The notes beneath the pieces were generated by a model that worked only from the letters and a program-made list of their open reading frames with translations, was not told the DNA's origin and made no database searches. Shown here piece after piece: positions 1-64,000 of a stretch of 64,000 nucleotides of DNA. Made by a program: the position numbers and the translations under genes. How positions within the stretch are numbered: the stretch's first letter is position 1; each line of letters starts with the position of its first letter. Location: the IMG/VR virus record IMGVR_UViG_3300032288_001804, positions 1 to 64,000 of that record. One strand, given 5' to 3'. The DNA is from a virus.

Positions 1-196
1 GTAACTCCTCTTAATCGTACCAGCTATACTATAATGGTATAGACGAACTTAATGAAACTGTTCTCATCGTATAGGAGATAGGGTTAGCTTTCCCGATGTC
101 ATTTAAAAAGGCAAAATGTGTTGATCCCTTGAGAAAGGATCTAGTTGGTGGGTCATCCAGTTATGACACAACACTGAGGACTTCTCATCCTCAAAT

Positions 197-341
197 AGTC
201 AGGTGGCGGAATGGTAGACGCACCCAAAGTATGTGAGGGAAACATAATTATATAGATAGTTTACTGCCTTAAGGTAGTAAGTCCTGAAAGTTTAAACTTT
301 TAATTGTAAAAGTTATACAGGTTCGAATCCTGTCCTGACTG
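197..341 (+). ncRNA. tRNA-like RNA (Leu-type D arm) with a ~95-nt expanded central domain and no canonical anticodon arm
   Basis: Acceptor stem AGTCAGG(197-203)/CCTGACT(334-340); D arm TGGCGGAATGGTAGACGC; T arm ACAGG-TTCGAAT-CCTGT (317-333); bases 222-316 contain several hairpins. Confidence 0.75.
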
Positions 342-390
342 CACTTATAGTGATGTATAGTCAATGAGTAATTGATTAAAACTATTGACA

Positions 391-406
391 CCTCGGAAAG
401 ACGAGG
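391..406 (+). other. small stable RNA hairpin between the tRNA-like genes
   Basis: CCTCG-GAAAGA-CGAGG. Confidence 0.45.
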
Positions 407-411
407 GACAT

Positions 412-528
412 AGGGGAAAGCGCAGGGCGCATAGGTTCATAAAGTGTCGGTAATCAAAACGAGTGAATAAGCAAAAGAAGCTCTGAGAGCAAAACACACC
501 TAAAGGGGTTCGACTCCCCTTTCCCTTG
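412..528 (+). ncRNA. second tRNA-like RNA with a minimal D arm and an extended central domain
   Basis: Acceptor AGGGGAA(412-418)/TTCCCTT(521-527); T arm AGGGG-TTCGACT-CCCCT (504-520); GCGC-AGG-GCGC mini D hairpin; TAGGT/ACCTA and GTGT/ACAC long-range helices. Confidence 0.65.
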
Positions 529-541
529 CTAATAATAACTT

Positions 542-745
542 ATGTTAAATAGATTACCAACTATTAAGGATAAGGTTGTATATACTAGAACTAAGCATCA
601 ATGTATATCCTGTGGTAATAAAATTCCTCCACAGAATTATATGAGATATATAACTTTTAGGTATCACCCACCCTTTACTGTATATGTATGCCGGGTATGT
701 AATGAGCAAGAGGCTCATAATTTACCAGAGGTAAAGATTAAATAA
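542..745 (+). CDS. small zinc-ribbon protein
   Basis: HQCISC...VCRVC, two CxxC pairs. Confidence 0.65.
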   Translation: MLNRLPTIKDKVVYTRTKHQCISCGNKIPPQNYMRYITFRYHPPFTVYVCRVCNEQEAHNLPEVKIK

Positions 746-746
746 C

Positions 747-754
747 TATATTTG
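747..754 (+). promoter_or_regulatory. Bacteroidota sigma70 -7 promoter element
   Basis: TATATTTG matches TAnnTTTG, 18 nt upstream of the GroES start. Confidence 0.55.
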
Positions 755-772
755 TAAAAACAAAAACCAATT

Positions 773-1045
773 ATGAAATTGCACGGAAAAAGAATTCTCA
801 TTGAGAAGCCTGTAAAACCTGAGTCTCAGGTATTATTAACAGCAGAATCTGAAGCTGCTATGGAACAAGAATGGATGAAGAGCTGGACTAAACTTAAAGT
901 ACATGCTACTGGATCTGAATGTACTAATGTACAACCAGGAGATTTGGTATATGTAGGAAACGCGTTAGCTAACTCTGAGATCATTGACATTGAGGGTAGC
1001 TTATACTTTCTTGTTAACGAAGCTGCAGTATGCATAACGTGGTAG
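773..1045 (+). CDS. groES: GroES-like co-chaperonin
   Basis: 90 aa; MKLHGKRILIEK...VHATG...VQPGDLVYV...IEGSLYFLVNE fits the Cpn10 pattern. Confidence 0.75.
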   Translation: MKLHGKRILIEKPVKPESQVLLTAESEAAMEQEWMKSWTKLKVHATGSECTNVQPGDLVYVGNALANSEIIDIEGSLYFLVNEAAVCITW

Positions 1046-1203
1046 ACATATTAAAGGAACTAGCAGTGCAGATGGATAATCTGCGTAACAATAAAACAGT
1101 TCCTTATCTTAACCCCTATAAGGGTATAGATGATTGTGTTGATCTAGTTAACCGCAAAATACGTGAGCTTGAAAGAGAAAAGTCTAATCAAGAAAGTAAC
1201 TAG
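1039..1203 (+). CDS. hypothetical protein (54 aa, not in the ORF track)
   Basis: GTG...TAG, MVDILKELAVQMDNLRNNK...KSNQESN; fills the gap between GroES and the next gene. Confidence 0.5.
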   Translation: MVDILKELAVQMDNLRNNKTVPYLNPYKGIDDCVDLVNRKIRELEREKSNQESN

Positions 1204-1588
1204 AAAACAATTAAAGATTACTGAATCTGGCCGAAGCACGGACTTTATTGCTCCTAGCTTTGGCCACGGTTGTCTTTATAACTGTAGTTACTGTATAACA
1301 CCTGATACATTAATCAGGACCCCTTCTGGTTTAAGAAGGGCGGGAGAAATTCAGGAAGGAGATTCAATAATTTCTTTTTCCCTGGATACCTGGCAATTTG
1401 AAACAGATCTAGTTTCTGCAGTTGGTGAACGGGATACTGATGAACTTTATGTAATCTCAATAGGTTCAAGAACTGTGAATGTAACTGCTGAGCATCCTTT
1501 CTATACAAAGAATAGAGGTTGGGTAGAAGCAAAAGATCTAACTGTAGATGATGAACTGCTTTATGATACTGATGATTTAGACCAATAA
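1163..1588 (+). CDS. spore photoproduct lyase-like radical SAM enzyme, N-terminal part, fused to split intein N-fragment (IntN)
   Basis: SGRSTDFIAPSFGHGCLYNCSY followed by intein block A CITPDTLI (Cys1 at 1292) and block B VTAEHPFY; ends in an acidic tail and a stop; exact start codon uncertain. Confidence 0.9.
   Translation: MSLKEKSLIKKVTRKQLKITESGRSTDFIAPSFGHGCLYNCSYCITPDTLIRTPSGLRRAGEIQEGDSIISFSLDTWQFETDLVSAVGERDTDELYVISIGSRTVNVTAEHPFYTKNRGWVEAKDLTVDDELLYDTDDLDQ
1292..1585 (+). mobile_element. split intein N-fragment (98 aa)
   Basis: C1 nucleophile, TxxH block B, GWVEAKDLTVDD motif; 21 acidic vs 8 basic residues. Confidence 0.9.
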
Positions 1589-2138
1589 TATTATTGGTAT
1601 CATAAACGTCTATGTTTGCTAAAGCACAGAACCACCTAGGTAATATATGGTGGTAGTCAATGTTATCAGTTAAACCTGATAAAGCACATTCTTTAAAGTC
1701 TAACTGCTTTTTAAGTTTTAACCAGCTACCATCTGTGTAATCTGTGCTTGGAGCATTGCCGTGTATATAGTTAGGATTACCCTTACCTTTATACATAGTA
1801 GATATAGTCCTGCCTTGCTGCTTCTTACCAAGACCTTGTATTCTGCAATGAGTACAATAACCGGCACGAGCTTTAGATTTAGGACTTTGTTCACCGCAGG
1901 TTTTACATATGACCCATTTAGTACTAGCAGATGGTAATGTTTTATCAATAGTAAAAAGGCTACCTTCAAACTTCTTCATAGTTCTGAAGTCCTTGTTATA
2001 AAACTTACCAGCTTCTTGAAAGGTTCTAAACATAGGTTTAGTATCTTGGCTAAATAAAGATGTATAATTTTTTTCACAGGTATCATTGCAATAGGTTGTA
2101 TCCTTTTTTGTAATTTTACCACAATATAAACAGTTCAT
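1314..2138 (-). mobile_element. free-standing HNH homing endonuclease, antisense, between and overlapping the intein halves
   Basis: Probable start MNCLYCGK (2138); Zn-ribbon CxxC motifs; NUMOD-like KGKGNPNYIHG; HNH core YHHILP...NNIIGLNHQYHKAVH. Confidence 0.85.
1560..1606 (+). other. RNA hairpin/palindrome at the IntN stop codon
   Basis: 1560-1576 pairs with 1590-1606 (17 bp, three G-U pairs) with the TAA in the loop; a perfect palindrome ACCAATAATATTATTGGT lies at 1581-1598. Confidence 0.65.
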
Positions 2139-3015
2139 GAATCTTGAATTTAAAAAGATAACTTCTATTAATAAGATAAGTAAAAATTCTAAGGTTGTCA
2201 ACTTTTCTGTAAAAAATAATGAGAACTACTTTGCAAATGGTGTGTTAACTCATAACTGTTATATGAAACGCCACCGTCCTACGGGAGTACAGGTGGCAGA
2301 TAATGTAGATGATGTATTAGCTGCTATAACTGAGCACTACGTGGACAATGTTTATTCAGATTGGTATAACCAAAATAAGCCTAATCAAACTGATGACCAT
2401 TATATAACCTATGATATAGGTAGTAATGAAGATCTTGCTTTGCATGCTAAGTACTATGATATAGACCATATTTTTAGAACTACATATGGAAGAAGTCATC
2501 TTAAATTCTCGTTTGCTACTAAGTATGTGAACTATGATTTACCTGATGTTTCTGCTAGTATTAGAATTAGGTTTAGTCTTATGCCGCAGAAGTATTCGGA
2601 TGTGCTAGAGCCCGAGACCAGTTCTATTATAGAAAGGATCCAGGCTATAGATAAGTTTATAGATAAGGGTTATGAGGTCCACATTAACTTTAGCCCTGTT
2701 GTAGTAACAGATACTTGGCTAGATGATTACCGAGATTTGTTTATGCTTGTAGATGAGCATGTTACAAATAAGGATAAAGTAAAGTGTGAGGTTATATTTC
2801 TTACCCATAATGAAAAGAAGCATGCGTATAACCTACTGAATAATATCTCCGGCGAGGATATGCTATGGACTCCTGAGATTCAGGAAGATAAGATATCTGG
2901 TAATGGTGAAAAGAATATTAGGTACAAGCATGTGCTAAAGAGAGAGTATATTAATCAGTTTAAAGCACTGCATGATATACTGATACCTTGGTGTACAATA
3001 CGTTATATTTTCTGA
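2137..3015 (+). CDS. split intein C-fragment (40 aa) fused to the C-terminal part of the spore photoproduct lyase-like radical SAM enzyme
   Basis: VVNFSVKNNENYFANGVLTHN|CYMKRH (blocks F/G, HN then Cys+1 at 2257); SplB-like YDIGSNED, FATKYVN, IRFSLMPQ, VHINFSPV. Confidence 0.9.
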   Translation: MNLEFKKITSINKISKNSKVVNFSVKNNENYFANGVLTHNCYMKRHRPTGVQVADNVDDVLAAITEHYVDNVYSDWYNQNKPNQTDDHYITYDIGSNEDLALHAKYYDIDHIFRTTYGRSHLKFSFATKYVNYDLPDVSASIRIRFSLMPQKYSDVLEPETSSIIERIQAIDKFIDKGYEVHINFSPVVVTDTWLDDYRDLFMLVDEHVTNKDKVKCEVIFLTHNEKKHAYNLLNNISGEDMLWTPEIQEDKISGNGEKNIRYKHVLKREYINQFKALHDILIPWCTIRYIF

Positions 3016-3016
3016 T

Positions 3017-3325
3017 ATGAAAACAAGTTATAGAAACAGGCATGGTGATGTAATCACCTTTGAGAAAAAAGATAATGTAATAGAGATGACTGGTTTTGGT
3101 GAACACTTCCGCTTAGGAGGATGGCCCAGTGAAAAAGGGTTTCCTAACTATAAGTTTTCTATGATAGACCCTAGCGGTGGACCATACATTACTGCGCAAG
3201 CAGAGTGGCATGGTGAAGAGATGAGCGGTACAGATATGGGAGATTTCCTATATGACTGGCAAGGTCTTAAAATAGAATACATTACAGTAGAAGAAGGGTT
3301 AGCTAAATTACATTTATGTCATTGA
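3017..3325 (+). CDS. hypothetical protein
   Basis: ORF in operon; NRHGD and IDPSGGPYI motifs. Confidence 0.7.
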   Translation: MKTSYRNRHGDVITFEKKDNVIEMTGFGEHFRLGGWPSEKGFPNYKFSMIDPSGGPYITAQAEWHGEEMSGTDMGDFLYDWQGLKIEYITVEEGLAKLHLCH

Positions 3326-3657
3326 CAAAAGAAGAAGAGGAAAGAATCAAGATTGCTAATCTTGTAGTGTGGCTGCAGATGTGTGTATTTGCAGCAGATG
3401 AGACCATGAATATTACATGGTTTAATAGGCATAAGACCAAGTATGCTTTAAATAACTTTAGTGATACCGTTGTTAAAGAACATGGTAGACTACTGAAAGC
3501 ATTCTGGGATATGCCTGAACAAATAGATATGCCTAATGTGTGTAACAGGCTATCTGAATTTGCGGAACTCATAACCCACATGGATTATGCAGAGATGCAG
3601 GACGTAGTAGAATTAATTAAAAATTATTTAAAAGAAAAAAGAAATGGAAACACTTGA
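3316..3657 (+). CDS. hypothetical protein
   Basis: ORF overlaps both neighbours in the operon. Confidence 0.65.
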   Translation: MSLTKEEEERIKIANLVVWLQMCVFAADETMNITWFNRHKTKYALNNFSDTVVKEHGRLLKAFWDMPEQIDMPNVCNRLSEFAELITHMDYAEMQDVVELIKNYLKEKRNGNT

Positions 3658-3943
3658 TGTGTGTGCAATTGCATTTTGTACCTATGCCGTAGGTATGCTA
3701 GTAGGACTTCTTATTAATAATAAGAAGATTAAGAATCTTCAAGAAGAGGTAGCTGCGGTAGATAACTCTTACATGGACTTATTAGATAAGTACATGGTGT
3801 TATTTAGTTCACATAAAAATCTTATTTCAGCTAGATCTAAGACTATTAGACGTGGACCTGGAAGACCTAAAGGAAGTAAAAATAAACCTAAACAAGATGG
3901 CAAACCAACTACCCGTAAGTATACGCGCAAAAGTAGTAAATAA
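3644..3943 (+). CDS. membrane-anchored protein with a C-terminal AT-hook
   Basis: N-terminal hydrophobic helix, coiled coil, RRGPGRPKGSKNK. Confidence 0.65.
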   Translation: METLDVCAIAFCTYAVGMLVGLLINNKKIKNLQEEVAAVDNSYMDLLDKYMVLFSSHKNLISARSKTIRRGPGRPKGSKNKPKQDGKPTTRKYTRKSSK

Positions 3944-4271
3944 GAACTTAGAGATAGATCCTTTGGGGTCTGCTAAGCTAGGCTTATTTATTAAAGGATT
4001 ACAAGAAGGTGAAACAGTTATTATCACCTATGAAGTTCAAACTGAAGATGCTAGCTATGCTCAAATAAGCAAAGTACATAAGCATATTCGCGAACTTGCT
4101 AACTATACTGGAGACTCATTTGAAGATATGAAGCTTCAAGTTAAGTTGCGTGCAGGACTTTGCACTGACACTAACTGTAAGTCATTTTCGGAATGTGATA
4201 AAGAAGAATTATCTATGGCTATTCAGGCTTCGATTGAGATTGGGGAGCTTGTGGGTTTTTCTCTGTATTAA
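3897..4271 (+). CDS. NinB/Orf-like recombination accessory protein (putative)
   Basis: Start MANQLPV; SYAQISKVHKHIRELANYTGDSFEDMK...KSFSECDKEELS resembles the NinB pattern. Confidence 0.5.
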   Translation: MANQLPVSIRAKVVNKNLEIDPLGSAKLGLFIKGLQEGETVIITYEVQTEDASYAQISKVHKHIRELANYTGDSFEDMKLQVKLRAGLCTDTNCKSFSECDKEELSMAIQASIEIGELVGFSLY

Positions 4272-4566
4272 CCCGTTCTCCAGTTTCAATATCTATTTCA
4301 ATTTCTTCCATTAGACCTTGTTCTTCAGCAAGGTCTTCTAGGAAGATTTGAAATGCCATGACGGTATATATATGATAGGCTAGCGGGGTTTCTTGCTTGC
4401 CTTCTTTTATATCCTCCATGATTTGCTTAAAGTGCTCTTTATCTTTGTATTCAAAGTGTTCACCGAGCATTTTATTAAATCTATAATAGAAAATACCGGG
4501 TATTTCAGCTTTGATAACTTTACTCTTATCAATGATTTTTACCTTTTGGGTTTTCTTTTCAGACAT
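4219..4566 (-). CDS. hypothetical protein, lone minus-strand gene
   Basis: Start MSEKKTQ; preceded by a TAAGTTTG promoter element. Confidence 0.65.
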   Translation of the reverse strand: MSEKKTQKVKIIDKSKVIKAEIPGIFYYRFNKMLGEHFEYKDKEHFKQIMEDIKEGKQETPLAYHIYTVMAFQIFLEDLAEEQGLMEEIEIDIETGERVNTEKNPQAPQSQSKPE

Positions 4567-4583
4567 AATAATTTTATTTGTAA

Positions 4584-4591
4584 CAAACTTA
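4584..4591 (-). promoter_or_regulatory. Bacteroidota -7 promoter element for the minus-strand gene
   Basis: TAAGTTTG on the minus strand, 17 nt upstream of ATG 4566. Confidence 0.5.
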
Positions 4592-5292
4592 TGACTCAAG
4601 AAGTTAACATACAAGAAATTAGTCAAAAACTTTATGATAAGGTAAGAGACAAAGGATGGAATAAACTTCGCACTTTTTTATTATCATCTGATATGGATGA
4701 TATCTTAGAAAAATTAGTGAAAGAAGTTGAGCAAGGTAAACGCTTTACTCCTCCTGTTAAAAGTCTATTTACCGCTTTGGAAAAATGCCCTATAGATAAC
4801 GTTAGAGTAGTTATTATAGGACAAGATCCCTATCCACAATTAGGTGTTGCGGATGGTATTGCGTTTAGTTGTGGCAATACAGGTAAGATTGAGAAATCAT
4901 TACAGTATATGCATAGTTCAATTAAAGATACTGTTGATGCGGAATATGTAGGAAGTCCTGATTTGTCCCCTTGGGTGGAGCAGGGTGTGCTTATGTTAAA
5001 CTCAGCATTAACTACAACTATTGGCAAACCAGGTACGCACCAAGAATTGTGGCAACCGTTTATGGCCTATCTCCTAGATATACTGACTCATCATAAAGAT
5101 GGTTTAGTATATGTATTTTTAGGTAAGAAAGCGCAAGAATTTGCTGATATGGTACCAGATAGCAATCACAAGATTATGGTATCACATCCTGCTAGTGCTG
5201 CATATAATGGAAGTAAGTGGGACTGTAACGACATGTGGAATAAAATTAATAAACACCTAGAAGAAAATGGTCAATCCCCTATATCCTGGTAG
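4591..5292 (+). CDS. ung: uracil-DNA glycosylase family 1
   Basis: GQDPY, GIAFS, QGVLMLNSALTT and HPAS motifs; start at ATG 4591. Confidence 0.95.
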   Translation: MTQEVNIQEISQKLYDKVRDKGWNKLRTFLLSSDMDDILEKLVKEVEQGKRFTPPVKSLFTALEKCPIDNVRVVIIGQDPYPQLGVADGIAFSCGNTGKIEKSLQYMHSSIKDTVDAEYVGSPDLSPWVEQGVLMLNSALTTTIGKPGTHQELWQPFMAYLLDILTHHKDGLVYVFLGKKAQEFADMVPDSNHKIMVSHPASAAYNGSKWDCNDMWNKINKHLEENGQSPISW

Positions 5293-5566
5293 AATTAAGA
5301 TAAAAACTGTACTAGACCCAAGATTTGGTGAAGTGCATTTTGAAATAGAAGGAAGTAATATTAAGAACAAATGCCTATATGATGCGTTATCTGATTATGG
5401 TGTTAACTTAGAAAGAGCTAAAGAAATCTCTGAAGATCTAGCTAAAGATACCAATAGTGGAAAGTATTATCATATGGAGCTAATAGACTATGTAACAAAT
5501 GGCAGAAAGCGACGTGAAGAAGTTGAGGAAAAGTATTCGGGAGGATCTAGCTCAACTAAACTATGA
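5267..5566 (+). CDS. hypothetical protein
   Basis: ORF in operon. Confidence 0.55.
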   Translation: MVNPLYPGRIKIKTVLDPRFGEVHFEIEGSNIKNKCLYDALSDYGVNLERAKEISEDLAKDTNSGKYYHMELIDYVTNGRKRREEVEEKYSGGSSSTKL

Positions 5567-6020
5567 TTTAAACTTAGCAGTAGGTAAATTTTTTAATAAC
5601 ATCCAAGCTAATCTAAACAAGTATGATAAATACATTGGTGAGATTAATGCTCTTGTACCTGGTGTAGATAGCTTTAAAGTTATTATAGATCTGGCCGAAG
5701 AGTTGTATCCTGATGATTCTCCTTTCACAAAGAAGATGAAGTATCGTGGTACACAAACTGTTATTATTCGACAAGCTTGTTATTTAATAGGTGTAGAACT
5801 TGGTTTAAGTTATTCCCATATGGTAAGAGTACTCAATGATTTACACGGAGAAAAGGTTACACATCACGCTACTATGTTACATGGTGCTAATAAAACCCGG
5901 ACTGCCTTGGAGATTAAAGATAAGGCCGTATTACCTATATGGAGTAATCTTATGGCTTCTCTTCAGGAAAAACAAATAAAGAAATCATTTGTATCTTTAG
6001 CCCCTATAGATAAGCTATGA
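5499..6020 (+). CDS. DnaA domain IV-like helix-turn-helix protein
   Basis: IRQACYLIGVELGLSYSHM...HHATMLHG resembles the DnaA C-terminal RQxxMYL...DHTTVLHA. Confidence 0.6.
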   Translation: MAESDVKKLRKSIREDLAQLNYDLNLAVGKFFNNIQANLNKYDKYIGEINALVPGVDSFKVIIDLAEELYPDDSPFTKKMKYRGTQTVIIRQACYLIGVELGLSYSHMVRVLNDLHGEKVTHHATMLHGANKTRTALEIKDKAVLPIWSNLMASLQEKQIKKSFVSLAPIDKL

Positions 6021-6577
6021 AAGAACTATTTGACTTTTTAATAACTAAGGGTTTGTCGCCTAATAGTTATTATTTATTGTGGTCCATTTATAATGGTACA
6101 GCACCTCAAAACATCAAGGTACCTTTGGAAATGAGAACTGTTGCTCAGCAAGGGTATATTGATGAGGAGGGTAAGCTAACTTCTAAAGGTTTAGAAATTG
6201 TAAGATTTAACTCTAAAGTTGTAAATGCTTTACCAGATGATGCATCAGATAATATTGATAAGTATATTTCTATATTCCCTAAAGGTAAACTTCCTAGCGG
6301 TAAAGCTGCTAGAGTAAACAAGAAGAATATAGAAGATGCTTTCAAATGGTTCTTTAAAAATTATACGTATGATTGGGACACTATCCTACGTGCTACATTT
6401 TATTATGTAGAGACGTATGAAAAGACTAATTACATGTATATGAAGAATTCACAGTACTTTATACGCAAGCAAAATACAGATAAGTCCTGGGATTCTGAGC
6501 TTGCTAATTACTGTGATATAATTATTAATGGAGATGATGAGCCAGAAACTCCTCATTTCAGTGATAACGTAGTATGA
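6017..6577 (+). CDS. putative replication initiator/helicase-associated protein
   Basis: N-terminal wHTH-like segment (LTSKG); YMKNSQYFI; lies upstream of dnaB. Confidence 0.5.
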   Translation: MKELFDFLITKGLSPNSYYLLWSIYNGTAPQNIKVPLEMRTVAQQGYIDEEGKLTSKGLEIVRFNSKVVNALPDDASDNIDKYISIFPKGKLPSGKAARVNKKNIEDAFKWFFKNYTYDWDTILRATFYYVETYEKTNYMYMKNSQYFIRKQNTDKSWDSELANYCDIIINGDDEPETPHFSDNVV

Positions 6578-6777
6578 TTATAAATTTTTTCACAAAAGAA
6601 AAGGCATTAGCTTTAATTGTTAGTATCTTTTTTTCAGTACTTAGTTGGTTTATAACCAACACGTTAATTATAGAAATAGCCCTATGGCAGTACTTTCTTA
6701 TAGAATTACTGTTGCTTTTTCTAAGTTATTTTTATAAATTCGTAGTAGAAAAATTACAGATACCTCGTGCCGAATAG
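6574..6777 (+). CDS. small two-TM membrane protein
   Basis: Two hydrophobic helices. Confidence 0.6.
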   Translation: MIINFFTKEKALALIVSIFFSVLSWFITNTLIIEIALWQYFLIELLLLFLSYFYKFVVEKLQIPRAE

Positions 6778-6791
6778 GTACGGGGTTTTTT
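6762..6791 (+). terminator. intrinsic terminator
   Basis: ACCTCGTGCC-GAATA-GGTACGGGGT followed by a T run. Confidence 0.65.
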
Positions 6792-6802
6792 ATCCTTTAT
6801 AA

Positions 6803-7801
6803 ATGACAACAAAGAAAAAAAATACAAGCTGGAATAGCCAGCGGGAAGGATTTCTTGACTCTTTGAAGTACATGAAGGGACGTCAACAAGGCCAAATCAA
6901 AAGCTTAAAGACACCCTGGGATAAGTTTAATGACGCAACAACAAGTGGTTTAGAGTGGAACTCAATGACGGTTATAGGCGGAAGACCGGCAAGTGGGAAA
7001 ACTCTTATTAAAGATCAAATAGTACGTGAAGCTTTTGTCTTGAATAAAGGCGAAAACTTTAGAGTACTGGAATTTCAGTTTGAGATGATAGCACGTACTT
7101 CGGCTATCCGTGAATACTCCAGCGTACTTGGTAAACCCTATAAGTACTTATGCAGTGCATCAGGGACAATTACCGATGATGATCTTCAAAAGTGTTATGA
7201 TTATGCAAAAGAAAGAGTACAATACCCTATAGATATCGTAGAGGATCCTTGTACAGTTAATGAGTTCAAAGAAATCATTAAGGACTACATGGAATACTAT
7301 GCTGAATCTGATGAAGATGGGGAAAAAGTATTTACAAAAACAATTGTAACGCTAGACCACTCGCTCTTACTCAAGAAGGCACCCTTTGAGAAAGACAAAT
7401 ATGACACGTTGTATAATTTAGGTGAGGCGCTAACGGAACTTAAACGTAAGTATCCAATAGCGTTTATTATCTTAAGTCAGCTTAATAGGAATATTGATAA
7501 TCCTGAGCGTAGTGAAGACGGCAAGTATGGTAATTACATACTAGAGTCTGATCTATTTGGAGCTGACGCTTTATTGCAGCATGCCGACACATTAGTAGGA
7601 ATCAACAGGCCTGGGAAACAAAAGATACGCTTATATGGTCCCGATAGATTTATTATCGAGGATGATAAGATTCTTGTAATGCATTTTATCAAGTGCCGTA
7701 ATGGCGATGCTAGAATGAGTTTCTTTAAAGCCGAATTTGAAAAAATGAAGATAGTTGAAATTGCTACTCCGCCACAACAAGAAAGAAAAATTAAATTCTA
7801 A
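6803..7801 (+). CDS. dnaB: DnaB-like replicative helicase (C-terminal ATPase domain only)
   Basis: Walker A GGRPASGKT, FQFEM, LDH, LSQLNR, IKCRNG. Confidence 0.9.
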   Translation: MTTKKKNTSWNSQREGFLDSLKYMKGRQQGQIKSLKTPWDKFNDATTSGLEWNSMTVIGGRPASGKTLIKDQIVREAFVLNKGENFRVLEFQFEMIARTSAIREYSSVLGKPYKYLCSASGTITDDDLQKCYDYAKERVQYPIDIVEDPCTVNEFKEIIKDYMEYYAESDEDGEKVFTKTIVTLDHSLLLKKAPFEKDKYDTLYNLGEALTELKRKYPIAFIILSQLNRNIDNPERSEDGKYGNYILESDLFGADALLQHADTLVGINRPGKQKIRLYGPDRFIIEDDKILVMHFIKCRNGDARMSFFKAEFEKMKIVEIATPPQQERKIKF

Positions 7802-7806
7802 GTAAC

Positions 7807-8367
7807 ATGTCAATAAGTACAACACAAAAAGCAGACAATGTAAAGGATAAGCTCCAAGACCTTAGACAGTATCATCAACCAACTTTTGATGCGCTAGGTA
7901 TTCCAGATGCACTTTACATCCCTAAGTTAATTTATCGCCCGCAAGGTAAAGATGAAATGCATTTCAGCATGTTTGTCGGCGAGCTTCGCAAAGAACAAGA
8001 TGTTTATACCGAAGCTGTAAGCCAGGCCAAAGATCCTGAAGATATTAATCGCACCTTGTATGTTTGGCGTTATAATCCACACTGGTTAGAAGAATATGAT
8101 ACCACCGAGCCTATGGCTAATGGTCAAGTAAGATATCTTATTCCAGCTGCTGAATTAGTTAAAGTTAACGTCCCTGGTAAAGAAGAGAAAAAAGCTATTT
8201 CTACTAAAGGTAAATCTCCTGCAGCTCCATTAACTATGGACTTTGATGAGATTTTAGATCCTAATAGCGACGCACCATTTGACCAATTAACAATTCGTGA
8301 TTTGGCCGCATTGCTATTAAAGAAGCCTGTAAGTAACAAGAAATGGTTGAATGATTTATTAAAATAA
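7807..8367 (+). CDS. hypothetical replication-module protein
   Basis: ORF between the helicase and the ATPase. Confidence 0.7.
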   Translation: MSISTTQKADNVKDKLQDLRQYHQPTFDALGIPDALYIPKLIYRPQGKDEMHFSMFVGELRKEQDVYTEAVSQAKDPEDINRTLYVWRYNPHWLEEYDTTEPMANGQVRYLIPAAELVKVNVPGKEEKKAISTKGKSPAAPLTMDFDEILDPNSDAPFDQLTIRDLAALLLKKPVSNKKWLNDLLK

Positions 8368-8368
8368 C

Positions 8369-9127
8369 ATGGAAATTAAATTACCGTTAGAAAAAGTTAA
8401 GGCTGTATCTCAAAGCCCAAGTAACTTGATTATCTTTTCAAAGCCTAAGACTGGTAAAACAACCTTGTTTGCCAACTTAGAGAATTGCCTTATTCTGGAT
8501 TTAGAAAATGGTGCCGATTATATTGACGCTATTAAGATTAAAGCAAGTTCAGTTGAAGAAATCAAGCATATTGGTAAAGCTATTAAAGATGCTGGTAACC
8601 CATATCAATACGTTGCTGTAGATACTATTACAGCATTAGAGGAGATGTGTGTTCCTTATGCCGAAGAACTTTATTCTAGAACACCTATGGGTAAAAACTG
8701 GTTTACATCAGGTAAGGCACAATCAGGTAAGGCACAATATGGTACTATTCTTAGTTTACCAAACGGTGCTGGTTATCCATATCTTAGAGAAGCTTTTACA
8801 AAGGTTGTTGATTATATCAAGACCTGGGCTCCTAGAACAATATTGGTAGGACACGTAAAAGACACCCTTCTTGAGAAAAACGGTTCCGAGTTTAACTCTT
8901 TAGACTTGGATTTAACCGGTAAACTAAAGAGAATATCTTGTTCCAATTCTGATGCTATAGGTTATCTATACCGAAAAGGCAAAACTAATATCTTAAGTTT
9001 TAAAACTTCTGATGAGATTGCCTGCGGTGCAAGACCTGAACACTTGAGAAATCAAGAGTTTGTAGTATCTGAGTTAACAGATGAAAACGTAATTAACGTA
9101 GATTGGAGTAAAATTTATATCGATTAA
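8369..9127 (+). CDS. Sak4-like / AAA_24 ATPase (single-strand annealing)
   Basis: SKPKTGKTT Walker A, ILDLENG, VAVDTIT, ILVGH; adjacent to an SSB-like gene. Confidence 0.8.
   Translation: MEIKLPLEKVKAVSQSPSNLIIFSKPKTGKTTLFANLENCLILDLENGADYIDAIKIKASSVEEIKHIGKAIKDAGNPYQYVAVDTITALEEMCVPYAEELYSRTPMGKNWFTSGKAQSGKAQYGTILSLPNGAGYPYLREAFTKVVDYIKTWAPRTILVGHVKDTLLEKNGSEFNSLDLDLTGKLKRISCSNSDAIGYLYRKGKTNILSFKTSDEIACGARPEHLRNQEFVVSELTDENVINVDWSKIYID
8707..8736 (+). repeat. 15-bp in-frame tandem duplication
   Basis: ATCAGGTAAGGCACA x2, encoding SGKAQ-SGKAQ. Confidence 0.9.
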
Positions 9128-9138
9128 CCCTAAGTAAA

Positions 9139-9831
9139 ATGATAAGTACAAAAGATGTAGTAAGTACAACTGGTGGATCCAGTGTACCTAAAGTAATTCA
9201 ACCAGGTAATGAAACATGTACAGTGTTGAACATTAAGCTAGAACCAGCTCGCTTTAAAGAAGGTGGTTATGATATTATCCTTAACGTTGAAGGTCCAGCA
9301 ATGGGCGATGACTTTGAAGGCTTTTGGATTAACAAAGATGATCAATCTTTGGGACGCCATTTAGGTCAAGTAGGTCGCATTCGTGCAAGTGAATATCCTT
9401 ATGCTGATGGTACTACTAAAAGTGGTATTGAGGTAAGTCGTGATAAAGAGCTTCTACGTTTCTTGCAATCTTTTTGTAAGGAAACTAAATCTCTTGAATG
9501 GTTTGTGCAGCAAGATAACAAGCATGAAACCATTGAATCTTTATTTGAGGCTTTCAACAATGATAAGCCATTTGCAGGTAAAGAAATTCGCATGTGTATT
9601 GCGGGTAAAGAGTATGTGAATAAAGAAGGTTATACTAACTATGATTTATTCTTGCCTAAGTATTCTCGTGGTCAAGTGCCATTTGAGTCTGCTAGCATTG
9701 AAGAAAATTCTAGTAAAGTTGTAGCTTTTGATGAGCAAATCCACGTTAAGAAACGTAAAGTTGAAAGCGTAAGCTCATTTGGTGATGATCAGCCTGCAGC
9801 TCCAAAAGCTACGGGTGACTTTGAACTTTAA
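9139..9831 (+). CDS. putative single-stranded DNA-binding protein
   Basis: Follows the Sak4-like ATPase; acidic/aromatic tail GDDQPAAPKATGDFEL. Confidence 0.6.
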   Translation: MISTKDVVSTTGGSSVPKVIQPGNETCTVLNIKLEPARFKEGGYDIILNVEGPAMGDDFEGFWINKDDQSLGRHLGQVGRIRASEYPYADGTTKSGIEVSRDKELLRFLQSFCKETKSLEWFVQQDNKHETIESLFEAFNNDKPFAGKEIRMCIAGKEYVNKEGYTNYDLFLPKYSRGQVPFESASIEENSSKVVAFDEQIHVKKRKVESVSSFGDDQPAAPKATGDFEL

Positions 9832-9847
9832 TATCAATTGAATATAG

Positions 9848-9872
9848 AGGGGAGTGTAATGCTCCCCTTTTT
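9848..9872 (+). terminator. intrinsic terminator
   Basis: AGGGGAGT-GTAAT-GCTCCCCT followed by TTTT. Confidence 0.75.
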
Positions 9873-9890
9873 ATTCTTAATACATTTAAC

Positions 9891-10847
9891 ATGATTAGTA
9901 CAAAATTACAAGCTACAACTGCTAATAGCATTCCATCTTATTGGGTGTTTGAACATTTTTGCAAATTAGATACTAAACTTGTTGGTCAAAATATCAAGAT
10001 TAAATCTCCTTTTAATCCAGCGGAGACTAATCCTAGCTTTTGTATATATGTAAAAGGCAATAAATATTGCTTCAAAGATTTCTCTACAGATAATGGGGGC
10101 AATCATATTGAGTTTGTAAAACTTATTTATAATTGCGATGCTATACAGGCTGCAACAATTATGCTTGAGGAGTACAATAAAACTATTGGATTAGATGATG
10201 AAAGGTTTATTGAACCTGAGGGTCGCTATGAGGTAACTAGCTATCAAGAAAGAAAGTGGACTAACCTAGACGCAGAATATTGGACGCAATTTAAGATTGA
10301 TTCTAATACTCTTAACCATTATGATGTAAGACCTATTGAGTCTTATATTATGGAGAAAGAGAATGCTCCAGATGTTACTATGAAAAGTGCATATTTCTAT
10401 GGTTACTTTAGAAGTAGCGGCGAGTTGTATAAAATTTATCAGCCAAAAAATAAAGAGAACAAGTTTATAAAGGTTAATGGTTATATCCAGGGCACTGATC
10501 AATTAAAATTTGATAAGCCCAATCTTATAATCTGCAGCTCTCTTAAAGATATTATGGCATTAAGCAAGTTTGGTTATAACGCTGAATTTGTAGCGCCAGA
10601 TAGCGAGAATACAATGATTCCTAGTGGGTCAATTGCAATGTATAAAGATCGTTATAAGGCAATATGTACTCTATTTGATTATGATGAAGCGGGTATAAGA
10701 TCTGCAGATAAGTATAAAAAACTATATGGGATAAATAAAGTTATCCTACCTATGTCTAAAGACTTATCCGATTCTGTACGTGATTTTGGTATTCAAAAGG
10801 TACATGAAGAATTATTTCCTTTATTAAAACAAGCATTAAAAAAATAA
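9891..10847 (+). CDS. DNA primase (DnaG/TOPRIM type)
   Basis: SPFNPAETNPSF...FKDFS N-domain; SSLKD, APDSE, LFDYDEAG, KDLSD. Confidence 0.85.
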   Translation: MISTKLQATTANSIPSYWVFEHFCKLDTKLVGQNIKIKSPFNPAETNPSFCIYVKGNKYCFKDFSTDNGGNHIEFVKLIYNCDAIQAATIMLEEYNKTIGLDDERFIEPEGRYEVTSYQERKWTNLDAEYWTQFKIDSNTLNHYDVRPIESYIMEKENAPDVTMKSAYFYGYFRSSGELYKIYQPKNKENKFIKVNGYIQGTDQLKFDKPNLIICSSLKDIMALSKFGYNAEFVAPDSENTMIPSGSIAMYKDRYKAICTLFDYDEAGIRSADKYKKLYGINKVILPMSKDLSDSVRDFGIQKVHEELFPLLKQALKK

Positions 10848-10851
10848 AATT

Positions 10852-11133
10852 ATGGAAGAAGAAAATTTAAAATCAGCATATGCTATTTTACAGAATTCAA
10901 CATATGGAGCCTATGGAGTTATGCATGATTCGTTACCTGAACCTACGCCTAAATATTATAGTAGTGATTATGATAAATTACTTGATCGGATTGACTCACT
11001 TTGTTTACCAGACCAAGCAGATAAGGTAATAGTTAAAATACTTGACACTATTAAAGGTTATGATGCTGAGGATACTCACCGTCACTTAAATGATATGCTA
11101 ATGCAAATAGCTAGAAAACATGTGGGTTTATAA
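10852..11133 (+). CDS. hypothetical protein, paralog 1
   Basis: Shares CLPDQADKV..IL...GYDA.DTHR with the next gene. Confidence 0.75.
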   Translation: MEEENLKSAYAILQNSTYGAYGVMHDSLPEPTPKYYSSDYDKLLDRIDSLCLPDQADKVIVKILDTIKGYDAEDTHRHLNDMLMQIARKHVGL

Positions 11134-11158
11134 ATTAAAAAAATTAAAAAATAAAATT

Positions 11159-11398
11159 ATGTCAGCAACATTAACAACATATCCTATGCAAGAGGGAGTA
11201 ACATATGAAACACCTCTTACAAGACATGAGCGTCTTCGTAATAGAATTCAGAAGTACTGCTTACCTGATCAAGCTGATAAAGTAATGCTTACTATATTAG
11301 CTGAAGTTCAGGGATATGACGCACAGGATACTCATCGTAATACTACTAGCATTATGGCAGAGCTAGCTGCAAGTACTTTAGGTATAAAGATACCATGA
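11159..11398 (+). CDS. hypothetical protein, paralog 2
   Basis: Start MSATLTT; same motif and same A-rich leader AAAATAAAATTATG. Confidence 0.75.
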   Translation: MSATLTTYPMQEGVTYETPLTRHERLRNRIQKYCLPDQADKVMLTILAEVQGYDAQDTHRNTTSIMAELAASTLGIKIP

Positions 11399-11814
11399 GC
11401 TGGTCATATCAATTTAAAGAGTTCACCGAGGACATGATTCCTGATGGTGCTGTAGGATTTGTATACCAGATGGATGTTATCATAAATGGTGAACGCAAGT
11501 CCTATATAGGTAAGAAGAACTTCTTTGCTGATGTAAAGACTAAGCTCAGCAAGAAGGCTATGCCTACGGATAAACGTAAAAAGACTTACAAACGCGTAAG
11601 AAAAACTGTATATCAAAATTACTATAGTAGTAATGAAGTATTAAAGAAAGCTCACAAGGATGGTTTAGCTATTAGGAGAACTATCCTAAAGATATGTTAC
11701 TCTAAGACAGAGCTCTCTTATCAAGAGGTTAAATACCAATTTATGTGTGAAGTACTAGAGAAAGACTTCTGGTTAAACGCAAACATACTTGGTAGGTTCT
11801 ATAAGCAAAAGTAA
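11395..11814 (+). CDS. GIY-YIG nuclease family protein
   Basis: GFVY...SYIGKK...YYSS...E...LNANI. Confidence 0.75.
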   Translation: MSWSYQFKEFTEDMIPDGAVGFVYQMDVIINGERKSYIGKKNFFADVKTKLSKKAMPTDKRKKTYKRVRKTVYQNYYSSNEVLKKAHKDGLAIRRTILKICYSKTELSYQEVKYQFMCEVLEKDFWLNANILGRFYKQK

Positions 11815-11815
11815 T

Positions 11816-12166
11816 ATGGCAAGTACTAAAGTAGCAGCGCTAATGTCTCGTCTAAGAGACTTAGATATTCAGCGTGTAGAAATAAGATATGATGGCTCTG
11901 GAGATTCTGGATCCATAGATGATGTAGATTTTTATAAAGAGAAATGGGAAAGTATAGATGGTGTAGCCGAAGATTTACGCGGACTATGTGAAGATTTAGG
12001 TTATCATATACTAAATAACCATTATAACTGGGACTGGTATAATAATGATGGTGGGTACGGTACCGTTATCATAACACCTGATACAGACAAAATTACTATT
12101 AGTGGTTATGTTAGGGAGGTTACCGAGGCAGATGAATTGGTATCTCTAGAGAACATAGAATTCTAA
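11816..12166 (+). CDS. DUF6878-like protein
   Basis: YDGSGDSG...WYNNDGGYGTV; family recalled from motif. Confidence 0.6.
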   Translation: MASTKVAALMSRLRDLDIQRVEIRYDGSGDSGSIDDVDFYKEKWESIDGVAEDLRGLCEDLGYHILNNHYNWDWYNNDGGYGTVIITPDTDKITISGYVREVTEADELVSLENIEF

Positions 12167-12189
12167 TGGCCCATCCATATGATCATTAA
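12166..12189 (+). pseudogene. orphan 5' remnant of the DUF6915-like gene (MAHPYDH*)
   Basis: ATG GCC CAT CCA TAT GAT CAT TAA, coupled to the previous stop (TAATG); matches the N-terminus of ORF 13869. Confidence 0.75.
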
Positions 12190-12207
12190 TAATTAAAACT
12201 AAAAACT

Positions 12208-12462
12208 ATGAGTAAATTACTAATCACTAAGACAGAACTCCTTCATGATAAGGAGTATGACTTTATGGAGCAGCAAGATAAAAGCCTTGCTGATGTATGT
12301 ATAAAGTACGATGAGATAGTAGCAGTTAGGCAAAATGCAGATGAGGCTGACATTATTAACCCTGATATGTGTGTTGTCTATCTAAAAAGTGGAGAGCTAT
12401 TCTTCATCTTCACACCCTATGAAGAGGTGTTACGTTTTATGAAACAATTAAACCAAGATTAA
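12208..12462 (+). CDS. hypothetical protein
   Basis: ORF with an A-rich leader. Confidence 0.65.
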   Translation: MSKLLITKTELLHDKEYDFMEQQDKSLADVCIKYDEIVAVRQNADEADIINPDMCVVYLKSGELFFIFTPYEEVLRFMKQLNQD

Positions 12463-12467
12463 AAGCT

Positions 12468-12695
12468 ATGGAAAAAGAAACATTTCAAGAATTTTTAGAA
12501 AGAGAAGGCTACGATGAAGGTAGAACCCAAGAGATATGGGCAGACGGTGCTAGAAAAGGTGCTGAATGGCAAGCCAAACAAATGTATAGTAAGGAAGAAG
12601 TCTTAAACTTACTAATAGAGATGAATTCTTGGCCTACTATCTTTGATGGTGAAGAAGATATTACAGAGTGGTTTGAACAATTAAAAACTAAATAA
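12468..12695 (+). CDS. hypothetical protein
   Basis: GAEWQAKQMYSKEEV. Confidence 0.65.
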   Translation: MEKETFQEFLEREGYDEGRTQEIWADGARKGAEWQAKQMYSKEEVLNLLIEMNSWPTIFDGEEDITEWFEQLKTK

Positions 12696-12697
12696 CT

Positions 12698-12829
12698 ATG
12701 AGTAAACAAACTATTACATACCCTTGGTCTTGCACCTCTTGCAAAAAAGAAATGGTAGCAGGACCATATCCTGCATGGTTTTGCTTACGTAAAGAATGTG
12801 TTGAATATCTTAAACCTAAAAATTTATAA
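12698..12829 (+). CDS. small Cys-rich protein (43 aa, not in the ORF track)
   Basis: MSKQTITYPWSCTSCKKEMVAGPYPAWFCLRKECVEYLKPKNL. Confidence 0.55.
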   Translation: MSKQTITYPWSCTSCKKEMVAGPYPAWFCLRKECVEYLKPKNL

Positions 12830-12831
12830 CT

Positions 12832-13038
12832 ATGGAAAAGAAACAAACTGCGGTTGAATTATTAGAGCAACAATTAAAGGAGAGGTACTCTCTTATGAAC
12901 TCTGAACCACTATTTGAACAAGCCAAACAAATGGAGAAGGAGCAGATTATTGATGCTTATGAACAAGGTGATAAGTATAAGTTAAATTTTTCAGGGGAAC
13001 AATACTTCAACGAACTTTATGGAGGTCAAAATGAGTAA
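12832..13038 (+). CDS. hypothetical protein
   Basis: KQTAVE...QAKQMEKEQIIDAY. Confidence 0.65.
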   Translation: MEKKQTAVELLEQQLKERYSLMNSEPLFEQAKQMEKEQIIDAYEQGDKYKLNFSGEQYFNELYGGQNE

Positions 13039-13055
13039 GTAATTATGGCTCATCC

Positions 13056-13086
13056 TTGTATGTATGATTATTTTGTTGTATCTTTG
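13056..13086 (+). promoter_or_regulatory. Bacteroidota-type promoter of the HNH gene
   Basis: TTG(13056)-N20-TATCTTTG(13079-13086). Confidence 0.55.
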
Positions 13087-13105
13087 TATTATAAAGGGAT
13101 GCCAC

Positions 13106-13882
13106 ATGAAACATATATTAAAGCAAGGAGAAGTTATAACTGATAAACTTGGACAAGATACCAAACTTATTTATTTAGATGAGGCCGGTTATAAAGGAAA
13201 AGGAATGCGGTACATAAAAGTACAATGCCTTTCCTGTAAAGAAGATCATATAAAACAATATGCTTCAATTAGAGCTGGTTATATATCTACTTGTGGTGCA
13301 AAGTCTTGTAAAGTATCTAACCCATCACTGCATAAAATATCTTATAAACCAGGCCAACTAATACCTAATACAAGTTTTGTATACCTAGAGGAGGACATAC
13401 AGAAAAGTACATCTAATCATAGATACTTTAAAGTACAGTGCTCTTGTGATATTATAACTAGCATTAGAGTAGATAAGTTAAAAGGAACATGTAGAAAATG
13501 TGCTGATAAAAAAAGAAGAGAGTCCTTTACTCAAAAAAATAAAGAGAGTCTAATAAAGAATATTAGGAACTCTTATAAAAAAAATGCTTTACAAAGAGGT
13601 TATAGTTTTGAACTATCTGATAACTACTTTACAGATCTTATCTTTAGTAACTGTTATTATTGTAATGTAACACCTAATAATAAAATAAAAAAAGGTAACA
13701 AGTCAATATGCTATAATGGTGTTGACCGTAAAGATAATAACGATAACTATACAGAAAGCAACTGTGTTCCTTGTTGTGGAAAATGTAATATTATGAAAAA
13801 CAAATGGTCTCATGATGACTTTCTTAGTCACATAACTAAAATTATTAATAACTTTAATACAGAAGAAAATGCATCCGTATGA
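13106..13882 (+). mobile_element. HNH homing endonuclease
   Basis: Two Y.KVQC Zn-ribbon repeats; CYYC...NGVDRKDNNDNYTESNCVPCCGKCNIMK; probable start MKHILK. Confidence 0.85.
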
Positions 13883-14207
13883 TCACAGCCAGAGCTCCGT
13901 TAAGAAATGGGGTGGGGAGATTGGAGATTACCTACCTATTCATGAGTGGTTTGATGAAACTAAAGGGTGGCTAGGAGATAGTCGCCACAGGTTATTCAGA
14001 CATCATAGTGAAGGTATCTTCCAATGTGAAGAAATATTTGGCATCTATATTACTAACTCAGCCGGTAAAAAGGTTATGGTTAGATATATAGGTGAGCAAC
14101 ATGTAAAAGAAGATTGCAATGGTTATATACCAAGTGCAAAAGAATGGATTACTAATCTAGACAAGCCACCTATGTGGATGTTAAAAACCCAAAAGATAAA
14201 TGACTAA
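13869..14207 (+). CDS. DUF6915-like protein
   Basis: MHPYDHSQSSVKKWGG...HEWFDETK...RHHSEGIF...VRYIGEQHVKED. Confidence 0.7.
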   Translation: MHPYDHSQSSVKKWGGEIGDYLPIHEWFDETKGWLGDSRHRLFRHHSEGIFQCEEIFGIYITNSAGKKVMVRYIGEQHVKEDCNGYIPSAKEWITNLDKPPMWMLKTQKIND

Positions 14208-14706
14208 ACAAACAAACATGTTTATTGTAAAAGAGGTTGTACTACCTGGTGAAAATGACGACAACCTTACAATTTATGGTGAATATACTCTACCTGATGT
14301 AAACATCTTTAGAGAAGGTGATGTAATTACTTATAGTGAGATTGATGGATTACCTTTTTATATTAATGGTATACCATTTCATATAAGTGATCCCTATGAG
14401 GCTAAAGATGGTATAGAGATATACAATAGTAAAGAAGCTAGGGAGAATATTAAACCTGGTACAATGCTATTTGTAAAAAGTTCTGAGCCTGCTATTGCAG
14501 ATACCATTATTAAAAGAGATGATTATATTAATTATTTGACTATGGCAGATAACTATGCTATGCGAGTACATGATTATAATCTTTATGGCACCCTTGCAGA
14601 TTTTAGAAAATATAATTATGCAAGAAAAGGATACCTGGCGGGTTTTGCCGCAGCAAAATATGTGTTTGATAAAGAGCTTGAAAAATTAAAAAACCTTACA
14701 AAATAA
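14200..14706 (+). CDS. hypothetical protein
   Basis: ORF in operon. Confidence 0.7.
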   Translation: MTKQTNMFIVKEVVLPGENDDNLTIYGEYTLPDVNIFREGDVITYSEIDGLPFYINGIPFHISDPYEAKDGIEIYNSKEARENIKPGTMLFVKSSEPAIADTIIKRDDYINYLTMADNYAMRVHDYNLYGTLADFRKYNYARKGYLAGFAAAKYVFDKELEKLKNLTK

Positions 14707-15122
14707 TGACTGAAGTACACAAACTTACAGAGCAGAATTATTTTAATTTGCTAGACATGATTAACTCTACAGATACAGAGAATCATACCGTTGCAAAAGC
14801 TTTGATATCTAATTTAGATGTTAAAGAGAATCTTGTATATTTAATCTTATTGTATAAAGAGTTACCTTCTGCTAATACGCGTAAGCAATTCTTTGACGAA
14901 AAAGTAATTGCAGATCTTAAGTTATACTTTGAAGTAGACTTAGGTTATGCACATGTAGATTGGGATAACATAATAAACTATTTCTCTGCACCTAATCAAG
15001 ACCCGTTACATTTAGGATTCTGCCTTAGCAGATTTTCTCATGATGTAACTAATAGATTGCATGATGCGGGGTTTGCCTTTATTAAGAATTACAAAATTAA
15101 TCTGGTGCCTAAACATGGATAA
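14706..15122 (+). CDS. hypothetical helical protein sharing a motif with 17521 and 18608
   Basis: LTEQNYFNLLDMINSTDTENHTVAKALISN. Confidence 0.7.
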   Translation: MTEVHKLTEQNYFNLLDMINSTDTENHTVAKALISNLDVKENLVYLILLYKELPSANTRKQFFDEKVIADLKLYFEVDLGYAHVDWDNIINYFSAPNQDPLHLGFCLSRFSHDVTNRLHDAGFAFIKNYKINLVPKHG

Positions 15123-16317
15123 ACATGAAAGCCTAGCCAAGACCGGTAAAGAACTAATGTTAAAGGAGCCCTTCTACGGGCTCTTTCTCATTGGTCTAAA
15201 CAAGGTGTGGCAGAAGAGAGTTCCTACCGCAGGTGTGAGTAAGAACAATATTAATTATCAGCTTACGATAAATGAAGATTTCTGGAATAGCCTGAGCTCT
15301 GACCACAAGCTTGGTCTACTAAAGCATGAGCTATTGCATATTGCATTCTTTCATTTAACTATGCATGATAACTTTGCAGATCCGCGCCTAGCTAACATAG
15401 CTATGGACCTTGAGATTAACCAGTATATTGATTCGCAGTATCTTCCTGAAGGAGGTTGTACTATAGATAACGAAACTTTTAAACCATATAACCTACCTAT
15501 TAAGGCCGGTTGTAGAGAGTATTATGAGATCTTAGCTAAGGAAAGAGATAAACAGGAACAGCAAGGTGGTGGTAAAAGTAAACTTCAAAAAATTCTTGAT
15601 GCTATAGCTAGAGGAGATAGTCACGATGAAGATGGTGATGCGGTTCCTGATCATAGTACTTGGGATGACTTTAAGGATTTACCTGAAGCAGAAAAGAAGC
15701 TTATAGAAAAGCAATTAGAGCATATCCTTAAGGAAGTAGCGCAACAAGTTAAAGGTCGCGGTACTATACCTGGGGAGATGCAAGGATTGCTTGATAAGAT
15801 CAGTAGTAAGGAACCACCAAAGTTTGACTGGCGTGGTTATCTTAGAAGATTTGCTGGGGGTTCCCAGAAAGTGTATACTAAAAAGCTTAGAAGAAAATTC
15901 AATAAGCGTTTTGAAGAGATGGCAGGTTTAAAAGTTAAACCAAGAAAACATATTCTTGTTGCCATAGATACTAGTGGTTCAGTATCAGATGATGAACTCC
16001 GTGAGTTCTTCCATGAGATTGACCATATTAATAAGACCGGTGCTGAGATTACTGTATTACAATGTGATACAAAGATTAACAGCGTTAAGAAATATTCCGC
16101 CGGTGATACTGTAGAAATTTTTGGAAGAGGGGGAACTGAGTTTGATCCCGTTATTGAGTATTACAATCAGCATCTTAAGAACTTCAGTTGTATGGTATAT
16201 CTAACTGATGGCGAATGCTATTGCACTGTAAAGCCTAGAGGCAAAATGTTATGGGTAATTTCTTCTCGTTCACAAATGAATGAGAGCTTACCAGGACCAA
16301 AAATTAAATTAAACTAA
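15115..16317 (+). CDS. DUF2201-type zincin metallopeptidase fused to a vWA domain
   Basis: HELLH, NIAMDLEINQ, MIDAS DTSGS, GRGGTEF, YLTDG. Confidence 0.9.
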   Translation: MDKHESLAKTGKELMLKEPFYGLFLIGLNKVWQKRVPTAGVSKNNINYQLTINEDFWNSLSSDHKLGLLKHELLHIAFFHLTMHDNFADPRLANIAMDLEINQYIDSQYLPEGGCTIDNETFKPYNLPIKAGCREYYEILAKERDKQEQQGGGKSKLQKILDAIARGDSHDEDGDAVPDHSTWDDFKDLPEAEKKLIEKQLEHILKEVAQQVKGRGTIPGEMQGLLDKISSKEPPKFDWRGYLRRFAGGSQKVYTKKLRRKFNKRFEEMAGLKVKPRKHILVAIDTSGSVSDDELREFFHEIDHINKTGAEITVLQCDTKINSVKKYSAGDTVEIFGRGGTEFDPVIEYYNQHLKNFSCMVYLTDGECYCTVKPRGKMLWVISSRSQMNESLPGPKIKLN

Positions 16318-16324
16318 TAAGAAA

Positions 16325-17521
16325 ATGAGCGCACAAGTAGAACTTAACACAGATGAATTAAAAGGATTTGTAAATCACATTGTAAATAATAACCGCTATC
16401 TTCAAGAGAATGGTAAGATCCCTGTAGCAATTGCTGTAGAGGGTGAGGCTGGTATCGGTAAGACAAGTACTATATTGGAGATAGGTAAAGACCTAGGTCT
16501 TAATGTAGTTAAGATTAATCTTTCTCAGATTGAGGAGATTGGTGACTTAACCGGTTTTCCAGTTAAAGAATTTGAAGTAGTTAAGACTGCTGAGGATGGA
16601 GCTAAGGTAACCAAGTGGATACCCGAGAATACTCTGCCTATGTATATCCAAAATAAATATGTTCCAACTGGTGAGAAGCGCATGACACATGCTACTCCAG
16701 AGTGGATCCAAGGTAAAGAAGAAGGTGGTATCTTAATTCTCGATGACTATACCCGTGCAGATAGCAGATTCTTGCAGGCGTGTATGGAGTTGATTGACCG
16801 CCAAACTTATATCTCTTGGAAACTACCAAAGGACTGGCACATCATCTTGACTACTAACCCAGATAATGGTGACTATAATGTTACTAGTATTGACGTTGCT
16901 CAAAAGACTCGTTTCATCACTACTTATCTTAAGTTTGATGCAGAGTGCTGGGCACGTTGGGCAGAGCAAAATGATATTGACTCTCGTTGTATTAACTTCT
17001 TGTTGATGCACCCTGAGACGGTAACACAAAAGACTAATGCTCGTAGTATTACCACTTTCTTTAACTCTATTTCTAGTGTAGAAAACTTTGAGGAAAGCTT
17101 ACCGCTAATCCAAATGATTGGTGAGGGTAGTGTAGGTGGCGAGTTCGCTACTCTATTTACTACATTCATCCACAACAAGTTAGATAAAATGGTGTCTCCT
17201 AAAGACATGCTTACTAACGCAAGTTGGGAATATGTTAAAGGACAAATGGGTAGTGCTATGGGTAAAGTAGCAGATGACGGGTACCGTGCAGACATTGCTA
17301 GTGTACTTGCACACCGTCTAATTAACTTCACTGTAGTTTATTCTGAGAAGAATACTGTAGACCAAAAGATCTTGGATCGCATCACTAACTTTATTACTGA
17401 CAAGGACATCTTTAACAATGACCTTAAGTATGCAATCATTAAAGGTATTGTAAACGGTAACAAAGCCAAGTTTACACGTCTAATGATGAATGCAGAAATC
17501 GCTAAAATCGCTGTAAAATAA
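16325..17521 (+). CDS. MoxR-like AAA+ ATPase
   Basis: GEAGIGKTS, ILILDDYTRA, LTTNP, DVAQKTRF; adjacent to a vWA gene. Confidence 0.85.
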   Translation: MSAQVELNTDELKGFVNHIVNNNRYLQENGKIPVAIAVEGEAGIGKTSTILEIGKDLGLNVVKINLSQIEEIGDLTGFPVKEFEVVKTAEDGAKVTKWIPENTLPMYIQNKYVPTGEKRMTHATPEWIQGKEEGGILILDDYTRADSRFLQACMELIDRQTYISWKLPKDWHIILTTNPDNGDYNVTSIDVAQKTRFITTYLKFDAECWARWAEQNDIDSRCINFLLMHPETVTQKTNARSITTFFNSISSVENFEESLPLIQMIGEGSVGGEFATLFTTFIHNKLDKMVSPKDMLTNASWEYVKGQMGSAMGKVADDGYRADIASVLAHRLINFTVVYSEKNTVDQKILDRITNFITDKDIFNNDLKYAIIKGIVNGNKAKFTRLMMNAEIAKIAVK

Positions 17522-18651
17522 TGAGAGGTAACCTTCTTAAAAACAATGTTACTCCTGAGATGCTTGCACAACTCCCCTTCATTGAGGGGGAGCTGCAAGT
17601 TGTCATGGCTAGGGGTAAGAAGGTAGGGAATATATACAAGCTATATAACCTTACTAAAGAAAATATAGAGAAAGCTAAAAAGCTTTTGACTGGGGATCTA
17701 ATGCCTACTCTACCAAAAAAGAGTAGAGTTTATGTATTACCCAATTGTATATATACTCAAGTGCAAATCAGAGAGTTGTGTAAGTTTCATGGGTTTACGA
17801 TTACTCATGATATATCTAGGGCAGACTTATTTGTGGGTAATAAAAATACCATTCTTGCTGGCATGGATAACAATGAGTTTCCTGATGCACTCGGTAGTCT
17901 AGAGACTAGGTTGTATAAGTATGAAATGAAAGATGACTTTGCTAAGTTAGCTTTTACTACAAGGTATCCAGATTTTCTAGAGCCTGCTACTGATACCAAT
18001 GCAGATGTGTATTTCAGCCGTCAGTATTATAATAATATAGACGCTTGGTCTACCTTATACGGTACTGATGATTACTATACGCTGATTAGTGGAGAAGCTG
18101 TAGAAATTTTACATAGAATACTTTCTGCTAAAGTTCCTGTTGTAAACGAGGATAATATCTTTAATTCTATTGAGCGTCTAGTTATAGATGACGAAATGTA
18201 TAATACCCTAAGCATGATGTTTGATGCATCAATGGATGATAAAAAGATTGCTTGTGAGTTGCTCTTTAATGCTGACTATGATAAGTCTTACTATAACATT
18301 TATAAGTTAATTAAGAATTATTACTATACTATAGACAGCTACATGACTCGAAATAATAGAGAAATAATTTCTAGAATATTTCCGCTTAGAGATATCTATA
18401 ACTCAGACTTTAAAAGAGATTTGGATAGGATTTATACAGCGGAGCATCTTACTGAAGAAATATACTTTGATATTTTATATCACCAAGCGACTCAGGATAC
18501 CAAGAGCATACACGATTCTCTAGGTAGACTCCAAGACTTTTTTGCTGTAGACCTGTTTGTGAAAAAGAGTTATGAAGAATTCATAGAATCTAAAAAACCA
18601 AAAGTAAATGAAGAAAATGTTAAAAGTGCTGAATCTAACAGTCCCTTCTAG
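17521..18651 (+). CDS. BRCT-like domain protein, paralog A
   Basis: RVYVLPNCIYTQVQIRELCKFHGFTITHDISRADLFV; C-terminal helical motif shared with neighbours. Confidence 0.55.
   Translation: MRGNLLKNNVTPEMLAQLPFIEGELQVVMARGKKVGNIYKLYNLTKENIEKAKKLLTGDLMPTLPKKSRVYVLPNCIYTQVQIRELCKFHGFTITHDISRADLFVGNKNTILAGMDNNEFPDALGSLETRLYKYEMKDDFAKLAFTTRYPDFLEPATDTNADVYFSRQYYNNIDAWSTLYGTDDYYTLISGEAVEILHRILSAKVPVVNEDNIFNSIERLVIDDEMYNTLSMMFDASMDDKKIACELLFNADYDKSYYNIYKLIKNYYYTIDSYMTRNNREIISRIFPLRDIYNSDFKRDLDRIYTAEHLTEEIYFDILYHQATQDTKSIHDSLGRLQDFFAVDLFVKKSYEEFIESKKPKVNEENVKSAESNSPF
17563..17599 (+). other. strong GC hairpin just downstream of the MoxR stop, inside the next CDS
   Basis: CTCCCCTTC-ATT-GAGGGGGAG core with CTTGCA/TGCAAG outer arms. 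Confidence 0.45.
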
Positions 18652-19771
18652 TGACAAGTTTAAGTTAGAAGTAACACATGTTATTCCAGGTTCAGATGGT
18701 AATATTACTAAAAACTGGGGTCGTGAAATACCAGCTAATCCTGTAGATAAAACTAAAGAGTTAGATATTAACTCAATTAAGACTATATACTTTGCTCCTA
18801 AAGTTAATGTACCTAGAGAAAGGGTAAGACCTTTCTTAGAAGATAAGGGTATTAAAATCATCCGAGATGTAAATAAAGCTGATGCTGTAATTGTTTCAGA
18901 TGATACTTATGACTATAATGTAACTAACTGGTGGGGTAATGCATGCGGTATAGCATCTATGTTACACTTCTTAAGAAGTTTTAATGGTGCTGTAAATACT
19001 AACCAAATTATAATACAATTAGAAGCTTATGTAAACTCAGGTGTGCTTGATTCTAACTATGTAATCTATGATATAAATGAACTCACCGGTATTTATAAGC
19101 ATAACCCTAACTGTGTTACATCAAAGTCAAGCTGGGGTTTACACTATACTAGTCCAGGTAAATCTGATTTTGGTGGAGATGCTCAAGCTGTAGATAGAGG
19201 TTACATATCTCAGGTTAAAGATCATACTATTTATGATTCTGCATATATGTCTAAATGTTATGACCAAACATCAATCCTTAAACATCTTGGTGAAAATGTT
19301 ATAGATAAAGAATCATATGAGAGTCTTAGAACCATGTTACAAAGTACTGATAAAAGTAACCATCTTATTGCTATGACGATTATGGCTAATGCTAACTATG
19401 AACAAAGCTTTATGTATTTAGCATTCTTGCTAGAGGAGTTTGGCAGAGGTCCTATCTATAATCACAGTTATAGAAATACTGTAGGATTTAAGTCTTTAAC
19501 TAAATGGATAGGGTATAATAAATATCGTTTTGATAAAGATGCTATCCTAGATATAAGCTTGGAGAAAAAGTTACTTACACGTGAACTATTGGCTATTGTT
19601 AAAGATTATTATCTTCAAGGTGCTAATGCTTATAGTTCTAACTTTGAAGTATCTGAGATTAAGCTAAATGCTGAGTCACAAAAAATGATTGATAAATATT
19701 TTAACGAGAAAGAAAATGGTAACAGACTTCCAAGCGGAGGAGAACTTCTACAAGAAGAGGTATCACTTTAG
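18608..19771 (+). CDS. BRCT-like domain protein, paralog B
   Basis: TIYFAPKVNVPRERVRPFLEDKGIKIIRDVNKADAVIVS; VIDKESYESLRTMLQSTDKSNHLIAM. Confidence 0.55.
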   Translation: MKKMLKVLNLTVPSSDKFKLEVTHVIPGSDGNITKNWGREIPANPVDKTKELDINSIKTIYFAPKVNVPRERVRPFLEDKGIKIIRDVNKADAVIVSDDTYDYNVTNWWGNACGIASMLHFLRSFNGAVNTNQIIIQLEAYVNSGVLDSNYVIYDINELTGIYKHNPNCVTSKSSWGLHYTSPGKSDFGGDAQAVDRGYISQVKDHTIYDSAYMSKCYDQTSILKHLGENVIDKESYESLRTMLQSTDKSNHLIAMTIMANANYEQSFMYLAFLLEEFGRGPIYNHSYRNTVGFKSLTKWIGYNKYRFDKDAILDISLEKKLLTRELLAIVKDYYLQGANAYSSNFEVSEIKLNAESQKMIDKYFNEKENGNRLPSGGELLQEEVSL

Positions 19772-20705
19772 TTATTCGGGCTTAAATAAGTTATTGTTTA
19801 GCCCTAGATCATTTTATAATCATTATATCCTAAACCAAAGAGAGGACAAGATGGAGCAGCACCTAATTGAGGGTACGCTGCTTCACTGTCTTCTCCTAGA
19901 GGAGGATAAGTTTAATGAAAAATTTGTATTATCTCCTAACAAGCTACCTGGGGACAGCGCTAAGAAAGTTCTTGACAAAGTATTCACTAGAGCCTTAATT
20001 GATGGCTATACTGAGTTATCTTTGGAAGACCTTTCTAGTGATATCATAATGGTATTACAAGAAATAAATCTTCATCAAAGTCTTAAGACTGATGAACAAC
20101 GTGTAGAGAAAATGATAACTGAGGAAAACAAAAGTTATTATGATTTCCTACGCACTAAGGGTGACAAGCTTGTCATTGACAACGAGACCCTGGACAAAGT
20201 AAAGATATCTGTAGATGAAGTAAAAGGTAATAGTAAAGCTTGGAGCTTGCTTGGTATCGGTAACCCGGATACAAAAAGTGAGGTGCCACTCCAGACTGAT
20301 TTGCTTAACTATAACTTTGGACTTAAAGGTATAGTAGATAACATCCGTGTAGCCCACGATGAAAAAACTATCTACATCAATGACCTGAAAACTACAGGTA
20401 AAATGATTCAGGATTTTCCTGAAACAGTAGAGTATTACAAGTACTGGTTGCAAGCTGCAGTGTACTGTAAATTAGTAAGAGCAAATAACCAAGAGTTAAA
20501 TGGAGAGTTAAGTGATTACAAGATTAAGTTTCATTTCGTAGTGGTTGATAAGATTAACCAGTGTTACGCATTTGAAGTTAGTAAAGTAACACTTAACAAG
20601 TGGTTAGATGATCTAGACGATGTGTTAAAAATTGCGGCGTATCATTATGATTCCCGTAATTATGACTTACCTTATATGTATAAGGAAGGTAATGTAATCT
20701 TGTAA
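19716..20705 (+). CDS. PD-(D/E)XK exonuclease (RecE/ExoVIII-like)
   Basis: FSYSGL, GTLLHCLL, LKGIVD...INDLKTTG, YWLQAAVY. Confidence 0.85.
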   Translation: MVTDFQAEENFYKKRYHFSYSGLNKLLFSPRSFYNHYILNQREDKMEQHLIEGTLLHCLLLEEDKFNEKFVLSPNKLPGDSAKKVLDKVFTRALIDGYTELSLEDLSSDIIMVLQEINLHQSLKTDEQRVEKMITEENKSYYDFLRTKGDKLVIDNETLDKVKISVDEVKGNSKAWSLLGIGNPDTKSEVPLQTDLLNYNFGLKGIVDNIRVAHDEKTIYINDLKTTGKMIQDFPETVEYYKYWLQAAVYCKLVRANNQELNGELSDYKIKFHFVVVDKINQCYAFEVSKVTLNKWLDDLDDVLKIAAYHYDSRNYDLPYMYKEGNVIL

Positions 20706-20718
20706 AACAATCATCCCA

Positions 20719-21288
20719 ATGATTAATAAATTGTATACTGATCATTTCCAAAAGTCGCGTGCATTTTTGTACCCACTTTTAGGAATAAGAAGAGGTGCTA
20801 TTATAACTCCTATGGAGACTTATGTCGCATGGGAGGATGAGTTTCTTGCAGAAGATAGGAAACTTATATTAACGTATCACCTAAGGGAAGATAAGGAGTT
20901 CTCAGATTTTGAGAAGTCTAAATTACTTGATAATAGTTTGTTGTGTGACTTTAGAGAAACAAACCATAAAGTTGGTGTATATATCTTCGACTATGAAGGT
21001 TTTGCCAATGATTGGGATTGTTTCCTTAAAGGTCATTACTCTAAGATGTCTGCTCCTGTTAAACGCAGGATACTAGATTTCTTTAAAAACAATCACAGTA
21101 ATTATAAATACTTAGAAAGTTATCTATACCCTGAAAAGTATTTTAAAACTTATGCAGAACTACTTGATGTACCTGTTGAAGTACTACAAGAAGTTGGTGA
21201 GCTTGCTAGTCCACCAGATATTGCTAAAGAAACTTTACGCCTAAAGGCTGAAGAACTAATTAATTTTAATATTTTTGAAAAAAAGTAA
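20719..21288 (+). CDS. hypothetical protein
   Basis: ORF in operon; FLYPLLG and FLKGHYSK motifs. Confidence 0.75.
   Translation: MINKLYTDHFQKSRAFLYPLLGIRRGAIITPMETYVAWEDEFLAEDRKLILTYHLREDKEFSDFEKSKLLDNSLLCDFRETNHKVGVYIFDYEGFANDWDCFLKGHYSKMSAPVKRRILDFFKNNHSNYKYLESYLYPEKYFKTYAELLDVPVEVLQEVGELASPPDIAKETLRLKAEELINFNIFEKK
21270..21277 (+). promoter_or_regulatory. Bacteroidota -7 promoter element
   Basis: TATTTTTG, 14 nt upstream of ATG 21292. Confidence 0.4.
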
Positions 21289-21291
21289 TTT

Positions 21292-21666
21292 ATGAATAAC
21301 ATGATGTTGATCTCCGCTGGTACTAAAGAGGGAGATAAAACTTTTAAGATGATTCCACTAACTGAGGAGTGTCCTTATGTAGAAGGAATTTTTTATCCTG
21401 GAAATAATATCTTAGCGCTTATTGGTGTAAACAAAAAAGATATTTTCCACATGATGCCTAAGTTAGATCCTAATGGTGATCCTGAATTCCGTAAGACTCC
21501 GTCTAAAGATGGTGTACCGGTTAAACAAGAGCGCCGTACCATTGAAACTTATCAAGAGTATTATTTGGAAGACCGTGCTGATATTGATGCATTTGTTAAA
21601 CATTTTGCTATTAATGCAAATACGTTTGACTATGGTCAATACTTTAAAGAAGAACCTGCAGCGTAA
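21292..21666 (+). CDS. hypothetical protein
   Basis: ORF followed by a terminator. Confidence 0.75.
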   Translation: MNNMMLISAGTKEGDKTFKMIPLTEECPYVEGIFYPGNNILALIGVNKKDIFHMMPKLDPNGDPEFRKTPSKDGVPVKQERRTIETYQEYYLEDRADIDAFVKHFAINANTFDYGQYFKEEPAA

Positions 21667-21671
21667 ATGAG

Positions 21672-21692
21672 AGGGGGAGAAATCCCCCTTTT
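21672..21692 (+). terminator. intrinsic terminator
   Basis: AGGGGGA-GAAA-TCCCCCT-TTT. Confidence 0.7.
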
Positions 21693-21728
21693 CTTAACTT
21701 TATATGGGGGGACAGCTTAACTGAACAA

Positions 21729-23726
21729 ATGTATATGAGACACTGGGTCATGGATTATGAAACCTTAACGAATTGTTTTGTTGCGGTATTCATACACTAT
21801 AAAGAAGAAGAGCAAAGAGTATTTACAATACATAAATCTAAGAATGATTTTTATGCTCTGTGGAATTTCCTACATACATGCAAAGAAGATAATGAATGGC
21901 ATGTATCATTTAATGGTTTAGCATTTGACTCCCAAATCACTGAGTATATCCTTAAGCAAGGAGAACAACTTATTGATTTACCTGGAGAAGAAATAGCTAA
22001 GGCTATCTATAGGAAAGCCCAAAATGTAATTGAACGTAGTAATAATAACGAGTTCTCGGAGTATCCCGAATGGAAGTTATCTATTCCACAAATTGATTTA
22101 TATAAACTAAATCACTGGGATAACAACGCTAAAAGATCTAGCCTCAAATGGATTGAGTATTCAATGGATTGGCATAACGTACAAGAGATGCCTATACATC
22201 ATACTACAGTTATTGAAACACAAGATCAAATAGATAGCATTATATCTTATTGTATTAACGACGTACTAGCAACTAAAAAGATCTTGCATATTAGCAAAGA
22301 GCAGATTGCTTTACGGAAGAGTCTTACTGAAGAGTATAATGTTAATTTATATAGCGCATCTGAGCCGAGAATTTCTAAAGAGCTATTTGCTTTATTCTTA
22401 TGTGAATCGCTTGGTATGAAAAAAGCTGAGCTTAAATCACTAAGAACAAGAAGAGGAACAATTGCTGTTAAAGATATCATATTAGATTATGTAAAGTTTA
22501 ACCGTAAGGAATTCCAAAATCTTCTTGAAAAGTTTAAAAGCCTTAATATTGATGCGAGCAATACCAAAGGTGCCTTCAAGTATACAATGACCCACAAAGG
22601 GGTTAAAACAGATTTTGGTTTTGGTGGTGTTCATGGTGCTACAAAAGCGGGTGTCTATAAAAGCCAGGATGGTATGATAATAATGACGTCTGACGTTACT
22701 AGTTTCTATCCTAATCTTGCTATCCGTAATAAGTGGTCGCCGGCACATTTACCAAAGAAGATTTTTTGTGATCAATATGAGTGGTTCTTTGAAGAAAGAA
22801 AGAAGATACCCAAGAAAGATCCAAAGAACTATGTATATAAGATTATTCTTAATAGTACTTATGGTTTAAGTAATGATGAGAATAGCTTCCTATATGATCC
22901 TGAGTTTACTATGCGCATTACTATGAATGGTCAATTAAGTTTGATGATGTTATATGAAATGTTGTCTGAGGGTATTCCAGGTAGTATTCCGATTATGCAA
23001 AATACAGATGGTCTTGAGATGATGATTCCTGAAACTTATAAAGGAAAATATTTAGAGATCTGCGAAGAGTGGGAAAAGATAACCCAACTTCAGCTAGAGC
23101 ATGATCAATATGATAAGCTAATACTTGGTGATGTAAATAATTATATTGCAGTCTTTAGTCCTAAAGAGGTATCTATAGAAGACTGGGAAGTGCTGAAGAA
23201 AAAGTATCCGCATTATGTTTTTAAACAGGATGGTGGAAAGTATTTCTATCAAGCTACTAAGTGTAAAGGTAGATTTGAGTTTACAGACCTAGCCTTACAT
23301 AAGAATAAAAGCTTCCTAGTAATACCAAAAGGTATTTATAATTATTTTGTACACGATGTTGTTCCTGAGCAGTATATAAAAACCAATAGAAACATATTTG
23401 ATTTCTGTGCGGGTGCCAAGATAAAAGGCGATTGGTATTTTATAGAAACATGCTTTAGGAATAATCAAAGGTATGATACTGAGTTACAGCATATTGTAAG
23501 ATACTATATATCTAATAGGGGTTGTAAGATAATCAAACATAACAAAATAGATAAGCGCCAAATCCAGCTTGAGTCTGGTAAGTGGATGCAAACTGTTTAT
23601 AATGTACATGAAGACAAACCTTGGAGCTCTTATGGTATTAATGAAGAATATTATCTTCAGAATATCTATAAAGAAATAGAGCACATTACAAAAGCAAAGC
23701 AAAATTCACAATTAAGTTTATTTTAA
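21729..23726 (+). CDS. polB: family B DNA polymerase
   Basis: Exonuclease motifs DYE, FNGLAFD, YCINDV; polymerase motifs DVTSFYPN, KIILNSTYG, NTDG. Confidence 0.93.
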   Translation: MYMRHWVMDYETLTNCFVAVFIHYKEEEQRVFTIHKSKNDFYALWNFLHTCKEDNEWHVSFNGLAFDSQITEYILKQGEQLIDLPGEEIAKAIYRKAQNVIERSNNNEFSEYPEWKLSIPQIDLYKLNHWDNNAKRSSLKWIEYSMDWHNVQEMPIHHTTVIETQDQIDSIISYCINDVLATKKILHISKEQIALRKSLTEEYNVNLYSASEPRISKELFALFLCESLGMKKAELKSLRTRRGTIAVKDIILDYVKFNRKEFQNLLEKFKSLNIDASNTKGAFKYTMTHKGVKTDFGFGGVHGATKAGVYKSQDGMIIMTSDVTSFYPNLAIRNKWSPAHLPKKIFCDQYEWFFEERKKIPKKDPKNYVYKIILNSTYGLSNDENSFLYDPEFTMRITMNGQLSLMMLYEMLSEGIPGSIPIMQNTDGLEMMIPETYKGKYLEICEEWEKITQLQLEHDQYDKLILGDVNNYIAVFSPKEVSIEDWEVLKKKYPHYVFKQDGGKYFYQATKCKGRFEFTDLALHKNKSFLVIPKGIYNYFVHDVVPEQYIKTNRNIFDFCAGAKIKGDWYFIETCFRNNQRYDTELQHIVRYYISNRGCKIIKHNKIDKRQIQLESGKWMQTVYNVHEDKPWSSYGINEEYYLQNIYKEIEHITKAKQNSQLSLF

Positions 23727-23727
23727 A

Positions 23728-24690
23728 ATGAGTAAAAGAATTCCAACGGGTATTACCCGAGAGTATTTGGAGTCTGTAGCCCTGCCTAACCACGGTGGGC
23801 GCTACACTCCTATTAGCCACAAGTCTATTATAGATAAAGTTCATGAAGAACTTACTGCTCGTGGCTTTAATGTAGAAACAGAATTATACCGTGCAAGTAT
23901 TGGCGGTAATGTTGCAAACGGGATGTATATCCTAGATCAAGGAACTGATCCCGATATGAAGATGATGTTTGTATGGGGTAACTCATATGATAAGTCTATG
24001 AGATTTAAGTGTGGTGTTGGGGTATATATACCAAAAACTGGTAACTATATCTTCGCCGGTAACATTTCTAGTTATGCTAGAAAACACACAGGTAAGGCTG
24101 ATGAGGAAGCTATTGCTATGATTCAGACTCAACTTAACCAAGCCAATGCTCACTATACTGAGTTACTTGCGTCAAGAGACATGCTTGTAAATCATAAGGC
24201 TACAGTACGTACATATTCTGAGTTAGTAGGACGTATGTTTATTGAGAAGAATTGTCTTAATAAAGAGCAGGCATCTGCAGTAAGAGACCGTATTGTAAAT
24301 GAAGTTGCACTATTGGACAACTTAGAGTGGGATAATGCATGGAACTTCTACAACTCTGTAGCTACATCTTTGCGTATGTCACACCCTAAGAATTGGTTTG
24401 AGGACCAGTCTACATGCCATGAACTTATCAATGGCTATTTTAATTTAGTGGAGCTAACAAAACTTGGTGAGGAATTAGAAGAGCGTATTTTACAAGATTC
24501 TGTACATGAGGATGTACAAGATATTGTACAAGAGCCTACTAATCAACTAAATATCTTTGATGTTATTGAGGAGGTAGAAGTAGCACCTAAATTAAGTTCT
24601 CCTACAGATGTTATTGTTGATGAAATTCCAGAAGAATTCTTTACCTTTGAAGAACCTGAAACAACAACATTTGAATTACCTGATCTATGA
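23728..24690 (+). CDS. DUF932-like protein with an acidic tail
   Basis: YTPISH...GNSYDKSM...RKHTG...AWNFYN. Confidence 0.65.
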   Translation: MSKRIPTGITREYLESVALPNHGGRYTPISHKSIIDKVHEELTARGFNVETELYRASIGGNVANGMYILDQGTDPDMKMMFVWGNSYDKSMRFKCGVGVYIPKTGNYIFAGNISSYARKHTGKADEEAIAMIQTQLNQANAHYTELLASRDMLVNHKATVRTYSELVGRMFIEKNCLNKEQASAVRDRIVNEVALLDNLEWDNAWNFYNSVATSLRMSHPKNWFEDQSTCHELINGYFNLVELTKLGEELEERILQDSVHEDVQDIVQEPTNQLNIFDVIEEVEVAPKLSSPTDVIVDEIPEEFFTFEEPETTTFELPDL

Positions 24691-25208
24691 CAAGAGAAGA
24701 GTTTACTAAAAGAGTTGAAAAGCGTATTGATCTAGTGCGCCAGACTCTATTAACTAAGCATAAAGAGTACGCTAAAGACGATAATGTATTCAGAAACTTT
24801 GATGAAGCTGCGGGGGGATTTTCCCTCCACAGCACATCAGCTGAAGTTCTCTGGAGCTACATGACTAAGCACTTAGTTTCTATTAAAGATATAGTGTCTG
24901 ATAATGTACCTGTTGACAATGCTGTAGTATCTGAGAAGATTGGAGATGTAATAAACTATCTTATCTTACTAGAGGCTATGCTGAATGAGAAATGTGAAAG
25001 ACATTGTAAACTTAAAGAAGCATATGAAAAGCACAAGCTCTATAATAAATCATCTGTAGATAGATTATCAATGTGGACTAGTGACTATACTAAGAACACT
25101 GATATGCTTGGTCTTGTAAAGATGGCTAATGCTGACTTTATTAAAAAGAGTAGTGATTATGATATAGATAAAGTAAAGTATAATACTAACGGAGATAAAG
25201 GATATTGA
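24687..25208 (+). CDS. nucleotide-modification-associated all-alpha NTP pyrophosphohydrolase-like protein
   Basis: KHKEYA..DNVFRNF...KH...EKIGDVINYLILL. Confidence 0.6.
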   Translation: MTREEFTKRVEKRIDLVRQTLLTKHKEYAKDDNVFRNFDEAAGGFSLHSTSAEVLWSYMTKHLVSIKDIVSDNVPVDNAVVSEKIGDVINYLILLEAMLNEKCERHCKLKEAYEKHKLYNKSSVDRLSMWTSDYTKNTDMLGLVKMANADFIKKSSDYDIDKVKYNTNGDKGY

Positions 25209-25591
25209 TGAAGAAGTTTATAGATATGGTAGCGGAGTTCCATACCGCGTTTAACATGCCTGACCCACAAGATTACAAACAACTAACACAAGAACAATAT
25301 GAGTTACGTCACAGGCTCTTGGAAGAAGAGAACAACGAGTACCTTGAAGCTTGTGGTGCTGATGACTTGGTGGGGATTGCTGATGCTTTGGGTGACCAGT
25401 TATATATTATTTACGGGACTATTCTTAAGCATGGCTTACAAGATAGGATTGAAGAAGTCTTTACAGAGATCCACAGATCTAACATGAGTAAGCTAGATGA
25501 AAAAGGAAATCCCATCCTCAGAGAAGATGGGAAGATCCTTAAAGGTGAGAATTACTTCAAGCCTGATATCAAGAAAATACTAGGGGTCTAA
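25205..25591 (+). CDS. MazG-like / PRA-PH NTP pyrophosphohydrolase
   Basis: EEENNEY...DALGDQLY...HRSNMSKL...REDGKILKG. Confidence 0.85.
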   Translation: MMKKFIDMVAEFHTAFNMPDPQDYKQLTQEQYELRHRLLEEENNEYLEACGADDLVGIADALGDQLYIIYGTILKHGLQDRIEEVFTEIHRSNMSKLDEKGNPILREDGKILKGENYFKPDIKKILGV

Positions 25592-25731
25592 CGACCTTGT
25601 CCTCTGTAAGCTTTCTTGTAGTTCTTACTAGACTTTAATCGACTAGTTTTAGTTTTTGCTATTACTCCAGGGCGACTAACCTTAGTTGCTCTTGGAGCAT
25701 AGCTGTTCTTTGCGTTTACTACTTTTGCCAT
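25588..25731 (-). CDS. small basic protein ending KKAYRGQGR (47 aa, not in the ORF track)
   Basis: MAKVVNAKNSYAPRATKVSRPGVIAKTKTSRLKSSKNYKKAYRGQGR; coupled to the upstream stop. Confidence 0.7.
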   Translation of the reverse strand: MAKVVNAKNSYAPRATKVSRPGVIAKTKTSRLKSSKNYKKAYRGQGR

Positions 25732-26126
25732 TACTTTTTACCTTTAAGAAGTTTTGCTTTTTCTAGTCTATCTACTTGGTCAAGAGCTGTAATTGATCCA
25801 CCTTTTTTTTGCAAGTATTTAGGTTTTTCAAGTACATCACTTGGTGCTGTAGCTCTTTTAAATTTAGAAGCATTTTCGCCTTTTTTTGCAGCAAGTCTAA
25901 TAGCTTCTTGAACATTAGGATTATACTTGCTATCTTTATCTTTTCTATTTAAATAGTTGATGCTGTCTGCATTTAGCATATCTATCTTCATTTGATCTAT
26001 TGCAGCACGATAGCCCGCCTTACTAGTTGGTCGTTCTGGTGTATTTTTTTTTATACCAGCCATTACATTTCTAGCTTTTTCTACAGTACTCTGAGTTTGG
26101 TACTTTTTAATAGGTTTTTTTGCCAT
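25731..26126 (-). CDS. basic hypothetical (possibly virion) protein
   Basis: Lys-rich; QKKGG motif. Confidence 0.7.
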   Translation of the reverse strand: MAKKPIKKYQTQSTVEKARNVMAGIKKNTPERPTSKAGYRAAIDQMKIDMLNADSINYLNRKDKDSKYNPNVQEAIRLAAKKGENASKFKRATAPSDVLEKPKYLQKKGGSITALDQVDRLEKAKLLKGKK

Positions 26127-26137
26127 TAGTTTAATTT

Positions 26138-26284
26138 TTAAGATCCACAGTATAAACAGCCGTCATCTGCGTCTTCGCTTTCGCCGGCTAATATTTTTTT
26201 ACATTCAGCATCCACTTGTTCCTCAGACCATTGGGGATGAAATGCTTTTACTTGAGCTCTAAGAAATTGATAGTTATTATCCAT
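26138..26284 (-). CDS. 48-aa protein ending in an acidic CxxC tail (not in the ORF track)
   Basis: MDNNYQFLRAQVKAFHPQWSEEQVDAECKKILAGESEDADDGCLYCGS. Confidence 0.7.
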   Translation of the reverse strand: MDNNYQFLRAQVKAFHPQWSEEQVDAECKKILAGESEDADDGCLYCGS

Positions 26285-26285
26285 C

Positions 26286-26447
26286 TTACTTCTTACCCAT
26301 TTTCTTCATAGTCATTTTAGGCTTGCTACCACCTTTTTTCATGACACTTGCTACTTTAGTAGTGCCACCTTTTTTGTAACCAGCTGCTTGTCCGGCTCCG
26401 CCGCTACGTGGATTACGTCCCATCGGCATGTAATTGTTTGTTGCCAT
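26286..26447 (-). CDS. small basic KKGG-repeat protein (53 aa, not in the ORF track)
   Basis: MATNNYMPMGRNPRSGGAGQAAGYKKGGTTKVASVMKKGGSKPKMTMKKMGKK. Confidence 0.7.
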   Translation of the reverse strand: MATNNYMPMGRNPRSGGAGQAAGYKKGGTTKVASVMKKGGSKPKMTMKKMGKK

Positions 26448-26458
26448 TGTATTATAGT

Positions 26459-26914
26459 TTAATGTGTTATCGTATATATAAGACTACCAAATAAAAATAC
26501 GCCAATTCCTCCGAATATCCAATTATTTTTTCTGGCTATATGGAGTTTATCTTGGGTATCAGCTAGTGAATCCCTTGATGCTTCTAGGCTTACATGTAAA
26601 GCAGAGTTTTTATTGACGCACTCTGTTGTTCTTTCATTCGCCAAAGAGACTTGTTCACCAGCCTTCTTGATCTCGTACTCCTTATCAAGGATCCTGAGAT
26701 TAAGTGTGGTAATGATTTCATCTTTACGTAAGAGGCTAGCTTTGACATAGTCATAGTCCACAACAATCTTGAGGAGTTGTTCCTCTTGTTTATCTGTAAA
26801 GAAGATCCCTTTGGTACCATCCCAGTTAATTCTTTGGGGTGTAAGTTGCCCATAAGTGGTCCCGTTGCTTATCATCAGCAGTAGGGATAATAGCAATAGT
26901 TTTATCGCGTTCAT
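26459..26914 (-). CDS. putative spanin-like lysis protein (signal peptide, coiled coil, C-terminal TM)
   Basis: Architecture and position downstream of holin and endolysin. Confidence 0.5.
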   Translation of the reverse strand: MNAIKLLLLSLLLMISNGTTYGQLTPQRINWDGTKGIFFTDKQEEQLLKIVVDYDYVKASLLRKDEIITTLNLRILDKEYEIKKAGEQVSLANERTTECVNKNSALHVSLEASRDSLADTQDKLHIARKNNWIFGGIGVFLFGSLIYTITH

Positions 26915-27191
26915 CTTTATCTTGTTTATCTTGTTGATTAATTACGTTAATCTGGTTAATTCTCTGAAGATCTACAATCTTTAAGCTGTCTTGTACAAGC
27001 TTAAACTTTAGAGAGTCTATCTCCATAGCATGTTTGGTATCTTTAGCAAAGGCTTTAGATTTTAAATCCTCTATCTTAGCCTCTTTAACTTTTATTTTAT
27101 ATAAAAGTACAGCTATCCATATACCTATTGCTAGTATACCTGCAAATACTAATATCTCAATTAGTAGATTCTTCTGTTTCCGGTTTGGCAT
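26826..27191 (-). CDS. putative inner-membrane spanin-like protein
   Basis: N-terminal TM plus coiled coil; overlaps the downstream gene. Confidence 0.55.
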   Translation of the reverse strand: MPNRKQKNLLIEILVFAGILAIGIWIAVLLYKIKVKEAKIEDLKSKAFAKDTKHAMEIDSLKFKLVQDSLKIVDLQRINQINVINQQDKQDKDERDKTIAIIPTADDKQRDHLWATYTPKN

Positions 27192-27429
27192 TTTCTTCAG
27201 GTTTAGGTAAATTCATCTTTTGAGTAAATACTCCTTCAATCATGGTTCCTACAAATACCCCACCACCAATAAACATAATGGTGTTATACATGTACTCTGG
27301 AGTTTTGTACTCTGAGAATGTAGCTATCCACGCTAAGGCAGACCCTGTTAAGATACAATAAAGACCTACGAGTCTTTTAGAACTCTGGTCTCCGTCTTTG
27401 CTTAATATAGATAGTATCCACTTTTTCAT
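27157..27429 (-). CDS. putative holin (two TM)
   Basis: SSKRLVG followed by two TM helices and a charged tail; next to the endolysin. Confidence 0.6.
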   Translation of the reverse strand: MKKWILSILSKDGDQSSKRLVGLYCILTGSALAWIATFSEYKTPEYMYNTIMFIGGGVFVGTMIEGVFTQKMNLPKPEENAKPETEESTN

Positions 27430-27536
27430 TTGTCTGTCCTATACTTATAATATTTCCATCCTATATAGCAAGCTACATAAATTATTGCTGCTAAAGAAAA
27501 ATAGTACAATATTTTTTCTGCAAGTGTTTCTTCCAT
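27426..27536 (-). CDS. 36-aa single-TM protein (possible lysis regulator; not in the ORF track)
   Basis: MEETLAEKILYYFSLAAIIYVACYIGWKYYKYRTDK. Confidence 0.55.
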   Translation of the reverse strand: MEETLAEKILYYFSLAAIIYVACYIGWKYYKYRTDK

Positions 27537-27537
27537 T

Positions 27538-28083
27538 TTAAAACTCTCTTAATAGGCTATAAGTAAACTCTTTTCTACCAGAAGCTTTACATACCGCAAG
27601 CATTGTGTTAAACTCGGTTGGATTATTAAGTACCTGGCATCCTGCGGACCACTTATCTATAAGTTTAGAGATAGCTGATGCATTAGCCCGATGTATGTTA
27701 ATACCAAATAAACCAGTTTGTTCTATTCCTTGTTCTTCTGCAGTGTCATCTTTGTCACCATCACGGTATACAGTTACAGGTTTACGTTGCACTAACGCTT
27801 CATACTTACCTTGGTGTAATCCTAATTGGTAAGCATCAATATATTGTCCGGGTTTCAATACTGCTGTACCTTTTGGATTTAGTAAGTTCTTTAACCAGTG
27901 AGTTCCAGGATTAGTTGTTCCTGAGAATACTTGCATCATTGGACCGTTTACTAAGTAAAAGGTATCATCAAACTTGTTCTTCTCATTAGCCTTAGATCTT
28001 ACACCAATAACGTGTAAGGTTGGCCATTGATAACCTAGTCTAGCAAATTCTGCTTCTAGTTCTTTGTAAGAATACTTTTTCAT
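27538..28083 (-). CDS. putative endolysin with a YkuD / L,D-transpeptidase-like catalytic motif
   Basis: GINIHRA...WSAGCQV (His...SxGC); heads the lysis cassette. Confidence 0.6.
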   Translation of the reverse strand: MKKYSYKELEAEFARLGYQWPTLHVIGVRSKANEKNKFDDTFYLVNGPMMQVFSGTTNPGTHWLKNLLNPKGTAVLKPGQYIDAYQLGLHQGKYEALVQRKPVTVYRDGDKDDTAEEQGIEQTGLFGINIHRANASAISKLIDKWSAGCQVLNNPTEFNTMLAVCKASGRKEFTYSLLREF

Positions 28084-31000
28084 TATTGTTCTGTTGCTAT
28101 GTTTTTACGTCTTGTTTCCATTGTTTTTTGTCTACCTGCAGGGTCTATAAACTGACCACTTAATCCAAAGAACTGACCAAGTGTTGAATACCATTTCGGA
28201 TCACCAGCTTTTTCCCAAGGATATACACCAGAGTCTTTTTGATAAATACCAGATCTATTATCAGTAATATCTGCTGCAATGTAGCTAACTAAGTTTATTG
28301 TACGGTTAACCGTAGGATTAAGCATAGCACCCGTTTTAAGGTTAAATATACTAGTAAGATTGCTAAGTCCATAACCTGGCCATGCTAACCAGTCTTCTTG
28401 GTCATGACCTACACGAGTTGTAATATACAAAGCTTGTAGTTCTAACCAATCTTTTGGTCTAAATACGGCAGATTCTTTTTCAATATCTCCATATAAGTCG
28501 CTTTCAACCTCAGCCCCTAAAATTGGTAAAGGACCGCTTCTTCTATAAAGCTTTTTCCAAGTATCAGGAGTTGGTAGTTGTTCTACAGTACCTTCTTTTT
28601 TACGCTCTTTAATTCTTCTTTTTAAATAGCTTTCAACATCTCCTGTTACAAGTAATCTTGCTTTAGCTTTTAAGTCAGCTTGTCTTTTCTTTTTAGCTTG
28701 TTCTTCTATAGCTTCTTCTTCATCATCATCTGGATTATAACCAAAAATTACAGATTTCATATAGCCAATAGCTATTAACATGCCTATCCATCTTACACTT
28801 TTCATCATATAGACACCCTCTTCTCTTGAAGGAGATGCTAATCCTGAACCATATGTTCTTACAGCTTTAGTAAGATAGTTAGCTACAGCACTAAAGAATC
28901 CCATATGGATGTCATCATTACCCCAATCATATCTTCCAACACCTTTACCAGCAAGTATATTACCTTTTACACCATAGTGATTTATCAACATCCTTGTAAG
29001 GTGTGTTTGAATAAATGATACTATTCTGTATAAAGCCCACTTCATTGCTTGTGGTTTATTAAATTCTCCAAATGCCCCGTTTATATTAGATATGACGGTT
29101 TGCATTCTACTTTTTACTTTTAAGAATTCTGGACCATTGATATCATATTTAGGGTCTACACCATCTTTTAATTTTATAAGACCATCTGGACCTTTTTCCC
29201 AAGCATTTAAATAATTTATATACTTAGTCTCACCATTTACAGTTTGCTTAACTTTTTGATAGTGCATCAATGCACCCATAGTTTGCATTGTTGCTAACAT
29301 TTCAAACCACTTACGTGTGTTAGTCATGAAGTTAAGTCTTACTACGTCACCTGCAAGATTTCTAGCAAGACCGTCATCTAAAGCTCTTTTTTGGTAATCT
29401 TCTCCAGGATCAAAAAGCTCAATAAGCTGACCTGTAACTGACTTAGGACCTGTTTTATAGATCTCTGCAGTCACAGTACTCATAGCTTTTACACCAAAAA
29501 CTTTTCCTGCTTGTAAACTAATTGGGTTAATATACTTAAATCCCCAGCCTTCAATTTTTAATTCCATTAAGGCATCATAGTAGTTTACAAGAGCGCTACT
29601 CGGGTCTAAAGCAAAGTATCCAAATGACGCTACTTTAGCCATTCCACCAAATAAATTATTTATTGCTACAGCACCGCCACCTTTTCCATATTTTTGACCT
29701 TCAAATTCCCTAGCGATAAGGTAATCTAACGCTTCATATCTAGGAGTTTCCTTAAAGAAGCCAACTACTTTTTCTTTTTTGGTCTTTTTATCTTGTTTCT
29801 CAGATGTAATTATTTCACCTAAGTTATCTAACTTATTCTTTTTATAAACTCTTTTTCCAGTTTCAGCATCCTTAACATAGTAGAATTCTTTCATAGCTTT
29901 AGCCATTGGAGATAATTCAACAAGCTTTTGATGCTTTTCTAAAGATGCCATATAACGCATTGTACTTTTTACAAAGTTTCTTGATACGTTATTCATTTCA
30001 ATATTAGACCTACCTTGAATAGGAATTTTTGAGTTTTGTTTAGCAAAGAAGCTTAGTGATTCTACTTCATAGTCTTCGGTAAAGTTTGCATCACCTTCTT
30101 CAAATGATCCAGCTCTTGGTGTGAAGAATCTTATTACATCCTCAAACCAGCGACTGAAAACCTTTGGTTTTTCTAAATTAGCTTTACCAGATATTTTTCT
30201 TTTTGTATTTCTTAATACATCCCCTATGTCCTCTGCAATATCTGTGGTATATCTAGGAAGCTCCAAATACATTTTAGTGCTGCGATCCTTGCCTTCTTGA
30301 ATACCTACATAAAATTCTTTATACTTTTCAAGAGCATCAAACATAGCCTTATTAGTTCTACGAAGTTCTAAATAACGCTTGTTTATAAATGGACTATCTG
30401 CAGGAGCACCTTGTGTTAAACGTTTAGGTAACCAATTACCTTTATTATCTTTGTTAGGTGGAATAATATTACCATTTGCATCTTGTGTGTTAGGTAATAT
30501 TTCTTCAGTTAAAAATTCTGGTTTAACATCAAACGTATAGTACTCTAAGTTAGGTACTGCTAATAGTGTTTCTTTTACAAGATTTCCTTTTTCATCTTTT
30601 TCTAAAGTTGCTGTAGGTATCTCAATACTTTCAAATAACTTATCATCTGCAGGCTGGCTATAGTTCCAAACTTGTAGTCTTTGCCAAGAATCTACCCAAC
30701 CACCTTTACCATCATAAATCTTTACTCGTATGTGATTTTTATCAAACCATGTTGCAAACTGTGCATTTTGAGATTTGATATTATCTACAACGTCATCTGC
30801 TAAAAAATAATCAGCATCGCTTTCACTTATATAGTTAACACCTAAATCATCAATAACAAATTGAGTATCGACAAGAGTTAGATAGTTATTATATATATCT
30901 AGGTAGTATGTATTAGCCTTTTTCTCACTAAGACTTCTTAATGTTTTATAAGCTGTTGCTAATGCTTTGTTCTCATCTTTAGTTAAACCATTGTAAGATT

Positions 31001-34000
31001 GCTTTTCAAATAGTTCAGCAGCACGATCTTGTTCATCTTGAGCTGGCATTTGTCCCATCCCGTAGTTGGCCAATGCAAAACGTTCAACATAGTCAAGTAA
31101 GAAATCATTTTCTTCCTCAGTAAGATTATTAATCTTACCAGAGTTTTCTTTTGCATATACAATAACCTCTTGAATATTTTTAATAAGCGCCATAGCTTCT
31201 TCTGTTATTTCAGAAGCTGCTACCATTTTACTTTCATCTCTACTAATAGAAGCAATGTCATTTATAATAGAATATAAATCACCAACTGATTCTATTTGAT
31301 CAATTATATCTTGACTTACATTTCTTTGTGCAAGCTGTTCCTTAAGAACCTTAGCGGTTGCTTCTTTTATCTTTGGATCTTTTTTAGCTTCAAGTTCTTT
31401 AATAGCTTGATAAAGACCTGCTTGTATTTCGTAATATTCTTTTTTTGCACTTACTCTTGTATTATTTGCAAGCCAAGTTTCACGCTCTCTTAAAAATTCT
31501 TCAGAATTTCTATCACCATTTATACTTGGTCTTAATAGTAACTGTTGCTCGTAGTCAGATAAGGCTTTTAAAAATACACCAGGACGTGGTTTAGATTCAT
31601 AGAACCCTGAGCTTAAACTTCTATACTCACGTAATCTTTCAGCAATAAGTTTTTCATCTCCGGTTTTAAGGTTTCCAAATCTGTCTACTAAGCTGTATAA
31701 AAATCTTTTTTCTTCTAGCGCAAGCTTACGTTGTTCTGTTTCATCTTTAATTTCAAAGCCTTGACGCTTCATGTCTTTCCACATCTGAAGCTTTTCATTA
31801 ATATCGTCAAGTCTTCTTTTAGCTTCTGCACCTATATCATCTCTTTCAAAGAGCTCTTGTCTTTCATAGAATTCAGGCTTATACTTATTGTTAAAATATA
31901 AGCGTCGCATCTTATCATACTCTTGCTTAAGCTTATTATATGCTTTTTTATCAGCATCGTTTAAGCTTTGGTAGTATGCAAAACGAGCTTTCTCAATATT
32001 AAATTGTTGTTGTGCATCCCACCATTCATACCCTACAAATTCGTCTAAGAACTTTAATACTTTAAATTCATAAAGATTACCATTTGCATTTTTTTCAGCA
32101 ATGCTATCTTCCATTAAGAAAGTATCTGCCATGCTAACTAAGTTTCTTGCATTTATACCAGCTTTCTTAAGAGCTGGTACAACTTGAGATGCAAACATAA
32201 CTTTATGAGTATGGATCTTTGATTCCATTTCCATATAGTTATTTCTTAGGTACTTAGCAAAAGCTCCTACAACAGGATCTTGGTTAACTAAGTAGCTTTC
32301 AAATAACGCATTCATCTGGCTGGCAAGTCCGTTGTTTACAAGATCGCCATCTACCATTTTCTTAAAGGAATCTTTAGTAAGCTTTATACTATTGTAAGCA
32401 GCCTCTTCTACAGCTAGTAATCTTTTAGTAGCTAACGGAGAATTTTCTAAAAATGCTTTACGCTTTAGCCAACGTTCATCTATTTTTTTAGCTGTTGGCT
32501 CAACAAACTCCCAAAGAGTATCTGTTAAGTTTTCACCATATACATATAGTGCAGCTTTTTTACCTCTCTTTGAAGCCTTTTCAATTTCTGATACAAGCTT
32601 TTGAAGATCTGATTCTTCTGTAACACCAAGGTTTTCTAAGTCATTAGTAATTTTATCAGCTAGTTCTATAAAAGAATCTAGATAATCACTAAGATTTTTA
32701 ACACGATAAATACTAGTTTCAGATACACCAAGGTTTTTAATCTCCTCAATTCTACCAGCAATCTTTTTAGAAATCATATTTAATTGCTGAAGACTGTTAA
32801 CAAATGCTATAGCAAGCTTTCTATTTTCTTCTACAAGATCTTTAATATGTCTAGTTCTATTAGACTGGTAATTACTAAGAGTAGAAGTAATATATGCAAG
32901 ATCCCTACTATCGTCAGTTGTTAATAGGAGGGCAAGTTCCTGGTACTCTTCTTTAGTGGTAGCTTGAAGCTGATCACTAAATAGTTTGTACATTGAATCA
33001 ATAGTATTTTTAAGTTGGGCATGTGTCTTCTTAGCAGTCTCATCATCAACCGCATTATCCAACTCCTTAATGAAATCATTTATTTCTTTAGCGTATTGTA
33101 CAGCATCCTGCTCTAAAGATTCTGCAGTACCTATTGATGTATCTATATTAAACTTCTCGGATAGCATTTCATTTGCTAAATCCATAAAAGAAGTATTAAC
33201 TCCTAGGTCACTAAGCTTAGGTCCAGCACCAAATAGTTTTCTAAAGAACTTTTTAATTTGATAAAGTATATTAGAAATCATTTCGCTGAATGAATTCGGC
33301 ATAGGTGTGCTAGAAAGCTGAGCCTGTGCTGCTATAGTCAACGCATGTACAATAATTTCTTCTGAAAATCCTTGTGGATCACCTTCAAGTTCAGGGTATT
33401 GCTTTAAAAAGTTTTCTTGTAAACCTAATTTACCTAATTCAGACCAAGCCTTCTTAGCTAGTTTTTGAAATAACTCTGGATTTTCTTTTGCTAAGTACTT
33501 TACAAAAGGGTGAGCAAACTCGTGAAATAAAGTCTTTGTACTTAATGCACCATCTACTATATATACTTTTCCATTATAAAAGAATGCTGGTGCATTATTA
33601 TAAGGAGCATTTGTATTCTTAGTAAGTTCTATTGCCTCATCTTTACTAATAAATTGAACCTCAGGTTCACCAAACACATTTAGCATGTTCATACTAGCTG
33701 CTAAGTTTTTTACAACTTGCATTGCTTGAACATGTTCTGATTGCTCTTGAGTTAATGTATTTGATAATAAATCATTTATTGCCTCATTATCTTCTTCATA
33801 AGTAAGGCTTATCATATCATCGATAGCTTCAATTTCCTTGATAAACCACGCCCTATCTATACCATTTTCCTGAGAACTAGGTGAGTTAGGTTGTATAGGT
33901 ATCGGAGTTTTAAGTACTTTTATGTAATACTTTTGAGGTCCGTTTCTTAAATCATTCTCCTCTTTTACAACATCTAAGTAGCGTATATTACCATTAAGTC

Positions 34001-36299
34001 TGTTGTAGGCATTAACCTCATTTATAGCATTGGTGTAACCACCTTGCGATAAATACTTTTTGTTATATATGTTTGTGTCACCATTCAGCTTCATAAGATG
34101 TTTCTTAAACTGAGCTGGTGTTAAATCATAAATGTTTTTATTATACTGCGGAGTATCTGTTGCTATATCTACAATGGCGTCATTGCTAAATGCAACTAGA
34201 TATTGACTATCCGAGAACATTGTATAGTCAAGTCCTCTATAACCTCTATCTTTAAGAAAATTAAAGAAGTCATTTTGAATAGCTAATCCTTCTGGAGAAT
34301 TATCAAGTATATTGAAATCAGTACCAGTTTGTTTTGTAAACTCAGATCTAAGTGCTCTATACTCTTTAGCGTCTCCTTGTAAAAATCCTTTAGTATCTAC
34401 ACTTACTTGTCTTACATTTTTACCGTAGTCTTTTGCCTCTGCTTTATCAACAGTAAAATAGTTAACATCTCTATTGTCTAGAGTATTATATCCTTGATAT
34501 ACAGTTTTAATGTCATCATTAGTTTCTTCAGTTTCCTGTATAGTATCTTCTATAAAAGAAAAATATCTGAACCCTGGAGCATTAAACTTATAAATGTCTT
34601 TCTTAAATGGGGCAAAGTAAATTAAGTCCATGATATCTTTACCACGGCCCATATTTATTTTTGCTTCAAAGATTTGCTTCCAGTCTTTCCAGTAGTTATC
34701 AAATATTTCTGGATAGTTACCTTCTCCAGTTCTTAAAAAGAAATCTAAAACGTATCTCTTAGGTCTGGTTTCACCAGTTTCTTCATCAATCTCAAATGCT
34801 GTAGGATGTTCAATATACCCGGTAATTGTAACACTTTCACCCTTTTTATGGTCACGTCCTATAAATGCAGTTTGGAATGTCCATGATGGAAATATGTTTT
34901 TTAGATTTTTATACCAAGATTGATCTTCCAAAAATGGTATGATCTCTTCATTAAATTTATTACGACCTAAAGCTGAACCAACACTTGATCTACGCTGCAT
35001 GTAACCTAGACCTTTGGTTTGAATCCAGTTTAAAAATTGTTGAGCATTTGCTTCTTTTCTAAAATGATCTAGTGTAATAACACCATCAATATCATGTAAG
35101 TCTTCACTAAAGCTTCTATATGTAGCACCGTATCTTCTTAATACTTGTGAACCAGATAACTTATAGGCTTTACCCTCAGGATCTAAAGAGTTAAATAGCT
35201 TTTGTAATACATCTGCTGCAAAAGGATCTGCAGATAATGTAGTGTAATAGTTTTTTTGTTCTAGTAGATTACCCTTTTTGTCATAGAGCATGCCATCGCG
35301 GACCTCTATACCACGCATCCACTTTTTGAAATCCTTCTTATAGATATCATCTACTAAATCAAAAAGTAAATCATTAAGCTTTTCAGCATTGTACTTAGTA
35401 AAAGGTTTACCATGTATTGCTTTATGTACGAAGTTGTATATAGCAGCTAAAGCTGTTTTAAGAACTGTTACTGCATAAGGGCTTTTAAAACCTTTTTTCT
35501 CAAAGAAAGATTTATCAATATCTGGATTTTCAAAGTCTACCTTCTCACGTAAATCTGGTCTATAGTTAAGTAAACCTTCTGTAATAAACTCAATAATAAC
35601 TTGTTTATGAGCCCAAGCGTTTTTAGGTGCACCTCTACGCTCTGAAGGGTCATCAACGGTTTCTTCAATGATCTCTAAATCAGCTTGTTGAACAGCATTG
35701 TTTTTAGTTAGGGTATCATATTTATCATATAATTCTTCATACTTATTCCAAAGCTTAATGTTAAACCATAGGTCTTTGGCTATTTTAGACTTTCTACCTA
35801 AAAATGTATAAGCAATATTAGCAGTTTGTTTTGCTAGCCCTTTATCAGAAAGATTTTTTGGTATCGCTAGGAGTTTCTGGAGCATATCAAAAGCTGCAAC
35901 AGGGGGGCCTAATTCGCCTTTATCCCATCTTCCTGCTGTACTCATTTGCTCTGCTAAACCAGTCCACTCTTGGCTACCTTCTTCAATAATATCAATACGT
36001 AGTGATCTTATAAAATCATATAAGGAATCTCTAAACTCTTTTTGTTGACCTTCAAACTTTTGATAAGCCTTAAGATTACCCTTAAAGTTTCTTACCTTAA
36101 ACTTTTTAAGATCTTGTCTTTTAGCTTCATAGTAGTCTCTGCGTTCTGGATAGGCTTCTTGTAAAGTATCTAAAATAGCAAAAGGATCAATTAAAGAACC
36201 TTTATCTTCAGTAAGTAGTAAATAATTACTTACATCATAGTCCCCTAACAATCTTCTTGCTGCTTCTAATGAAGGATTAAAAATTTGACAACTAGCCAT
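28083..36299 (-). CDS. giant virion ejection/cargo polyvalent protein (NTase, ART-like and zincin domains)
   Basis: 2738 aa; GS...DLHDID and RGKDIMD; VYQG...YFT...GYRG; HEFAH; single Cys at residue 4. Confidence 0.75.
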   Translation of the reverse strand: MASCQIFNPSLEAARRLLGDYDVSNYLLLTEDKGSLIDPFAILDTLQEAYPERRDYYEAKRQDLKKFKVRNFKGNLKAYQKFEGQQKEFRDSLYDFIRSLRIDIIEEGSQEWTGLAEQMSTAGRWDKGELGPPVAAFDMLQKLLAIPKNLSDKGLAKQTANIAYTFLGRKSKIAKDLWFNIKLWNKYEELYDKYDTLTKNNAVQQADLEIIEETVDDPSERRGAPKNAWAHKQVIIEFITEGLLNYRPDLREKVDFENPDIDKSFFEKKGFKSPYAVTVLKTALAAIYNFVHKAIHGKPFTKYNAEKLNDLLFDLVDDIYKKDFKKWMRGIEVRDGMLYDKKGNLLEQKNYYTTLSADPFAADVLQKLFNSLDPEGKAYKLSGSQVLRRYGATYRSFSEDLHDIDGVITLDHFRKEANAQQFLNWIQTKGLGYMQRRSSVGSALGRNKFNEEIIPFLEDQSWYKNLKNIFPSWTFQTAFIGRDHKKGESVTITGYIEHPTAFEIDEETGETRPKRYVLDFFLRTGEGNYPEIFDNYWKDWKQIFEAKINMGRGKDIMDLIYFAPFKKDIYKFNAPGFRYFSFIEDTIQETEETNDDIKTVYQGYNTLDNRDVNYFTVDKAEAKDYGKNVRQVSVDTKGFLQGDAKEYRALRSEFTKQTGTDFNILDNSPEGLAIQNDFFNFLKDRGYRGLDYTMFSDSQYLVAFSNDAIVDIATDTPQYNKNIYDLTPAQFKKHLMKLNGDTNIYNKKYLSQGGYTNAINEVNAYNRLNGNIRYLDVVKEENDLRNGPQKYYIKVLKTPIPIQPNSPSSQENGIDRAWFIKEIEAIDDMISLTYEEDNEAINDLLSNTLTQEQSEHVQAMQVVKNLAASMNMLNVFGEPEVQFISKDEAIELTKNTNAPYNNAPAFFYNGKVYIVDGALSTKTLFHEFAHPFVKYLAKENPELFQKLAKKAWSELGKLGLQENFLKQYPELEGDPQGFSEEIIVHALTIAAQAQLSSTPMPNSFSEMISNILYQIKKFFRKLFGAGPKLSDLGVNTSFMDLANEMLSEKFNIDTSIGTAESLEQDAVQYAKEINDFIKELDNAVDDETAKKTHAQLKNTIDSMYKLFSDQLQATTKEEYQELALLLTTDDSRDLAYITSTLSNYQSNRTRHIKDLVEENRKLAIAFVNSLQQLNMISKKIAGRIEEIKNLGVSETSIYRVKNLSDYLDSFIELADKITNDLENLGVTEESDLQKLVSEIEKASKRGKKAALYVYGENLTDTLWEFVEPTAKKIDERWLKRKAFLENSPLATKRLLAVEEAAYNSIKLTKDSFKKMVDGDLVNNGLASQMNALFESYLVNQDPVVGAFAKYLRNNYMEMESKIHTHKVMFASQVVPALKKAGINARNLVSMADTFLMEDSIAEKNANGNLYEFKVLKFLDEFVGYEWWDAQQQFNIEKARFAYYQSLNDADKKAYNKLKQEYDKMRRLYFNNKYKPEFYERQELFERDDIGAEAKRRLDDINEKLQMWKDMKRQGFEIKDETEQRKLALEEKRFLYSLVDRFGNLKTGDEKLIAERLREYRSLSSGFYESKPRPGVFLKALSDYEQQLLLRPSINGDRNSEEFLRERETWLANNTRVSAKKEYYEIQAGLYQAIKELEAKKDPKIKEATAKVLKEQLAQRNVSQDIIDQIESVGDLYSIINDIASISRDESKMVAASEITEEAMALIKNIQEVIVYAKENSGKINNLTEEENDFLLDYVERFALANYGMGQMPAQDEQDRAAELFEKQSYNGLTKDENKALATAYKTLRSLSEKKANTYYLDIYNNYLTLVDTQFVIDDLGVNYISESDADYFLADDVVDNIKSQNAQFATWFDKNHIRVKIYDGKGGWVDSWQRLQVWNYSQPADDKLFESIEIPTATLEKDEKGNLVKETLLAVPNLEYYTFDVKPEFLTEEILPNTQDANGNIIPPNKDNKGNWLPKRLTQGAPADSPFINKRYLELRRTNKAMFDALEKYKEFYVGIQEGKDRSTKMYLELPRYTTDIAEDIGDVLRNTKRKISGKANLEKPKVFSRWFEDVIRFFTPRAGSFEEGDANFTEDYEVESLSFFAKQNSKIPIQGRSNIEMNNVSRNFVKSTMRYMASLEKHQKLVELSPMAKAMKEFYYVKDAETGKRVYKKNKLDNLGEIITSEKQDKKTKKEKVVGFFKETPRYEALDYLIAREFEGQKYGKGGGAVAINNLFGGMAKVASFGYFALDPSSALVNYYDALMELKIEGWGFKYINPISLQAGKVFGVKAMSTVTAEIYKTGPKSVTGQLIELFDPGEDYQKRALDDGLARNLAGDVVRLNFMTNTRKWFEMLATMQTMGALMHYQKVKQTVNGETKYINYLNAWEKGPDGLIKLKDGVDPKYDINGPEFLKVKSRMQTVISNINGAFGEFNKPQAMKWALYRIVSFIQTHLTRMLINHYGVKGNILAGKGVGRYDWGNDDIHMGFFSAVANYLTKAVRTYGSGLASPSREEGVYMMKSVRWIGMLIAIGYMKSVIFGYNPDDDEEEAIEEQAKKKRQADLKAKARLLVTGDVESYLKRRIKERKKEGTVEQLPTPDTWKKLYRRSGPLPILGAEVESDLYGDIEKESAVFRPKDWLELQALYITTRVGHDQEDWLAWPGYGLSNLTSIFNLKTGAMLNPTVNRTINLVSYIAADITDNRSGIYQKDSGVYPWEKAGDPKWYSTLGQFFGLSGQFIDPAGRQKTMETRRKNIATEQ

Positions 36300-36302
36300 C
36301 TT

Positions 36303-39300
36303 TTAGCATTTATTGAGTTCTTGTATTTTATTTAAGATATCTTCACGAGTTACTCGTATGAATTTTTTAGGTGCCACAACTTCATAGTTCTTGTTCTTGT
36401 ACCCAAATTCTTCGTAAAGCCTCTTAGACAAATATACGAAAGTTTTAGGGGCTTTTGCCCTCTTTTGGTTTACATTTTCACCATTAACATCAGCACCAAT
36501 CATGTATTGCCCATAGCCAGCAGCATTCCAGAATATCTTATTATCGTAATCTTTAGCTGCAGTCTTAAGAGCTTGAATACTATTCTCAATAGCTTTTACA
36601 TTTAAATCGTAGTTATCATCATTCATTTGCTGACTTACAACATCTTGATAGCCCAATTTACTTGTTAAGCCAAATGAGTTTGTATGCTCTTGTGAAAGTG
36701 CAAATACTGAGTCATTTGTTTCTAAAGCTTTAGCAGTTGGATTAGCTGCGCCATTATACACAAACAAGTAATTTTTTCTATCTTTAAGAAGTTGGTTTAT
36801 GGCTAGTTTAATGTCTACTCCTTCAGGTGCCTTTTCTACAATGAAACTTGGGCTTTGGTAGTTATCTCTAAATGTTTGCACTGTACCAAATGATCCAGTA
36901 AGATCTGCTGCAGGATTTTTAGAAGCTTTCCACAAAGGTTGATCTAGGGTATAGTTTCTAACTTTATATCTACTAGCTGTATTCTTATATGAATTAACTG
37001 TACTAAACTTATTAAAGTAACTATTAACAAGATTCCAAGTCATTAACTTATTAGCTTCCATATAGTTAAGCATGCTTTCTAAGATTGGAGTCAATCTTGT
37101 ATCCGGCATGATTTGTCCTATACCATACTCCCCTTTAGAGTTAAACCCTGTAGTAAACATGGTATATATAGGTAAGTTGCTGAAGAACTTTGAAATCTCC
37201 TGAGCCTCGCTCGAGGTCATGTTAGCAGTTTCAATTAAGTTATATGGGTCCATTAACTCAACTAAGTCTTCGTGGAATCTATTTATTCTATCCGCATCTA
37301 GCTTACTAGACTTAAATTTAATAACACGCTCTTTAGTTTTTGCTTCATCAGCAGTTAAGAAGTCTAATACTTTATACTTCTGTACAAGATCAGGATACTT
37401 CTCTTTGATATCAAGAAGTCTTTTTGCATATGACTTAGTAGGACTCTTTAAAATATAGTACTGGTTAAATGTATTATCCAAAGCCATATCTCTTAAGGTA
37501 TGCTCATATGCAAAAGTTGTAGCTTCTTTTTCTAACTCGGCCTCTGTAAAGTCTTCATACTTAGCAGCTGTAAAATCTTTTTTATACTGGATATAGTCAT
37601 CTCGTTTAATGATTTCAGATACTGGTATTGCATTTCTTAAGTACTCACGCTCCATTACATATCTACCATATTCGCGTATGTTTTGGAACATAGTTGATCT
37701 AATTGCACCAAATGCAAATGGTAGTTCTGGATTAGTAATATTAATGTTTTCTTTACCGCTATTAGATTGTAAGTTTTCAAACTCTTCTACCAATTTTTGC
37801 TTATCAAAATACATCATTGGTATAGTAGTCTTGTCTTTTAACTTAACGTTTTTAACAAATACCGATACAGGAGACTTAGTTGTTGGCTTAAGTTTTACTG
37901 CCTTAGATGCAACTTGCAAACTTTTGTAATACTTAATAGAGTCAAGGTCCAAATTACGCATGTAGTTCTGGAACATAAACATTACCAAGTCATTTCTGAA
38001 GTTAGAAATAAAAGATTCTTGGTCACCAAATGTATCAGAAACTGTATCCTTAAAGCCTTTACTTCCTAACTTTTTAAGTAAATAATCATTTACCAACTTA
38101 GAGTCTCTAATGGTAAATAGATTCTTATAGATATCAGCCATAAATTCTGATATACCAAAGCTTGATATAGATGAGTCGTCTAGGATCTTATTGATAACGT
38201 CATCTCCTAATCTTTCATCTTCACGTAATTGGTCAGCTTGATATTGTCTCAAGTTAGTCTCAAATAAACTTGCTGCAACTTGTGTATCTAAATTGGTAGT
38301 ACGCTTAACTGCAGTAATTACTTTAGACATATCTTCTATATCTAGGAAGTGTAATAACAATGCTAGCTGATCCGTGCTTTCAAAATCAAGTTCATCTTGT
38401 AAGTGATCTTCAAAGTATTGTTGATTAAAGATTTGATCTTTTAATGATCCTGCAATAGCTGTTGCTGCGTTTTTAATTCCTTTTGAGTAAAGTACTACAT
38501 CACCATCATCATTAGTGTCTGTATAAGCTAACATTTCTGGGAAGTTCATAAGAACTTTTCTACGCGCTTCACTTCTAAAGAAATTTGGGTTTGATAATTC
38601 AATACCCAAAGGTCCTGCGTATGCCGATCTAGCTTTTTTAACTTCTGTAATATATTGACGTATAATAGGTTGTGATACAAAGTAAGCAGCTTGTCTAATA
38701 GGTACACCAGCTTGAACCATTAATAGTAATGCTGGAGCTACAAAGTTGTTACCTTGAATATCAAAGATCCACGGATCTTTAGCAATATCTACCCAACCAT
38801 TGATAAGTTGAGAAATAACATCTGATACTTTGTTTATACCATCTGCATCATATAAATTACTTAATGATATAGCAGGACCGTCTGGAGTTAGTAATGTGTT
38901 ATGCGGCAAATAAATAGTTTGCTCTTTCATAACTTTATTACCCTTACTATCCTCATCAATTTTATAACTAGGTTGTAAATAAGCACCAACAGTATTAAAG
39001 ATTACGCTATAGGTATTGTCTACGGCACCTTGACCTAGAGTTCTCTTACCAATGCTATTAGAACCATGCTTATAGATATTATATTCTATTTCAAATATTC
39101 TAGTACCTTTAATTTTATCACCTCTTTCAGTAAATACATTTTGTAAAGAGTCGTATGGTCTTACTTTAGAAGCAAGCTCCTGTGCAATAGGTAATACAAT
39201 ATCAGTTGCATTAGGTGTGATAAGATCTACATAGTTACTCTCTAAAGAAAGTATATCCATGATGTCTGTGATAACATCATTTTGGAAATCCTCTGCTATA

Positions 39301-42300
39301 GATACTGAGCCATCTTCATTTTTGGTAAGCTTATACATTAAAGTGGTAAGCTTATCAATGTCAAAGTCACCTCCTGATTTAGCTACAATTTCTGCTGGAA
39401 GTACAATTTGATTACTACCTTCTGGTAAGAACTCATATACTTCCATAAACTCCATAGAGTTTAGACCTTGCACAGGAATACGCACACCAGCTAAAGAAAC
39501 AAGCTTGCGATTATCATCTTCATTTAACCAGCTTTCATCTTTAAGAAGTTGGTTAAGAGCTTGAAGACGAGTAAGTGATTGCCCTTTTCTTGCAGCATCC
39601 TCAATCATCTCAGTAACCTTTGGTAAGTCTAAAAGCTTTTTATATTCTCCTTGAATACCAATCTTAATTTTCATGGCCATTGTCTTACCATCTTTTTTTC
39701 TATAGAATGGTAAGTCGTTAGTGCCTAATACTTCTAAACGCTCCTTAGAGTCTTTGTTAGCATTAAAGAAATCACGGTTAGTATAACCAGCACCTGACAC
39801 TTGAACTAAAGCCTCTCCTGTAACCTTTTGCTTAATAAGCTTTTTATTAATAATAGATACAAGAACCTTTTCAATTTCAGCCGCTGCTAGAGATACATCT
39901 AGAGAAGATTTTAATTTACCTTCTTTATTAAGCTTAACAAAATCTAAGTGGTGCTCAGCAAGTTCACGCTTGGTTAATTGACTTTCTATATAAGCAAATA
40001 ACTTATCTAAAGGTCCTGTTGGTTTACCATTTTCATACGTCCAACCTATTTCATCTAATAACTCTTGTTTCTTTTGAGCCATAAGATTTTCAAGGTTGCC
40101 TTGAAAACGTTTAATTAAGCTATAGTTTTTAGATTCTCTACGCTTAGTTCTATCATCTCCAATTTTATTCCAATTAGCAATCCTAACTTCTTTAGGCATA
40201 TCTGGTTGAAAGTCTGTAGGTACACCATTCTCCATTAGCCCAGACTCAATAAGTTTACGCAACTGAGTAGGGAATGTAGTTTTATTCTTATACTTAGGTG
40301 CAATCTCTAATTGCTTCTTGAAATACTTTAAGAATATATCGTTAGGAGTAAACATGTACCCGTCTTCTGTAAATGCCAACTCACGGTTAGTGGCATCTTC
40401 AGAATTTTTATAAAACTTATCTGGTTTACCATTAGGTGTAATAGTAGCAATCTTAGATCCTGATCCAAATAAAGCATAGTCTACCTTTTGTTCAACCATC
40501 TTATTGTGAAGCTTTTCAAGATCGGAGCCTTCAATAGTAGATGGGATTAATGGTACCAATGAGAATTTATGGAACGCTGTAAGTGGTAAGCCATTTGTTG
40601 CAAGTGGTCCCCAGTATTGCATTTTAAGTACAGGGAAGAATTCTTTAATTCTAGTCTGATCAATATTCTTCTTAGCCAATACATCTCTATATAATAACTC
40701 TTGTGTATCTGACCATGCACCCATCATAATGCTAAGTGCTTTATAACCATCAAAAGTTATCCAACCCTGAGCATCCCCTTCTTTCATTTCACGGTATGGC
40801 TTAGCACGTTCGCTAACAATTTTATTAACTTCCTCGTCTGTTAATTTACCGCTTTTATAACCAGGTGAGTTTTTAATAGAAGTTCTAATATCATCTTCAA
40901 TAGCAGCATAGTATAATGATTTTGTTTCAACATCTTCTAATACTGCACTTCTAAATTGTTCACCATAAGACTTATCTACACTTTGACCTGTATACCAGCT
41001 ACTTGAACGATAGCTAGCTTTATCAGGGGCAAATACAACATTATTTAAATAACGTAACATTGCAGGGTCTGTTCTTGGAATAATACCACCGCTATTAATA
41101 CCGGCGTTACGTTTTTGAAACTCCTCCTTAGCCATGTTATACAAAGCTGGATCACCATGATAGAGCAATACAGTTTCTACATTATGTATAAAACTATTAT
41201 AAACATGCGTTTTAATTGCAATGTTTCTAGTTTCGTTTCTACTTAGCCTTTTAGCTTTTGCATCATCACCAGCATAGATCTCTTGAATCTTATCATGCAT
41301 AGTGTTATCTATATACTCAGCCTCTACTAGTTTTTCAGTAAACTCATTTATCTTATTTGCAAAGTATACTTTTATAACATCATCTGCTATTCTCTTTTTA
41401 AGGTCACTTGATTCTGGTAAATCTAAATAGTCACGTAGTCTACCACCATACTCAGCAGGAATATTCATTAACTCCTCCTGAAGCTCAGGTCTAATCATGT
41501 CTGAGAATATCACAAACTTTTGACCCTCTACACCATAAGTAGATTTACCTACTGGTATCATACGCTCAACAGCATTAGCTGGTAAAGCCTTTACCCTATT
41601 GATACGATCAAGCTCGGCCTCTAAATATCCTAGTAAGATATTAAACGCTGCAGCTTCACCATTAGTACCAAGTGCAAACTCTCTAGGGTTTACATAATAC
41701 TTTCTATTAGATAAGTGATATACAAGTATTGTAGATTTATCTGCAGGGGTAGTTCCCATAGGTAAACCATGAATAACACTTACGTGAAAATCTGTAAGAC
41801 GCTTTGTAAATTCATCTGAGTCTGATGCAGCAATACCATTATTAGCTTCACCATTAACAGTAAATGAAACACCTGCTAGATTATTAATATCTATGGTAAT
41901 CTTTTCATTAGATCCAACCTCTTCTTTAATAGAACGCTTAGGACCATTAGGCTTTGACATGTCAAAAAGCTCATGGATTGTAATAAGGCGCTTTCTCTTA
42001 GGATCTGGATTATTACTTACAAACGGATTACGTAGTCCAGACAAGTGATTCATCTCAGGCTTTGCAGTAAGAGTATTAAAATCAGGTGCTTCCTGTAATT
42101 CTCTAATCATTTGAGTAATGGTATTGTTTTCCATAAACTCATACTGCGCATCACCAGCTGCATTTAATACCATGAAGTCTGAATAATCATCGGTATATGT
42201 AGCTTGAATCTTTTGTAAAGAGTTGTAGAATCCGCGTAAGCCTTTTAGAACTTCACCATTGTCCCTAATCTTTTTAGTAGGGTTAATCAAGTCATCAATT

Positions 42301-45300
42301 TTTCTTACAATGACTATATTCTTTGGCTTGTTTTCAGCAATAGCCTTATCATTATGAAGCTTTATAGCCTCAATGCGATCAAAGATAACTTTAGCTGGAT
42401 TAGGAATCATCTTATTTAATGCGGCAACAATTTTAGATTTGTTGTCAAAATAAATTCCTACATCTTGTAAAAACTTAATTCTATTAAGATTGCTATATTG
42501 CGATACATAGTCGTTATATATAGCATCAATATCTAAGAAGTTATTACCATTTATATCAGGTTTGATATACTTAGTAGTAACTGTTTTAAATCTATCATTC
42601 CAGTCACGGCCTATTTTAGCATCTGCTGTTGAAGCTCCTCCCACTTTAGCACTATACTCATACTCAGTTCTAATAATATTACCTTCTTCATCTCGCTCAA
42701 GTACATTAGTAGTTCTATCTACAACTAAAGCAACAAGTGGTACACGAGTTTTATTGAATGCATCATTAAACTGTGTCCATAAGTTTTGAGCATTAGCCGT
42801 CATCTGTGTATCAGGATTGCCAAGTTTAATTAGCAATTCTTGTATAAACGGATAGTCTTCTTTTGAATCTTGTAAACGAGTATACATTTCTTGTGGGCTA
42901 TTAGCACCCTGAAGTATTCTAGTTATACGATTCCAAGCAATACCAAAATCCATTAACGTGTTAAAGCCTAAATTGTTTAGAGCTTTATCACCATTAGACT
43001 CTAAAGCATGTAAGCTTTTAATTAAATAGATTACACTCTCGTTAGCAAGATCAAGTAGTGATGCTTCATTACCTCTTCTATCATGACCATCTCTACTCTT
43101 AAATTCACCAGTATCTTCAAATAGTAATACTGCTTTTTCTGCAGCTGTAACAAAATCTGAGAAGCGAGACTTCTTATTGTAATAAGCAATAATACCTTTA
43201 TCACTTTCAGTATCCCAGTTATCTGTTGCCCATACTAATGCATCTTGCTGATTTAAAAGTCTTTGCTTTTCACTATCTGTTGTAGCATTTGCTATTTGGA
43301 CATCTAGTGCTTCAATAGCTTCTTCTATTTTAGTCTTAGCATAAGTTAAAGCTGCATCTCTACCTTTTGGTATGGATAGGAGAGCCGTTGTGTAATATGC
43401 TTTATCGCCGGAACCATCTTCGGTTACACCAATTCTTAGGTTAACAAAATCGGATACTAATGAATCTAAAGTATCCACTAATTCCATAGAGTTACGCATA
43501 GTAAGTAAAGGTGTACTATAGTTTTCATCTATAGACTCAGCCCCCTTATTCATTACTTGCTGTCTAATCTCTGCAGGTAAGTTTTGCTCAGAGTAACTAT
43601 ACTCAGTTAATCTTCCAAACTGTAACTTGTTATAAATATCATTAGCATAAGTCAACGCTTCCTGGTTTAAAACCATGTCGTTGTAACTCTGTGCCCCAAA
43701 TAATTCAAGGAAGAAATCAAGAATTTTCCTAAAGATACTACGTTGTGTAACATCTTTAATTTGCATTTTACCACCAGATAGCATGTAAGCTCTAAACTCT
43801 TCAGCTAGGAACTCCTCAAGTTCAAGATCACTTGCTTTAGCAAAGTCTCTATATACACCTTTGTAAGTTCTAAAATTACCGCTACGCTTTCTAGTTTTTT
43901 CATAAAGCTCTTGTCTTTGAGCATCAGTCATGAACATACGGGTAAACCCGTGCCATGCCTCGTGATATAAGTCTGAGTAATTAGCGCCTTCAAAAAGTAT
44001 AATAGCATTTTGATACCACTTTGCAACTGATGTAGGGTCATAAGTATTAACCTCATTCATTAAATTTTCAAGTGGGAAGTAGTTTTTAAATATGCTATTA
44101 TCAAACCACTTCTTAGCTTCTTCTAACTTAGCCTTTAATTCGTCTGGACTAAGCTGTGCAATATCAAAGCGTAATCCGTATTGTCTAACAAAATCTCTAG
44201 CTTGTTTTTTATTTCTAGAAAGCCCTTGGAATTCATCATCCTCAAGGCTATCATTCTTAACAATCTCATTTATAACTTCCCAAGCTGATTTCTTAGGTGC
44301 TTCTTCAACTTTTTCAACCGGAGTTTCTTCAGTAGTTTTAGCAGCTTTCTTTTTAGTAGTCGGTTTAGTAGTAGCAGACTTCTTACCTTTATTTGTTTTA
44401 GTAGGTGCAGCTGCTTTCTTTTTCTCGTAGTTTAAGATCTTCTCAAAAGTTTCCGAGCTAGGGTCAAACTTAATATGACCATTGAGCCCTACTATTTGAT
44501 TATCTTTATTAAGTGGTATATTGATATAAAAGTTATCTTTAATGTAATCTACATAGTTAACTTCATTTTTTGTTTTAAGCCACTCACCATCTTTGTCATT
44601 GATTGTGAAGTTGTCAAATAAACCACTAATGTTACCAAGTACATTTGATTTAATATGAAGACGTCTCTTATAGACTTTGTAATAGCCAGTACCTTTAGTT
44701 CTTTTTCTAGCTATAGGATCTTCAATAATAGTATTCTCGTCTAACTTATCTACGTAAGCTTTATCTTTTTGATTATTTATAACGGTTTTACCATTAAGAA
44801 ATCCAGCTTTTATTTCTTTCTCAGTAACCTCAGTTCCTGATACATAAAACTTTTCAAAAAGATGTTTATATATAGCATCTTCTACTGCAGCTTCATTTTC
44901 TAAATCAATGCTTTTTCCAGATAGCTTTAACGTAGGACCAAGTCCTTTAATATAGTTATATTCAATTCCTGATTCGGGTAAGTATATAAATTCAGACAAA
45001 TATTTGTTTTTCTCATCCACACTAAGCTCACGCTTATCACCTAATTCATTTACTTCAACTACAGGTCTAGCAATTAATCGAGCAAGTTTTCTAGCAATAT
45101 CACTAGACATTCCTCTACTAATAATAGGGATGGCTCCATTAACACCATTAATGTAAAATACTTGGTTAGTTTTAGTTTGTCCAGAAGCCTGGTAATTTTT
45201 TTCAGGTACGATAACTGGCTTAAATACTTGATTAATAAAGTTAACTTTACTAATTGGAGTAAGCAAGTTATAGTCTACATACATAGCACCTAAAGAAGTT

Positions 45301-46283
45301 CCAGAAATAGGAACTGTAACCCAGTTCTCTGGTTTGTTAAAATTCTCTTTAGTGTATGCAAATAAGTTTGTCATAAACTTAATCTCGGCGTCAAGAATTT
45401 CTTGAGCCTTTTCTACAGATATACCTTTACGTTTAGCAATATCTTCTGGAGCAAGTACACGTTTTCCTATATTCTCTGCAGCAGCTCTACCAGATCTAGC
45501 TTCAAAGTAAATAGGTTTACCATTGTTTTTATTTGTAACGTTATAATCTTTGTCAAAGAATAATAGATTACCACTTGCATCAGTAACAGCTAATAAAAGA
45601 TTGTCAGCTCTTGAGTAAGCTGTAGTATCATATATATCATCCTTCTTTACTTGAGTCTGTAATGCACCTCTTGGTATTGCAGTTAAGTGATAACCAAAAT
45701 TATTACCCTTAGCATTGTTAGTTATATGTAGGATAAAATCGTAGTAAAATGCTTTTGCTGGGTCTGGTACCCGGTCTTCAAGTTTAGTACCTGCGTTAAC
45801 TAAGTTTTGCAAACCTGTTGTAGAAAAAAGGCTATCAACAATATAGTTAAATGATGTAGCAAGTTCTAGTTTATTACCTGCTGGTAATTCGCCACTTGTA
45901 GATTGCTCAATTGAAGATTTAACTTCAGCTTCAGCAATATCTTCAGCGGCTTGTCCGGTTCCTAAATACTGTTGAACTTTAGCATAGTCTTCAAACTCTA
46001 TCATTTTCTCAGTAACAAAGTTTACGTTAAACCCTGTTTTAAGTAAATGCATAGTCACGTTGTTGTTAATGAAAGCAGCCTGGCTAACAATACTTGGTAT
46101 TATTTGAGTATACGCTTCAGTAACTAATTGGTCTTCTGTATTTTTAGAAATAAGATCTACAAGATCTCTCATGTAGGTCTCTGGGTTTATCGGAGTATTA
46201 TTTGAAAATGCTTCATAAAAATCACGATATACCATTTGGTAAAGCGAGTCTCTTTCCTTTTGACTTATACTACAGATTGCCAT
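36303..46283 (-). CDS. virion-packaged single-chain double-barrel RNA polymerase (crAss-like) with an N-terminal zincin domain
   Basis: 3326 aa; RIPVQG and GGDFDIDK catalytic loop (39351-39374); DAQGWIT; HEAWH. Confidence 0.9.
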   Translation of the reverse strand: MAICSISQKERDSLYQMVYRDFYEAFSNNTPINPETYMRDLVDLISKNTEDQLVTEAYTQIIPSIVSQAAFINNNVTMHLLKTGFNVNFVTEKMIEFEDYAKVQQYLGTGQAAEDIAEAEVKSSIEQSTSGELPAGNKLELATSFNYIVDSLFSTTGLQNLVNAGTKLEDRVPDPAKAFYYDFILHITNNAKGNNFGYHLTAIPRGALQTQVKKDDIYDTTAYSRADNLLLAVTDASGNLLFFDKDYNVTNKNNGKPIYFEARSGRAAAENIGKRVLAPEDIAKRKGISVEKAQEILDAEIKFMTNLFAYTKENFNKPENWVTVPISGTSLGAMYVDYNLLTPISKVNFINQVFKPVIVPEKNYQASGQTKTNQVFYINGVNGAIPIISRGMSSDIARKLARLIARPVVEVNELGDKRELSVDEKNKYLSEFIYLPESGIEYNYIKGLGPTLKLSGKSIDLENEAAVEDAIYKHLFEKFYVSGTEVTEKEIKAGFLNGKTVINNQKDKAYVDKLDENTIIEDPIARKRTKGTGYYKVYKRRLHIKSNVLGNISGLFDNFTINDKDGEWLKTKNEVNYVDYIKDNFYINIPLNKDNQIVGLNGHIKFDPSSETFEKILNYEKKKAAAPTKTNKGKKSATTKPTTKKKAAKTTEETPVEKVEEAPKKSAWEVINEIVKNDSLEDDEFQGLSRNKKQARDFVRQYGLRFDIAQLSPDELKAKLEEAKKWFDNSIFKNYFPLENLMNEVNTYDPTSVAKWYQNAIILFEGANYSDLYHEAWHGFTRMFMTDAQRQELYEKTRKRSGNFRTYKGVYRDFAKASDLELEEFLAEEFRAYMLSGGKMQIKDVTQRSIFRKILDFFLELFGAQSYNDMVLNQEALTYANDIYNKLQFGRLTEYSYSEQNLPAEIRQQVMNKGAESIDENYSTPLLTMRNSMELVDTLDSLVSDFVNLRIGVTEDGSGDKAYYTTALLSIPKGRDAALTYAKTKIEEAIEALDVQIANATTDSEKQRLLNQQDALVWATDNWDTESDKGIIAYYNKKSRFSDFVTAAEKAVLLFEDTGEFKSRDGHDRRGNEASLLDLANESVIYLIKSLHALESNGDKALNNLGFNTLMDFGIAWNRITRILQGANSPQEMYTRLQDSKEDYPFIQELLIKLGNPDTQMTANAQNLWTQFNDAFNKTRVPLVALVVDRTTNVLERDEEGNIIRTEYEYSAKVGGASTADAKIGRDWNDRFKTVTTKYIKPDINGNNFLDIDAIYNDYVSQYSNLNRIKFLQDVGIYFDNKSKIVAALNKMIPNPAKVIFDRIEAIKLHNDKAIAENKPKNIVIVRKIDDLINPTKKIRDNGEVLKGLRGFYNSLQKIQATYTDDYSDFMVLNAAGDAQYEFMENNTITQMIRELQEAPDFNTLTAKPEMNHLSGLRNPFVSNNPDPKRKRLITIHELFDMSKPNGPKRSIKEEVGSNEKITIDINNLAGVSFTVNGEANNGIAASDSDEFTKRLTDFHVSVIHGLPMGTTPADKSTILVYHLSNRKYYVNPREFALGTNGEAAAFNILLGYLEAELDRINRVKALPANAVERMIPVGKSTYGVEGQKFVIFSDMIRPELQEELMNIPAEYGGRLRDYLDLPESSDLKKRIADDVIKVYFANKINEFTEKLVEAEYIDNTMHDKIQEIYAGDDAKAKRLSRNETRNIAIKTHVYNSFIHNVETVLLYHGDPALYNMAKEEFQKRNAGINSGGIIPRTDPAMLRYLNNVVFAPDKASYRSSSWYTGQSVDKSYGEQFRSAVLEDVETKSLYYAAIEDDIRTSIKNSPGYKSGKLTDEEVNKIVSERAKPYREMKEGDAQGWITFDGYKALSIMMGAWSDTQELLYRDVLAKKNIDQTRIKEFFPVLKMQYWGPLATNGLPLTAFHKFSLVPLIPSTIEGSDLEKLHNKMVEQKVDYALFGSGSKIATITPNGKPDKFYKNSEDATNRELAFTEDGYMFTPNDIFLKYFKKQLEIAPKYKNKTTFPTQLRKLIESGLMENGVPTDFQPDMPKEVRIANWNKIGDDRTKRRESKNYSLIKRFQGNLENLMAQKKQELLDEIGWTYENGKPTGPLDKLFAYIESQLTKRELAEHHLDFVKLNKEGKLKSSLDVSLAAAEIEKVLVSIINKKLIKQKVTGEALVQVSGAGYTNRDFFNANKDSKERLEVLGTNDLPFYRKKDGKTMAMKIKIGIQGEYKKLLDLPKVTEMIEDAARKGQSLTRLQALNQLLKDESWLNEDDNRKLVSLAGVRIPVQGLNSMEFMEVYEFLPEGSNQIVLPAEIVAKSGGDFDIDKLTTLMYKLTKNEDGSVSIAEDFQNDVITDIMDILSLESNYVDLITPNATDIVLPIAQELASKVRPYDSLQNVFTERGDKIKGTRIFEIEYNIYKHGSNSIGKRTLGQGAVDNTYSVIFNTVGAYLQPSYKIDEDSKGNKVMKEQTIYLPHNTLLTPDGPAISLSNLYDADGINKVSDVISQLINGWVDIAKDPWIFDIQGNNFVAPALLLMVQAGVPIRQAAYFVSQPIIRQYITEVKKARSAYAGPLGIELSNPNFFRSEARRKVLMNFPEMLAYTDTNDDGDVVLYSKGIKNAATAIAGSLKDQIFNQQYFEDHLQDELDFESTDQLALLLHFLDIEDMSKVITAVKRTTNLDTQVAASLFETNLRQYQADQLREDERLGDDVINKILDDSSISSFGISEFMADIYKNLFTIRDSKLVNDYLLKKLGSKGFKDTVSDTFGDQESFISNFRNDLVMFMFQNYMRNLDLDSIKYYKSLQVASKAVKLKPTTKSPVSVFVKNVKLKDKTTIPMMYFDKQKLVEEFENLQSNSGKENINITNPELPFAFGAIRSTMFQNIREYGRYVMEREYLRNAIPVSEIIKRDDYIQYKKDFTAAKYEDFTEAELEKEATTFAYEHTLRDMALDNTFNQYYILKSPTKSYAKRLLDIKEKYPDLVQKYKVLDFLTADEAKTKERVIKFKSSKLDADRINRFHEDLVELMDPYNLIETANMTSSEAQEISKFFSNLPIYTMFTTGFNSKGEYGIGQIMPDTRLTPILESMLNYMEANKLMTWNLVNSYFNKFSTVNSYKNTASRYKVRNYTLDQPLWKASKNPAADLTGSFGTVQTFRDNYQSPSFIVEKAPEGVDIKLAINQLLKDRKNYLFVYNGAANPTAKALETNDSVFALSQEHTNSFGLTSKLGYQDVVSQQMNDDNYDLNVKAIENSIQALKTAAKDYDNKIFWNAAGYGQYMIGADVNGENVNQKRAKAPKTFVYLSKRLYEEFGYKNKNYEVVAPKKFIRVTREDILNKIQELNKC

Positions 46284-49200
46284 TATTCACAACGATTTTT
46301 AAGATTTTTTAAAAAGTTATTTTGCGCTTGAGCTGTACTCATCTTCTCAGCCTCGCTAGCAAGTTTTGCCTGAGCATCCTTATCATTAGCTAAAGTTTCC
46401 GCATTAGACTTTGATTCATTCATAACTTCTTCAGTTTCAGGTTTTGGTGCAGGAGCTTTCTTCTTTTTACCAGGTGAGACAACCATCTTATCTATATCAT
46501 CCACAAGCGACTCATCTAGAACTTCACCTATAGCATCCTCGTCATTCAAAGGTACAACAGTAACTTGTTTTTTACTAACTTTTTTAACCTTAACTATACG
46601 ACCATCATTAAGTTTAATGATCATACCTACTTCAGGTTTTGCTTTAGTTACTTCTTCCGTTTCAACAACTTCAGGCTCTCTAATAACATCTTCAACAGTA
46701 ATACCATATAACTTAAGCTCGTCAACTATTTTCTTAATTCTTTGGTTTAAATCATTGATTTTAACTAAGTTACCTGAAGCTATAGCCGCAACTTGTTCAC
46801 CTCTTAGCTTAGATAATTTATCAGTAAGGGCATCAATTCTTTTTTGCTGCTTAGCTTTTTCTGCTTCAACCAATGCATCCTCTTCTTCTTGAGTTCTAGT
46901 AACTTCTGAACCTGCGGGTCTTCCATAACCAGTTACTTCAAAGATGTCACGAGATGTATTTAGCTTTAATAGTATGCTAGGCTTTTCTTCAGTACCTGTA
47001 TTTAAACTATTAAGTGATCTAACTACACCATTAGAATTAGTAGAAAGCTGTATAGGTAGGATGTAAATGTCTGTAATATCTTCCCCGGTAGCTTGGCGAA
47101 TTAATTCACGGTATGCTAACTGCTGGATAGTGTGCCCACGCTCATATTGGAATTCATCTGCAGGGTCATTATAACTATCAACAAGATTTCTTGTAGAAGT
47201 CTTTAAGTCAATAATACCTAAGTTACCTTCTTTATCATATACAAGAAAGTCAATTTCCCCAGCACGTGGTCCTGCAATATCACCAAATAAAGTTGGAATA
47301 CTACCTATTATCTTAAGACCCTTACCGTTTAGATATTGTTTAACTTCAACCATTGTGTTGTACAATGCACTTGGAAAAGTCGCACTATACTGCATCATTT
47401 TCTCACCACTCTCGGAGTCAACCTTACCAGATAACTCTTCTAGTTTTTGTTTTACTTGCTCTGGTGTAGTTAATTTACCGTCAAAGAAATCACGGAAAAT
47501 GGGGTCAAGTACATTACCACGGTTAGCTGCAGTTGTATTAGTAAACTTCTTGGCTAAGATATCCCTAACGATATCACTAACACGAGCTACTTTATTACCA
47601 TCCTTTTCATATCCACCTTCTACTTTAGTAACTCCACTTGCTTTAAAGCTATCGCTAAGTTTCTTAATTAAAGCTTGTACTTTTTTATCAGCCTCAGCAA
47701 ATTCAGCATCTGCTTGGAACTGAGCTAGTGCTTGCTCTTTTGTTGTACCTGTAGAGTGTAAAGCAGTAACTTGATCTTCAGTTAATCCATTTATATCTTC
47801 TGGCAACCAACCCCTTGCAAATAAATCATCTCTAATCTGCTGAAAATCAAGTGGTTTAGGTTCTTCTGGTTTTTCTTCAACAGGAGCTTCAGTTTTACTT
47901 TTTTTCCAATTTTCAATAATTGTAACTGCCTTTGGGTTAGTTTGAACAAAGTTTCTAAAGCCCATGTTGCTTTCTTTTATCTTGGCAACGGCTGATACTT
48001 TTTTATAAGCATCATAAAGTAAATCGGAAAGATCCTTAGGTAGATTATCAACAGGAGTGTTAATGTCTATCTTATCTATATCCTCTTCTGTAACTATTTC
48101 ATCACTAGGTATAACCTCAGGAATTTCTTCAGTAACTTTTTCACGTTCGCTGCGAGGCTCAATACCAAGTAAAGGACTAATGAGTTTATCATATCTATCA
48201 TAGATCTCATTGTACATCTGTAACTCTAATGGAGACAACTTACTTTCATCTACATTACCTTCCGTATCTCTATAATTATCTATATTAGGTATTGCTTTAC
48301 GTAAGTCTTCTCGCTCTTGAGCTCTTAGCTTAGCTACTTTTTCTTCATTAGTTTCTTCAGGTATAACCGCTTCTTCTTCTTCAATAGCAACTTCCTCTAA
48401 CACCTCATCCTTTGGTTCTTCAACAGATTCCATAGCAGGAGACTTTCTACGCTCACCCGGCTTTTGTAAGTAGTCCGTTTGATCAATAGTTAATCCTACT
48501 AATGCTACAGCTTGCTTTAATACATTGTCATCAGAACTTTTTATCTTAAACGCGTTCTTAATAAACTTTTTAATAGAGTTTATTACTTGAGTAAATGTAC
48601 TTTCTTTTGGAGTTCTGGTAGATTTAACTTGAATAAGTAACGCTTGAAACTGTGGGTTAGTCATTACTTCATTAATAAAACTAACAGGTGATGACATACC
48701 TAATGGTATTTTACCACCAAAATCATCAAGTAAAGATGGATCAGTTTGAGCTGCTGCTTTTATAGCATCCATCATTTCTTCTACCTCAGCTGCAAATTCT
48801 TCATCTTGTAAAAAATCTGTAGTCAAAGACATCATCATACCTTTTAATACAAGGTACTCTGCTCTATAGTCATTGTCTTTATAATTAGAAGACGCATATC
48901 TAAAATCAATAATGAGCCCGTTTTTAGGATCATGTGAAATAGGTACGCTATGCTTAGGTCTAATGGTAACTTTCATGTCACCTTTGTTTAGACTTAAAAT
49001 CTTTTGAGCTAATTTCTTTTCTGCTGAAGTTGCAAACTTACTATTAATAATAAAATTGCAAAGGTCATCCATAGATACTACGGCTTCTCCATAAGCATCA
49101 ATACCTAACTCATTAGCATAATCTTGTACGGTGCGATTGTCTTGACCATTCTTTTTCTTATGTGCAAAACTAAAATACTCTTCTAGTAAACCAAGTTCTG

Positions 49201-52200
49201 CAGCAGCTTGGCGGATAGGTCTTTCTTTAACAACTTTATCATATACCTTTTCATAGTTATCAAACATTTCTTCAATAGCCGGTATACGAAGATCATTTCC
49301 TTTTATAGGTTGTAATGTCTTGGCATCAATTAATGTTGGATATCTATCATTTTTTTCAAATGCCTCAATATCATCTACACTTACAAATACACCTTGTTGC
49401 TCAAATAAAGCTTTTAAGAATGCATTTTGAATCATACCCTTCATGAACTTCTTTTTCTGTTCCCTAAGGATATCATTACGCTTTTCATATACACGTTTTA
49501 AAGAATAACCAATGTTATTTTTAAATTCATTAAAGCCGTTAGGATCGGTTAACATATTAACCCATCTAGCCATATTTCTATTATCAGTACCTAATGAATG
49601 CCAATCATTATACATGGTAAACATATCGTTAAGCTCTTCTGCTAAGAATGGTCTAACGTTGTTAGTAGTGGTCATATCATTAAAGTACTTATCAAAAGCA
49701 CTCTTTAAAACAGTTCTATACTCGTCTAATGCATCTTGAGATGTTAAATCATCTAATGTAAACTCTGTTTCATCTTCTGCATTTTTCTTTTCAAGATTCT
49801 CAACAAAAGATTTTCTAGCAGCTTCTAATTCTTTTTTCTCTTCTACAGTAAGTGTGCTTTTTCCAGCAAGACTTAAAAGAGTAGAATAAATAGAAGATGC
49901 ATTAGCAAGGTTTTCAAGATTATCTGCTTCACGTGTTAAACGTTTTGCAGTTTTAAGATCTCCGTTTTCTTCGTTTATCTTAGCCTGAGTTCTTAGCGAT
50001 TTAACATCATCTTGCATTTGAGATACAGAGAATATTTTAGATGCACGCATTCCAGGCATTCTAGAGAAACTAGGAATTGCGTTAAACTTCTCTTGTATAC
50101 CTTGTAATCTATCTAGTGTTTCTTCAAAAGTCTTACTTGAATATACCGCAAAGAAAGTAGCTTCCTCATGAGCATTATAATTGTTTACTTCTGCAGCATA
50201 AGCCTCAGGATTAGTAAACTTATTAATGCTGTTTGGATTGTACTTATTAGGCATTACCTCACGGAATTTTTCAAAGCGCTCTCCCAAGTCTTCTACATTT
50301 CTAATAGATTTTTCTAATCTAGAAAAGTATTTTGCTTGATCCGCTTCTACATAATCTTCACCTAAAGCATTAGCCAACTCTTCAGCATTAAGATTTCTCA
50401 TGTCTTTTAGGTTATCTATAAGAACATCTAATCTTCCGGCCTGAGAAAGTGTATGCACATAACTTATCGTTGCATCATTTCTAATATCACGTTGATCTTT
50501 TTCATCACTTAAAGCTTCAGCTACATGCCCAACTCTTGCATAGTTAATTTGTTCTCCACCAGCTTTATCAAATAGTTTGTAAAACTCTGCGGGATCATCA
50601 GCAGCTTTTTGTGCGGCAGTTAAAACTCTATTAGCTTGATCATTTAATTCTTGCGCATACTGCTCATAGTTTTCTTTACCATGCCAAGTCTTTTTACCAA
50701 GCTCAATTACTGGATTTGCAACTGATTTTACTAATGAAGTACCAGTGTATATTGCACCACCGCTTAATAAACCTTGTGCAAAAACTTCTAAACCTTCTTT
50801 ACTATATTGACTATTAGCTCCTACAAGTATAGACTCACCCATTATTCCCTTATGGAACTTAATAGGATCTTGAAACTTAGTAGTATAGTAGTGGTCAACA
50901 CCTTTAATTGCACCTTCTTGGAATAATTCCTGAACACCTTCTGGTACGTTTTTACCTAAGTAGTCAAGTAATCTTCCAGGAGTCTGCATCATAGCATGTT
51001 TTAAATATGCTTTCTTACCCCACTTTTTAATATTGTTTTCAATAAGCTCATAACTAGCTTTACCAGCTGCACCAGCTATAGTAGACTTTACTAAATGCTT
51101 ATTATAGTTTTTTACAAATTGATCTGCTAAACTTCTTTTTACTGTACCATGTCCAATGATTTTTTCAAAACCAAAGGCGTTGGTCATATATATAATAGGG
51201 AGATTTATAAGTGTAACAGCTTTACCATTTTGCTCAGCAATAGTTAAAATCTTTGACGCATCTTCACCAGTTGGTCCAGTAGAAAGCTTTTGCTTAGCAT
51301 CAGTTAACTCATTATATAATTGCTCATAGCGATTTTTATCAGTTACCTCGTTATTTTGATTAACAAGAGATTGCATTTCTTTAGTAATGCTAGCAATTTT
51401 CTTTTGTTGAACTGCACCATATTCTTGTCTACCAGATTCTATTTTTTCTAGTATAGCACCACCACCTTCAGTTTGAGCCTCATTAATACCAAATCTTATA
51501 CGTTGCAAATCTGCATAGCCACCACCAATAGATGCACTTAGTGCTAATATTCCATTTAAATCATTTGCTTCATCAAGACCTTTTAACGTATTCTTAAAAG
51601 GATTAACTTCTTTTGCAAAACCAATACCGGCACCTTTTATACCACCTAAGCCTTGTCTACCCTCCCAAAGCATTCTAACTTTGTTTATATTATCAGCTTT
51701 AGCAAATGCACTTAATGCGGTTTTTACATTTTTTCCTTTTTGAAGAAGAGATGGGATACGAAGTAAATTTCTAGCAGCTGCTGCGTCTAATGGTTTAGTA
51801 GCTGCACTAAGGCCCAATCTTGAACCAACAGTTTTAGCACCAAATAAAGCAAGCTCTTCAGTTAAAACACCTGCAGCTATACCTAACGTAGGAGCTAAGT
51901 TTGCAAAAAAGTTTACAGAGCTACCAGCAAATCCTGGCTTACTTGACATCATAATAGACATACCATCTTGGTATGCTTTAGCACCTTCTATATCAGGAGT
52001 AGCATCAAATAAATCACTAGGCTTTGTATATGGTTTTAAGTAATCTTTAGTAAAACCCCACATAGTACTAGGAAGGTATTTAGCCATCCTAATGAAATCA
52101 CTACCTACTGTACCATTCTCATTATAGTATTGCTCACTATCAAAGTTTGCAGGATTAAGACCAAGTATATCTACATCTGGATGTGCGTAATATCTTTTTA

Positions 52201-52474
52201 AATTAAATCCTTCACTACCCGCACCAAATTGACTTGGCTGTGAAAAACGCAAAGGATCAACCTTAGTATTAGCAATTTCAGAAATCTTACTATTCCAATC
52301 TTTAATTGAAGGGATTCCCGTATTTGTAACTTTTATAGGTGTTGTAGTTTTTGACTTATAATCTGGAGCAGGATTAGCAGAAGCTGCCGCAGGAGCTGCT
52401 AGCGGCTTTGTTTTCATGTTATCCCAAAATTCAAAAACAGAAGGTGTGCCTTGCGGAGTTTGTTCGTTTGCCAT
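46283..52474 (-). CDS. giant virion ejection/cargo protein with Gly/Ala-rich hydrophobic segments and a PD-(D/E)XK nuclease domain
   Basis: 2063 aa; AGEIDFLVYD...IIDLKTS...QQLAY; precedes the RNAP. Confidence 0.75.
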   Translation of the reverse strand: MANEQTPQGTPSVFEFWDNMKTKPLAAPAAASANPAPDYKSKTTTPIKVTNTGIPSIKDWNSKISEIANTKVDPLRFSQPSQFGAGSEGFNLKRYYAHPDVDILGLNPANFDSEQYYNENGTVGSDFIRMAKYLPSTMWGFTKDYLKPYTKPSDLFDATPDIEGAKAYQDGMSIMMSSKPGFAGSSVNFFANLAPTLGIAAGVLTEELALFGAKTVGSRLGLSAATKPLDAAAARNLLRIPSLLQKGKNVKTALSAFAKADNINKVRMLWEGRQGLGGIKGAGIGFAKEVNPFKNTLKGLDEANDLNGILALSASIGGGYADLQRIRFGINEAQTEGGGAILEKIESGRQEYGAVQQKKIASITKEMQSLVNQNNEVTDKNRYEQLYNELTDAKQKLSTGPTGEDASKILTIAEQNGKAVTLINLPIIYMTNAFGFEKIIGHGTVKRSLADQFVKNYNKHLVKSTIAGAAGKASYELIENNIKKWGKKAYLKHAMMQTPGRLLDYLGKNVPEGVQELFQEGAIKGVDHYYTTKFQDPIKFHKGIMGESILVGANSQYSKEGLEVFAQGLLSGGAIYTGTSLVKSVANPVIELGKKTWHGKENYEQYAQELNDQANRVLTAAQKAADDPAEFYKLFDKAGGEQINYARVGHVAEALSDEKDQRDIRNDATISYVHTLSQAGRLDVLIDNLKDMRNLNAEELANALGEDYVEADQAKYFSRLEKSIRNVEDLGERFEKFREVMPNKYNPNSINKFTNPEAYAAEVNNYNAHEEATFFAVYSSKTFEETLDRLQGIQEKFNAIPSFSRMPGMRASKIFSVSQMQDDVKSLRTQAKINEENGDLKTAKRLTREADNLENLANASSIYSTLLSLAGKSTLTVEEKKELEAARKSFVENLEKKNAEDETEFTLDDLTSQDALDEYRTVLKSAFDKYFNDMTTTNNVRPFLAEELNDMFTMYNDWHSLGTDNRNMARWVNMLTDPNGFNEFKNNIGYSLKRVYEKRNDILREQKKKFMKGMIQNAFLKALFEQQGVFVSVDDIEAFEKNDRYPTLIDAKTLQPIKGNDLRIPAIEEMFDNYEKVYDKVVKERPIRQAAAELGLLEEYFSFAHKKKNGQDNRTVQDYANELGIDAYGEAVVSMDDLCNFIINSKFATSAEKKLAQKILSLNKGDMKVTIRPKHSVPISHDPKNGLIIDFRYASSNYKDNDYRAEYLVLKGMMMSLTTDFLQDEEFAAEVEEMMDAIKAAAQTDPSLLDDFGGKIPLGMSSPVSFINEVMTNPQFQALLIQVKSTRTPKESTFTQVINSIKKFIKNAFKIKSSDDNVLKQAVALVGLTIDQTDYLQKPGERRKSPAMESVEEPKDEVLEEVAIEEEEAVIPEETNEEKVAKLRAQEREDLRKAIPNIDNYRDTEGNVDESKLSPLELQMYNEIYDRYDKLISPLLGIEPRSEREKVTEEIPEVIPSDEIVTEEDIDKIDINTPVDNLPKDLSDLLYDAYKKVSAVAKIKESNMGFRNFVQTNPKAVTIIENWKKSKTEAPVEEKPEEPKPLDFQQIRDDLFARGWLPEDINGLTEDQVTALHSTGTTKEQALAQFQADAEFAEADKKVQALIKKLSDSFKASGVTKVEGGYEKDGNKVARVSDIVRDILAKKFTNTTAANRGNVLDPIFRDFFDGKLTTPEQVKQKLEELSGKVDSESGEKMMQYSATFPSALYNTMVEVKQYLNGKGLKIIGSIPTLFGDIAGPRAGEIDFLVYDKEGNLGIIDLKTSTRNLVDSYNDPADEFQYERGHTIQQLAYRELIRQATGEDITDIYILPIQLSTNSNGVVRSLNSLNTGTEEKPSILLKLNTSRDIFEVTGYGRPAGSEVTRTQEEEDALVEAEKAKQQKRIDALTDKLSKLRGEQVAAIASGNLVKINDLNQRIKKIVDELKLYGITVEDVIREPEVVETEEVTKAKPEVGMIIKLNDGRIVKVKKVSKKQVTVVPLNDEDAIGEVLDESLVDDIDKMVVSPGKKKKAPAPKPETEEVMNESKSNAETLANDKDAQAKLASEAEKMSTAQAQNNFLKNLKNRCE

Positions 52475-52476
52475 AA

Positions 52477-55400
52477 TTAATTTATCAAGTCTTGTGGGCT
52501 ATAAATTAAGTTTGGGTTATTACGCTTCCTATCAATACTTAACTGCGTTAAATAACCACCATTATCTAAAAGCTGTTGTCTTAATTGTTCAGCAAAATAA
52601 AATCCTGGTATTGTTCCTTTACTTGCGTATTGTGATTCAATTTGCTGTGGTGCAACTAATCCTTTAACATCATCCGCTGTTAATATTTGACCATTGAGCA
52701 CATAGTTATCATACTTATCTTGTGTGATATTAAATATACCAGATCCAGGAATATTAACTGTAGCTTTTCCCATAGCCCAAAGAGCTAAATCTACCCAGTC
52801 TGATTTTATAGTACGCTTGTATAATGTATTTGTAGCTTGAGCTTTAGGTATTAATGCTGTAAAGACTAAGTCTTTATTATTAGATTGGAAACCTAGTGCC
52901 TTAGCTTTTTCACCATTAAGTGTAATTTGATAAGCAGTCATATTAGCTGTACCAGCTACAGGGTAAGTTCTTATTTGACCTGCTGCTAAGTCAAGCTTGT
53001 CAAAGTTACCTATGTTACCTTGATTCTTAATATCTGCTTGTAAGCTTGATAATAAACCTAATAGCTTATCAGCATTTTTAGAGTGGTTGTTTTCTAATGC
53101 CCCCCAACGCCAATCTTTAATTTCATTATCACTTACCTCAAGTTTATCAAGAAGATCGACATAAGGCATGTTTACCAAAAATGGTTTTTGATAATATTCG
53201 CCGTCAGATTTTCTATTTGATATAGTACTCTTAAGGTTATCTATAAGGCCAACAAAATCTTGGTTACCGGTACCAGATGCTAAATCAACTGCTTCATTAA
53301 AGTTAATCGCATAGGGTTGTGCAGTAATACCACCTTGACCCTTATATGCATCAGCTATAAGATTTCTAGGAGTATATGTTTGTAAGTCTGTGTTTTTATC
53401 CGCAGCTGCAATTCCATATTCTCTTTTAAACGTATCGTAACCTATTACAGGAATTTCAGGAAATTCTAAGTATGCTGCTGGTTGACCCATGCTTTCTTGA
53501 ACTTTTGAATAGTCTTGGTATACTTGCCACTCACTAGTTCTACCTTCTGAAGTCCAAGTTTCCATTATTGCTTCTTTTAAAAGCTCCTTACCATTAATAC
53601 CATTATCATTTAATCTATTAACAATACTTGCAACTTCGGAAGGATTTCCTTCAAATGCTAAATTATCAAACCATGCATTTGGATCATAGTTTAATGCCTT
53701 ATTTCCTTTTTCCGCAAGTCGTTGAGCAATTTTAGGATTTAATTTATTTTGATCCAAAACAGCACCGTAAACTTCTCCACCAAATGTTGGATTATATGCA
53801 CCAGCTAAAGCAGCATAACTTGAAGCAAAATTGCTTGCAGTATTAGCATTAGCTTCTAAAGCATTTGTTGTTGTAATTACTGCATCTGCTATAACATCTG
53901 CAGCTGCCCATACTTTAGGGTTACTATAAACTTGATCTTTAAACTCTTGTTCAGTTTTAACTGCTTTTAACGGAGCACCATTAGCTGGACTATTTTCAGC
54001 ATTAATAGTACCCATTTGTTTAAAGATATACTTATCCATAAAGTCTCTTAGCTCGGTACCGCTACCATAAGCTAACATACCAGGATTAGTTTCCATCTTA
54101 GCACCTACTTTTGCAATGTTATATTGGTCTACAATAATCATTGCTTTTTCAGTTTGAGATTGTATGCTAGCTAATGAAACTTTATCCATTACAGTTGTTT
54201 TATCAACATCATCTCTAAATAATGGATCTTTACTATATTCTGCTACTACTCTATCAAAGCTATCTGCTGTAACAATACCCAATTTCATATATGGGAACAT
54301 GTCACTATTTTTAATTTGACCATCGTCTCCAATAAGCCCTAATCTATCTGGACCAGGAAACATTTTCTTTATAGAAGCAAGTGCGCTTTTCTTTTCGCTA
54401 GGTGTTCCAAATGCAGCTTTATCCTGATACTTTCTTAGTAATAAATCTACAGTTGCAACTTTTGCATCATCAAGACTTTGGTTCTTAAAATCTAAACCTG
54501 CTGTAATAGCATTTTTAGTTTGAATATTTTGAGCAGTTAACGCAAGACCGGTATCCCATAAATTTTGCAAAAAGGATTTATCCCCAGGTAGTTGAATATT
54601 TTTATATTCCTGAGTCATTTCAGGATTAACCTCCCCAACAAGATTTTCACGAGAATCATCTTCAGATAATAATGGAATAGGCATTAAAGTTCCTAAGGCA
54701 TTAAACTTTTTAAGACTTGTACCTGCTACAGATTTTCTAGCTTCAGTACGAGTTTGATCCGCTAAATATGATGGAACGCTATCCGTATCTAATGCAAATT
54801 TCACATAATCTTGAGCAGCGTTAACAACTGCTTCTACAGATGCACTATCTGCATTAGCTTCTAAGATAGCATCAAACTGTGCTTTTCTTGGATTAGCTGC
54901 TGCAGCTGCAACACCAAATGGATTTTGAAATTTGTCAAATACATATTGGTTAAAGTCGTTTACATCTTGCTCAGTTTGTATTACATTCTCAGGGTTACGG
55001 AATTCTGGTTTTCCATATTTCTCTGTAAATGGTAAATTTTGAAATGCTGTACGTGTGGTATCACTAGAAGTCTCGGCTGCAGCTTGTGCTGTAGCAGTAC
55101 CTGTAGTATCGCTTGGCGCAACATAATTATTAGCTAATAATGTATCCGCTACGGTAGACGTAGTATCCGGTGCAGCAAACGCCGTTCTTGTAGAATCTAC
55201 TTGCGGAATATTTGTTGTAGAAGCTTGAGCTGTACTATCTGTAGATGCACCTGTTTGTGTAGCAGATGTATTTTGTTGTTGTACAGCATCTCCAGAAGAT
55301 TCAGTTCCACCACCAGTATTTACACCAGCTTGTTTAGCAGCTTCTTCTTGAGCACCTGCACCATCTAAAAATGATAATTGGCTTTTGTCTGTAACACCTA

Positions 55401-56955
55401 GGGTAGAAAGTTTATCTGCACCCATGCTATTCCAAACAACTTCACTACCATGTCCTCTTAATTGGTGAATATAAAACTCAAGCTCGTTTTCTTTCTTTTC
55501 TTTTTCTGATTTGGCTTGCGAAGTAGTAGCATTATTTTTTGCTAGTTCCCCTGCGTCAAGAATACTTTGCATACCAAATGCATCTGCACCGGCATCCTCT
55601 AATAATAATTTCTTGAGGCTATCATCTAAGAAACCCGCTGATTTACCAGATCTAGAAGAACCTAGTCTACTATCCCAAAGTTTTTTCTCAAGATCATTAG
55701 CGTAGTCATAAGCAGCCTTCTTCCATTGGTTCTCTATCTCCATTCCTTTAAGAGAAACCTGATGCGAGAAGTTCAAGTTTTCTAAATATATTGGGTCAGC
55801 TTTTACATCCTGCTTTTGTGTAAGTTGTGCATATGATGAAGCTGCAGTAGCTAAGTCATTACTTAATAAACCTCTAGCTAAAATAGCATCAGCTCTAGCA
55901 GCTAATGCGCTTTGTGATAATCCTTCAATTGCTGTAGGAGATGTAATATCTAAAGATTGTGTATAGTAATCATCAGTTTGCTCAGCAACTTGACCATCAT
56001 CATTTAATCGGCGATAGTATTCAATAAGGTCTTTATCAAGTTCTGGGTCAACACCCTTTTCCTTAATATAGTTTTCTGCTACTTCTTTTTTAGCATTAAT
56101 AGTTTCTTTATTACTCTGAGCTATCTTTTTATTTTCAAGATTGGCTTTATTTTCAGACTCAATAACTTGGCGTATATAATCCGCTTCTGCAGCTTGTGCA
56201 CTACCAAATTCTGATGCTTTTGATTCACCGTATTGCTTACGTTGTAAATAAGCAGATACATTATACATATCAGCAACTTGCTGTTCATTACCGTATTTAG
56301 AAAGGAAGTAATTGTATAATGGCACCTCCATTGGAGTACCATTAGTAGTAGTATAAATATAACGACCATCCGAAGACACCGTTTGCATTTCTAGTTTACT
56401 AGATGTAGCAAATTTTACAGCATCATCAACTACGTTTACAAATGGAACATACTTAGGTGCGCTCATTGCTAAAGCTTCTTGCTCAGTAGAGTTAGCAAAA
56501 TCTTGTGCTTTATATTGCAAATACTGAACACCACCATCCCAATACTTACCGCCGCATTCTTTTGGATTTAAACAATTTCTAAAGAACTCTGCACGATCAT
56601 ACTCATTATAAACATCCTTTGTAAAGTTAACATCTTTGGCAAATAACTTATTGGTTGTCAATGGTTTAAATACCTGAAAAGCAGCCCGTTGGTTATCTTC
56701 TATAGATAAATCTACACCAGCTAATCTTTGTATTTCATTATTAGCTTTTGAGAAAAAATCATTTCTCATTGTAGACGTATCCTGTCTTGTAAGAGGTGAG
56801 TTTAATAATGTACCATAAATACTGTTAACACGCTCATACCCAGCTTCATACTGCGCATTCTTGGTGTCAAGAACAGTTTTATAAAAATTAAAATCCGGCT
56901 GATACGGTTGTATCTGCGGTATGTATTTATTACTTCCTTGTAAGTACGTTGCCAT
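52477..56955 (-). CDS. large virion cargo/ejection protein
   Basis: 1492 aa, helical, with a Thr/Ala-rich linker; upstream of the RNAP trio. Confidence 0.7.
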   Translation of the reverse strand: MATYLQGSNKYIPQIQPYQPDFNFYKTVLDTKNAQYEAGYERVNSIYGTLLNSPLTRQDTSTMRNDFFSKANNEIQRLAGVDLSIEDNQRAAFQVFKPLTTNKLFAKDVNFTKDVYNEYDRAEFFRNCLNPKECGGKYWDGGVQYLQYKAQDFANSTEQEALAMSAPKYVPFVNVVDDAVKFATSSKLEMQTVSSDGRYIYTTTNGTPMEVPLYNYFLSKYGNEQQVADMYNVSAYLQRKQYGESKASEFGSAQAAEADYIRQVIESENKANLENKKIAQSNKETINAKKEVAENYIKEKGVDPELDKDLIEYYRRLNDDGQVAEQTDDYYTQSLDITSPTAIEGLSQSALAARADAILARGLLSNDLATAASSYAQLTQKQDVKADPIYLENLNFSHQVSLKGMEIENQWKKAAYDYANDLEKKLWDSRLGSSRSGKSAGFLDDSLKKLLLEDAGADAFGMQSILDAGELAKNNATTSQAKSEKEKKENELEFYIHQLRGHGSEVVWNSMGADKLSTLGVTDKSQLSFLDGAGAQEEAAKQAGVNTGGGTESSGDAVQQQNTSATQTGASTDSTAQASTTNIPQVDSTRTAFAAPDTTSTVADTLLANNYVAPSDTTGTATAQAAAETSSDTTRTAFQNLPFTEKYGKPEFRNPENVIQTEQDVNDFNQYVFDKFQNPFGVAAAAANPRKAQFDAILEANADSASVEAVVNAAQDYVKFALDTDSVPSYLADQTRTEARKSVAGTSLKKFNALGTLMPIPLLSEDDSRENLVGEVNPEMTQEYKNIQLPGDKSFLQNLWDTGLALTAQNIQTKNAITAGLDFKNQSLDDAKVATVDLLLRKYQDKAAFGTPSEKKSALASIKKMFPGPDRLGLIGDDGQIKNSDMFPYMKLGIVTADSFDRVVAEYSKDPLFRDDVDKTTVMDKVSLASIQSQTEKAMIIVDQYNIAKVGAKMETNPGMLAYGSGTELRDFMDKYIFKQMGTINAENSPANGAPLKAVKTEQEFKDQVYSNPKVWAAADVIADAVITTTNALEANANTASNFASSYAALAGAYNPTFGGEVYGAVLDQNKLNPKIAQRLAEKGNKALNYDPNAWFDNLAFEGNPSEVASIVNRLNDNGINGKELLKEAIMETWTSEGRTSEWQVYQDYSKVQESMGQPAAYLEFPEIPVIGYDTFKREYGIAAADKNTDLQTYTPRNLIADAYKGQGGITAQPYAINFNEAVDLASGTGNQDFVGLIDNLKSTISNRKSDGEYYQKPFLVNMPYVDLLDKLEVSDNEIKDWRWGALENNHSKNADKLLGLLSSLQADIKNQGNIGNFDKLDLAAGQIRTYPVAGTANMTAYQITLNGEKAKALGFQSNNKDLVFTALIPKAQATNTLYKRTIKSDWVDLALWAMGKATVNIPGSGIFNITQDKYDNYVLNGQILTADDVKGLVAPQQIESQYASKGTIPGFYFAEQLRQQLLDNGGYLTQLSIDRKRNNPNLIYSPQDLIN

Positions 56956-56961
56956 AGTTTA

Positions 56962-57011
56962 TACTGTAAATATACGAAAAACTTTTAAAAGTTACTAAAC
57001 TTAAAAAGTTT
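56962..57011 (-). promoter_or_regulatory. putative promoter with palindromic sites upstream of the ejection-protein operon
   Basis: TATATTTA (near TAnnTTTG); perfect palindrome AACTTTTAAAAGTT (56980-56993); AAACTT-AAA-AAGTTT (56997-57011). Confidence 0.4.
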
Positions 57012-57018
57012 AACTTTC

Positions 57019-59613
57019 TTAAATTAATCCTCCAAACATATAAGGTAATGCGCCTGTACCTGCTGCTTGTGCATATTGTGCAAATGCAGCTGCAGCATTT
57101 GGATCACCCATATTATACTGCTGTAACATTTGATTAAACATTTCAACCTCAGGATTTCCAGGATCTTGAATGCTCATACCTTTACCACCAAAAATAACTT
57201 GCGCGGCTTTATCTGCAGAAACACCTCTTCTCATAAGATCATTCATCCTTTGTAATTGTGATTCATACTCATCAAAAGATTTTTGACCTGTAAGATCTTT
57301 ACCTTTGTTAAAGAATACTAAACCTGATGGTTCATCTATAAGGAACTTGTTACCAGACATTGATTCAAGATTAGCTGATGTAGCTGCGTTAACGTCCATA
57401 GCATTTTTCAATGCTGTTGTTTGAGCAATAAACTCATTTTGAGTTTGCTTATCATTTTGAATCTTTTGCGTCATTTCATCGTAGTAACGCTTAGAGTTTT
57501 CTAAGTTATAAGCGTTTGTCTTAAACGCTAAATCCGCACGAGCTTTCTCAGCATTGTTATAAATCTCATTGTTAGCATTAAAGTATTTACCTAATGTATT
57601 AGCAATTTGATTTGATGCTTGAGCCTGTGTTGAAGCAGCGGCTGCAGCATATCCTTGTGGACTTCCATAGATACCAGCGGCACGTAATGCACCTTGTGCT
57701 GTACCCTGTGTTTCAGCAACCTCACGACTTGGATCTAAGTATGCTTGGTTAAAACCTACTGGAGCCATAGGGAAAGATGCAGGCATAACATTAGGTTGGT
57801 TTGCACCAATAGCTAAGTTAGCTACCATGTTATTTACATCTGGTCCCCAATACTGTAGATCAGGTGTTGCTTGTGTATATGTAGGAGATTCCGGGGTTTC
57901 AACTGTACTTTCCGTATCCTTAACATCTTCAAAACCTACCCCTTCTTCTTTAAGACCTTTTACAAATAAACCTTGTCCTGCGGTAGTATTACCAAAGATA
58001 TCGTCAACAGGAGATATCGCACGTCCTGCAGCATCTTGTTGATCGCTCATACCTCTTGGTACTAATGTAAAGTTCTCAAGTGTTTTTGCATATTCAGGAT
58101 CATCAGCCGCAGCTTGAATACCCTTATAAGCAGCTTGGAACATTGCAATTTGATCATCATTAAAAATCTCATCATCTTTAAAGCCAATATCTTTAGCTGT
58201 TTTTCTATAGACATTGTTTTTATTTCCACCACCTTTATCCCAAGTTTTGTTTTTAGTGATAGGATCAATCTTACCTTCTACTTCCGCTTTAGTAATAGCA
58301 AAGACTTGTTTTTGAGCTTTTAAAAAGTTATCCAAAACTTCTTCTGCACTTTTAGATTTTAAAGCAGCTTTTCTAGATGAGCTAAGACCTGAAGCATCAA
58401 CTTGACGCTTGTACTCTTCATACATGCGATCAACAATACCTTTATTTGCTGGATCTTTTAATACACCTTCAACATAAGAATAGTCATCAATGTATCCACC
58501 AAGACGTGGGTCTGTAACATCTGATTTTGGCAATTGTTTAGATACAGTAGTCTTAGTTACTTTTTGGTAACCACCATCAGCTTTTACTACATATACCTCT
58601 TGCTTATTTTTTGCTTTACCAAACTCTTCACGCACACGCTTTTGAAAATCTGGATCAGATTCATTTTCATTACGTGTAATAACCGTAGCATTCTCACTAG
58701 GTTTAAATTTAGTTACAGTAGTTGTACGCCTTGAAGCTGGCTGCTGATTTCCAAATGGTGTATTAATTATGTTACCATAACCATCTACAACATAGGTCAT
58801 ACCTGTAACTCTATCTGTAACAATACGTGGTTGATTTTGTGCAGTACGCAAATTATTAATGCGTCTTTGCATTCTACGCATTCTACCACTTTGTGCTTTA
58901 GGTAATCCGCCATAACGAGCTTGTGGCATTTCACCTTCAGCCATCTCGCTATCTTGCATAGTTTCCATTTGCTCATCATCAGAACCAGCTTGCATAGGCA
59001 TAAGAGCAGAAGGATCTGCGCCTACACGCATTAAGTATGGTAATGATAAAGCTGGAATATCTTCAAAGCCTTTGCTAGCTTCTTGAGCTAATGCAATTTG
59101 ACCTAGTTTATCAATAGAATTTTTAATATTTAATTCAGCAGTACTAACATCCATTTTAGTAGCATTAGGATCTGCCATTACTTGTCTAGCATCATTAATA
59201 ACACTACCGTATTTCTTAGCTGCGTCAGCATAAGAAATTTTAGAAGTTTTAGACTTACCTTTTTTAATAGGGTATCCAAAGTATTCTGCTAAGTCCTTTG
59301 GCATCTTTAGGAATTTACTAAAGATAAAGGAATCCTCGGTAGCACGCATAGGTACTCCACCATCAGCATGGGAAGGTCCGTTAATATTAAAGTGTGCTGG
59401 CAAACCACCAACATTAGGATCAAGAATAGTTTCTCCACCCTCCGCTTCAATATTAGGATTTTCATAGTCAGGTTCTACAGATTTACGTGCTTCCGTTAAA
59501 GGTGCTCCTGCAGTATTGTGCACAGACCAAGGTGCAATTTGCATAGGAATATTGGGGTAGTGTGTACCACCCCTTTTCATCTCTGGAAGTTTCTTAATAG
59601 TAACTTTTCTCAT
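57019..59613 (-). CDS. virion structural/cargo protein
   Basis: EAEGGE...GPSHADGGV N-terminal motif; xxxGG repeats; no Cys seen. Confidence 0.65.
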   Translation of the reverse strand: MRKVTIKKLPEMKRGGTHYPNIPMQIAPWSVHNTAGAPLTEARKSVEPDYENPNIEAEGGETILDPNVGGLPAHFNINGPSHADGGVPMRATEDSFIFSKFLKMPKDLAEYFGYPIKKGKSKTSKISYADAAKKYGSVINDARQVMADPNATKMDVSTAELNIKNSIDKLGQIALAQEASKGFEDIPALSLPYLMRVGADPSALMPMQAGSDDEQMETMQDSEMAEGEMPQARYGGLPKAQSGRMRRMQRRINNLRTAQNQPRIVTDRVTGMTYVVDGYGNIINTPFGNQQPASRRTTTVTKFKPSENATVITRNENESDPDFQKRVREEFGKAKNKQEVYVVKADGGYQKVTKTTVSKQLPKSDVTDPRLGGYIDDYSYVEGVLKDPANKGIVDRMYEEYKRQVDASGLSSSRKAALKSKSAEEVLDNFLKAQKQVFAITKAEVEGKIDPITKNKTWDKGGGNKNNVYRKTAKDIGFKDDEIFNDDQIAMFQAAYKGIQAAADDPEYAKTLENFTLVPRGMSDQQDAAGRAISPVDDIFGNTTAGQGLFVKGLKEEGVGFEDVKDTESTVETPESPTYTQATPDLQYWGPDVNNMVANLAIGANQPNVMPASFPMAPVGFNQAYLDPSREVAETQGTAQGALRAAGIYGSPQGYAAAAASTQAQASNQIANTLGKYFNANNEIYNNAEKARADLAFKTNAYNLENSKRYYDEMTQKIQNDKQTQNEFIAQTTALKNAMDVNAATSANLESMSGNKFLIDEPSGLVFFNKGKDLTGQKSFDEYESQLQRMNDLMRRGVSADKAAQVIFGGKGMSIQDPGNPEVEMFNQMLQQYNMGDPNAAAAFAQYAQAAGTGALPYMFGGLI

Positions 59614-59624
59614 CCTATAGATAT

Positions 59625-62342
59625 TTATTCTAGTTCATAACCAGCATTAATCAATGCTTGAATTTCCGCATCACTTAAATAGTAAGTACCACCTTCTTGA
59701 TATTGACCACCCATTTCAAAACCATGTTCTGGCGCAGTATAACCTTGTTTATTAAATCTATTAGCAATTTTACTGTAGCGATTAGACATTCTATTTTTTT
59801 GTCTAAACTCTCTAGCATCAAGATTTGCTGGTCCATAACCTTTCTCCTCATTATCAGTTAAGTACTGTTCTTTTTGATTTAGCTGGTCAAGTTTAGAACC
59901 AAGGTTTTGCAATCTGCTAGTAGCCATTCTATTTCTAGCCTTTTCTAAAAAGCTTTTATCTGCATATCCTATATTAGGATTAAATGTACTTGTTAATCTT
60001 GTATAATTTGGAGTTAACTCTTCAGGAGTTGTACCTCTAGCATAGGGATTAAAGTTTTGTGTTGCAAATGGATCAAAGTTTTTAGATTTACTTGGATCAC
60101 CATTTTGTGTAGTAATTAAGTTACCATTAACATCATACTGTACAGAACCTTGTCCAGGCTGATTAGCTCGGATTTTCATTTTAAATCTATTAGGACCTTG
60201 TGTAATGTCATAACGATTAATGTTATTATCCTTAAACCAAGTGTTATACTGAGCATTTGCACCAGGACCTACAGCAGGAGCACCAGGTACGGTAGTTCCA
60301 GCTGCACCAGCAGTTCCTTGACCTTGACCTTTTAGCATCATATCGGCCATTGTTTGATTAAACAATGCATTGATATTACGCTTTGTTCTAAAACCAAACA
60401 AAGGAGTTTTAGTATAACCAGCTGCCATTGCACCTAATAACTGTTGCATTGCAGGATTAAACTGATAGCCACCTGCACCGCCTCCACCTGTATTAGTAGT
60501 ATTAGTAGTAGTACCCGGAGTTGTAGTTGAAGCTGCTGGAGTACCAGGTTTACTATAAAAGAAATCCTGATCAGTTGCGACTTTACTTGGATACTTTTTT
60601 TCAAGATCCTGAATAGCTTTATCTCTTTCAGCCTCTAAATTTTTTAATACATTAGGATCCGCATTAGGATTTTTTGAACTTGCAATTTTATTATTTGCAG
60701 CAGCTACCTCATAGTCAGTATCAAACTTTTTAAGAATATCTAAATACTCCTGTTGATACTTATCTTGATTATCACGGGTCATTCTTTGACGAGTAGACGT
60801 TGCATAGCCAGGACTATTTTTATGCGGAATTTGTGTAGTATACGTTAGTGGATTTTGAGCTGTTTCTTGTAACTGATTTCTATCAAGTTTAGCATCGCTA
60901 GCCCAGTTACCAGCCATAGTCATAAAAGCTTGAATATCTTCTTTTTTTGTGTTTGGGTCTGAAATCAAGCTACCCATTGTCTCATTATACCATTTTTCAA
61001 AACCAGCAGCATCAGTTGCTGTAGGTTTTACTATAGCCTTTTTTTGATATCTTGTTATACCACCATACTCTGCAGTAGTAGGTTGTTGTGATTTATTTAT
61101 CATATCTTGTAGCTTTTGCATGTTTTGATAAAATTCAGCATTAGTTTGTTTAGCTTTAGCAATAGGTTTTGAAAATGCATCTTGTGCAGAACTGTATAAT
61201 CCTTGCATTAACTGAGCATTAGCTTGCTTAGCTTCATTGGGATCATACATTCCTGTGTAATAAGGGTTAAGAGGATTTTGACTATCAAACCCAAACTCTT
61301 GAAAATCACTACCACTCATACCCATACCCATTTGAGCCATAGGCATTTCTTGCATCATTTCTTCTGGCATTTCTTGTTGAGCTTGCTCTTGACCTACACC
61401 TTGAAGTTGCTGAACCACAGCATCTACAATCTGCATAGCTTGCTCCTCAGGAATACCCATCTCAATTAGCTTTTGATCTACTTCTTCAGGAGTAGCTCCT
61501 TGCTGTAAAGCTTGAGCTACCATTTGCATTAGTTGCTCTTGAGAAGTTTGTTGAGAAGTTTGTTGAGGAGCTTGCATTCCCATTTGAGCAAATCCCATTT
61601 CTTCAAATTCACTAAGCTGACCTTTACGCTTTTTACCTAAAGCTTTTTGAACTACAGCATTGGCTGACATGTCCTTTAGATAATTTAAAAAGTTATTAGG
61701 CTTCTCATAATACTCATAATTCTCAGTATTATCGGTAAGCTTTTCTGGTGTAAAGAAACCACCACCCTTTTGAGCAGTTGGTATCCCGTAGTGACTACTA
61801 TCCATTTTTATTGCATTTTGTATAGGAGATCCTGCCCCCATTTCATATTTAGGAAGATCTCCCATTTGTCCAAGTTGGTCCGTTGAACCTCCACCTTGAA
61901 ATGCCATGTAAAGCTGGCCGCCTTTTTTTGCTGTTGCCATAGGATTTGTGTATGCGCTATTTTGATAGCCAGGTTCATATACAGGAACTTTTTCATTAGG
62001 GAAATCTGTAAACTGCCCAGTTGAAGTAAGCCACGGATATGATCCGTATTTTTTCATTGATGACGTTTCATAAAGATTAAAAGGGTCATTAAGATAATCC
62101 CTTTGTGTTTTCTTCATTCTATTTTGGTCTTGGTAGTTAAGAGCCATTGTTGCTCCTGAAACAAGACCGTGTACAGTATCTCTTAGATAAGGATGATTAT
62201 CAATAAAGCCGCTCATACCACCCTTAGGTTGCTTAAGCTTTATATTAAGGTTATTATAAAGGTTTTCTAAATTAACATCACCAGGTTGACTTAACTTGGC
62301 AAATGGATTTTGAAACTTTATATATGGGCTTCCATTTATCAT
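59625..62342 (-). CDS. virion cargo protein, low complexity, with repeated (A/Y/F)(Q/E/K)xGG motifs
   Basis: 905 aa, Gln/Met/Gly-rich; no Cys seen. Confidence 0.65.
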   Translation of the reverse strand: MINGSPYIKFQNPFAKLSQPGDVNLENLYNNLNIKLKQPKGGMSGFIDNHPYLRDTVHGLVSGATMALNYQDQNRMKKTQRDYLNDPFNLYETSSMKKYGSYPWLTSTGQFTDFPNEKVPVYEPGYQNSAYTNPMATAKKGGQLYMAFQGGGSTDQLGQMGDLPKYEMGAGSPIQNAIKMDSSHYGIPTAQKGGGFFTPEKLTDNTENYEYYEKPNNFLNYLKDMSANAVVQKALGKKRKGQLSEFEEMGFAQMGMQAPQQTSQQTSQEQLMQMVAQALQQGATPEEVDQKLIEMGIPEEQAMQIVDAVVQQLQGVGQEQAQQEMPEEMMQEMPMAQMGMGMSGSDFQEFGFDSQNPLNPYYTGMYDPNEAKQANAQLMQGLYSSAQDAFSKPIAKAKQTNAEFYQNMQKLQDMINKSQQPTTAEYGGITRYQKKAIVKPTATDAAGFEKWYNETMGSLISDPNTKKEDIQAFMTMAGNWASDAKLDRNQLQETAQNPLTYTTQIPHKNSPGYATSTRQRMTRDNQDKYQQEYLDILKKFDTDYEVAAANNKIASSKNPNADPNVLKNLEAERDKAIQDLEKKYPSKVATDQDFFYSKPGTPAASTTTPGTTTNTTNTGGGGAGGYQFNPAMQQLLGAMAAGYTKTPLFGFRTKRNINALFNQTMADMMLKGQGQGTAGAAGTTVPGAPAVGPGANAQYNTWFKDNNINRYDITQGPNRFKMKIRANQPGQGSVQYDVNGNLITTQNGDPSKSKNFDPFATQNFNPYARGTTPEELTPNYTRLTSTFNPNIGYADKSFLEKARNRMATSRLQNLGSKLDQLNQKEQYLTDNEEKGYGPANLDAREFRQKNRMSNRYSKIANRFNKQGYTAPEHGFEMGGQYQEGGTYYLSDAEIQALINAGYELE

Positions 62343-62409
62343 AATGCTAATATACTCATTATACTATATAAGATACTGATTTCTTTAATAATTTCCTAGT
62401 TATCATAAC

Positions 62410-63999
62410 TTATTTTAAATTGTCCAATACGCTTCTTGTATATTTATTTCTTTCACCTAATGGGACTAGTACTCCATCTTTTTTCACATTTCGTATATAG
62501 TTCTTAAGCATCTTTTCATAAGCTTGTTTTTTTACAGTAGCATCTTTTGTTGTAGAATACTGATTTGCTGCTCCAAAAAAGTTAGGATACTCATTTATAG
62601 GAAGACCGTTATAGACAAAGTCTAATGCAAGTACTTTTAAGTCAGGGTGTAACTTATCAAAAGAACCTTTTCCAAATTTTGTTTCATACTGCTCTAATGT
62701 GCGATTAAGATGTTCTTCTACATCATTACGCATTAACGCAATAGCCTCATCTTTAGTAAGCCCCTTAGAATATCTACCAGCTTTAACATCATCATCTGTT
62801 AACTTATGACCATAACCTATTGTATCATTACCACCTTCTTCAGAGGGATATGGATAAAACTTATCCTCTTTTAAGCCCCTATTAACACCATTCTCTTGTT
62901 CCATTAATCGTGTATAGTAATCTTCAGGTATTTTAAACTTTATAGGTTCTGACTTAGGTTTATTAACAGCGTTTATTACTTGATTAAATTGCTCCGATAT
63001 ACTTAGGGTTGGTTTTGGTGTACCAATCATAGTTTGCAATTGTTCAAATACTCCAGGTTCTTTTTGTTCTATAGGATACTTCCCATTAAACATATCAGTA
63101 ACCTTTTGAAATACTTGAGATGGTTCTTGTGGTTTAGGTTTATAACCAACTTGTTGCATCATATTCATAATACCACCCCCATCTTGTTTTCTTTCTATGT
63201 AACGCATTCTTTGTAAATCAGGATCATAAACTAAGTTTTGATTTTTACCACCCCAATTACGATCGTTACTTAACATAAAATCTTTATACTCCATCCAACC
63301 GGTATCTCCAGGATGAGATTCTCCTGGTATGTGTGACTTTAACCAAACACCTGTATCAGGGTTAGTACTAAAGCCGTGATACATACCATCATAAGGATCT
63401 GGTTGCCAATGAGGATTTTTTTGTAAAGCTTCTTCAAAAGTTTTAGGCTTGCCTAATGCATCCCACATACCATAGTGATCGTATTGTCTAGGGTTGCCAT
63501 ATTGCCACTCGGAATCAGGTCTTCTATTCTCAGGCGCTGTTTCACTGTAGTTTAAAAAATCTTGATAATCATCAGGTAATTCACCACCAGTTTGAGCTTG
63601 ATTTAAATATAACTCGAAATCACCTTCATCAAACATTTCATCATCTACAATAATATCTTGAAATGCTCTATTCCTATTTGCAAGTATTTCTTCTTCTGTA
63701 AATCCTCCAGCTTGAGCTTTAGGCAATTCATCTTCGTTTGGTGTATCATTAGATACATATGAATCATGGATTTGTTTTAATAAGTCACCCCTGCCTCTAA
63801 CAACTTTATATAAATCAAGATTTTTGCTATTTCCAGATTTTACATCCCTATCAATAATTTCTTGTATTTCTTCATTAGTATAGTTTTTTGTAGGATCAAT
63901 CCCCATGTTCATACGCCACTCATTTGTGCGTGATCTTACTTCAGTAGGACTATAATAATAATCAATTATATCTTTACTACTACCAACTTTTTTTTGATT
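62410..63999 (-). CDS. virion protein with a C-terminal lysozyme-like (GH24) domain; 5'-truncated by the window edge
   Basis: Frame stays open to the window end (NQKKVG...YYSPTEVRSR); E...YPSEEGGNDTIGYGHKL...LTKDEAIALMRND. Confidence 0.75.
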   Translation of the reverse strand, partial: NQKKVGSSKDIIDYYYSPTEVRSRTNEWRMNMGIDPTKNYTNEEIQEIIDRDVKSGNSKNLDLYKVVRGRGDLLKQIHDSYVSNDTPNEDELPKAQAGGFTEEEILANRNRAFQDIIVDDEMFDEGDFELYLNQAQTGGELPDDYQDFLNYSETAPENRRPDSEWQYGNPRQYDHYGMWDALGKPKTFEEALQKNPHWQPDPYDGMYHGFSTNPDTGVWLKSHIPGESHPGDTGWMEYKDFMLSNDRNWGGKNQNLVYDPDLQRMRYIERKQDGGGIMNMMQQVGYKPKPQEPSQVFQKVTDMFNGKYPIEQKEPGVFEQLQTMIGTPKPTLSISEQFNQVINAVNKPKSEPIKFKIPEDYYTRLMEQENGVNRGLKEDKFYPYPSEEGGNDTIGYGHKLTDDDVKAGRYSKGLTKDEAIALMRNDVEEHLNRTLEQYETKFGKGSFDKLHPDLKVLALDFVYNGLPINEYPNFFGAANQYSTTKDATVKKQAYEKMLKNYIRNVKKDGVLVPLGERNKYTRSVLDNLK

Positions 64000-64000
64000 T

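Follow-up and report, generated by a model that had tools for sequence, protein, structure and literature searches.

A predicted antisense HNH gene within a split intein at a cluster-cysteine codon of a phage radical SAM gene: a probable selfish cassette

The window considered here, a 64,000-nt stretch of viral DNA from a 96-kb record, contains a gene for an SPL-family enzyme that is divided between two ORFs, with the break inside the CX3CX2C motif. How could a functional enzyme be made from such a gene, and what is the DNA that interrupts it? An earlier note proposed that the halves are joined by a split intein, and when we re-read the window both ORFs had the coordinates and sequences given there. 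The N-half (1163-1588) has a GTG start and a TAA stop and the C-half (2137-3015) has its own ATG; they lie in different frames (1163 mod 3 = 2, 2137 mod 3 = 1) and 548 nt apart, in agreement with the frame offset and the separation of ~550 nt claimed earlier. The 548-nt gap, for which the note offered no content, is filled by a gene on the minus strand, predicted to encode an HNH endonuclease, that overlaps both intein halves. The features are:

1163..1291, plus strand: N-extein of the SPL-family radical SAM gene, 43 aa, ending GCLYNCSY, with Cys ligands 1 and 2
1292..1588, plus strand: IntN, 98 aa and a TAA stop, with Cys1 and block B (VTAEHPF), net charge -13
1314..2138, minus strand: predicted HNH homing-endonuclease gene, 274 codons and a stop
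1314..1588, both strands: dual-coding overlap of 275 nt, IntN codons ~9-98 (plus) and HNH residues ~184-274 (minus)
2136..2139: CATG, divergent overlapping starts of the HNH gene (minus) and IntC (plus)
2137..2256, plus strand: IntC, 40 aa, ending ..NGVLTHN, net charge +4
2257..3015, plus strand: C-extein, 252 aa and a stop, first residue Cys+1, the third cluster ligand (CYMKRH..)
1292..2256: whole putative mobile cassette, 965 nt, comprising IntN, antisense HNH gene and IntC

By its profile matches, the host is an SPL-family radical SAM enzyme. The C-half matches SPL PF20903 (1.3e-13 to 1.8e-13, 51 bits versus a cut-off of 27), as does an intein-less homologue, P0004 (71 bits, same cut-off), and the CX3CX2C motif after splicing would read CLYNCSYC. 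The earlier note had also assigned the enzyme to UV repair. The profile scores do not establish this role: the host scored 287 bits against TIGR03886 ('SPL family protein'; cut-off 438), and P0004 scored 64.5 bits against the true SPL model TIGR04070, far below its cut-off of 400.

Several lines of evidence support a naturally split class 1 HINT intein. In Pfam, IntN (CITPDT..DDLDQ) matches PT-HINT (1.3e-10, 42 bits versus a cut-off of 27.7) and IntC (MNLEFKK..GVLTHN) matches Intein_splicing PF14890 (3.3e-4); among solved structures, IntN matches a BIL domain (2lwy, 1.2e-11) and the NrdJ-1 intein (8ubs, 2.6e-7), and IntC weakly matches the gp41-1 intein (6qaz). Cys1, the T.EH of block B, the THN of block G and Cys+1 are invariant among 24 distinct sequences, and Cys1, T.EH, the penultimate His, the terminal Asn and Cys+1 are also kept in distant members located within another host enzyme. 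A recount returned the lengths and charges first reported (98 aa and -13 for IntN, from 8 K+R and 21 D+E; 40 aa and +4 for IntC), so the N-negative, C-positive complementarity stands. The closest solved split intein by sequence is NrdJ-1 (PDB 8ubs, 9omb), which is similar in size and charge polarity and whose match (E 2.6e-7) spans the block B region (..T.DHP.YTKNRG.V.A.ELT.DDEL..); the alignment covers just the C-terminal third of IntN, however, and NrdJ-1 lies in another host at another insertion site, with Ser at +1 and the canonical Asp and His in block F.

The search for intein-less and contiguous-intein alleles proposed with the original claim found both kinds. Intein-less alleles P0003, P0004 and P0009 read ..GCLYNCSYCYMKRH.. 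across the junction, matching the prediction that the intein directly precedes the third Cys of CX3CX2C, so that Cys+1 is itself the third ligand. Compared with intein-less homologues reading ..CLYNCSYCYMKRH.., the interruption is a precise in-frame insertion of 965 nt (1292-2256). A contiguous mini-intein, P0121, occupies the same insertion site in a distant SPL. The split, which leaves IntN and IntC as separate ORFs, lies between blocks B and F, at a point that aligns with ..ILCYN/TQSELEYRKI.. of P0121. The conserved catalytic residues, together with purifying selection on the exteins (diversity of 0.28, 0.19 and 0.48 at codon positions 1, 2 and 3 in split alleles), lead us to infer that the halves undergo protein trans-splicing.

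The canonical block F Asp and His are absent. Block F here reads VVNFSV..NENY, and distant members and contiguous P0121 read VYNFHV or VYNFNV with (Y/P)E(N/S)Y, whereas Npu DnaE, gp41-1 and NrdJ-1 have Asp and His at the positions where this family has Asn and Glu. Because it is family-wide, the substitution is probably functional, and the chemistry or rate of splicing may therefore differ. The same residues, being unlike those of well-studied split inteins, could instead be taken to mean that splicing has been lost and that the intein halves merely hold the two polypeptides together, the active enzyme being a non-covalent heterodimer like that reported for the fragmented NrdA of phage Aeh1 (PMC3045599). 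The N-half alone also reads CLYNCSYC, with the intein Cys1 in the position of the third ligand. We consider this improbable. The splicing residues, from Cys1 and T.EH to the penultimate His, terminal Asn and Cys+1, are invariant even in distant members, the family-wide conservation of the odd block F residues speaks against decay, and a 138-aa HINT domain inside the cluster-binding loop would probably block SAM binding.

The protein encoded antisense to the intein is predicted to be an HNH nuclease from its motifs, one weak PHROG match (PHROG 8048, 1e-4) and modest structural similarity. It has two Cys4 zinc ribbons, an HNH core at residues ~160-197 and a helical tail, and its family comprises 43 protein clusters. 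A beta-beta-alpha-metal motif with His, Asn and His is present (DYHH..NNIIGLNHQYHKAVHH), and H163, H164, N183, H192, H196, C78, C81, C95 and C98 are invariant in 18 homologues of 30-46% identity. The AF2 model (mean pLDDT 79; 82-91 over residues 190-230; low confidence for residues 240-274) places strands at 160-164 and 184-188 and a helix at 189-197. Pfam and NCBIfam gave no HNH match to this protein, and Foldseek with the model found nothing in the PDB at E <= 0.001. With VIA-align, nine of the top 11 rows were HNH nucleases, with Z scores of only 3.8-6.3, the best being the phage enzymes GVE2 HNH (5h0o, Z 6.3) and T5 SciA (9qgx, Z 5.8). The likeness to these two is confined to the beta-beta-alpha-metal core, aligned over model residues ~119-234 at 11-16% sequence identity; unlike them, the cassette protein has a pair of zinc ribbons at its N-terminus, and its conserved C-terminal tail is encoded on the strand opposite IntN. 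Another HNH ORF in the same genome (13064-13882) was considered as a relative of the cassette nuclease and proved unrelated.

Selection acts on both frames of the overlap. The antisense frame is open in all 29 loci with a complete overlap, and in the available part of incomplete L032; it is open in at most 0.25% of synonymous resamplings, in which 5-6 stops are expected. Third-position diversity of IntN is 0.079 inside the overlap, versus 0.46 in the nine non-overlapped IntN codons, 0.27 in IntC and 0.31 in the HNH-only region. The codon register is unchanged in distant members, 27 of the 29 other viral loci in which IntN is complete have a 98-aa IntN with the same stop position, and the CATG start overlap is kept in the window and in 28 of 30 viral split loci (TATG in L015 and L016). 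Long dual coding is rarely seen as cleanly as in this antisense overlap of ~275 nt, which is under selection in both frames and keeps its register in distant members; it suggests a route by which a nuclease and an intein could become mutually dependent.

This arrangement is a variant of the fractured genes described by Dassa et al. (2009). As in those genes, a nuclease gene separates the N-extein-IntN and IntC-C-extein portions of a phage enzyme gene at a single locus, and the break falls in the canonical endonuclease-insertion loop. In the published cases the three ORFs share a strand and overlap co-directionally by 6-69 bp, the nucleases being of GIY-YIG or Vsr-like type, and the hosts are gp41, IMPDH, DnaE, NrdA, NrdJ, ligase and terminase (Dassa et al. 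2009). Here, by contrast, radical SAM enzymes serve as hosts, and the nuclease is of the HNH type, is antisense, and overlaps IntN by ~275 nt as well as the IntC start codon. Inteins are on record in the same host type, 48 of them in SplB (COG1533) of Actinobacteria, SPL/photolyase-type radical SAM proteins, and are listed with no mention of splitting (Novikova et al. 2016, PMC4760082). We found no report of a split intein in an SPL-like host in the searchable literature, as the first reading of this DNA had supposed. The new elements are the host, as far as that literature goes, the type and antisense orientation of the nuclease, and the long stretch coding on both strands.

The cassette is present or absent at one exact site. 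The same split layout occurs in 30 other independent viral contigs; 31 loci are split and 13 are intein-less. The 965 nt contain no indels in the 30 sequences with the complete stretch (24 distinct). Alignment by blastn to intein-less relatives breaks at window positions 1297 and 2255, with flanks that are 94% and 88% identical. The N-extein matches the N-terminus of intein-less alleles (L001-L004, L007, L008; P0003/P0004) at 100% identity, and the C-extein is 86-93% identical to theirs. L001, L003, L004 and L007 have an intact empty site, with identity extending over 11-26 nt 3' and at least 31 nt 5'. An extein tree places the window in a clade of eight with 100/100 support, the remaining seven members of which are intein-less, and requires three to four gains or losses of the cassette. 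Mean amino-acid identity is 82% for the intein, 78% for the HNH protein and 66% for the exteins, and third-position diversity is 0.48 in the exteins and 0.27-0.46 in cassette parts outside the overlap; the cassette has diverged less than its host gene, and part of the difference at synonymous sites may stem from additional constraint and not from horizontal transfer. The cassette is no rare curiosity: ~60% of the 120 nearest homologue clusters carry it (70 begin with IntC; 39 are intein-less, 38 by pattern and P0102 by eye). A different radical SAM enzyme (AmmeMemoRadiSam-like) carries the same cassette, likewise at its third Cys. A scan of bacterial and archaeal genomes found no relative; in a phage GenBank collection, blastn gave no match, nor did tblastn with the HNH region, and tblastn with the C-extein gave one weak match. 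A related-locus search returned nothing for P0125 and P0127, and only an already-known contig for P0122. The 96-kb record contains one cassette only.

Presence/absence polymorphism among near-identical phages, together with an intact homing nuclease, points to a selfish mobile element. We propose, with a probability of roughly 80% for the explanation as a whole, that a 965-nt cassette homed into an SPL-family gene of a crAss-like (gut) phage, immediately 5' of the third cluster-Cys codon. Its mini-intein would have been broken at the canonical endonuclease-insertion loop by the opposite-strand HNH gene, and two polypeptides, N-extein-IntN and IntC-C-extein, would therefore be made. Acidic IntN and basic IntC would associate as a HINT fold and trans-splice, yielding a 295-aa enzyme with the junction peptide CLYNCSYCYMKR, in which Cys+1 becomes the third ligand of CLYNCSYC. 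The HNH protein, expressed from the minus strand, presumably cuts intein-less alleles during co-infection, and repair would then copy the cassette in. The ~90 codons read on both strands, encoding IntN on one and the end of the HNH core plus the helical tail on the other, may tie the fates of intein and nuclease together. A search for promoters (Bacteroides-type and sigma-70-type) and terminators that might serve the C-half or the HNH gene found none above chance.

The position of the intein raises a different idea, also put forward in the earlier note, that iron-sulfur or redox state controls splicing, the cassette having been recruited as a regulatory switch. Since Cys1 completes CX3CX2C in the unspliced N-half, binding of a cluster or metal, or a Cys1-Cys+1 disulfide, could in principle restrain splicing, and two radical SAM families carry the cassette at this site. 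Inteins, however, generally insert at conserved active-site motifs, for example beside the thiyl-radical site of RNR, and close relatives thrive without the cassette. A switch therefore has little to recommend it, and the polymorphism and the intact homing nuclease favour a selfish element. The least credible account is that a mobile HNH insertion left a disrupted pseudogene and no functional SPL-family protein; some relatives do dispense with SPL-family genes, but both halves are open in 30 loci despite ~50% extein divergence, the exteins have the codon pattern of purifying selection, and the cassette lacks indels.

Simpler artefacts were rejected. RNA-level joining is contradicted by the intein motifs, which abut the junction exactly, and a search of positions 900-3300 against Rfam was negative at E values up to 1. 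Chance does not explain the layout, and an assembly error is ruled out by the 30 independent loci and by a 99% identical C-half, P0002, from another assembly. TAG or TGA recoding is possible in crAss-like phages; the IntN stop is TAA in the window and at most loci, with more in-frame stops beyond.

A bolder extension of the selfish-cassette reading, which we hold tentatively and with somewhat more doubt than belief, is that the cassette is an obligately interlocked unit. Because the end of the nuclease core and the tail are antisense over IntN, neither partner could decay or be deleted without harming the other, and the unit would thereby escape the usual cycle of homing-nuclease degeneration. 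Such a unit would target the third-Cys codon of CX3CX2C in non-orthologous radical SAM enzymes and supply a new family of naturally diverse trans-splicing pairs of the Cys1/Cys+1 type, whose splicing might be restrained when a cluster binds Cys1.

These data extend fractured genes to radical SAM enzymes and describe an intein family that appears to home to a metal-ligand codon common to unrelated enzymes. Natural variants of the IntN(98)/IntC(40) pair, which number in the dozens and have a Cys+1 junction, are candidates for orthogonal protein ligation. For the annotation of crAss-like phages, two 'SPL' fragments and a 'hypothetical' antisense ORF would be better read as one gene and one mobile element.

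The SPL-family radical SAM gene is divided between two plus-strand ORFs that are in different frames with 548 nt between them, and a third gene, on the opposite strand, fills the gap between the intein halves:

1163-1588, plus strand: N-half; GTG start, 43-aa N-extein (..GCLYNCSY), 98-aa IntN (CITPDT..VTAEHPF..DDLDQ), TAA stop
2137-3015, plus strand: C-half; 40-aa IntC (MNLEFKK..NGVLTHN), then the C-extein from CYMKRH..
ATG 2138 to stop 1314-1316, minus strand: HNH ORF of 274 codons

The earlier note had located the two plus-strand ORFs at these positions and had read them as a gene broken by a split intein, and both points are borne out. PT-HINT on IntN and SPL (PF20903) on the C-half are Pfam matches over the cut-off, IntC has a weak Intein_splicing match, and the halves carry net charges of -13 (IntN) and +4 (IntC). 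The predicted splice junction is also real, since intein-less alleles carry the joined sequence: P0003, P0004 and P0009, clusters from a large protein collection, are 295 aa long, have N-termini matching the N-extein of the window, and read ..GCLYNCSYCYMKRH.. at the junction. Alignments with six intein-less viral loci (L001-L004, L007 and L008) show 94% nucleotide identity up to position 1297 and 84-88% from 2255 on, indicating a clean 965-nt insertion at 1292-2256, which we call the cassette. The empty site equals the window flanks, with identity extending 11-26 nt on the 3' side and at least 31 nt on the 5' side. Between +51 and +110 nt past the junction (2307-2366), the window has 14 mismatches relative to its intein-less relatives, while the rest of the gene has 1-8 per 60 nt; the cluster could be a co-conversion tract or just a variable loop. 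The assignment of the host enzyme to UV repair is weak, as its intein-less form reaches 287 bits on the TIGR03886 'SPL family protein' model (cut-off 438) and 64 bits on the true SPL model (cut-off 400).

The 274-codon minus-strand ORF encodes two Cys4 zinc ribbons and the motif DYHH..NNIIGLNHQYHKAVHH. It matches an HNH endonuclease family in PHROGs (1e-4), and no HNH match was found in Pfam or NCBIfam. Homologues form 43 clusters among 1.8 billion representative proteins, most covering residues 2-270 at 32-46% identity. In 18 of these clusters the second zinc ribbon and residues H163, H164, N183, H192 and H196 never vary. An AlphaFold model (mean pLDDT 79; 82-91 for residues 190-230) is closest in structure to phage HNH nucleases (5h0o, Z 6.3; 9qgx, Z 5.8), with Cap5, McrA and the HNH domains of IscB and Cas9 next, while a Foldseek search with the model returned no significant match. 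We call the product an HNH homing endonuclease, with modest fold evidence.

The nuclease gene overlaps IntN by 275 nt, such that nuclease residues ~184-274, including the final strand and helix of the HNH core, are antisense to IntN codons ~9-98. Three tests show that this is dual coding and no accident. First, the cassette contains no indels in the viral loci where it is complete; the nuclease ORF is 273-276 codons long in these loci, and all but one of 29 have a gap of 548 nt, the exception being L019 (539 nt, with an IntN of 101 aa). Second, when the IntN codons of seven sequences were resampled synonymously with the codon usage of this phage, the antisense frame acquired 5-6 stops on average and was open in at most 0.25% of trials; the observed frame has no stop in any of the seven and is open in every other complete locus. 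Third, for 24 distinct sequences, the third-position diversity of IntN is 0.079 within the overlap; the nine remaining IntN codons have 0.46, IntC has 0.27, and the non-overlapped part of the nuclease gene has 0.31. IntN position 3 faces nuclease position 2 and IntN position 2 faces nuclease position 3, which makes every site non-silent in at least one of the two frames. Selection acts on both frames. Similarity to the BIL domain 2lwy (1.2e-11) and the NrdJ-1 split intein 8ubs (2.6e-7) validates the IntN frame independently. At the other end of the nuclease gene, its ATG and that of IntC share a CATG, which is kept in 28 of 30 viral split loci and also in the window. Two loci (L015 and L016) have TATG instead, leaving the nuclease with ATA as first codon in place of the usual ATG; in nearly every locus the antisense frame stays open for another 29 codons within IntC, and an upstream start is therefore possible in these two. 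An 18-bp perfect palindrome at the IntN stop (~1581-1598) needs no separate function, because the codon run for HNH residues T-N-N-I-I-G (ACC AAT AAT ATT ATT GGT) is self-complementary by nature.

The cassette is polymorphic, with 13 of 44 viral loci intein-less and 31 split; the 120 nearest protein clusters include 70 that start with IntC and 39 that are intein-less (38 by pattern and P0102 by eye). The exteins of the window share 86-93% identity with intein-less alleles and just 49-60% with other split alleles; for its intein and nuclease, identity with those of other split alleles is 64-80%. In a C-extein tree, which requires 3-4 gains or losses, the window is the sole split member of a clade of eight (support 100/100). 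When split loci are compared with one another, the host gene has diverged more than the cassette, both in amino-acid identity (intein 82%, nuclease 78%, extein 66%) and in third-position diversity (0.27-0.31 in IntC and the HNH-only region versus 0.48). Much of the inheritance is vertical, as these identities also correlate (r = 0.62). Extein diversity in split alleles (0.28, 0.19 and 0.48 by codon position) follows a purifying-selection pattern, which argues against a dead gene. Some 500-800 nt upstream of the true N-half, two loci carry a second, partial N-extein-like stretch (L029:2020-2127 and L035:235-306), with 71-81% identity along 24-36 aa, that may be left over from earlier recombination.

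Cys1, T.EH, His-Asn and Cys+1 of the intein are conserved. The acidic IntN and basic IntC would associate and trans-splice to produce the 295-aa enzyme, and the C-extein Cys would meet the other two ligands only after this reaction. During co-infection, the HNH enzyme would cut empty sites, into which the cassette would then be copied. No RNA intron was found, nor were promoter or terminator signals above chance. The F block (VVNFSV..NENY, 2185-2256) is atypical throughout the family, with Asn in VVNFSV or VYNFHV and Glu/Asn in NENY or YENY, positions at which the well-studied split inteins Npu DnaE, gp41-1 and NrdJ-1 have Asp and His. Conservation in all members suggests that this block is probably functional, and the rate or chemistry of splicing could be different. 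The earlier note also proposed that splicing is gated by redox or metal state, making the cassette a switch. The proposal has one structural hook, in that the unspliced N-half already reads CLYNCSYC (1271-1294) with the intein Cys1 standing in for the third ligand, but it is speculation. Close relatives lack any cassette, and a selfish element is the better fit.

The cassette is a real and widespread variant of the fractured-gene arrangement, of which Dassa et al. 2009 (PMC2677866) described 26 loci. In those loci the three ORFs are on one strand, overlaps are co-directional and 6-69 bp long, nucleases are GIY-YIG or Vsr-like, and the hosts are gp41, IMPDH, DnaE, NrdA, NrdJ, ligase and terminase; here an HNH nuclease gene is antisense and the hosts are radical SAM enzymes. 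Novikova et al. 2016 (PMC4760082) listed 48 inteins in actinobacterial SplB, none said to be split. Full-text searches, which left subscription journals largely outside their scope and so offer no proof of absence, returned no account of such an arrangement, and it is apparently undescribed so far. The antisense, overprinting nuclease gene is a more unusual feature than the split intein.

We read the window, which covers the first 64 kb of a 96-kb IMG/VR virus record, as a crAss-like phage. Its minus strand has a block of giant ORFs (1492-3326 aa), and related sequences occur in gut, rumen and environmental viromes. This group of phages is noted for its abundance of introns and inteins (Yutin et al. 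2021, PMC7886860), and the main text of that study makes no mention of an SPL-splitting cassette. ARAGORN found no tRNA or tmRNA in the whole window, including 197-341 and 412-528, which had been noted as tRNA-like shells. A second HNH-like ORF (13064-13882, plus strand, 272 aa) was rejected as a relative of the cassette nuclease; the own-genome search gave just one match.

Distant nuclease homologues used as queries led to further loci with the same plan and antisense register and with overlaps of 245-311 nt. A single scan of bacterial and archaeal genomes turned up no copy. Three (L048, L053 and L061) are other SPL forms, as is L063, whose N-half lies beyond the locus. In L062, and in L056 together with L060, the host is a different enzyme with an NCBIfam match to the AmmeMemoRadiSam radical SAM family:

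L056:3061-3756, minus strand, with L060:895-1629, minus strand: AmmeMemoRadiSam-like split gene of a 548-kb phage

The N-half spans positions 7-86 of the AmmeMemoRadiSam profile and the C-half 84-282, and the junction (GCSLKCVF/C...HN/CENWQIS) falls at the third Cys of CX3CX2C, as in the SPL host. In the 548-kb phage the nuclease is frameshifted, and the space between the halves is occupied by two small ORFs and a 362-aa gene, such that the predicted trans-splicing spans ~2.5 kb. A distant SPL protein, P0121 (517 aa), has a contiguous mini-intein at the same site (..GCAMACVY/CVASG..IVTHN/CYVARR..), which fits the proposal of Dassa et al. 2009 (PMC2677866), in which a nuclease gene inserts into a mini-intein, as the origin of the split cassette.

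Follow-up and report, generated by a model that had tools for sequence, protein, structure and literature searches.

A probable mobile cassette of split-intein halves and an antisense HNH endonuclease gene with a dual-coding overlap in a viral radical SAM gene

Described systems and the layout of the cassette

The closest described systems are the fractured genes (Dassa 2009). In these, as in the locus described here, the host gene consists of two adjacent co-oriented genes, with the N- and C-terminal intein halves (IntN and IntC) at the break and an endonuclease gene between them. Both are found mainly in phage and metagenomic sequence, both have the endonuclease gene linked to one intein half by a coding overlap, and both fit a model in which a free-standing endonuclease gene invades an intein. 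The endonuclease genes of the fractured genes are of the GIY-YIG or Vsr-like type and are described as lying on the host strand, with an overlap of 6–69 bp at the start of IntC; a co-transcription model was proposed, the 3' end of the endonuclease gene overlapping the 'downstream' gene (Dassa 2009). In the present locus, however, the endonuclease is of the HNH type and encoded on the opposite strand, ~93% of IntN is overlapped antisense, and only the tetranucleotide CATG is shared with the start of IntC. The preliminary description of this locus had noted that the HNH gene runs opposite to its host, and a survey of homologous loci extends this orientation to all ~60 of them, unlike the host-strand endonucleases of the fractured genes.

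Antisense endonuclease ORFs are also known from non-canonical inteins, where they are of the LAGLIDADG (Gorbalenya 1998; Gogarten 2002) or Vsr-like type (bioRxiv 10.1101/2025.01.02.630785). The likeness lies in a homing endonuclease encoded antisense within the intein, and in presence/absence patterns that point to the intein and the antisense gene moving together. In contrast to these, the intein described here is split, the nuclease is an HNH enzyme, the ORF runs through nearly the entire N-terminal splicing domain, and selection can be measured on both frames. The cassette combines these two known kinds, the fractured genes and the antisense homing-endonuclease ORFs in inteins. A literature search (split intein with antisense or opposite strand; intein with radical SAM and HNH), reaching a minority of subscription journals, found neither a description of this arrangement nor a report of radical SAM hosts of such fractured genes. 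The Rv2578c-family radical SAM proteins (NCBIfam NF038136) likewise carry an intein, and the intein region described here gives weak partial matches to their model. That family is one of contiguous bacterial inteins, however, and the scores, which are the basis of this comparison, are 17–24 bits against a cut-off of 700.

The window is the whole 64,000-nucleotide stretch of viral DNA that was analysed. A radical SAM gene of the spore-photoproduct-lyase (SPL) family (repair-type) occupies 1163–3015 and is interrupted by the split intein at the third cysteine of its CxxxCxxC motif. The cassette measures 965 bp (1292–2256) and lies directly before the codon for this cysteine, with the two intein half-genes on the host strand and the HNH gene between them on the other:

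1163–1291, plus strand: N-extein of the SPL-family radical SAM gene, ending in ...GCLYNCSY with the first two cysteines of CxxxCxxC (start codon GTG at 1163, provisional)
1292–1588, plus strand: IntN, 98 aa and stop codon, with Cys1 at 1292 and a Pfam PT-HINT match
1314–2138, minus strand: HNH homing-endonuclease gene, 274 aa and stop codon (ATG at 2138, stop at 1314–1316)
1314–1588, both strands: dual-coding stretch of 275 nt, IntN codons 8–98 on one strand and HNH residues 184–274 with the stop codon on the other
2137–2256, plus strand: IntC, 40 aa, ending in ...THN with the +1 cysteine next (CYM); its ATG (2137–2139) shares CATG with the HNH ATG
2257–3015, plus strand: C-extein of the SPL-family radical SAM gene, beginning CYMKRH...; the +1 cysteine is the third Fe-S cysteine

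The C-extein matches Pfam SPL (PF20903, 1.3e-13, over the cut-off) and TIGR03886 (2.3e-71; only the C-extein is covered, and the score is under the full-length cut-off). The CxxxCxxC motif is restored across the splice junction, and N- and C-extein are contiguous in intein-less alleles. The intein is placed on an Fe-S ligand, and enzyme activity would therefore depend on splicing.

IntN is recognised by Pfam PT-HINT (1.3e-10, 42.1 bits, cut-off 27.7), and its block B residues T-A-E-H (codons 65–68) are kept in all relatives in an alignment with 30 of them. IntC is recognised by the NCBIfam model TIGR01443, intein_Cterm (20.3 bits, cut-off 15.6), and by Pfam Intein_splicing (3.3e-4). Together the halves have the features of a class 1 split intein, with an N-terminal cysteine and TxxH, a C-terminal His-Asn followed by the +1 cysteine, and two separate parts. 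The IntN stop codon (1586–1588) and the IntC ATG at 2137 are 548 nt apart in different frames, and likewise in ~60 related loci. No tRNA was found in the window (ARAGORN), and nothing relevant was matched by Rfam within 1–3200.

This layout is kept in ~30 close and ~30 distant loci from phages and two bacterial MAGs, with host genes of two radical SAM families. The host genes are of the SPL family or AmmeMemoRadiSam-like, and the insertion is always at the third cysteine. The layout is identical in 35 IMG/VR loci (HNH identity 69–76%), 31 of which are measurable and have an overlap of 272–284 nt and an HNH ORF of 273–274 aa. It is also present in MAGs of Trueperaceae and Rubrobacteraceae, two MAGs having been found with a class-2 HNH query. 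Among 1.8 billion representatives there are 43 HNH clusters, ~25 of them full length with the C-terminal tail at 32–46% identity; genomic contexts of the P00xx representatives among them are taken from other loci rather than from their own contigs. Tail-bearing HNH proteins (~30, from metagenome and viral loci) all have IntN antisense over the 3' end of their gene in the same frame relation, and tail-less relatives are all free-standing without an intein. Other searches returned little. The A3 alignment profile found nothing in genome contigs, and the single distant proteins P0013 and P0009 had no matches in viral contigs. In the GenBank phage collection neither megablast of window positions 1–6000 nor tblastn of the HNH protein gave a match, and the C-extein gave one weak match.

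The antisense HNH gene and its start region

The 274-aa HNH protein consists of two zinc ribbons (residues 3–21 and 78–98), a GxxNPNY motif, a core (approximately 129–198) and a helical tail (199–274). Residues C78, C81, C95, C98, N121, N123, G127, H163, H164, P167, N183, H192 and H196 are invariant; H163, H164, N183, H192 and H196 remain so in alignments of 24 and 33 sequences with 28–75% identity. The AF2 model, from a shallow input alignment of 33 rows, has an overall pLDDT of 83.5 and reaches 87–97 across residues 191–240, which are predicted to be entirely helical. Its core is formed by strands 160–164 and 184–188, followed by a helix at 189–197.

In PHROG the protein matches phrog_8048 ('HNH endonuclease', E 1e-4, residues 149–197), and the HNH models of Pfam and NCBIfam do not match it. 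The ten best structural matches in VIA-align are all HNH nucleases with middling Z scores. Best among these, over HNH residues 129–231, are GVE2 HNH (PDB 5h0o, chain A; Z 6.3, rmsd 2.8, 73 residues aligned) and T5 SciA (PDB 9qgx, chain A; Z 5.9, rmsd 3.9, 91 aligned). Both have the conserved His-His, Asn and His positions of the HNH protein, at a sequence identity of 8–16% and with Z scores that are middling. Compared to these enzymes the 274-aa protein has two additional N-terminal zinc ribbons and the ~75-aa tail, and is without the core CxxC pairs. Several of the structural alignments to HNH nucleases extend to residues 231–240. Foldseek against the PDB returned nothing at E <= 0.001 for the HNH protein, and the tail alone gave no usable match in the ESM Atlas. 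The HNH assignment thus rests on the PHROG match, the invariant histidine and asparagine residues, and the structural Z scores.

The preliminary description held that the usual zinc cysteines of the core had been replaced, and this is borne out: only C151 is left, and the CxxC ... CxxCH of the tail-less relatives L040, L042 and L043 is missing. Flanking CxxC pairs are common among HNH subfamilies but not universal, and do not define the superfamily. Outside the overlap, changes per site at the first, second and third codon positions number 1.08, 0.84 and 2.33, the pattern of a typical coding gene, and the whole HNH ORF is under purifying selection. These counts support the reading of the antisense HNH gene as a real, selected coding gene. 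An upstream extension to TTG at 2201 was considered as an alternative start and rejected; all relatives have a start that aligns with the ATG at 2138. The extension is also hydrophobic, with third positions that are not free but invariant.

The ATG codons of IntC and HNH lie back-to-back in the palindrome TTCATGAA (2134–2141), and both proteins begin with Met-Asn, as first described. Among relatives only CATG is kept; the full 8-nt palindrome is peculiar to this window, as is the pair of Met-Asn starts. In the more distant classes there is no overlap between the starts. It had also been proposed that the expression signals of each divergent gene are embedded in the coding sequence of the other. 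In agreement with this, patches that are invariant at synonymous positions are found just upstream of each start, and several candidate elements fall in them:

2173–2201, minus strand: candidate HNH promoter within the IntC coding sequence (TTGACA, 17 nt, TATCTT; consensus scan)
2213–2186, minus strand: second candidate HNH promoter (consensus scan)
2089–2124, plus strand: conserved nucleotide patch over HNH codons 5–17, directly before the IntC ATG; candidate promoter or translation-initiation region for the IntC half-gene

The promoter hexamers fall on IntC codons 11–13 and 18–27, and in 24 relatives these codons hardly vary at the third position; the first hexamer has one variable base. In the same consensus scan promoter-like sites were in no excess over shuffles, and no terminator-like sites were found. 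The patch at 2089–2124 scarcely varies at any of the three codon positions, and third positions of the HNH gene change at 0.67 per site in codons 1–15 versus 2.48 in codons 16–183. The invariant patches fit embedded expression signals, for which they may be regarded as candidates.

Presence, absence and decay of the cassette

The host gene is uninterrupted in L092–L102, which display the precise empty site ...AACTGTAGTTAC^TGTTATATG... The closest extein relatives (77–84% aa identity) are uninterrupted genes. In the three closest of the uninterrupted loci (L092, L093 and L098) the N-extein protein is identical to that in the window, with 95–97% identity of nucleotides. The C-exteins of cassette-bearing relatives are only 50–63% identical. 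The 965-bp cassette is therefore a precise presence/absence polymorphism, as expected for a homing element.

Taken together, the split-intein half-genes and the antisense HNH homing endonuclease of free-standing type very probably form a mobile cassette, with the tail belonging to a functional nuclease. Of this explanation, the anatomy and its conservation are observed, as are purifying selection in both frames, empty-site alleles and decayed copies. The HNH protein would nick or cut the intein-less allele of a co-infecting genome at ...TGTAGTTAC^TGTTATATG..., and recombinational repair would then copy the cassette into the cut allele. The half-proteins would meet through IntN and IntC and trans-splice, restoring CxxxCxxC, and the +1 cysteine would serve in a double role as splicing nucleophile and Fe-S ligand. 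The last 91 codons of the HNH gene, for the end of the catalytic helix and the ~75-aa helical tail, would be read from the antisense strand of IntN. Minus-strand transcription, the activity and target of the nuclease, trans-splicing and the order of evolutionary events are parts of this explanation that we infer.

The cassette could instead be a fixed relic, its HNH protein inactive or recruited elsewhere and the intein-less alleles representing old loss or ancestral absence. The missing zinc cysteines and the lack of a Pfam HNH match would suit such a relic, as would the visible decay of several copies, by frameshift (L041, L049, L060), N-terminal deletion (L080) or breakage (L137). However, the catalytic histidine and asparagine residues are invariant family-wide, and purifying selection acts on the entire HNH ORF. 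Presence and absence are precise among near-identical phage backgrounds, with far more distant exteins in the cassette-bearing relatives. The cassette also occupies the same motif in two radical SAM families, which implies past movement. A relic is thus quite unlikely.

The preliminary description further suggested that the entanglement of the genes prevents loss of the nuclease without damage to splicing. This stands for the overlapped third of the HNH gene, which cannot be deleted without destroying IntN, but not for the gene as a whole, since the HNH still decays by the three routes given above.

The dual-coding overlap and the origin of the HNH tail

Bacteria and phages rarely have long antisense overlaps with a selected protein encoded on each strand, and reported cases are often disputed. 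The present overlap offers a built-in control, in the gene just outside it, and dozens of diverged copies, and these make the dual constraint unusually clear. An ORF and translation check agrees with the HNH coordinates, the antisense run and the 275-nt overlap with IntN as first described. It also agrees that the catalytic-helix residues GLNHQYHKAVH (HNH residues 186–196) are encoded at 1551–1583 by the same bases as the C-terminal residues of IntN. The third position of IntN codons is the second position of HNH codons, the second is the third, and first positions coincide.

The third positions of IntN change at 3.69 per site in codons 1–13 and at 0.47 in codons 14–98, an 8-fold drop (Fitch counts on a tree, in which the relatives are non-independent samples). 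Their diversity is ~0.5 in the N-extein and IntN codons 1–13 and ~0.0–0.07 from codon 14 onward. The per-codon boundary is sharp, and the conserved HNH tail (...PFL) stops at this point. Third-position diversity of IntN is lower in the other classes too (0.20 vs 0.64; 0.43 vs 0.67). In the HNH frame of the overlap, changes per site number 1.02 at third, 0.80 at first and 0.47 at second positions, an order that resembles the HNH core. Distinct variants in the overlap include 45 of 167 possible HNH-synonymous changes, 20 of 167 IntN-synonymous changes, and 36 of 431 that are non-synonymous in both. Dual-frame constraint, the absence of which would have counted against the preliminary description, is thus found in both frames. 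Judged from these substitution patterns, it appears clear that ~85 codons code for IntN and the HNH tail at once, with both readings under selection.

The antisense frame is open in 30/30 class-1 relatives and also in distant relatives. Resampling of IntN codons according to local codon usage puts ~5 stops in the antisense frame by chance and leaves it open with a probability of ~0.003 per sequence. This probability is 0.000–0.02 in distant AT-rich and mid-GC loci and 0.27–0.50 in GC-rich bacterial copies, where openness is expected by chance.

These data bear on a reading in which the HNH protein functionally ends soon after the catalytic helix, the 75-aa tail being tolerated read-through that is conserved via selection on IntN. 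Tail-less relatives are complete HNH proteins, tail conservation necessarily follows that of IntN to some degree, and the frame is likely open by chance in GC-rich genomes. An open frame alone is also no proof of present function, because the tail frame stays open in copies whose HNH N-terminus is damaged. Selection on IntN only, however, predicts free third positions, which are instead the most constrained class inside the overlap (0.47 against 3.69 just outside). HNH-synonymous variants exceed IntN-synonymous ones in frequency by a factor of 2.25, and the constraint boundary matches no intein block but falls where the conserved tail ends. The low probability of an open frame (~0.003), the confident AF2 helices at 200–240 and the continuation there of several alignments to solved HNH structures also speak against read-through, which is very unlikely. 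Although patches invariant at all positions do exist upstream of both starts, it is very improbable that the synonymous constraint on IntN acts on the nucleic acid (RNA structure, antisense-RNA control or a DNA site) and not on minus-strand translation, given the three-base periodicity in the HNH frame, the ~255-nt span, the stop-free frame retained across 31–76% identical relatives, and the lack of an Rfam match there.

With the tail read as part of a functional nuclease, its origin can be considered. The tail is confined to the intein-associated clade; this distribution therefore suggests, as the most likely origin, that a short ancestral HNH gene became extended into IntN (overprinting). 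Insertion of the antisense gene is a plausible cause of the splitting of the intein, because there are free-standing relatives without the tail, and wherever a member accompanies an intein, it is antisense and the intein is split. Such an insertion need not split an intein, however, because contiguous inteins with antisense endonuclease ORFs have been published. We consider it somewhat probable that a C-terminal HNH domain of ~75–90 residues was born by overprinting the antisense strand of IntN and has been functional throughout the history of the family, a history that covers divergence down to ~30% identity, hosts in two radical SAM families, and both phages and bacteria of at least two phyla.

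The cassette extends the fractured-gene route of free-standing nucleases into inteins to the HNH type, the opposite strand and radical SAM hosts. Its naturally split inteins (98 + 40 aa, with cysteine at +1) are new, exist in many orthogonal variants, and may interest protein engineers. The tail would be a natural example of the birth of a domain via overprinting on a conserved fold. If this is true, few well-supported cases of antisense dual coding in phage or prokaryotic DNA would be as long and as old as this overlap, and the cassette would be a mobile element in which nuclease and splicing functions are physically inseparable.

The nuclease gene and its split intein

In the window, a spore-photoproduct-lyase (SPL)-family radical SAM gene is interrupted by the two halves of a split intein (IntN and IntC), and a predicted HNH endonuclease gene runs on the opposite strand.

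1163-1588, plus strand: ORF 1, N-extein (...GHGCLYNCSY) followed by the 98-aa N-terminal half of a Hint domain (IntN), with Cys1 at 1292, T-A-E-H at codons 65-68 and the stop at 1586-1588
2137-3015, plus strand: ORF 2, 40-aa IntC ending in THN, then CYMKRH... and the rest of the SPL-family radical SAM protein
2138 to 1314, minus strand: HNH ORF of 274 aa, ATG at 2138, stop at 1314-1316

ORF 1 matches PT-HINT (1.3e-10) and ORF 2 matches SPL (1.3e-13) and Intein_splicing in Pfam; the NCBIfam matches are TIGR03886 (2.3e-71) and intein_Cterm (over its cut-off). The start codons of HNH and IntC have CATG in common, inside TTCATGAA (2134-2141). The final 275 nt of the HNH gene are the antisense of IntN, and the closing part of the HNH motif (residues 186-196) is encoded at 1551-1583, opposite the codons for the C-terminus of IntN. 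The preliminary description of this layout was correct throughout, the ORFs, the CATG overlap, the length of antisense and the position of the motif having all been verified.

A search for related loci found 35 in IMG/VR with HNH proteins 69-76% identical. All 31 that cover the region have a minus-strand frame of 302-303 codons from stop to stop, IntN antisense over the HNH 3' end (overlap 272-284 nt) and the IntC start back to back with that of HNH at CATG. Further viral and metagenomic loci were recovered with a profile of distant HNH members and annotated with purpose-built HMMs for the HNH protein, IntN and IntC. Every relative matching the HNH tail (residues 199-274; ~30 loci, 31-43% identity) carries an opposite-strand IntN over its 3' end, overlapping by 239-338 nt in always the same frame relation, with IntC upstream on the opposite strand wherever the contig extends that far. 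Relatives whose match stops near position 190 (L040, L042, L043, L072-L079, L081-L091) end right after a CxxCH motif, and none has an intein nearby. The dichotomy is clean: tail with intein, no tail without. The CATG overlap is limited to the close relatives of the window's cassette (class 1); in the other two classes the divergent starts are separated by 60 to about 1700 nt. The host genes form three groups, two of SPL-family and one of AmmeMemoRadiSam-like radical SAM proteins, and in all three the break point precedes the third Cys of CxxxCxxC. One AmmeMemoRadiSam-like host lies on a 548-kb viral contig of a huge phage (L041, IMGVR_UViG_3300033145_003233, 1-3753), where ~1.7 kb and two other ORFs lie between a frameshifted HNH gene and the IntC half-gene, and the host-gene halves are ~2.5 kb apart.

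The IMG/VR record is a 96-kb virus contig (estimated 81% complete, 35% GC). Genes in the first ~25 kb of the window are nearly all on the plus strand; the only sizeable minus-strand ORF there besides HNH, at 4219-4626, encodes 135 aa (first residues MSEKKTQKVK, with a TTG upstream) and overlaps a plus-strand ORF (4393-5292) at the latter's 5' end. Four very large successive minus-strand ORFs occupy 28086-56958 (2739, 3327, 2071 and 1493 aa), followed on the same strand by ORFs of 871, 912 and 529+ aa. Two stretches, 190-345 (GGTTCGAATCC, matching acceptor halves 196-202 and 334-340) and 400-535 (GGGGTTCGACTCCCC near 505-520), resemble tRNAs in their acceptor, D and T arms but are each ~50-60 nt over tRNA length. 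ARAGORN and Rfam reported nothing at either. Both stretches could be tRNA genes that carry an insertion or intron, or else tRNAs that have decayed.

Constraint on the overlap and the divergent starts

IntN third positions coincide with HNH second positions, and IntN second with HNH third, so that nearly every change alters at least one protein.

Variation by codon position. Diversity is over 27 distinct class-1 sequences. The loci are related by descent; the Fitch tree came from the same region as the counts (changes per site), so discordance may inflate the extein counts.
Region: position 1, position 2, position 3
Diversity, N-extein: 0.20, 0.16, 0.50
Diversity, IntN codons 1-7: 0.09, 0.03, 0.47
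Diversity, overlap (IntN codons 9-98): 0.09, 0.12, 0.07
Fitch changes, IntN codons 1-13 (host frame): 0.77, 0.62, 3.69
Fitch changes, IntN codons 14-98 (host frame): 0.80, 1.02, 0.47
Fitch changes, HNH outside the overlap (HNH frame): 1.08, 0.84, 2.33

Outside the overlap, HNH thus shows the pattern of a normal coding gene. In class 1, IntN third-position diversity is ~0.5 through codon 13 and zero for dozens of successive codons from 14, where the conserved HNH tail ends (...PFL); the final few residues of HNH vary. Distinct overlap variants number 45 synonymous in HNH only (167 possible), 20 synonymous in IntN only (167 possible) and 36 changing both proteins (431 possible). When IntN codons were resampled with local usage, ~5 antisense stops were expected and the probability of an open frame was ~0.003. 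At distant loci (30-62% GC) this probability is 0.000-0.02; it is 0.27-0.50 in the two GC-rich copies from bacteria (61% and 65% GC), which makes those uninformative. Third-position diversity of IntN is also lower in the overlap in the other two classes (0.20 vs 0.64 and 0.43 vs 0.67). Between classes, conservation is 34% for the tail, 27-41% for the remaining nuclease and 39% for IntN opposite the tail. Constraint at the nucleic-acid level would not recur every three bases in the HNH frame along ~255 nt. Dual-frame constraint is therefore present, as third positions (0.47 vs 3.69), variant classes and stop avoidance indicate, and it is somewhat stronger for the nuclease tail than for IntN.

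Near the starts, HNH codons 5-17 (2089-2124, directly upstream of the IntC ATG) are almost invariant at all three positions, as are the third positions of IntC codons 11-13 and 18-27. Each frame's third positions fall on those of the other here, and coding alone would leave them free, so it is the nucleotides themselves that are constrained. A minus-strand TTGACA-17-TATCTT (2201 to 2173) coincides with the invariant IntC patches and is a candidate promoter of the HNH gene. However, the host's promoter type may differ, one base of the TTGACA hexamer varies among relatives, and promoter-like sites were not enriched over shuffles. No Shine-Dalgarno sequence was found at the HNH or IntC start, or at other genes of the window.

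The HNH protein

No Pfam or NCBIfam model matches the HNH protein; PHROGs gives 'HNH endonuclease' (1e-4, residues 149-197). Among the 1.84 billion cluster representatives searched, 43 proved to be relatives, ~25 of them full length (260-290 aa, 32-46% identity) and matching out to residue ~270. In their alignment a zinc ribbon (C78, C81, C95, C98) is invariant, as are N121, N123, G127, H163, H164, P167, N183, H192 and H196, and tail positions L200, D201, P206 and L208 are almost so. An AlphaFold2 model from a shallow alignment of 33 rows (mean pLDDT 83.5) predicts a beta-beta-alpha core (strands 160-164 and 184-188, helix 189-197), with helices confident up to residue 240 (pLDDT 87-97) and 241-270 of moderate confidence. 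Foldseek alone gave no significant match for the model. With VIA-align against 48,161 chains the top ten are HNH nucleases only, led by 5h0o_A (Z 6.3, rmsd 2.8, 73 aligned, residues 129-206) and 9qgx_A (Z 5.9, rmsd 3.9, 91 aligned, residues 128-231); the Z values are middling, yet the family is consistently HNH. Several of these alignments run on to residues 231-240, so that the opening helices of the tail appear to belong to the nuclease domain.

Mobility, decay and origin of the cassette

The C-half protein as query retrieved 44 loci. The eleven closest (L092-L102, 77-84% identical), together with L133 and L134, lack HNH, IntN and IntC and encode one unbroken protein in which ...CLYNCSY runs directly into CYMKRH.... 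Three of these (L092, L093 and L098, the closest) share the window's neighbouring genes and match its N-extein DNA at 95-97% identity. The empty-site junction, ...AACTGTAGTTAC^TGTTATATG..., defines the cassette as exactly 1292-2256 (965 bp). The C-halves of cassette-bearing relatives are only 50-63% identical to that of the window. This presence and absence is the pattern that a homing element would give, and occupation of the same motif in two radical SAM families is likewise as would be expected of one. Cassettes also occur in chromosomal SPL-family genes of bacteria (61-65% GC), intact in a Trueperaceae MAG (L136, OZ243913.1, 3893065-3899865) and with HNH broken in a Rubrobacteraceae MAG (L137). 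Other decaying copies are frameshifted (L041, L049, L060), and at L080 (968-1363) the HNH gene lacks its first ~146 codons and both zinc ribbons. L080 keeps an ATG-initiated frame of ~123 aa with the HNH core and full tail, open over IntN (probability ~0.001); it could be a relic formed recently, or a nuclease of minimal size.

The 26 fractured genes reported by Dassa et al. (2009) carry GIY-YIG or Vsr-like endonuclease genes whose 3' ends overlap the IntC gene downstream by 6-69 bp, and a co-transcription model was proposed for them; from these two features we read the endonuclease and the host gene as sharing a strand, whereas that of the window is HNH and antisense. That HNH genes could take part in such fractures was only a prediction in that study. 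Antisense LAGLIDADG ORFs in contiguous inteins were earliest reported by Gorbalenya (1998), and a 2025 preprint (bioRxiv 10.1101/2025.01.02.630785) describes Vsr-like antisense ORFs in inteins, typically outside the splicing domain. In the literature searched, whose coverage was incomplete, no account came up of an HNH gene that overprints one half of a split intein in antisense, and none of these radical SAM hosts.

It had been suggested that the entanglement prevents loss of the nuclease. This holds against deletion of the overlapped part only; point damage and 5' deletions clearly occur (L041, L049, L060, L080). It is plausible that insertion in antisense is what split the intein, but this need not be so, given that endonuclease ORFs also occur antisense in contiguous inteins. 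The sequence comparisons are best read as a homing cassette with a reversed HNH gene whose frame grew into the antisense of IntN. The gene would have entered, or come to lie in, the intein in reverse orientation, and its reading frame would then have lengthened into the antisense strand of IntN, giving rise to a tail that would now be a selected part of the enzyme.

Follow-up and report, generated by a model that had tools for sequence, protein, structure and literature searches.

Cysteines at the facing ends of three giant crAss-like phage proteins suggest head-to-tail disulfide linkage of the cargo

Introduction

Phage proteins that are ejected across the periplasm are poor in cysteine. The ejection proteins of the Schitoviridae (N4 gp50-52, DEV gp71-73) are cysteine-depleted (PMC11445570), and there is no cysteine at all in the 3500 amino acids (aa) of the N4 virion RNA polymerase (vRNAP) or in gp15 and gp16 of T7. 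An earlier note on the DNA studied here took this depletion as its background, and these proteins bear it out.

One described pair of ejection proteins has a cysteine at each of two facing ends. In the cryo-EM structure of the pre-ejectosome of cyanophage A4 (Anabaena phage A-4L), gp27 Cys1715 forms a disulfide with gp26 Cys5 (PNAS 2025, PMC12002296). These are the sole cysteines of the two proteins, which are 1717 and 1114 aa long.

No phages of the human gut are more abundant than the crassviruses. The virion of crAss001 contains several inter-subunit disulfides and holds gp47, gp49 and gp50 as capsid cargo (Bayfield et al. 2023, PMC10172136). phi14:2 g067-g066-g065 and crAss001 gp47, gp50 and gp49 are described as virion-packaged (Drobysheva et al. 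2020/2021; PMC10172136). The cargo proteins are not visible in the crAss001 structure, and its authors propose that interactions among them probably determine the order in which they are extruded (PMC10172136). What kind of interaction could this be?

Here we analyse a stretch of 64,000 nucleotides (the window) from virus record IMGVR_UViG_3300032288_001804, which encodes three proteins of this type, A, B and C. The earlier note proposed that disulfides between terminal cysteines concatenate them. We report that the cysteine pattern is conserved among relatives and coupled to the breaks between genes. We consider it probable that A, B and C are the internal cargo of a crAss-like podophage and are joined by head-to-tail disulfides in the order A-B-C.

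Results

Five cysteines in 8127 residues

Genes A and B overlap at TAATG, and B and C are spaced by TAA AAG ATG in the same frame (Table 1). Together the three proteins contain five cysteines in 8127 residues (0.06%): residues 1139 and 2062 of A, 4 and 3326 only of B, and 4 only of C. The content is 0.86% in the remaining ORFs of the window and 5-6.7% in the tail-side proteins of the genome, against a cargo block that is nearly cysteine-free. Our recount reproduced exactly the figures of the earlier note, which placed four of the five at the junction termini, left the outer ends of the trio free of cysteine and found none in the interior of B, the RNA polymerase (RNAP).

Table 1. Positions in the window of genes A, B and C, their cysteine codons and two sequence motifs
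Feature	Position	Strand	Remarks
Gene A	46283..52474	(-)	2063 aa, 230 kDa; first chain member; ends ...NRCE
Gene B	36303..46283	(-)	3326 aa, 378 kDa; middle chain member; starts MAIC, ends ...LNKC
Gene C	28083..36299	(-)	2738 aa, 315 kDa; last chain member; starts MASC
A Cys2062 codon TGT	46289..46291	(-)	penultimate residue of A
A Cys1139 codon TGC	49058..49060	(-)	sole internal Cys of A
B Cys4 codon TGT	46272..46274	(-)	N-terminal Cys of B
B Cys3326 codon TGC	36306..36308	(-)	final residue of B
C Cys4 codon TGT	36288..36290	(-)	N-terminal Cys of C
DFDID in B	39354..39368	(-)	catalytic motif, residues 2306-2310
HEFAH in C	33510..33524	(-)	HExxH motif, residues 926-930

If five cysteines are placed at random, simple arithmetic gives P ~1e-11 that all four junction tips, each taken as four residues, receive one. 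As a control, facing terminal cysteines occur in 2 of the 58 other adjacent gene pairs of the genome, and both of these pairs have more than 6% cysteine.

In AlphaFold models B Cys4 lies in a tip of low confidence that immediately precedes helix 8-27 of a confidently predicted helical domain, and A Cys2062 follows a predicted terminal helix (residues 184-198 of the last 200). These are single-chain models; they show one cysteine on a flexible tip and the other where a helix ends, and say nothing about contact.

Assignment of A, B and C to crAss-like cargo families

Sequence comparison identifies B as a crAss-type virion RNAP, of the family of phi14:2 gp66 and crAss001 gp50. In tblastn it matches phi14:2 g066 (E = 6e-12), cr108_1 (1e-24) and further crAss RNAPs; the family HMM matches phi14:2 g066 (1.1e-36) and crAss001 gp50 (2.2e-30). 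DFDxD is given as a crAss RNAP motif in a preprint (bioRxiv 10.1101/2020.03.07.982082), and 45/45 relatives have D-[FY]-D-[IV]-D. Packaging, ejection and early transcription are known only for phi14:2 and crAss001.

By family HMM, A is assigned to the crAss001 gp47 family (E = 1.4e-22) and C to the family of crAss001 gp49 (4.3e-61) and phi14:2 gp65 (g065, 2.3e-37). C is predicted to be zincin-like, and the H, E and H of its HExxH motif are kept in all 38 relatives that have the region. The neighbours of B are of the A and C (zincin HExxH) types, and a crAss-like structural module with TerL, portal and MCP lies upstream. Residues 1649-1821 of A form a weak PD-(D/E)XK-like stretch whose nuclease matches in Pfam and PHROG fall below cut-off. 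B and C have no match in Pfam or PHROGs, nor in the PDB by single-sequence phmmer, and the first 1000 aa of B have none among cultured phages by megablast or tblastn. A family search of the genome, which is 81% complete, detected no thioredoxin-fold gene.

Terminal cysteines are conserved among relatives

We took a census of 54 relative lineages at no more than 80% identity, with B about 30% identical, counting a cysteine as terminal if it lay within 10 aa of an end. Such a cysteine is present at the C-terminus of A in 40/41 lineages, at the N-terminus of B in 44/45, at the C-terminus of B in 54/54 and at the N-terminus of C in 49/49. Both exceptions are ORFs split by a frameshift, and the true end piece of each has the cysteine. 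The outer termini never have one (0/39 and 0/49 lineages). In all, the 333,126 residues of the census contain 176 terminal and 23 internal cysteines.

A Cys2062 is the sole invariant column in an alignment of 40 A tails, and the B Cys4 column is nearly invariant among B heads. The regions adjoining the termini are poorly conserved except for short helices. Conserved amphipathic motifs adjoin the cysteines, and lysine often stands beside them (NKC, KKC, SKTC). The internal A Cys1139, judged by the alignment, is unconserved: of the 39 rows, 37 have a gap in its column, and only L002, which represents the cluster of the window itself, has a cysteine there. We conclude that the terminal-cysteine pattern of A, B and C is not chance.

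Cysteine pairs track the breaks between proteins

Chains of two, three or four proteins contain two, four or six cysteines. In some relatives an extra protein X (242-655 aa) lies between B and C; it reads MAC...C, with cysteines only at both ends, and where it is fused to B there is no internal cysteine at the fusion. The A-B fusion protein Fpv1 gp33 has a single cysteine, residue 4400 of 4401, facing the MAC of gp34. The A-B fusions of cr1_1, cr118_1, cr7_1, cr109_1 and cr10_1 are like that of Fpv1, with only the terminal pair at the break before C. In the B-C fusions p-crAssphage gp44 and crAss002 gp33 the pair is found only at the A|B break. Part of the cysteine loss at fusions could be a side effect of the deletion that produced the fused gene. 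Interruptions of other kinds have no cysteine at the break; these are a 290-nt intron-like insert inside the DFDID of the cr108_1 RNAP gene and frameshift breaks in lineages L032 and L042.

Each fusion removes exactly the two cysteines that flank it, so the facing cysteines are functionally coupled. The earlier note had expected terminal cysteines only at internal junctions, lost on fusion. Both expectations held: across the 54 lineages they are kept, and only at true protein junctions; the pair is absent at A-B, B-C and B-X fusions, and an extra break brings an extra pair.

The removal of those two cysteines also makes cyclisation of B combined with pairing of A to C less likely. We rejected a role as relic protease sites, since the fused forms lack the cysteines.

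The signal acts at the protein level

In crAss001 the cysteine pattern is kept even though gp47 is on the opposite strand from gp50-gp49, and phi14:2 (g067-g066-g065) follows the same rule. Both TGT and TGC encode the junction cysteines, and relatives differ in the spacing of the genes and in their relative frame. The strand layout of crAss001, the mixed codons and the variable spacing and frame therefore place the signal at the protein level. The same variation led us to reject joining of B and C by read-through or frameshifting, despite the in-frame TAA AAG ATG.

Discussion

How might the cysteines be used? A, B and C are purged of cysteine, in keeping with ejected phage proteins at large, one being kept at each terminus that meets the next protein. 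We infer that A-Cys2062 bonds to B-Cys4, and B-Cys3326 to C-Cys4, when the particle has reached an oxidising environment. The resulting chain would be topologically linear, 8127 residues and 0.92 MDa in size, and where two proteins join, a few residues at most would project as stubs. Several points weigh against the bond: proteins made in the reducing cytoplasm oxidise only late, disulfides in purified virions might arise in air, the sequence beside the termini is poorly conserved outside short helices, and the genome search detected no thioredoxin-fold gene. Its likely use would be to fix a 1:1:1 ratio and to keep the trio together through packaging, tail passage and crossing of the periplasm. 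Thiol reductases of the host would then part A, B and C in the cytoplasm, releasing the RNAP. The head-to-tail disulfide proposed by the earlier note is in this way partly supported: the comparative pattern is as it predicts, in A4 a signature of this kind proves to be a real disulfide, and the crAss001 virion too contains disulfides (PMC10172136); in this phage the bond and its uses are predictions.

A wider reading is that the Crassvirales inject their RNAP cargo as a single train of covalently joined proteins, cleavable by reduction. Two to four giant proteins, each encoded separately, would form a linear polymer of 5,000-9,000 residues that passes the tail in fixed order, and the polymerase would be activated only on falling apart in the reducing cytoplasm. 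We offer this tentatively and with some doubt; the role as a train may not hold, because the A4 bond staples a folded ring and not a thread.

The facing cysteines could bond in a different service and, like a staple, keep a folded holo-complex or pre-ejectosome of A, B and C locked in the capsid, with no ordered threading. In A4 a cleft of gp26 receives the C-terminal helix of gp27, and the disulfide serves to stabilise a pentameric ring (PMC12002296); likewise the cysteines in the window adjoin predicted helices and conserved amphipathic motifs. We nevertheless think this unlikely. crAss001 gp47, gp49 and gp50 show no ordered density (PMC10172136), and the cysteines always lie within 10 residues of the ends, at every break of a chain of variable length, which fits end-to-end concatenation better.

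A link of another kind between the facing cysteines is highly improbable, be it a metal ion that bridges them, which the earlier note had raised, or a Lys-Cys redox bridge. The lysines that often neighbour the cysteines would suit the latter. However, neither His nor Asp nor a second Cys is conserved beside the junction cysteines, and A4 has a plain disulfide (PMC12002296). The count is always two cysteines per break, which argues for pairs and against a Cys4 site.

Scarcely credible, in our view, is the proposal that each terminal cysteine has another partner (portal, inner capsid or other cargo) or marks a packaging or processing signal, with no facing pair. A lone C-terminal cysteine without an obvious facing partner does occur in p-crAssphage gp47 (856 of 857) and crAss002 gp30 (550 of 557). 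Against this, fusions lose exactly the two cysteines flanking the fused break, new breaks gain two, and the outer termini never have one; a cleavage site, moreover, would be retained in fused polyproteins, and the opposite is found.

The abutting genes (TAATG overlap; TAA AAG ATG) might suggest chance, or some property of the junctions at the nucleotide level such as signals for translational coupling, but we give this reading a negligible probability: it is refuted by the crAss001 layout, where A and B are non-adjacent, and by the 54-lineage census, and it faces the value of P in the window alone, the use of both cysteine codons and their variable position and spacing.

If the disulfide-linked chain is real, a conserved covalent tether would give extrusion order a physical basis and bear on how about 0.7-0.9 MDa of polymerase proteins are packed and delivered. 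It would explain the free alternation of fused and split gene architectures and would give the chain a redox switch of its own for release. Were the train reading also true, gene fusion and a cysteine pair would be interchangeable routes to the same chain. The cysteine rule also aids annotation: it helps to find true starts and ends, to tell real breaks from introns and frameshifts and to recognise new chain members.

The earlier note took the arrangement to be undescribed. For Crassvirales we found no description in the literature searched, and the searchable text of the crAss001 (PMC10172136) and phi14:2 papers makes no mention of terminal cysteines or a linking bond; the principle, on the other hand, has a precedent in A4.

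Comparison with known systems

The Schitoviridae and T7 proteins resemble the trio in the strong suppression of cysteine in proteins that cross the periplasm. They differ in the junctions: N4 vRNAP and T7 gp15 and gp16 have no cysteine there, whereas four of the trio's five are terminal. The Schitoviridae and crAss RNAP folds are unrelated (PMC13434306).

The large ejection proteins of A4 are encoded by consecutive genes and are otherwise cysteine-free, with a lone cysteine at the extreme C-terminus of one and another at position 3-6 of the next, as in A, B and C. A4, however, has one link between two proteins, no RNA polymerase and a folded five-fold ring. The trio would have two links among its three members, and relatives up to three; its rule is order-wide. 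Between A, B or C and A4 gp27 or gp26 the best blastp E is 0.29 and HMMs give no match; with no detectable sequence similarity, the relation is one of analogy, not family membership.

The cargo of phi14:2 and crAss001, in contrast, is homologous to A, B and C, at 20-30% identity, and has an identical terminal-cysteine pattern, which the window carries in a larger chain: 8127 aa against 5398 in phi14:2 and 6102 in crAss001.

The cargo proteins and their cysteines

The window belongs to a 96.4-kb IMG/VR virus record of a crAss-like phage. Terminase, portal and major head protein sit upstream of a nearly cysteine-free cargo block, in which three giant genes, A, B and C, abut one another on the minus strand; the tail-side proteins of the genome are 5-6.7% cysteine. 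Together A, B and C hold five cysteines in 8127 residues (0.06%), compared with 0.86% in the window's other ORFs. Translation matches exactly what the earlier note had read by eye, and the codon coordinates were checked against the sequence. If five cysteines were placed at random, the probability of one in the four-residue tip of all four junction ends would be ~1e-11 by our arithmetic. Elsewhere in the genome, terminal cysteines face each other in 2 of 58 adjacent gene pairs, and the proteins of both pairs are >6% cysteine.

Coordinates of the cargo genes and other features (window positions unless a locus is named)
Feature	Coordinates	Strand	Description
A	46283..52474	minus	2063 aa; ends ...NRCE; Cys 1139 and 2062
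B	36303..46283	minus	3326 aa; starts MAIC, ends ...LNKC; Cys 4 and 3326 only
C	28083..36299	minus	2738 aa; starts MASC; Cys 4 only
A residues 1649-1821	47012-47530	minus	nuclease-like matches
1492-aa protein	52477-56955	minus	upstream of A
272-aa protein	13064-13882	plus	6.25% Cys
Tail-side proteins	G000 73323-80129 (L093 9323-16129)		outside the window
Gene X	L029 17259-17987		between B and C
Gene X	L033 17640-18398		between B and C
Gene X	L032 20142-20927		between B and C
Gene X	L058 21933-23900		between B and C
cr108_1 insert	L089 20406-20695		290 nt, non-coding
p-crAssphage gp47	L081 5588-8161		Cys 856 of 857
crAss002 gp30	L082 4393-6066		Cys 550 of 557, CGG context

B is a crAss-type virion RNA polymerase. 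It carries DFDID at residues 2306-2310, a motif that 45/45 relatives share in the form D-[FY]-D-[IV]-D, and tblastn matches it to phi14:2 g066 (E 6e-12). The B family HMM finds phi14:2 g066 (1.1e-36) and crAss001 gp50 (2.2e-30); that of C, which contains a zincin-like HEFAH motif, finds crAss001 gp49 (4.3e-61) and phi14:2 g065 (2.3e-37); that of A finds crAss001 gp47 (1.4e-22). Virions of phi14:2 and crAss001 contain these counterparts (phi14:2 preprint; PMC10172136), and in crAss001 they were placed in the capsid cargo zone, where density is unresolved (PMC10172136). One stretch of A gives weak, sub-threshold matches to PD-(D/E)XK nucleases (Pfam E 0.004; PHROG exonuclease E 7e-4).

Cysteines also stand out in other proteins of the genome. 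The 1492-aa protein has just two, at 128 and 134, which recur in ~30% identical relatives (L012, L025, L036, L045, L055) and are missing from others; the protein may be part of the cargo or a channel, and the pair a small conserved site of the CxxxxxC type. The 272-aa protein, with CxxC-like pairs at 55/58, 143/146, 197/200 and 234/237, looks zinc-finger rich from its sequence. Five or six consecutive tail-side proteins (3-6.7% Cys) contrast sharply with the cysteine-free cargo block; their ends are rich in cysteine (MACKTCNC..., MACCAIIK..., ...CGCGCGTC) and lie opposite one another at two junctions between genes, and a PHROGs search of two of them returned no match.

Conservation among relatives

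A scan of viral contigs yielded 77 loci, in most of which B is 28-35% identical; these were clustered into 54 lineages. Counted within 10 residues of the protein end, a cysteine is present at the C-terminus of A in 40/41 lineages, at the N-terminus of B in 44/45, at the C-terminus of B in 54/54 and at the N-terminus of C in 49/49. The two misses, L032 and L042, are frameshift-broken genes whose true end pieces carry the cysteine. The outer ends have none (0/39 and 0/49). Complete proteins contain 176 terminal and 23 internal cysteines in 333,126 residues, and among 40 aligned A tails the terminal cysteine is the sole invariant column.

Cultured crassviruses follow the same rule. In phi14:2 the pattern is identical (g067 Cys 1797 of 1797; g066 Cys 3 and 2179; g065 Cys 3; no others), and crAss001 keeps it (gp47 Cys 2339 of 2341; gp50 Cys 5 and 2404; gp49 Cys 5). 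In crAss001, gp47 lies on the opposite strand from gp50-gp49, so the facing ends are not DNA neighbours. Both cysteine codons are used, and intergenic spacing and frame vary among relatives. The rule is not a DNA-level effect. Read-through from B into C, which share a frame in the window with just TAA AAG between them (36299-36308), is unlikely because of this same variation.

A comparison of loci L080-L085 and L089 with L002-L078 shows that several gut crassviruses have more internal cysteine in these proteins, up to 0.15%, than do marine phage phi14:2 (0), Flavobacterium phage Fpv1 (0.017%) and the window's metagenomic relatives (0.007%). This might reflect oxic versus anoxic habitats.

Breaks, fusions and an extra member

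What happens when the number of proteins changes? Between B and C several lineages carry another gene, X, of 242-261 aa (655 aa in L058), whose product reads MAC...C, with cysteines solely at position 3 and the last residue. In other lineages X is joined to the end of B: the C-terminal 120 aa of X align with the last part of the fusion product (E 1e-8 to 1e-18), and these fusions have no internal cysteine. A-B fusions (Fpv1; gut phages cr1_1, cr118_1, cr7_1, cr109_1 and cr10_1) retain the pair only at the one break left; Fpv1 gp33 has one cysteine in 4401 residues, at 4400, opposite the MAC of gp34. B-C fusions (p-crAssphage gp44, crAss002 gp33) retain it only at the A-B break, where gp45 ends ...SCM and gp44 starts MSC. 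In cr108_1 (NC_055878.1) an insert that looks like an intron cuts the polymerase gene inside DFDID (...AKAGSD, then LYDIDK...). The record annotates two CDSs, and neither side of this pseudo-break has a cysteine.

From these patterns, the number of terminal cysteines is twice that of real protein breaks, each fusion losing its two flanking cysteines, although the loss may partly reflect how fusions arose. The comparison of orthologous trios proposed in the earlier note therefore came out as it predicted: terminal cysteines are conserved, limited to internal junctions and absent at fusions. Two other cargo proteins, p-crAssphage gp47 and crAss002 gp30, have a lone cysteine near the C-terminus; in neither case does the following protein have a facing N-terminal cysteine.

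A model for linkage and its precedents

What the sequences show is the cysteine pattern, that it is conserved and that it is coupled to breaks between genes. We infer that upon oxidation of the particle A-Cys2062 would bond B-Cys4 and B-Cys3326 would bond C-Cys4, giving a linear chain with a computed mass of 923.5 kDa. AlphaFold places B-Cys4 in a flexible tip ahead of a confident helical domain and A-Cys2062 directly after the last helix, and short conserved amphipathic motifs flank the cysteines; these features suggest that the chain ends dock and are then locked. Lying few residues from the ends, the cysteines could make a joint thin enough for the tail channel, and cytoplasmic reductases might then free the parts. 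The bond might serve a thread-like ejection of this kind, or it may only staple a packed complex, as in cyanophage A4.

Cysteine depletion itself, which the earlier note ascribed to ejected proteins, is borne out: N4 vRNAP, T7 gp15 and T7 gp16 have 0 Cys each, and suppression in Schitoviridae is documented and attributed to periplasm passage (PMC11445570). Several inter-subunit disulfides are known in the tail and portal vertex of crAss001 virions (PMC10172136). The note's further remark that it knew of no description of such a chain holds in part. The structure paper on crAss001, the phi14:2 preprint, papers on N4 and other full-text matches do not mention the junction cysteines, but A4 already provides a solved single-link case: cryo-EM of its pre-ejectosome reveals a disulfide between gp27 Cys1715 and gp26 Cys5 (PMC12002296). 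The A-4L genome encodes a gp27 of 1717 aa and a gp26 of 1114 aa, each with a single cysteine, the bonded one. No sequence similarity was found between these proteins and A, B or C, so the likeness is one of analogy. A4 has one solved link; the chain proposed here would have several links, would include the virion RNA polymerase and would be conserved across an order.
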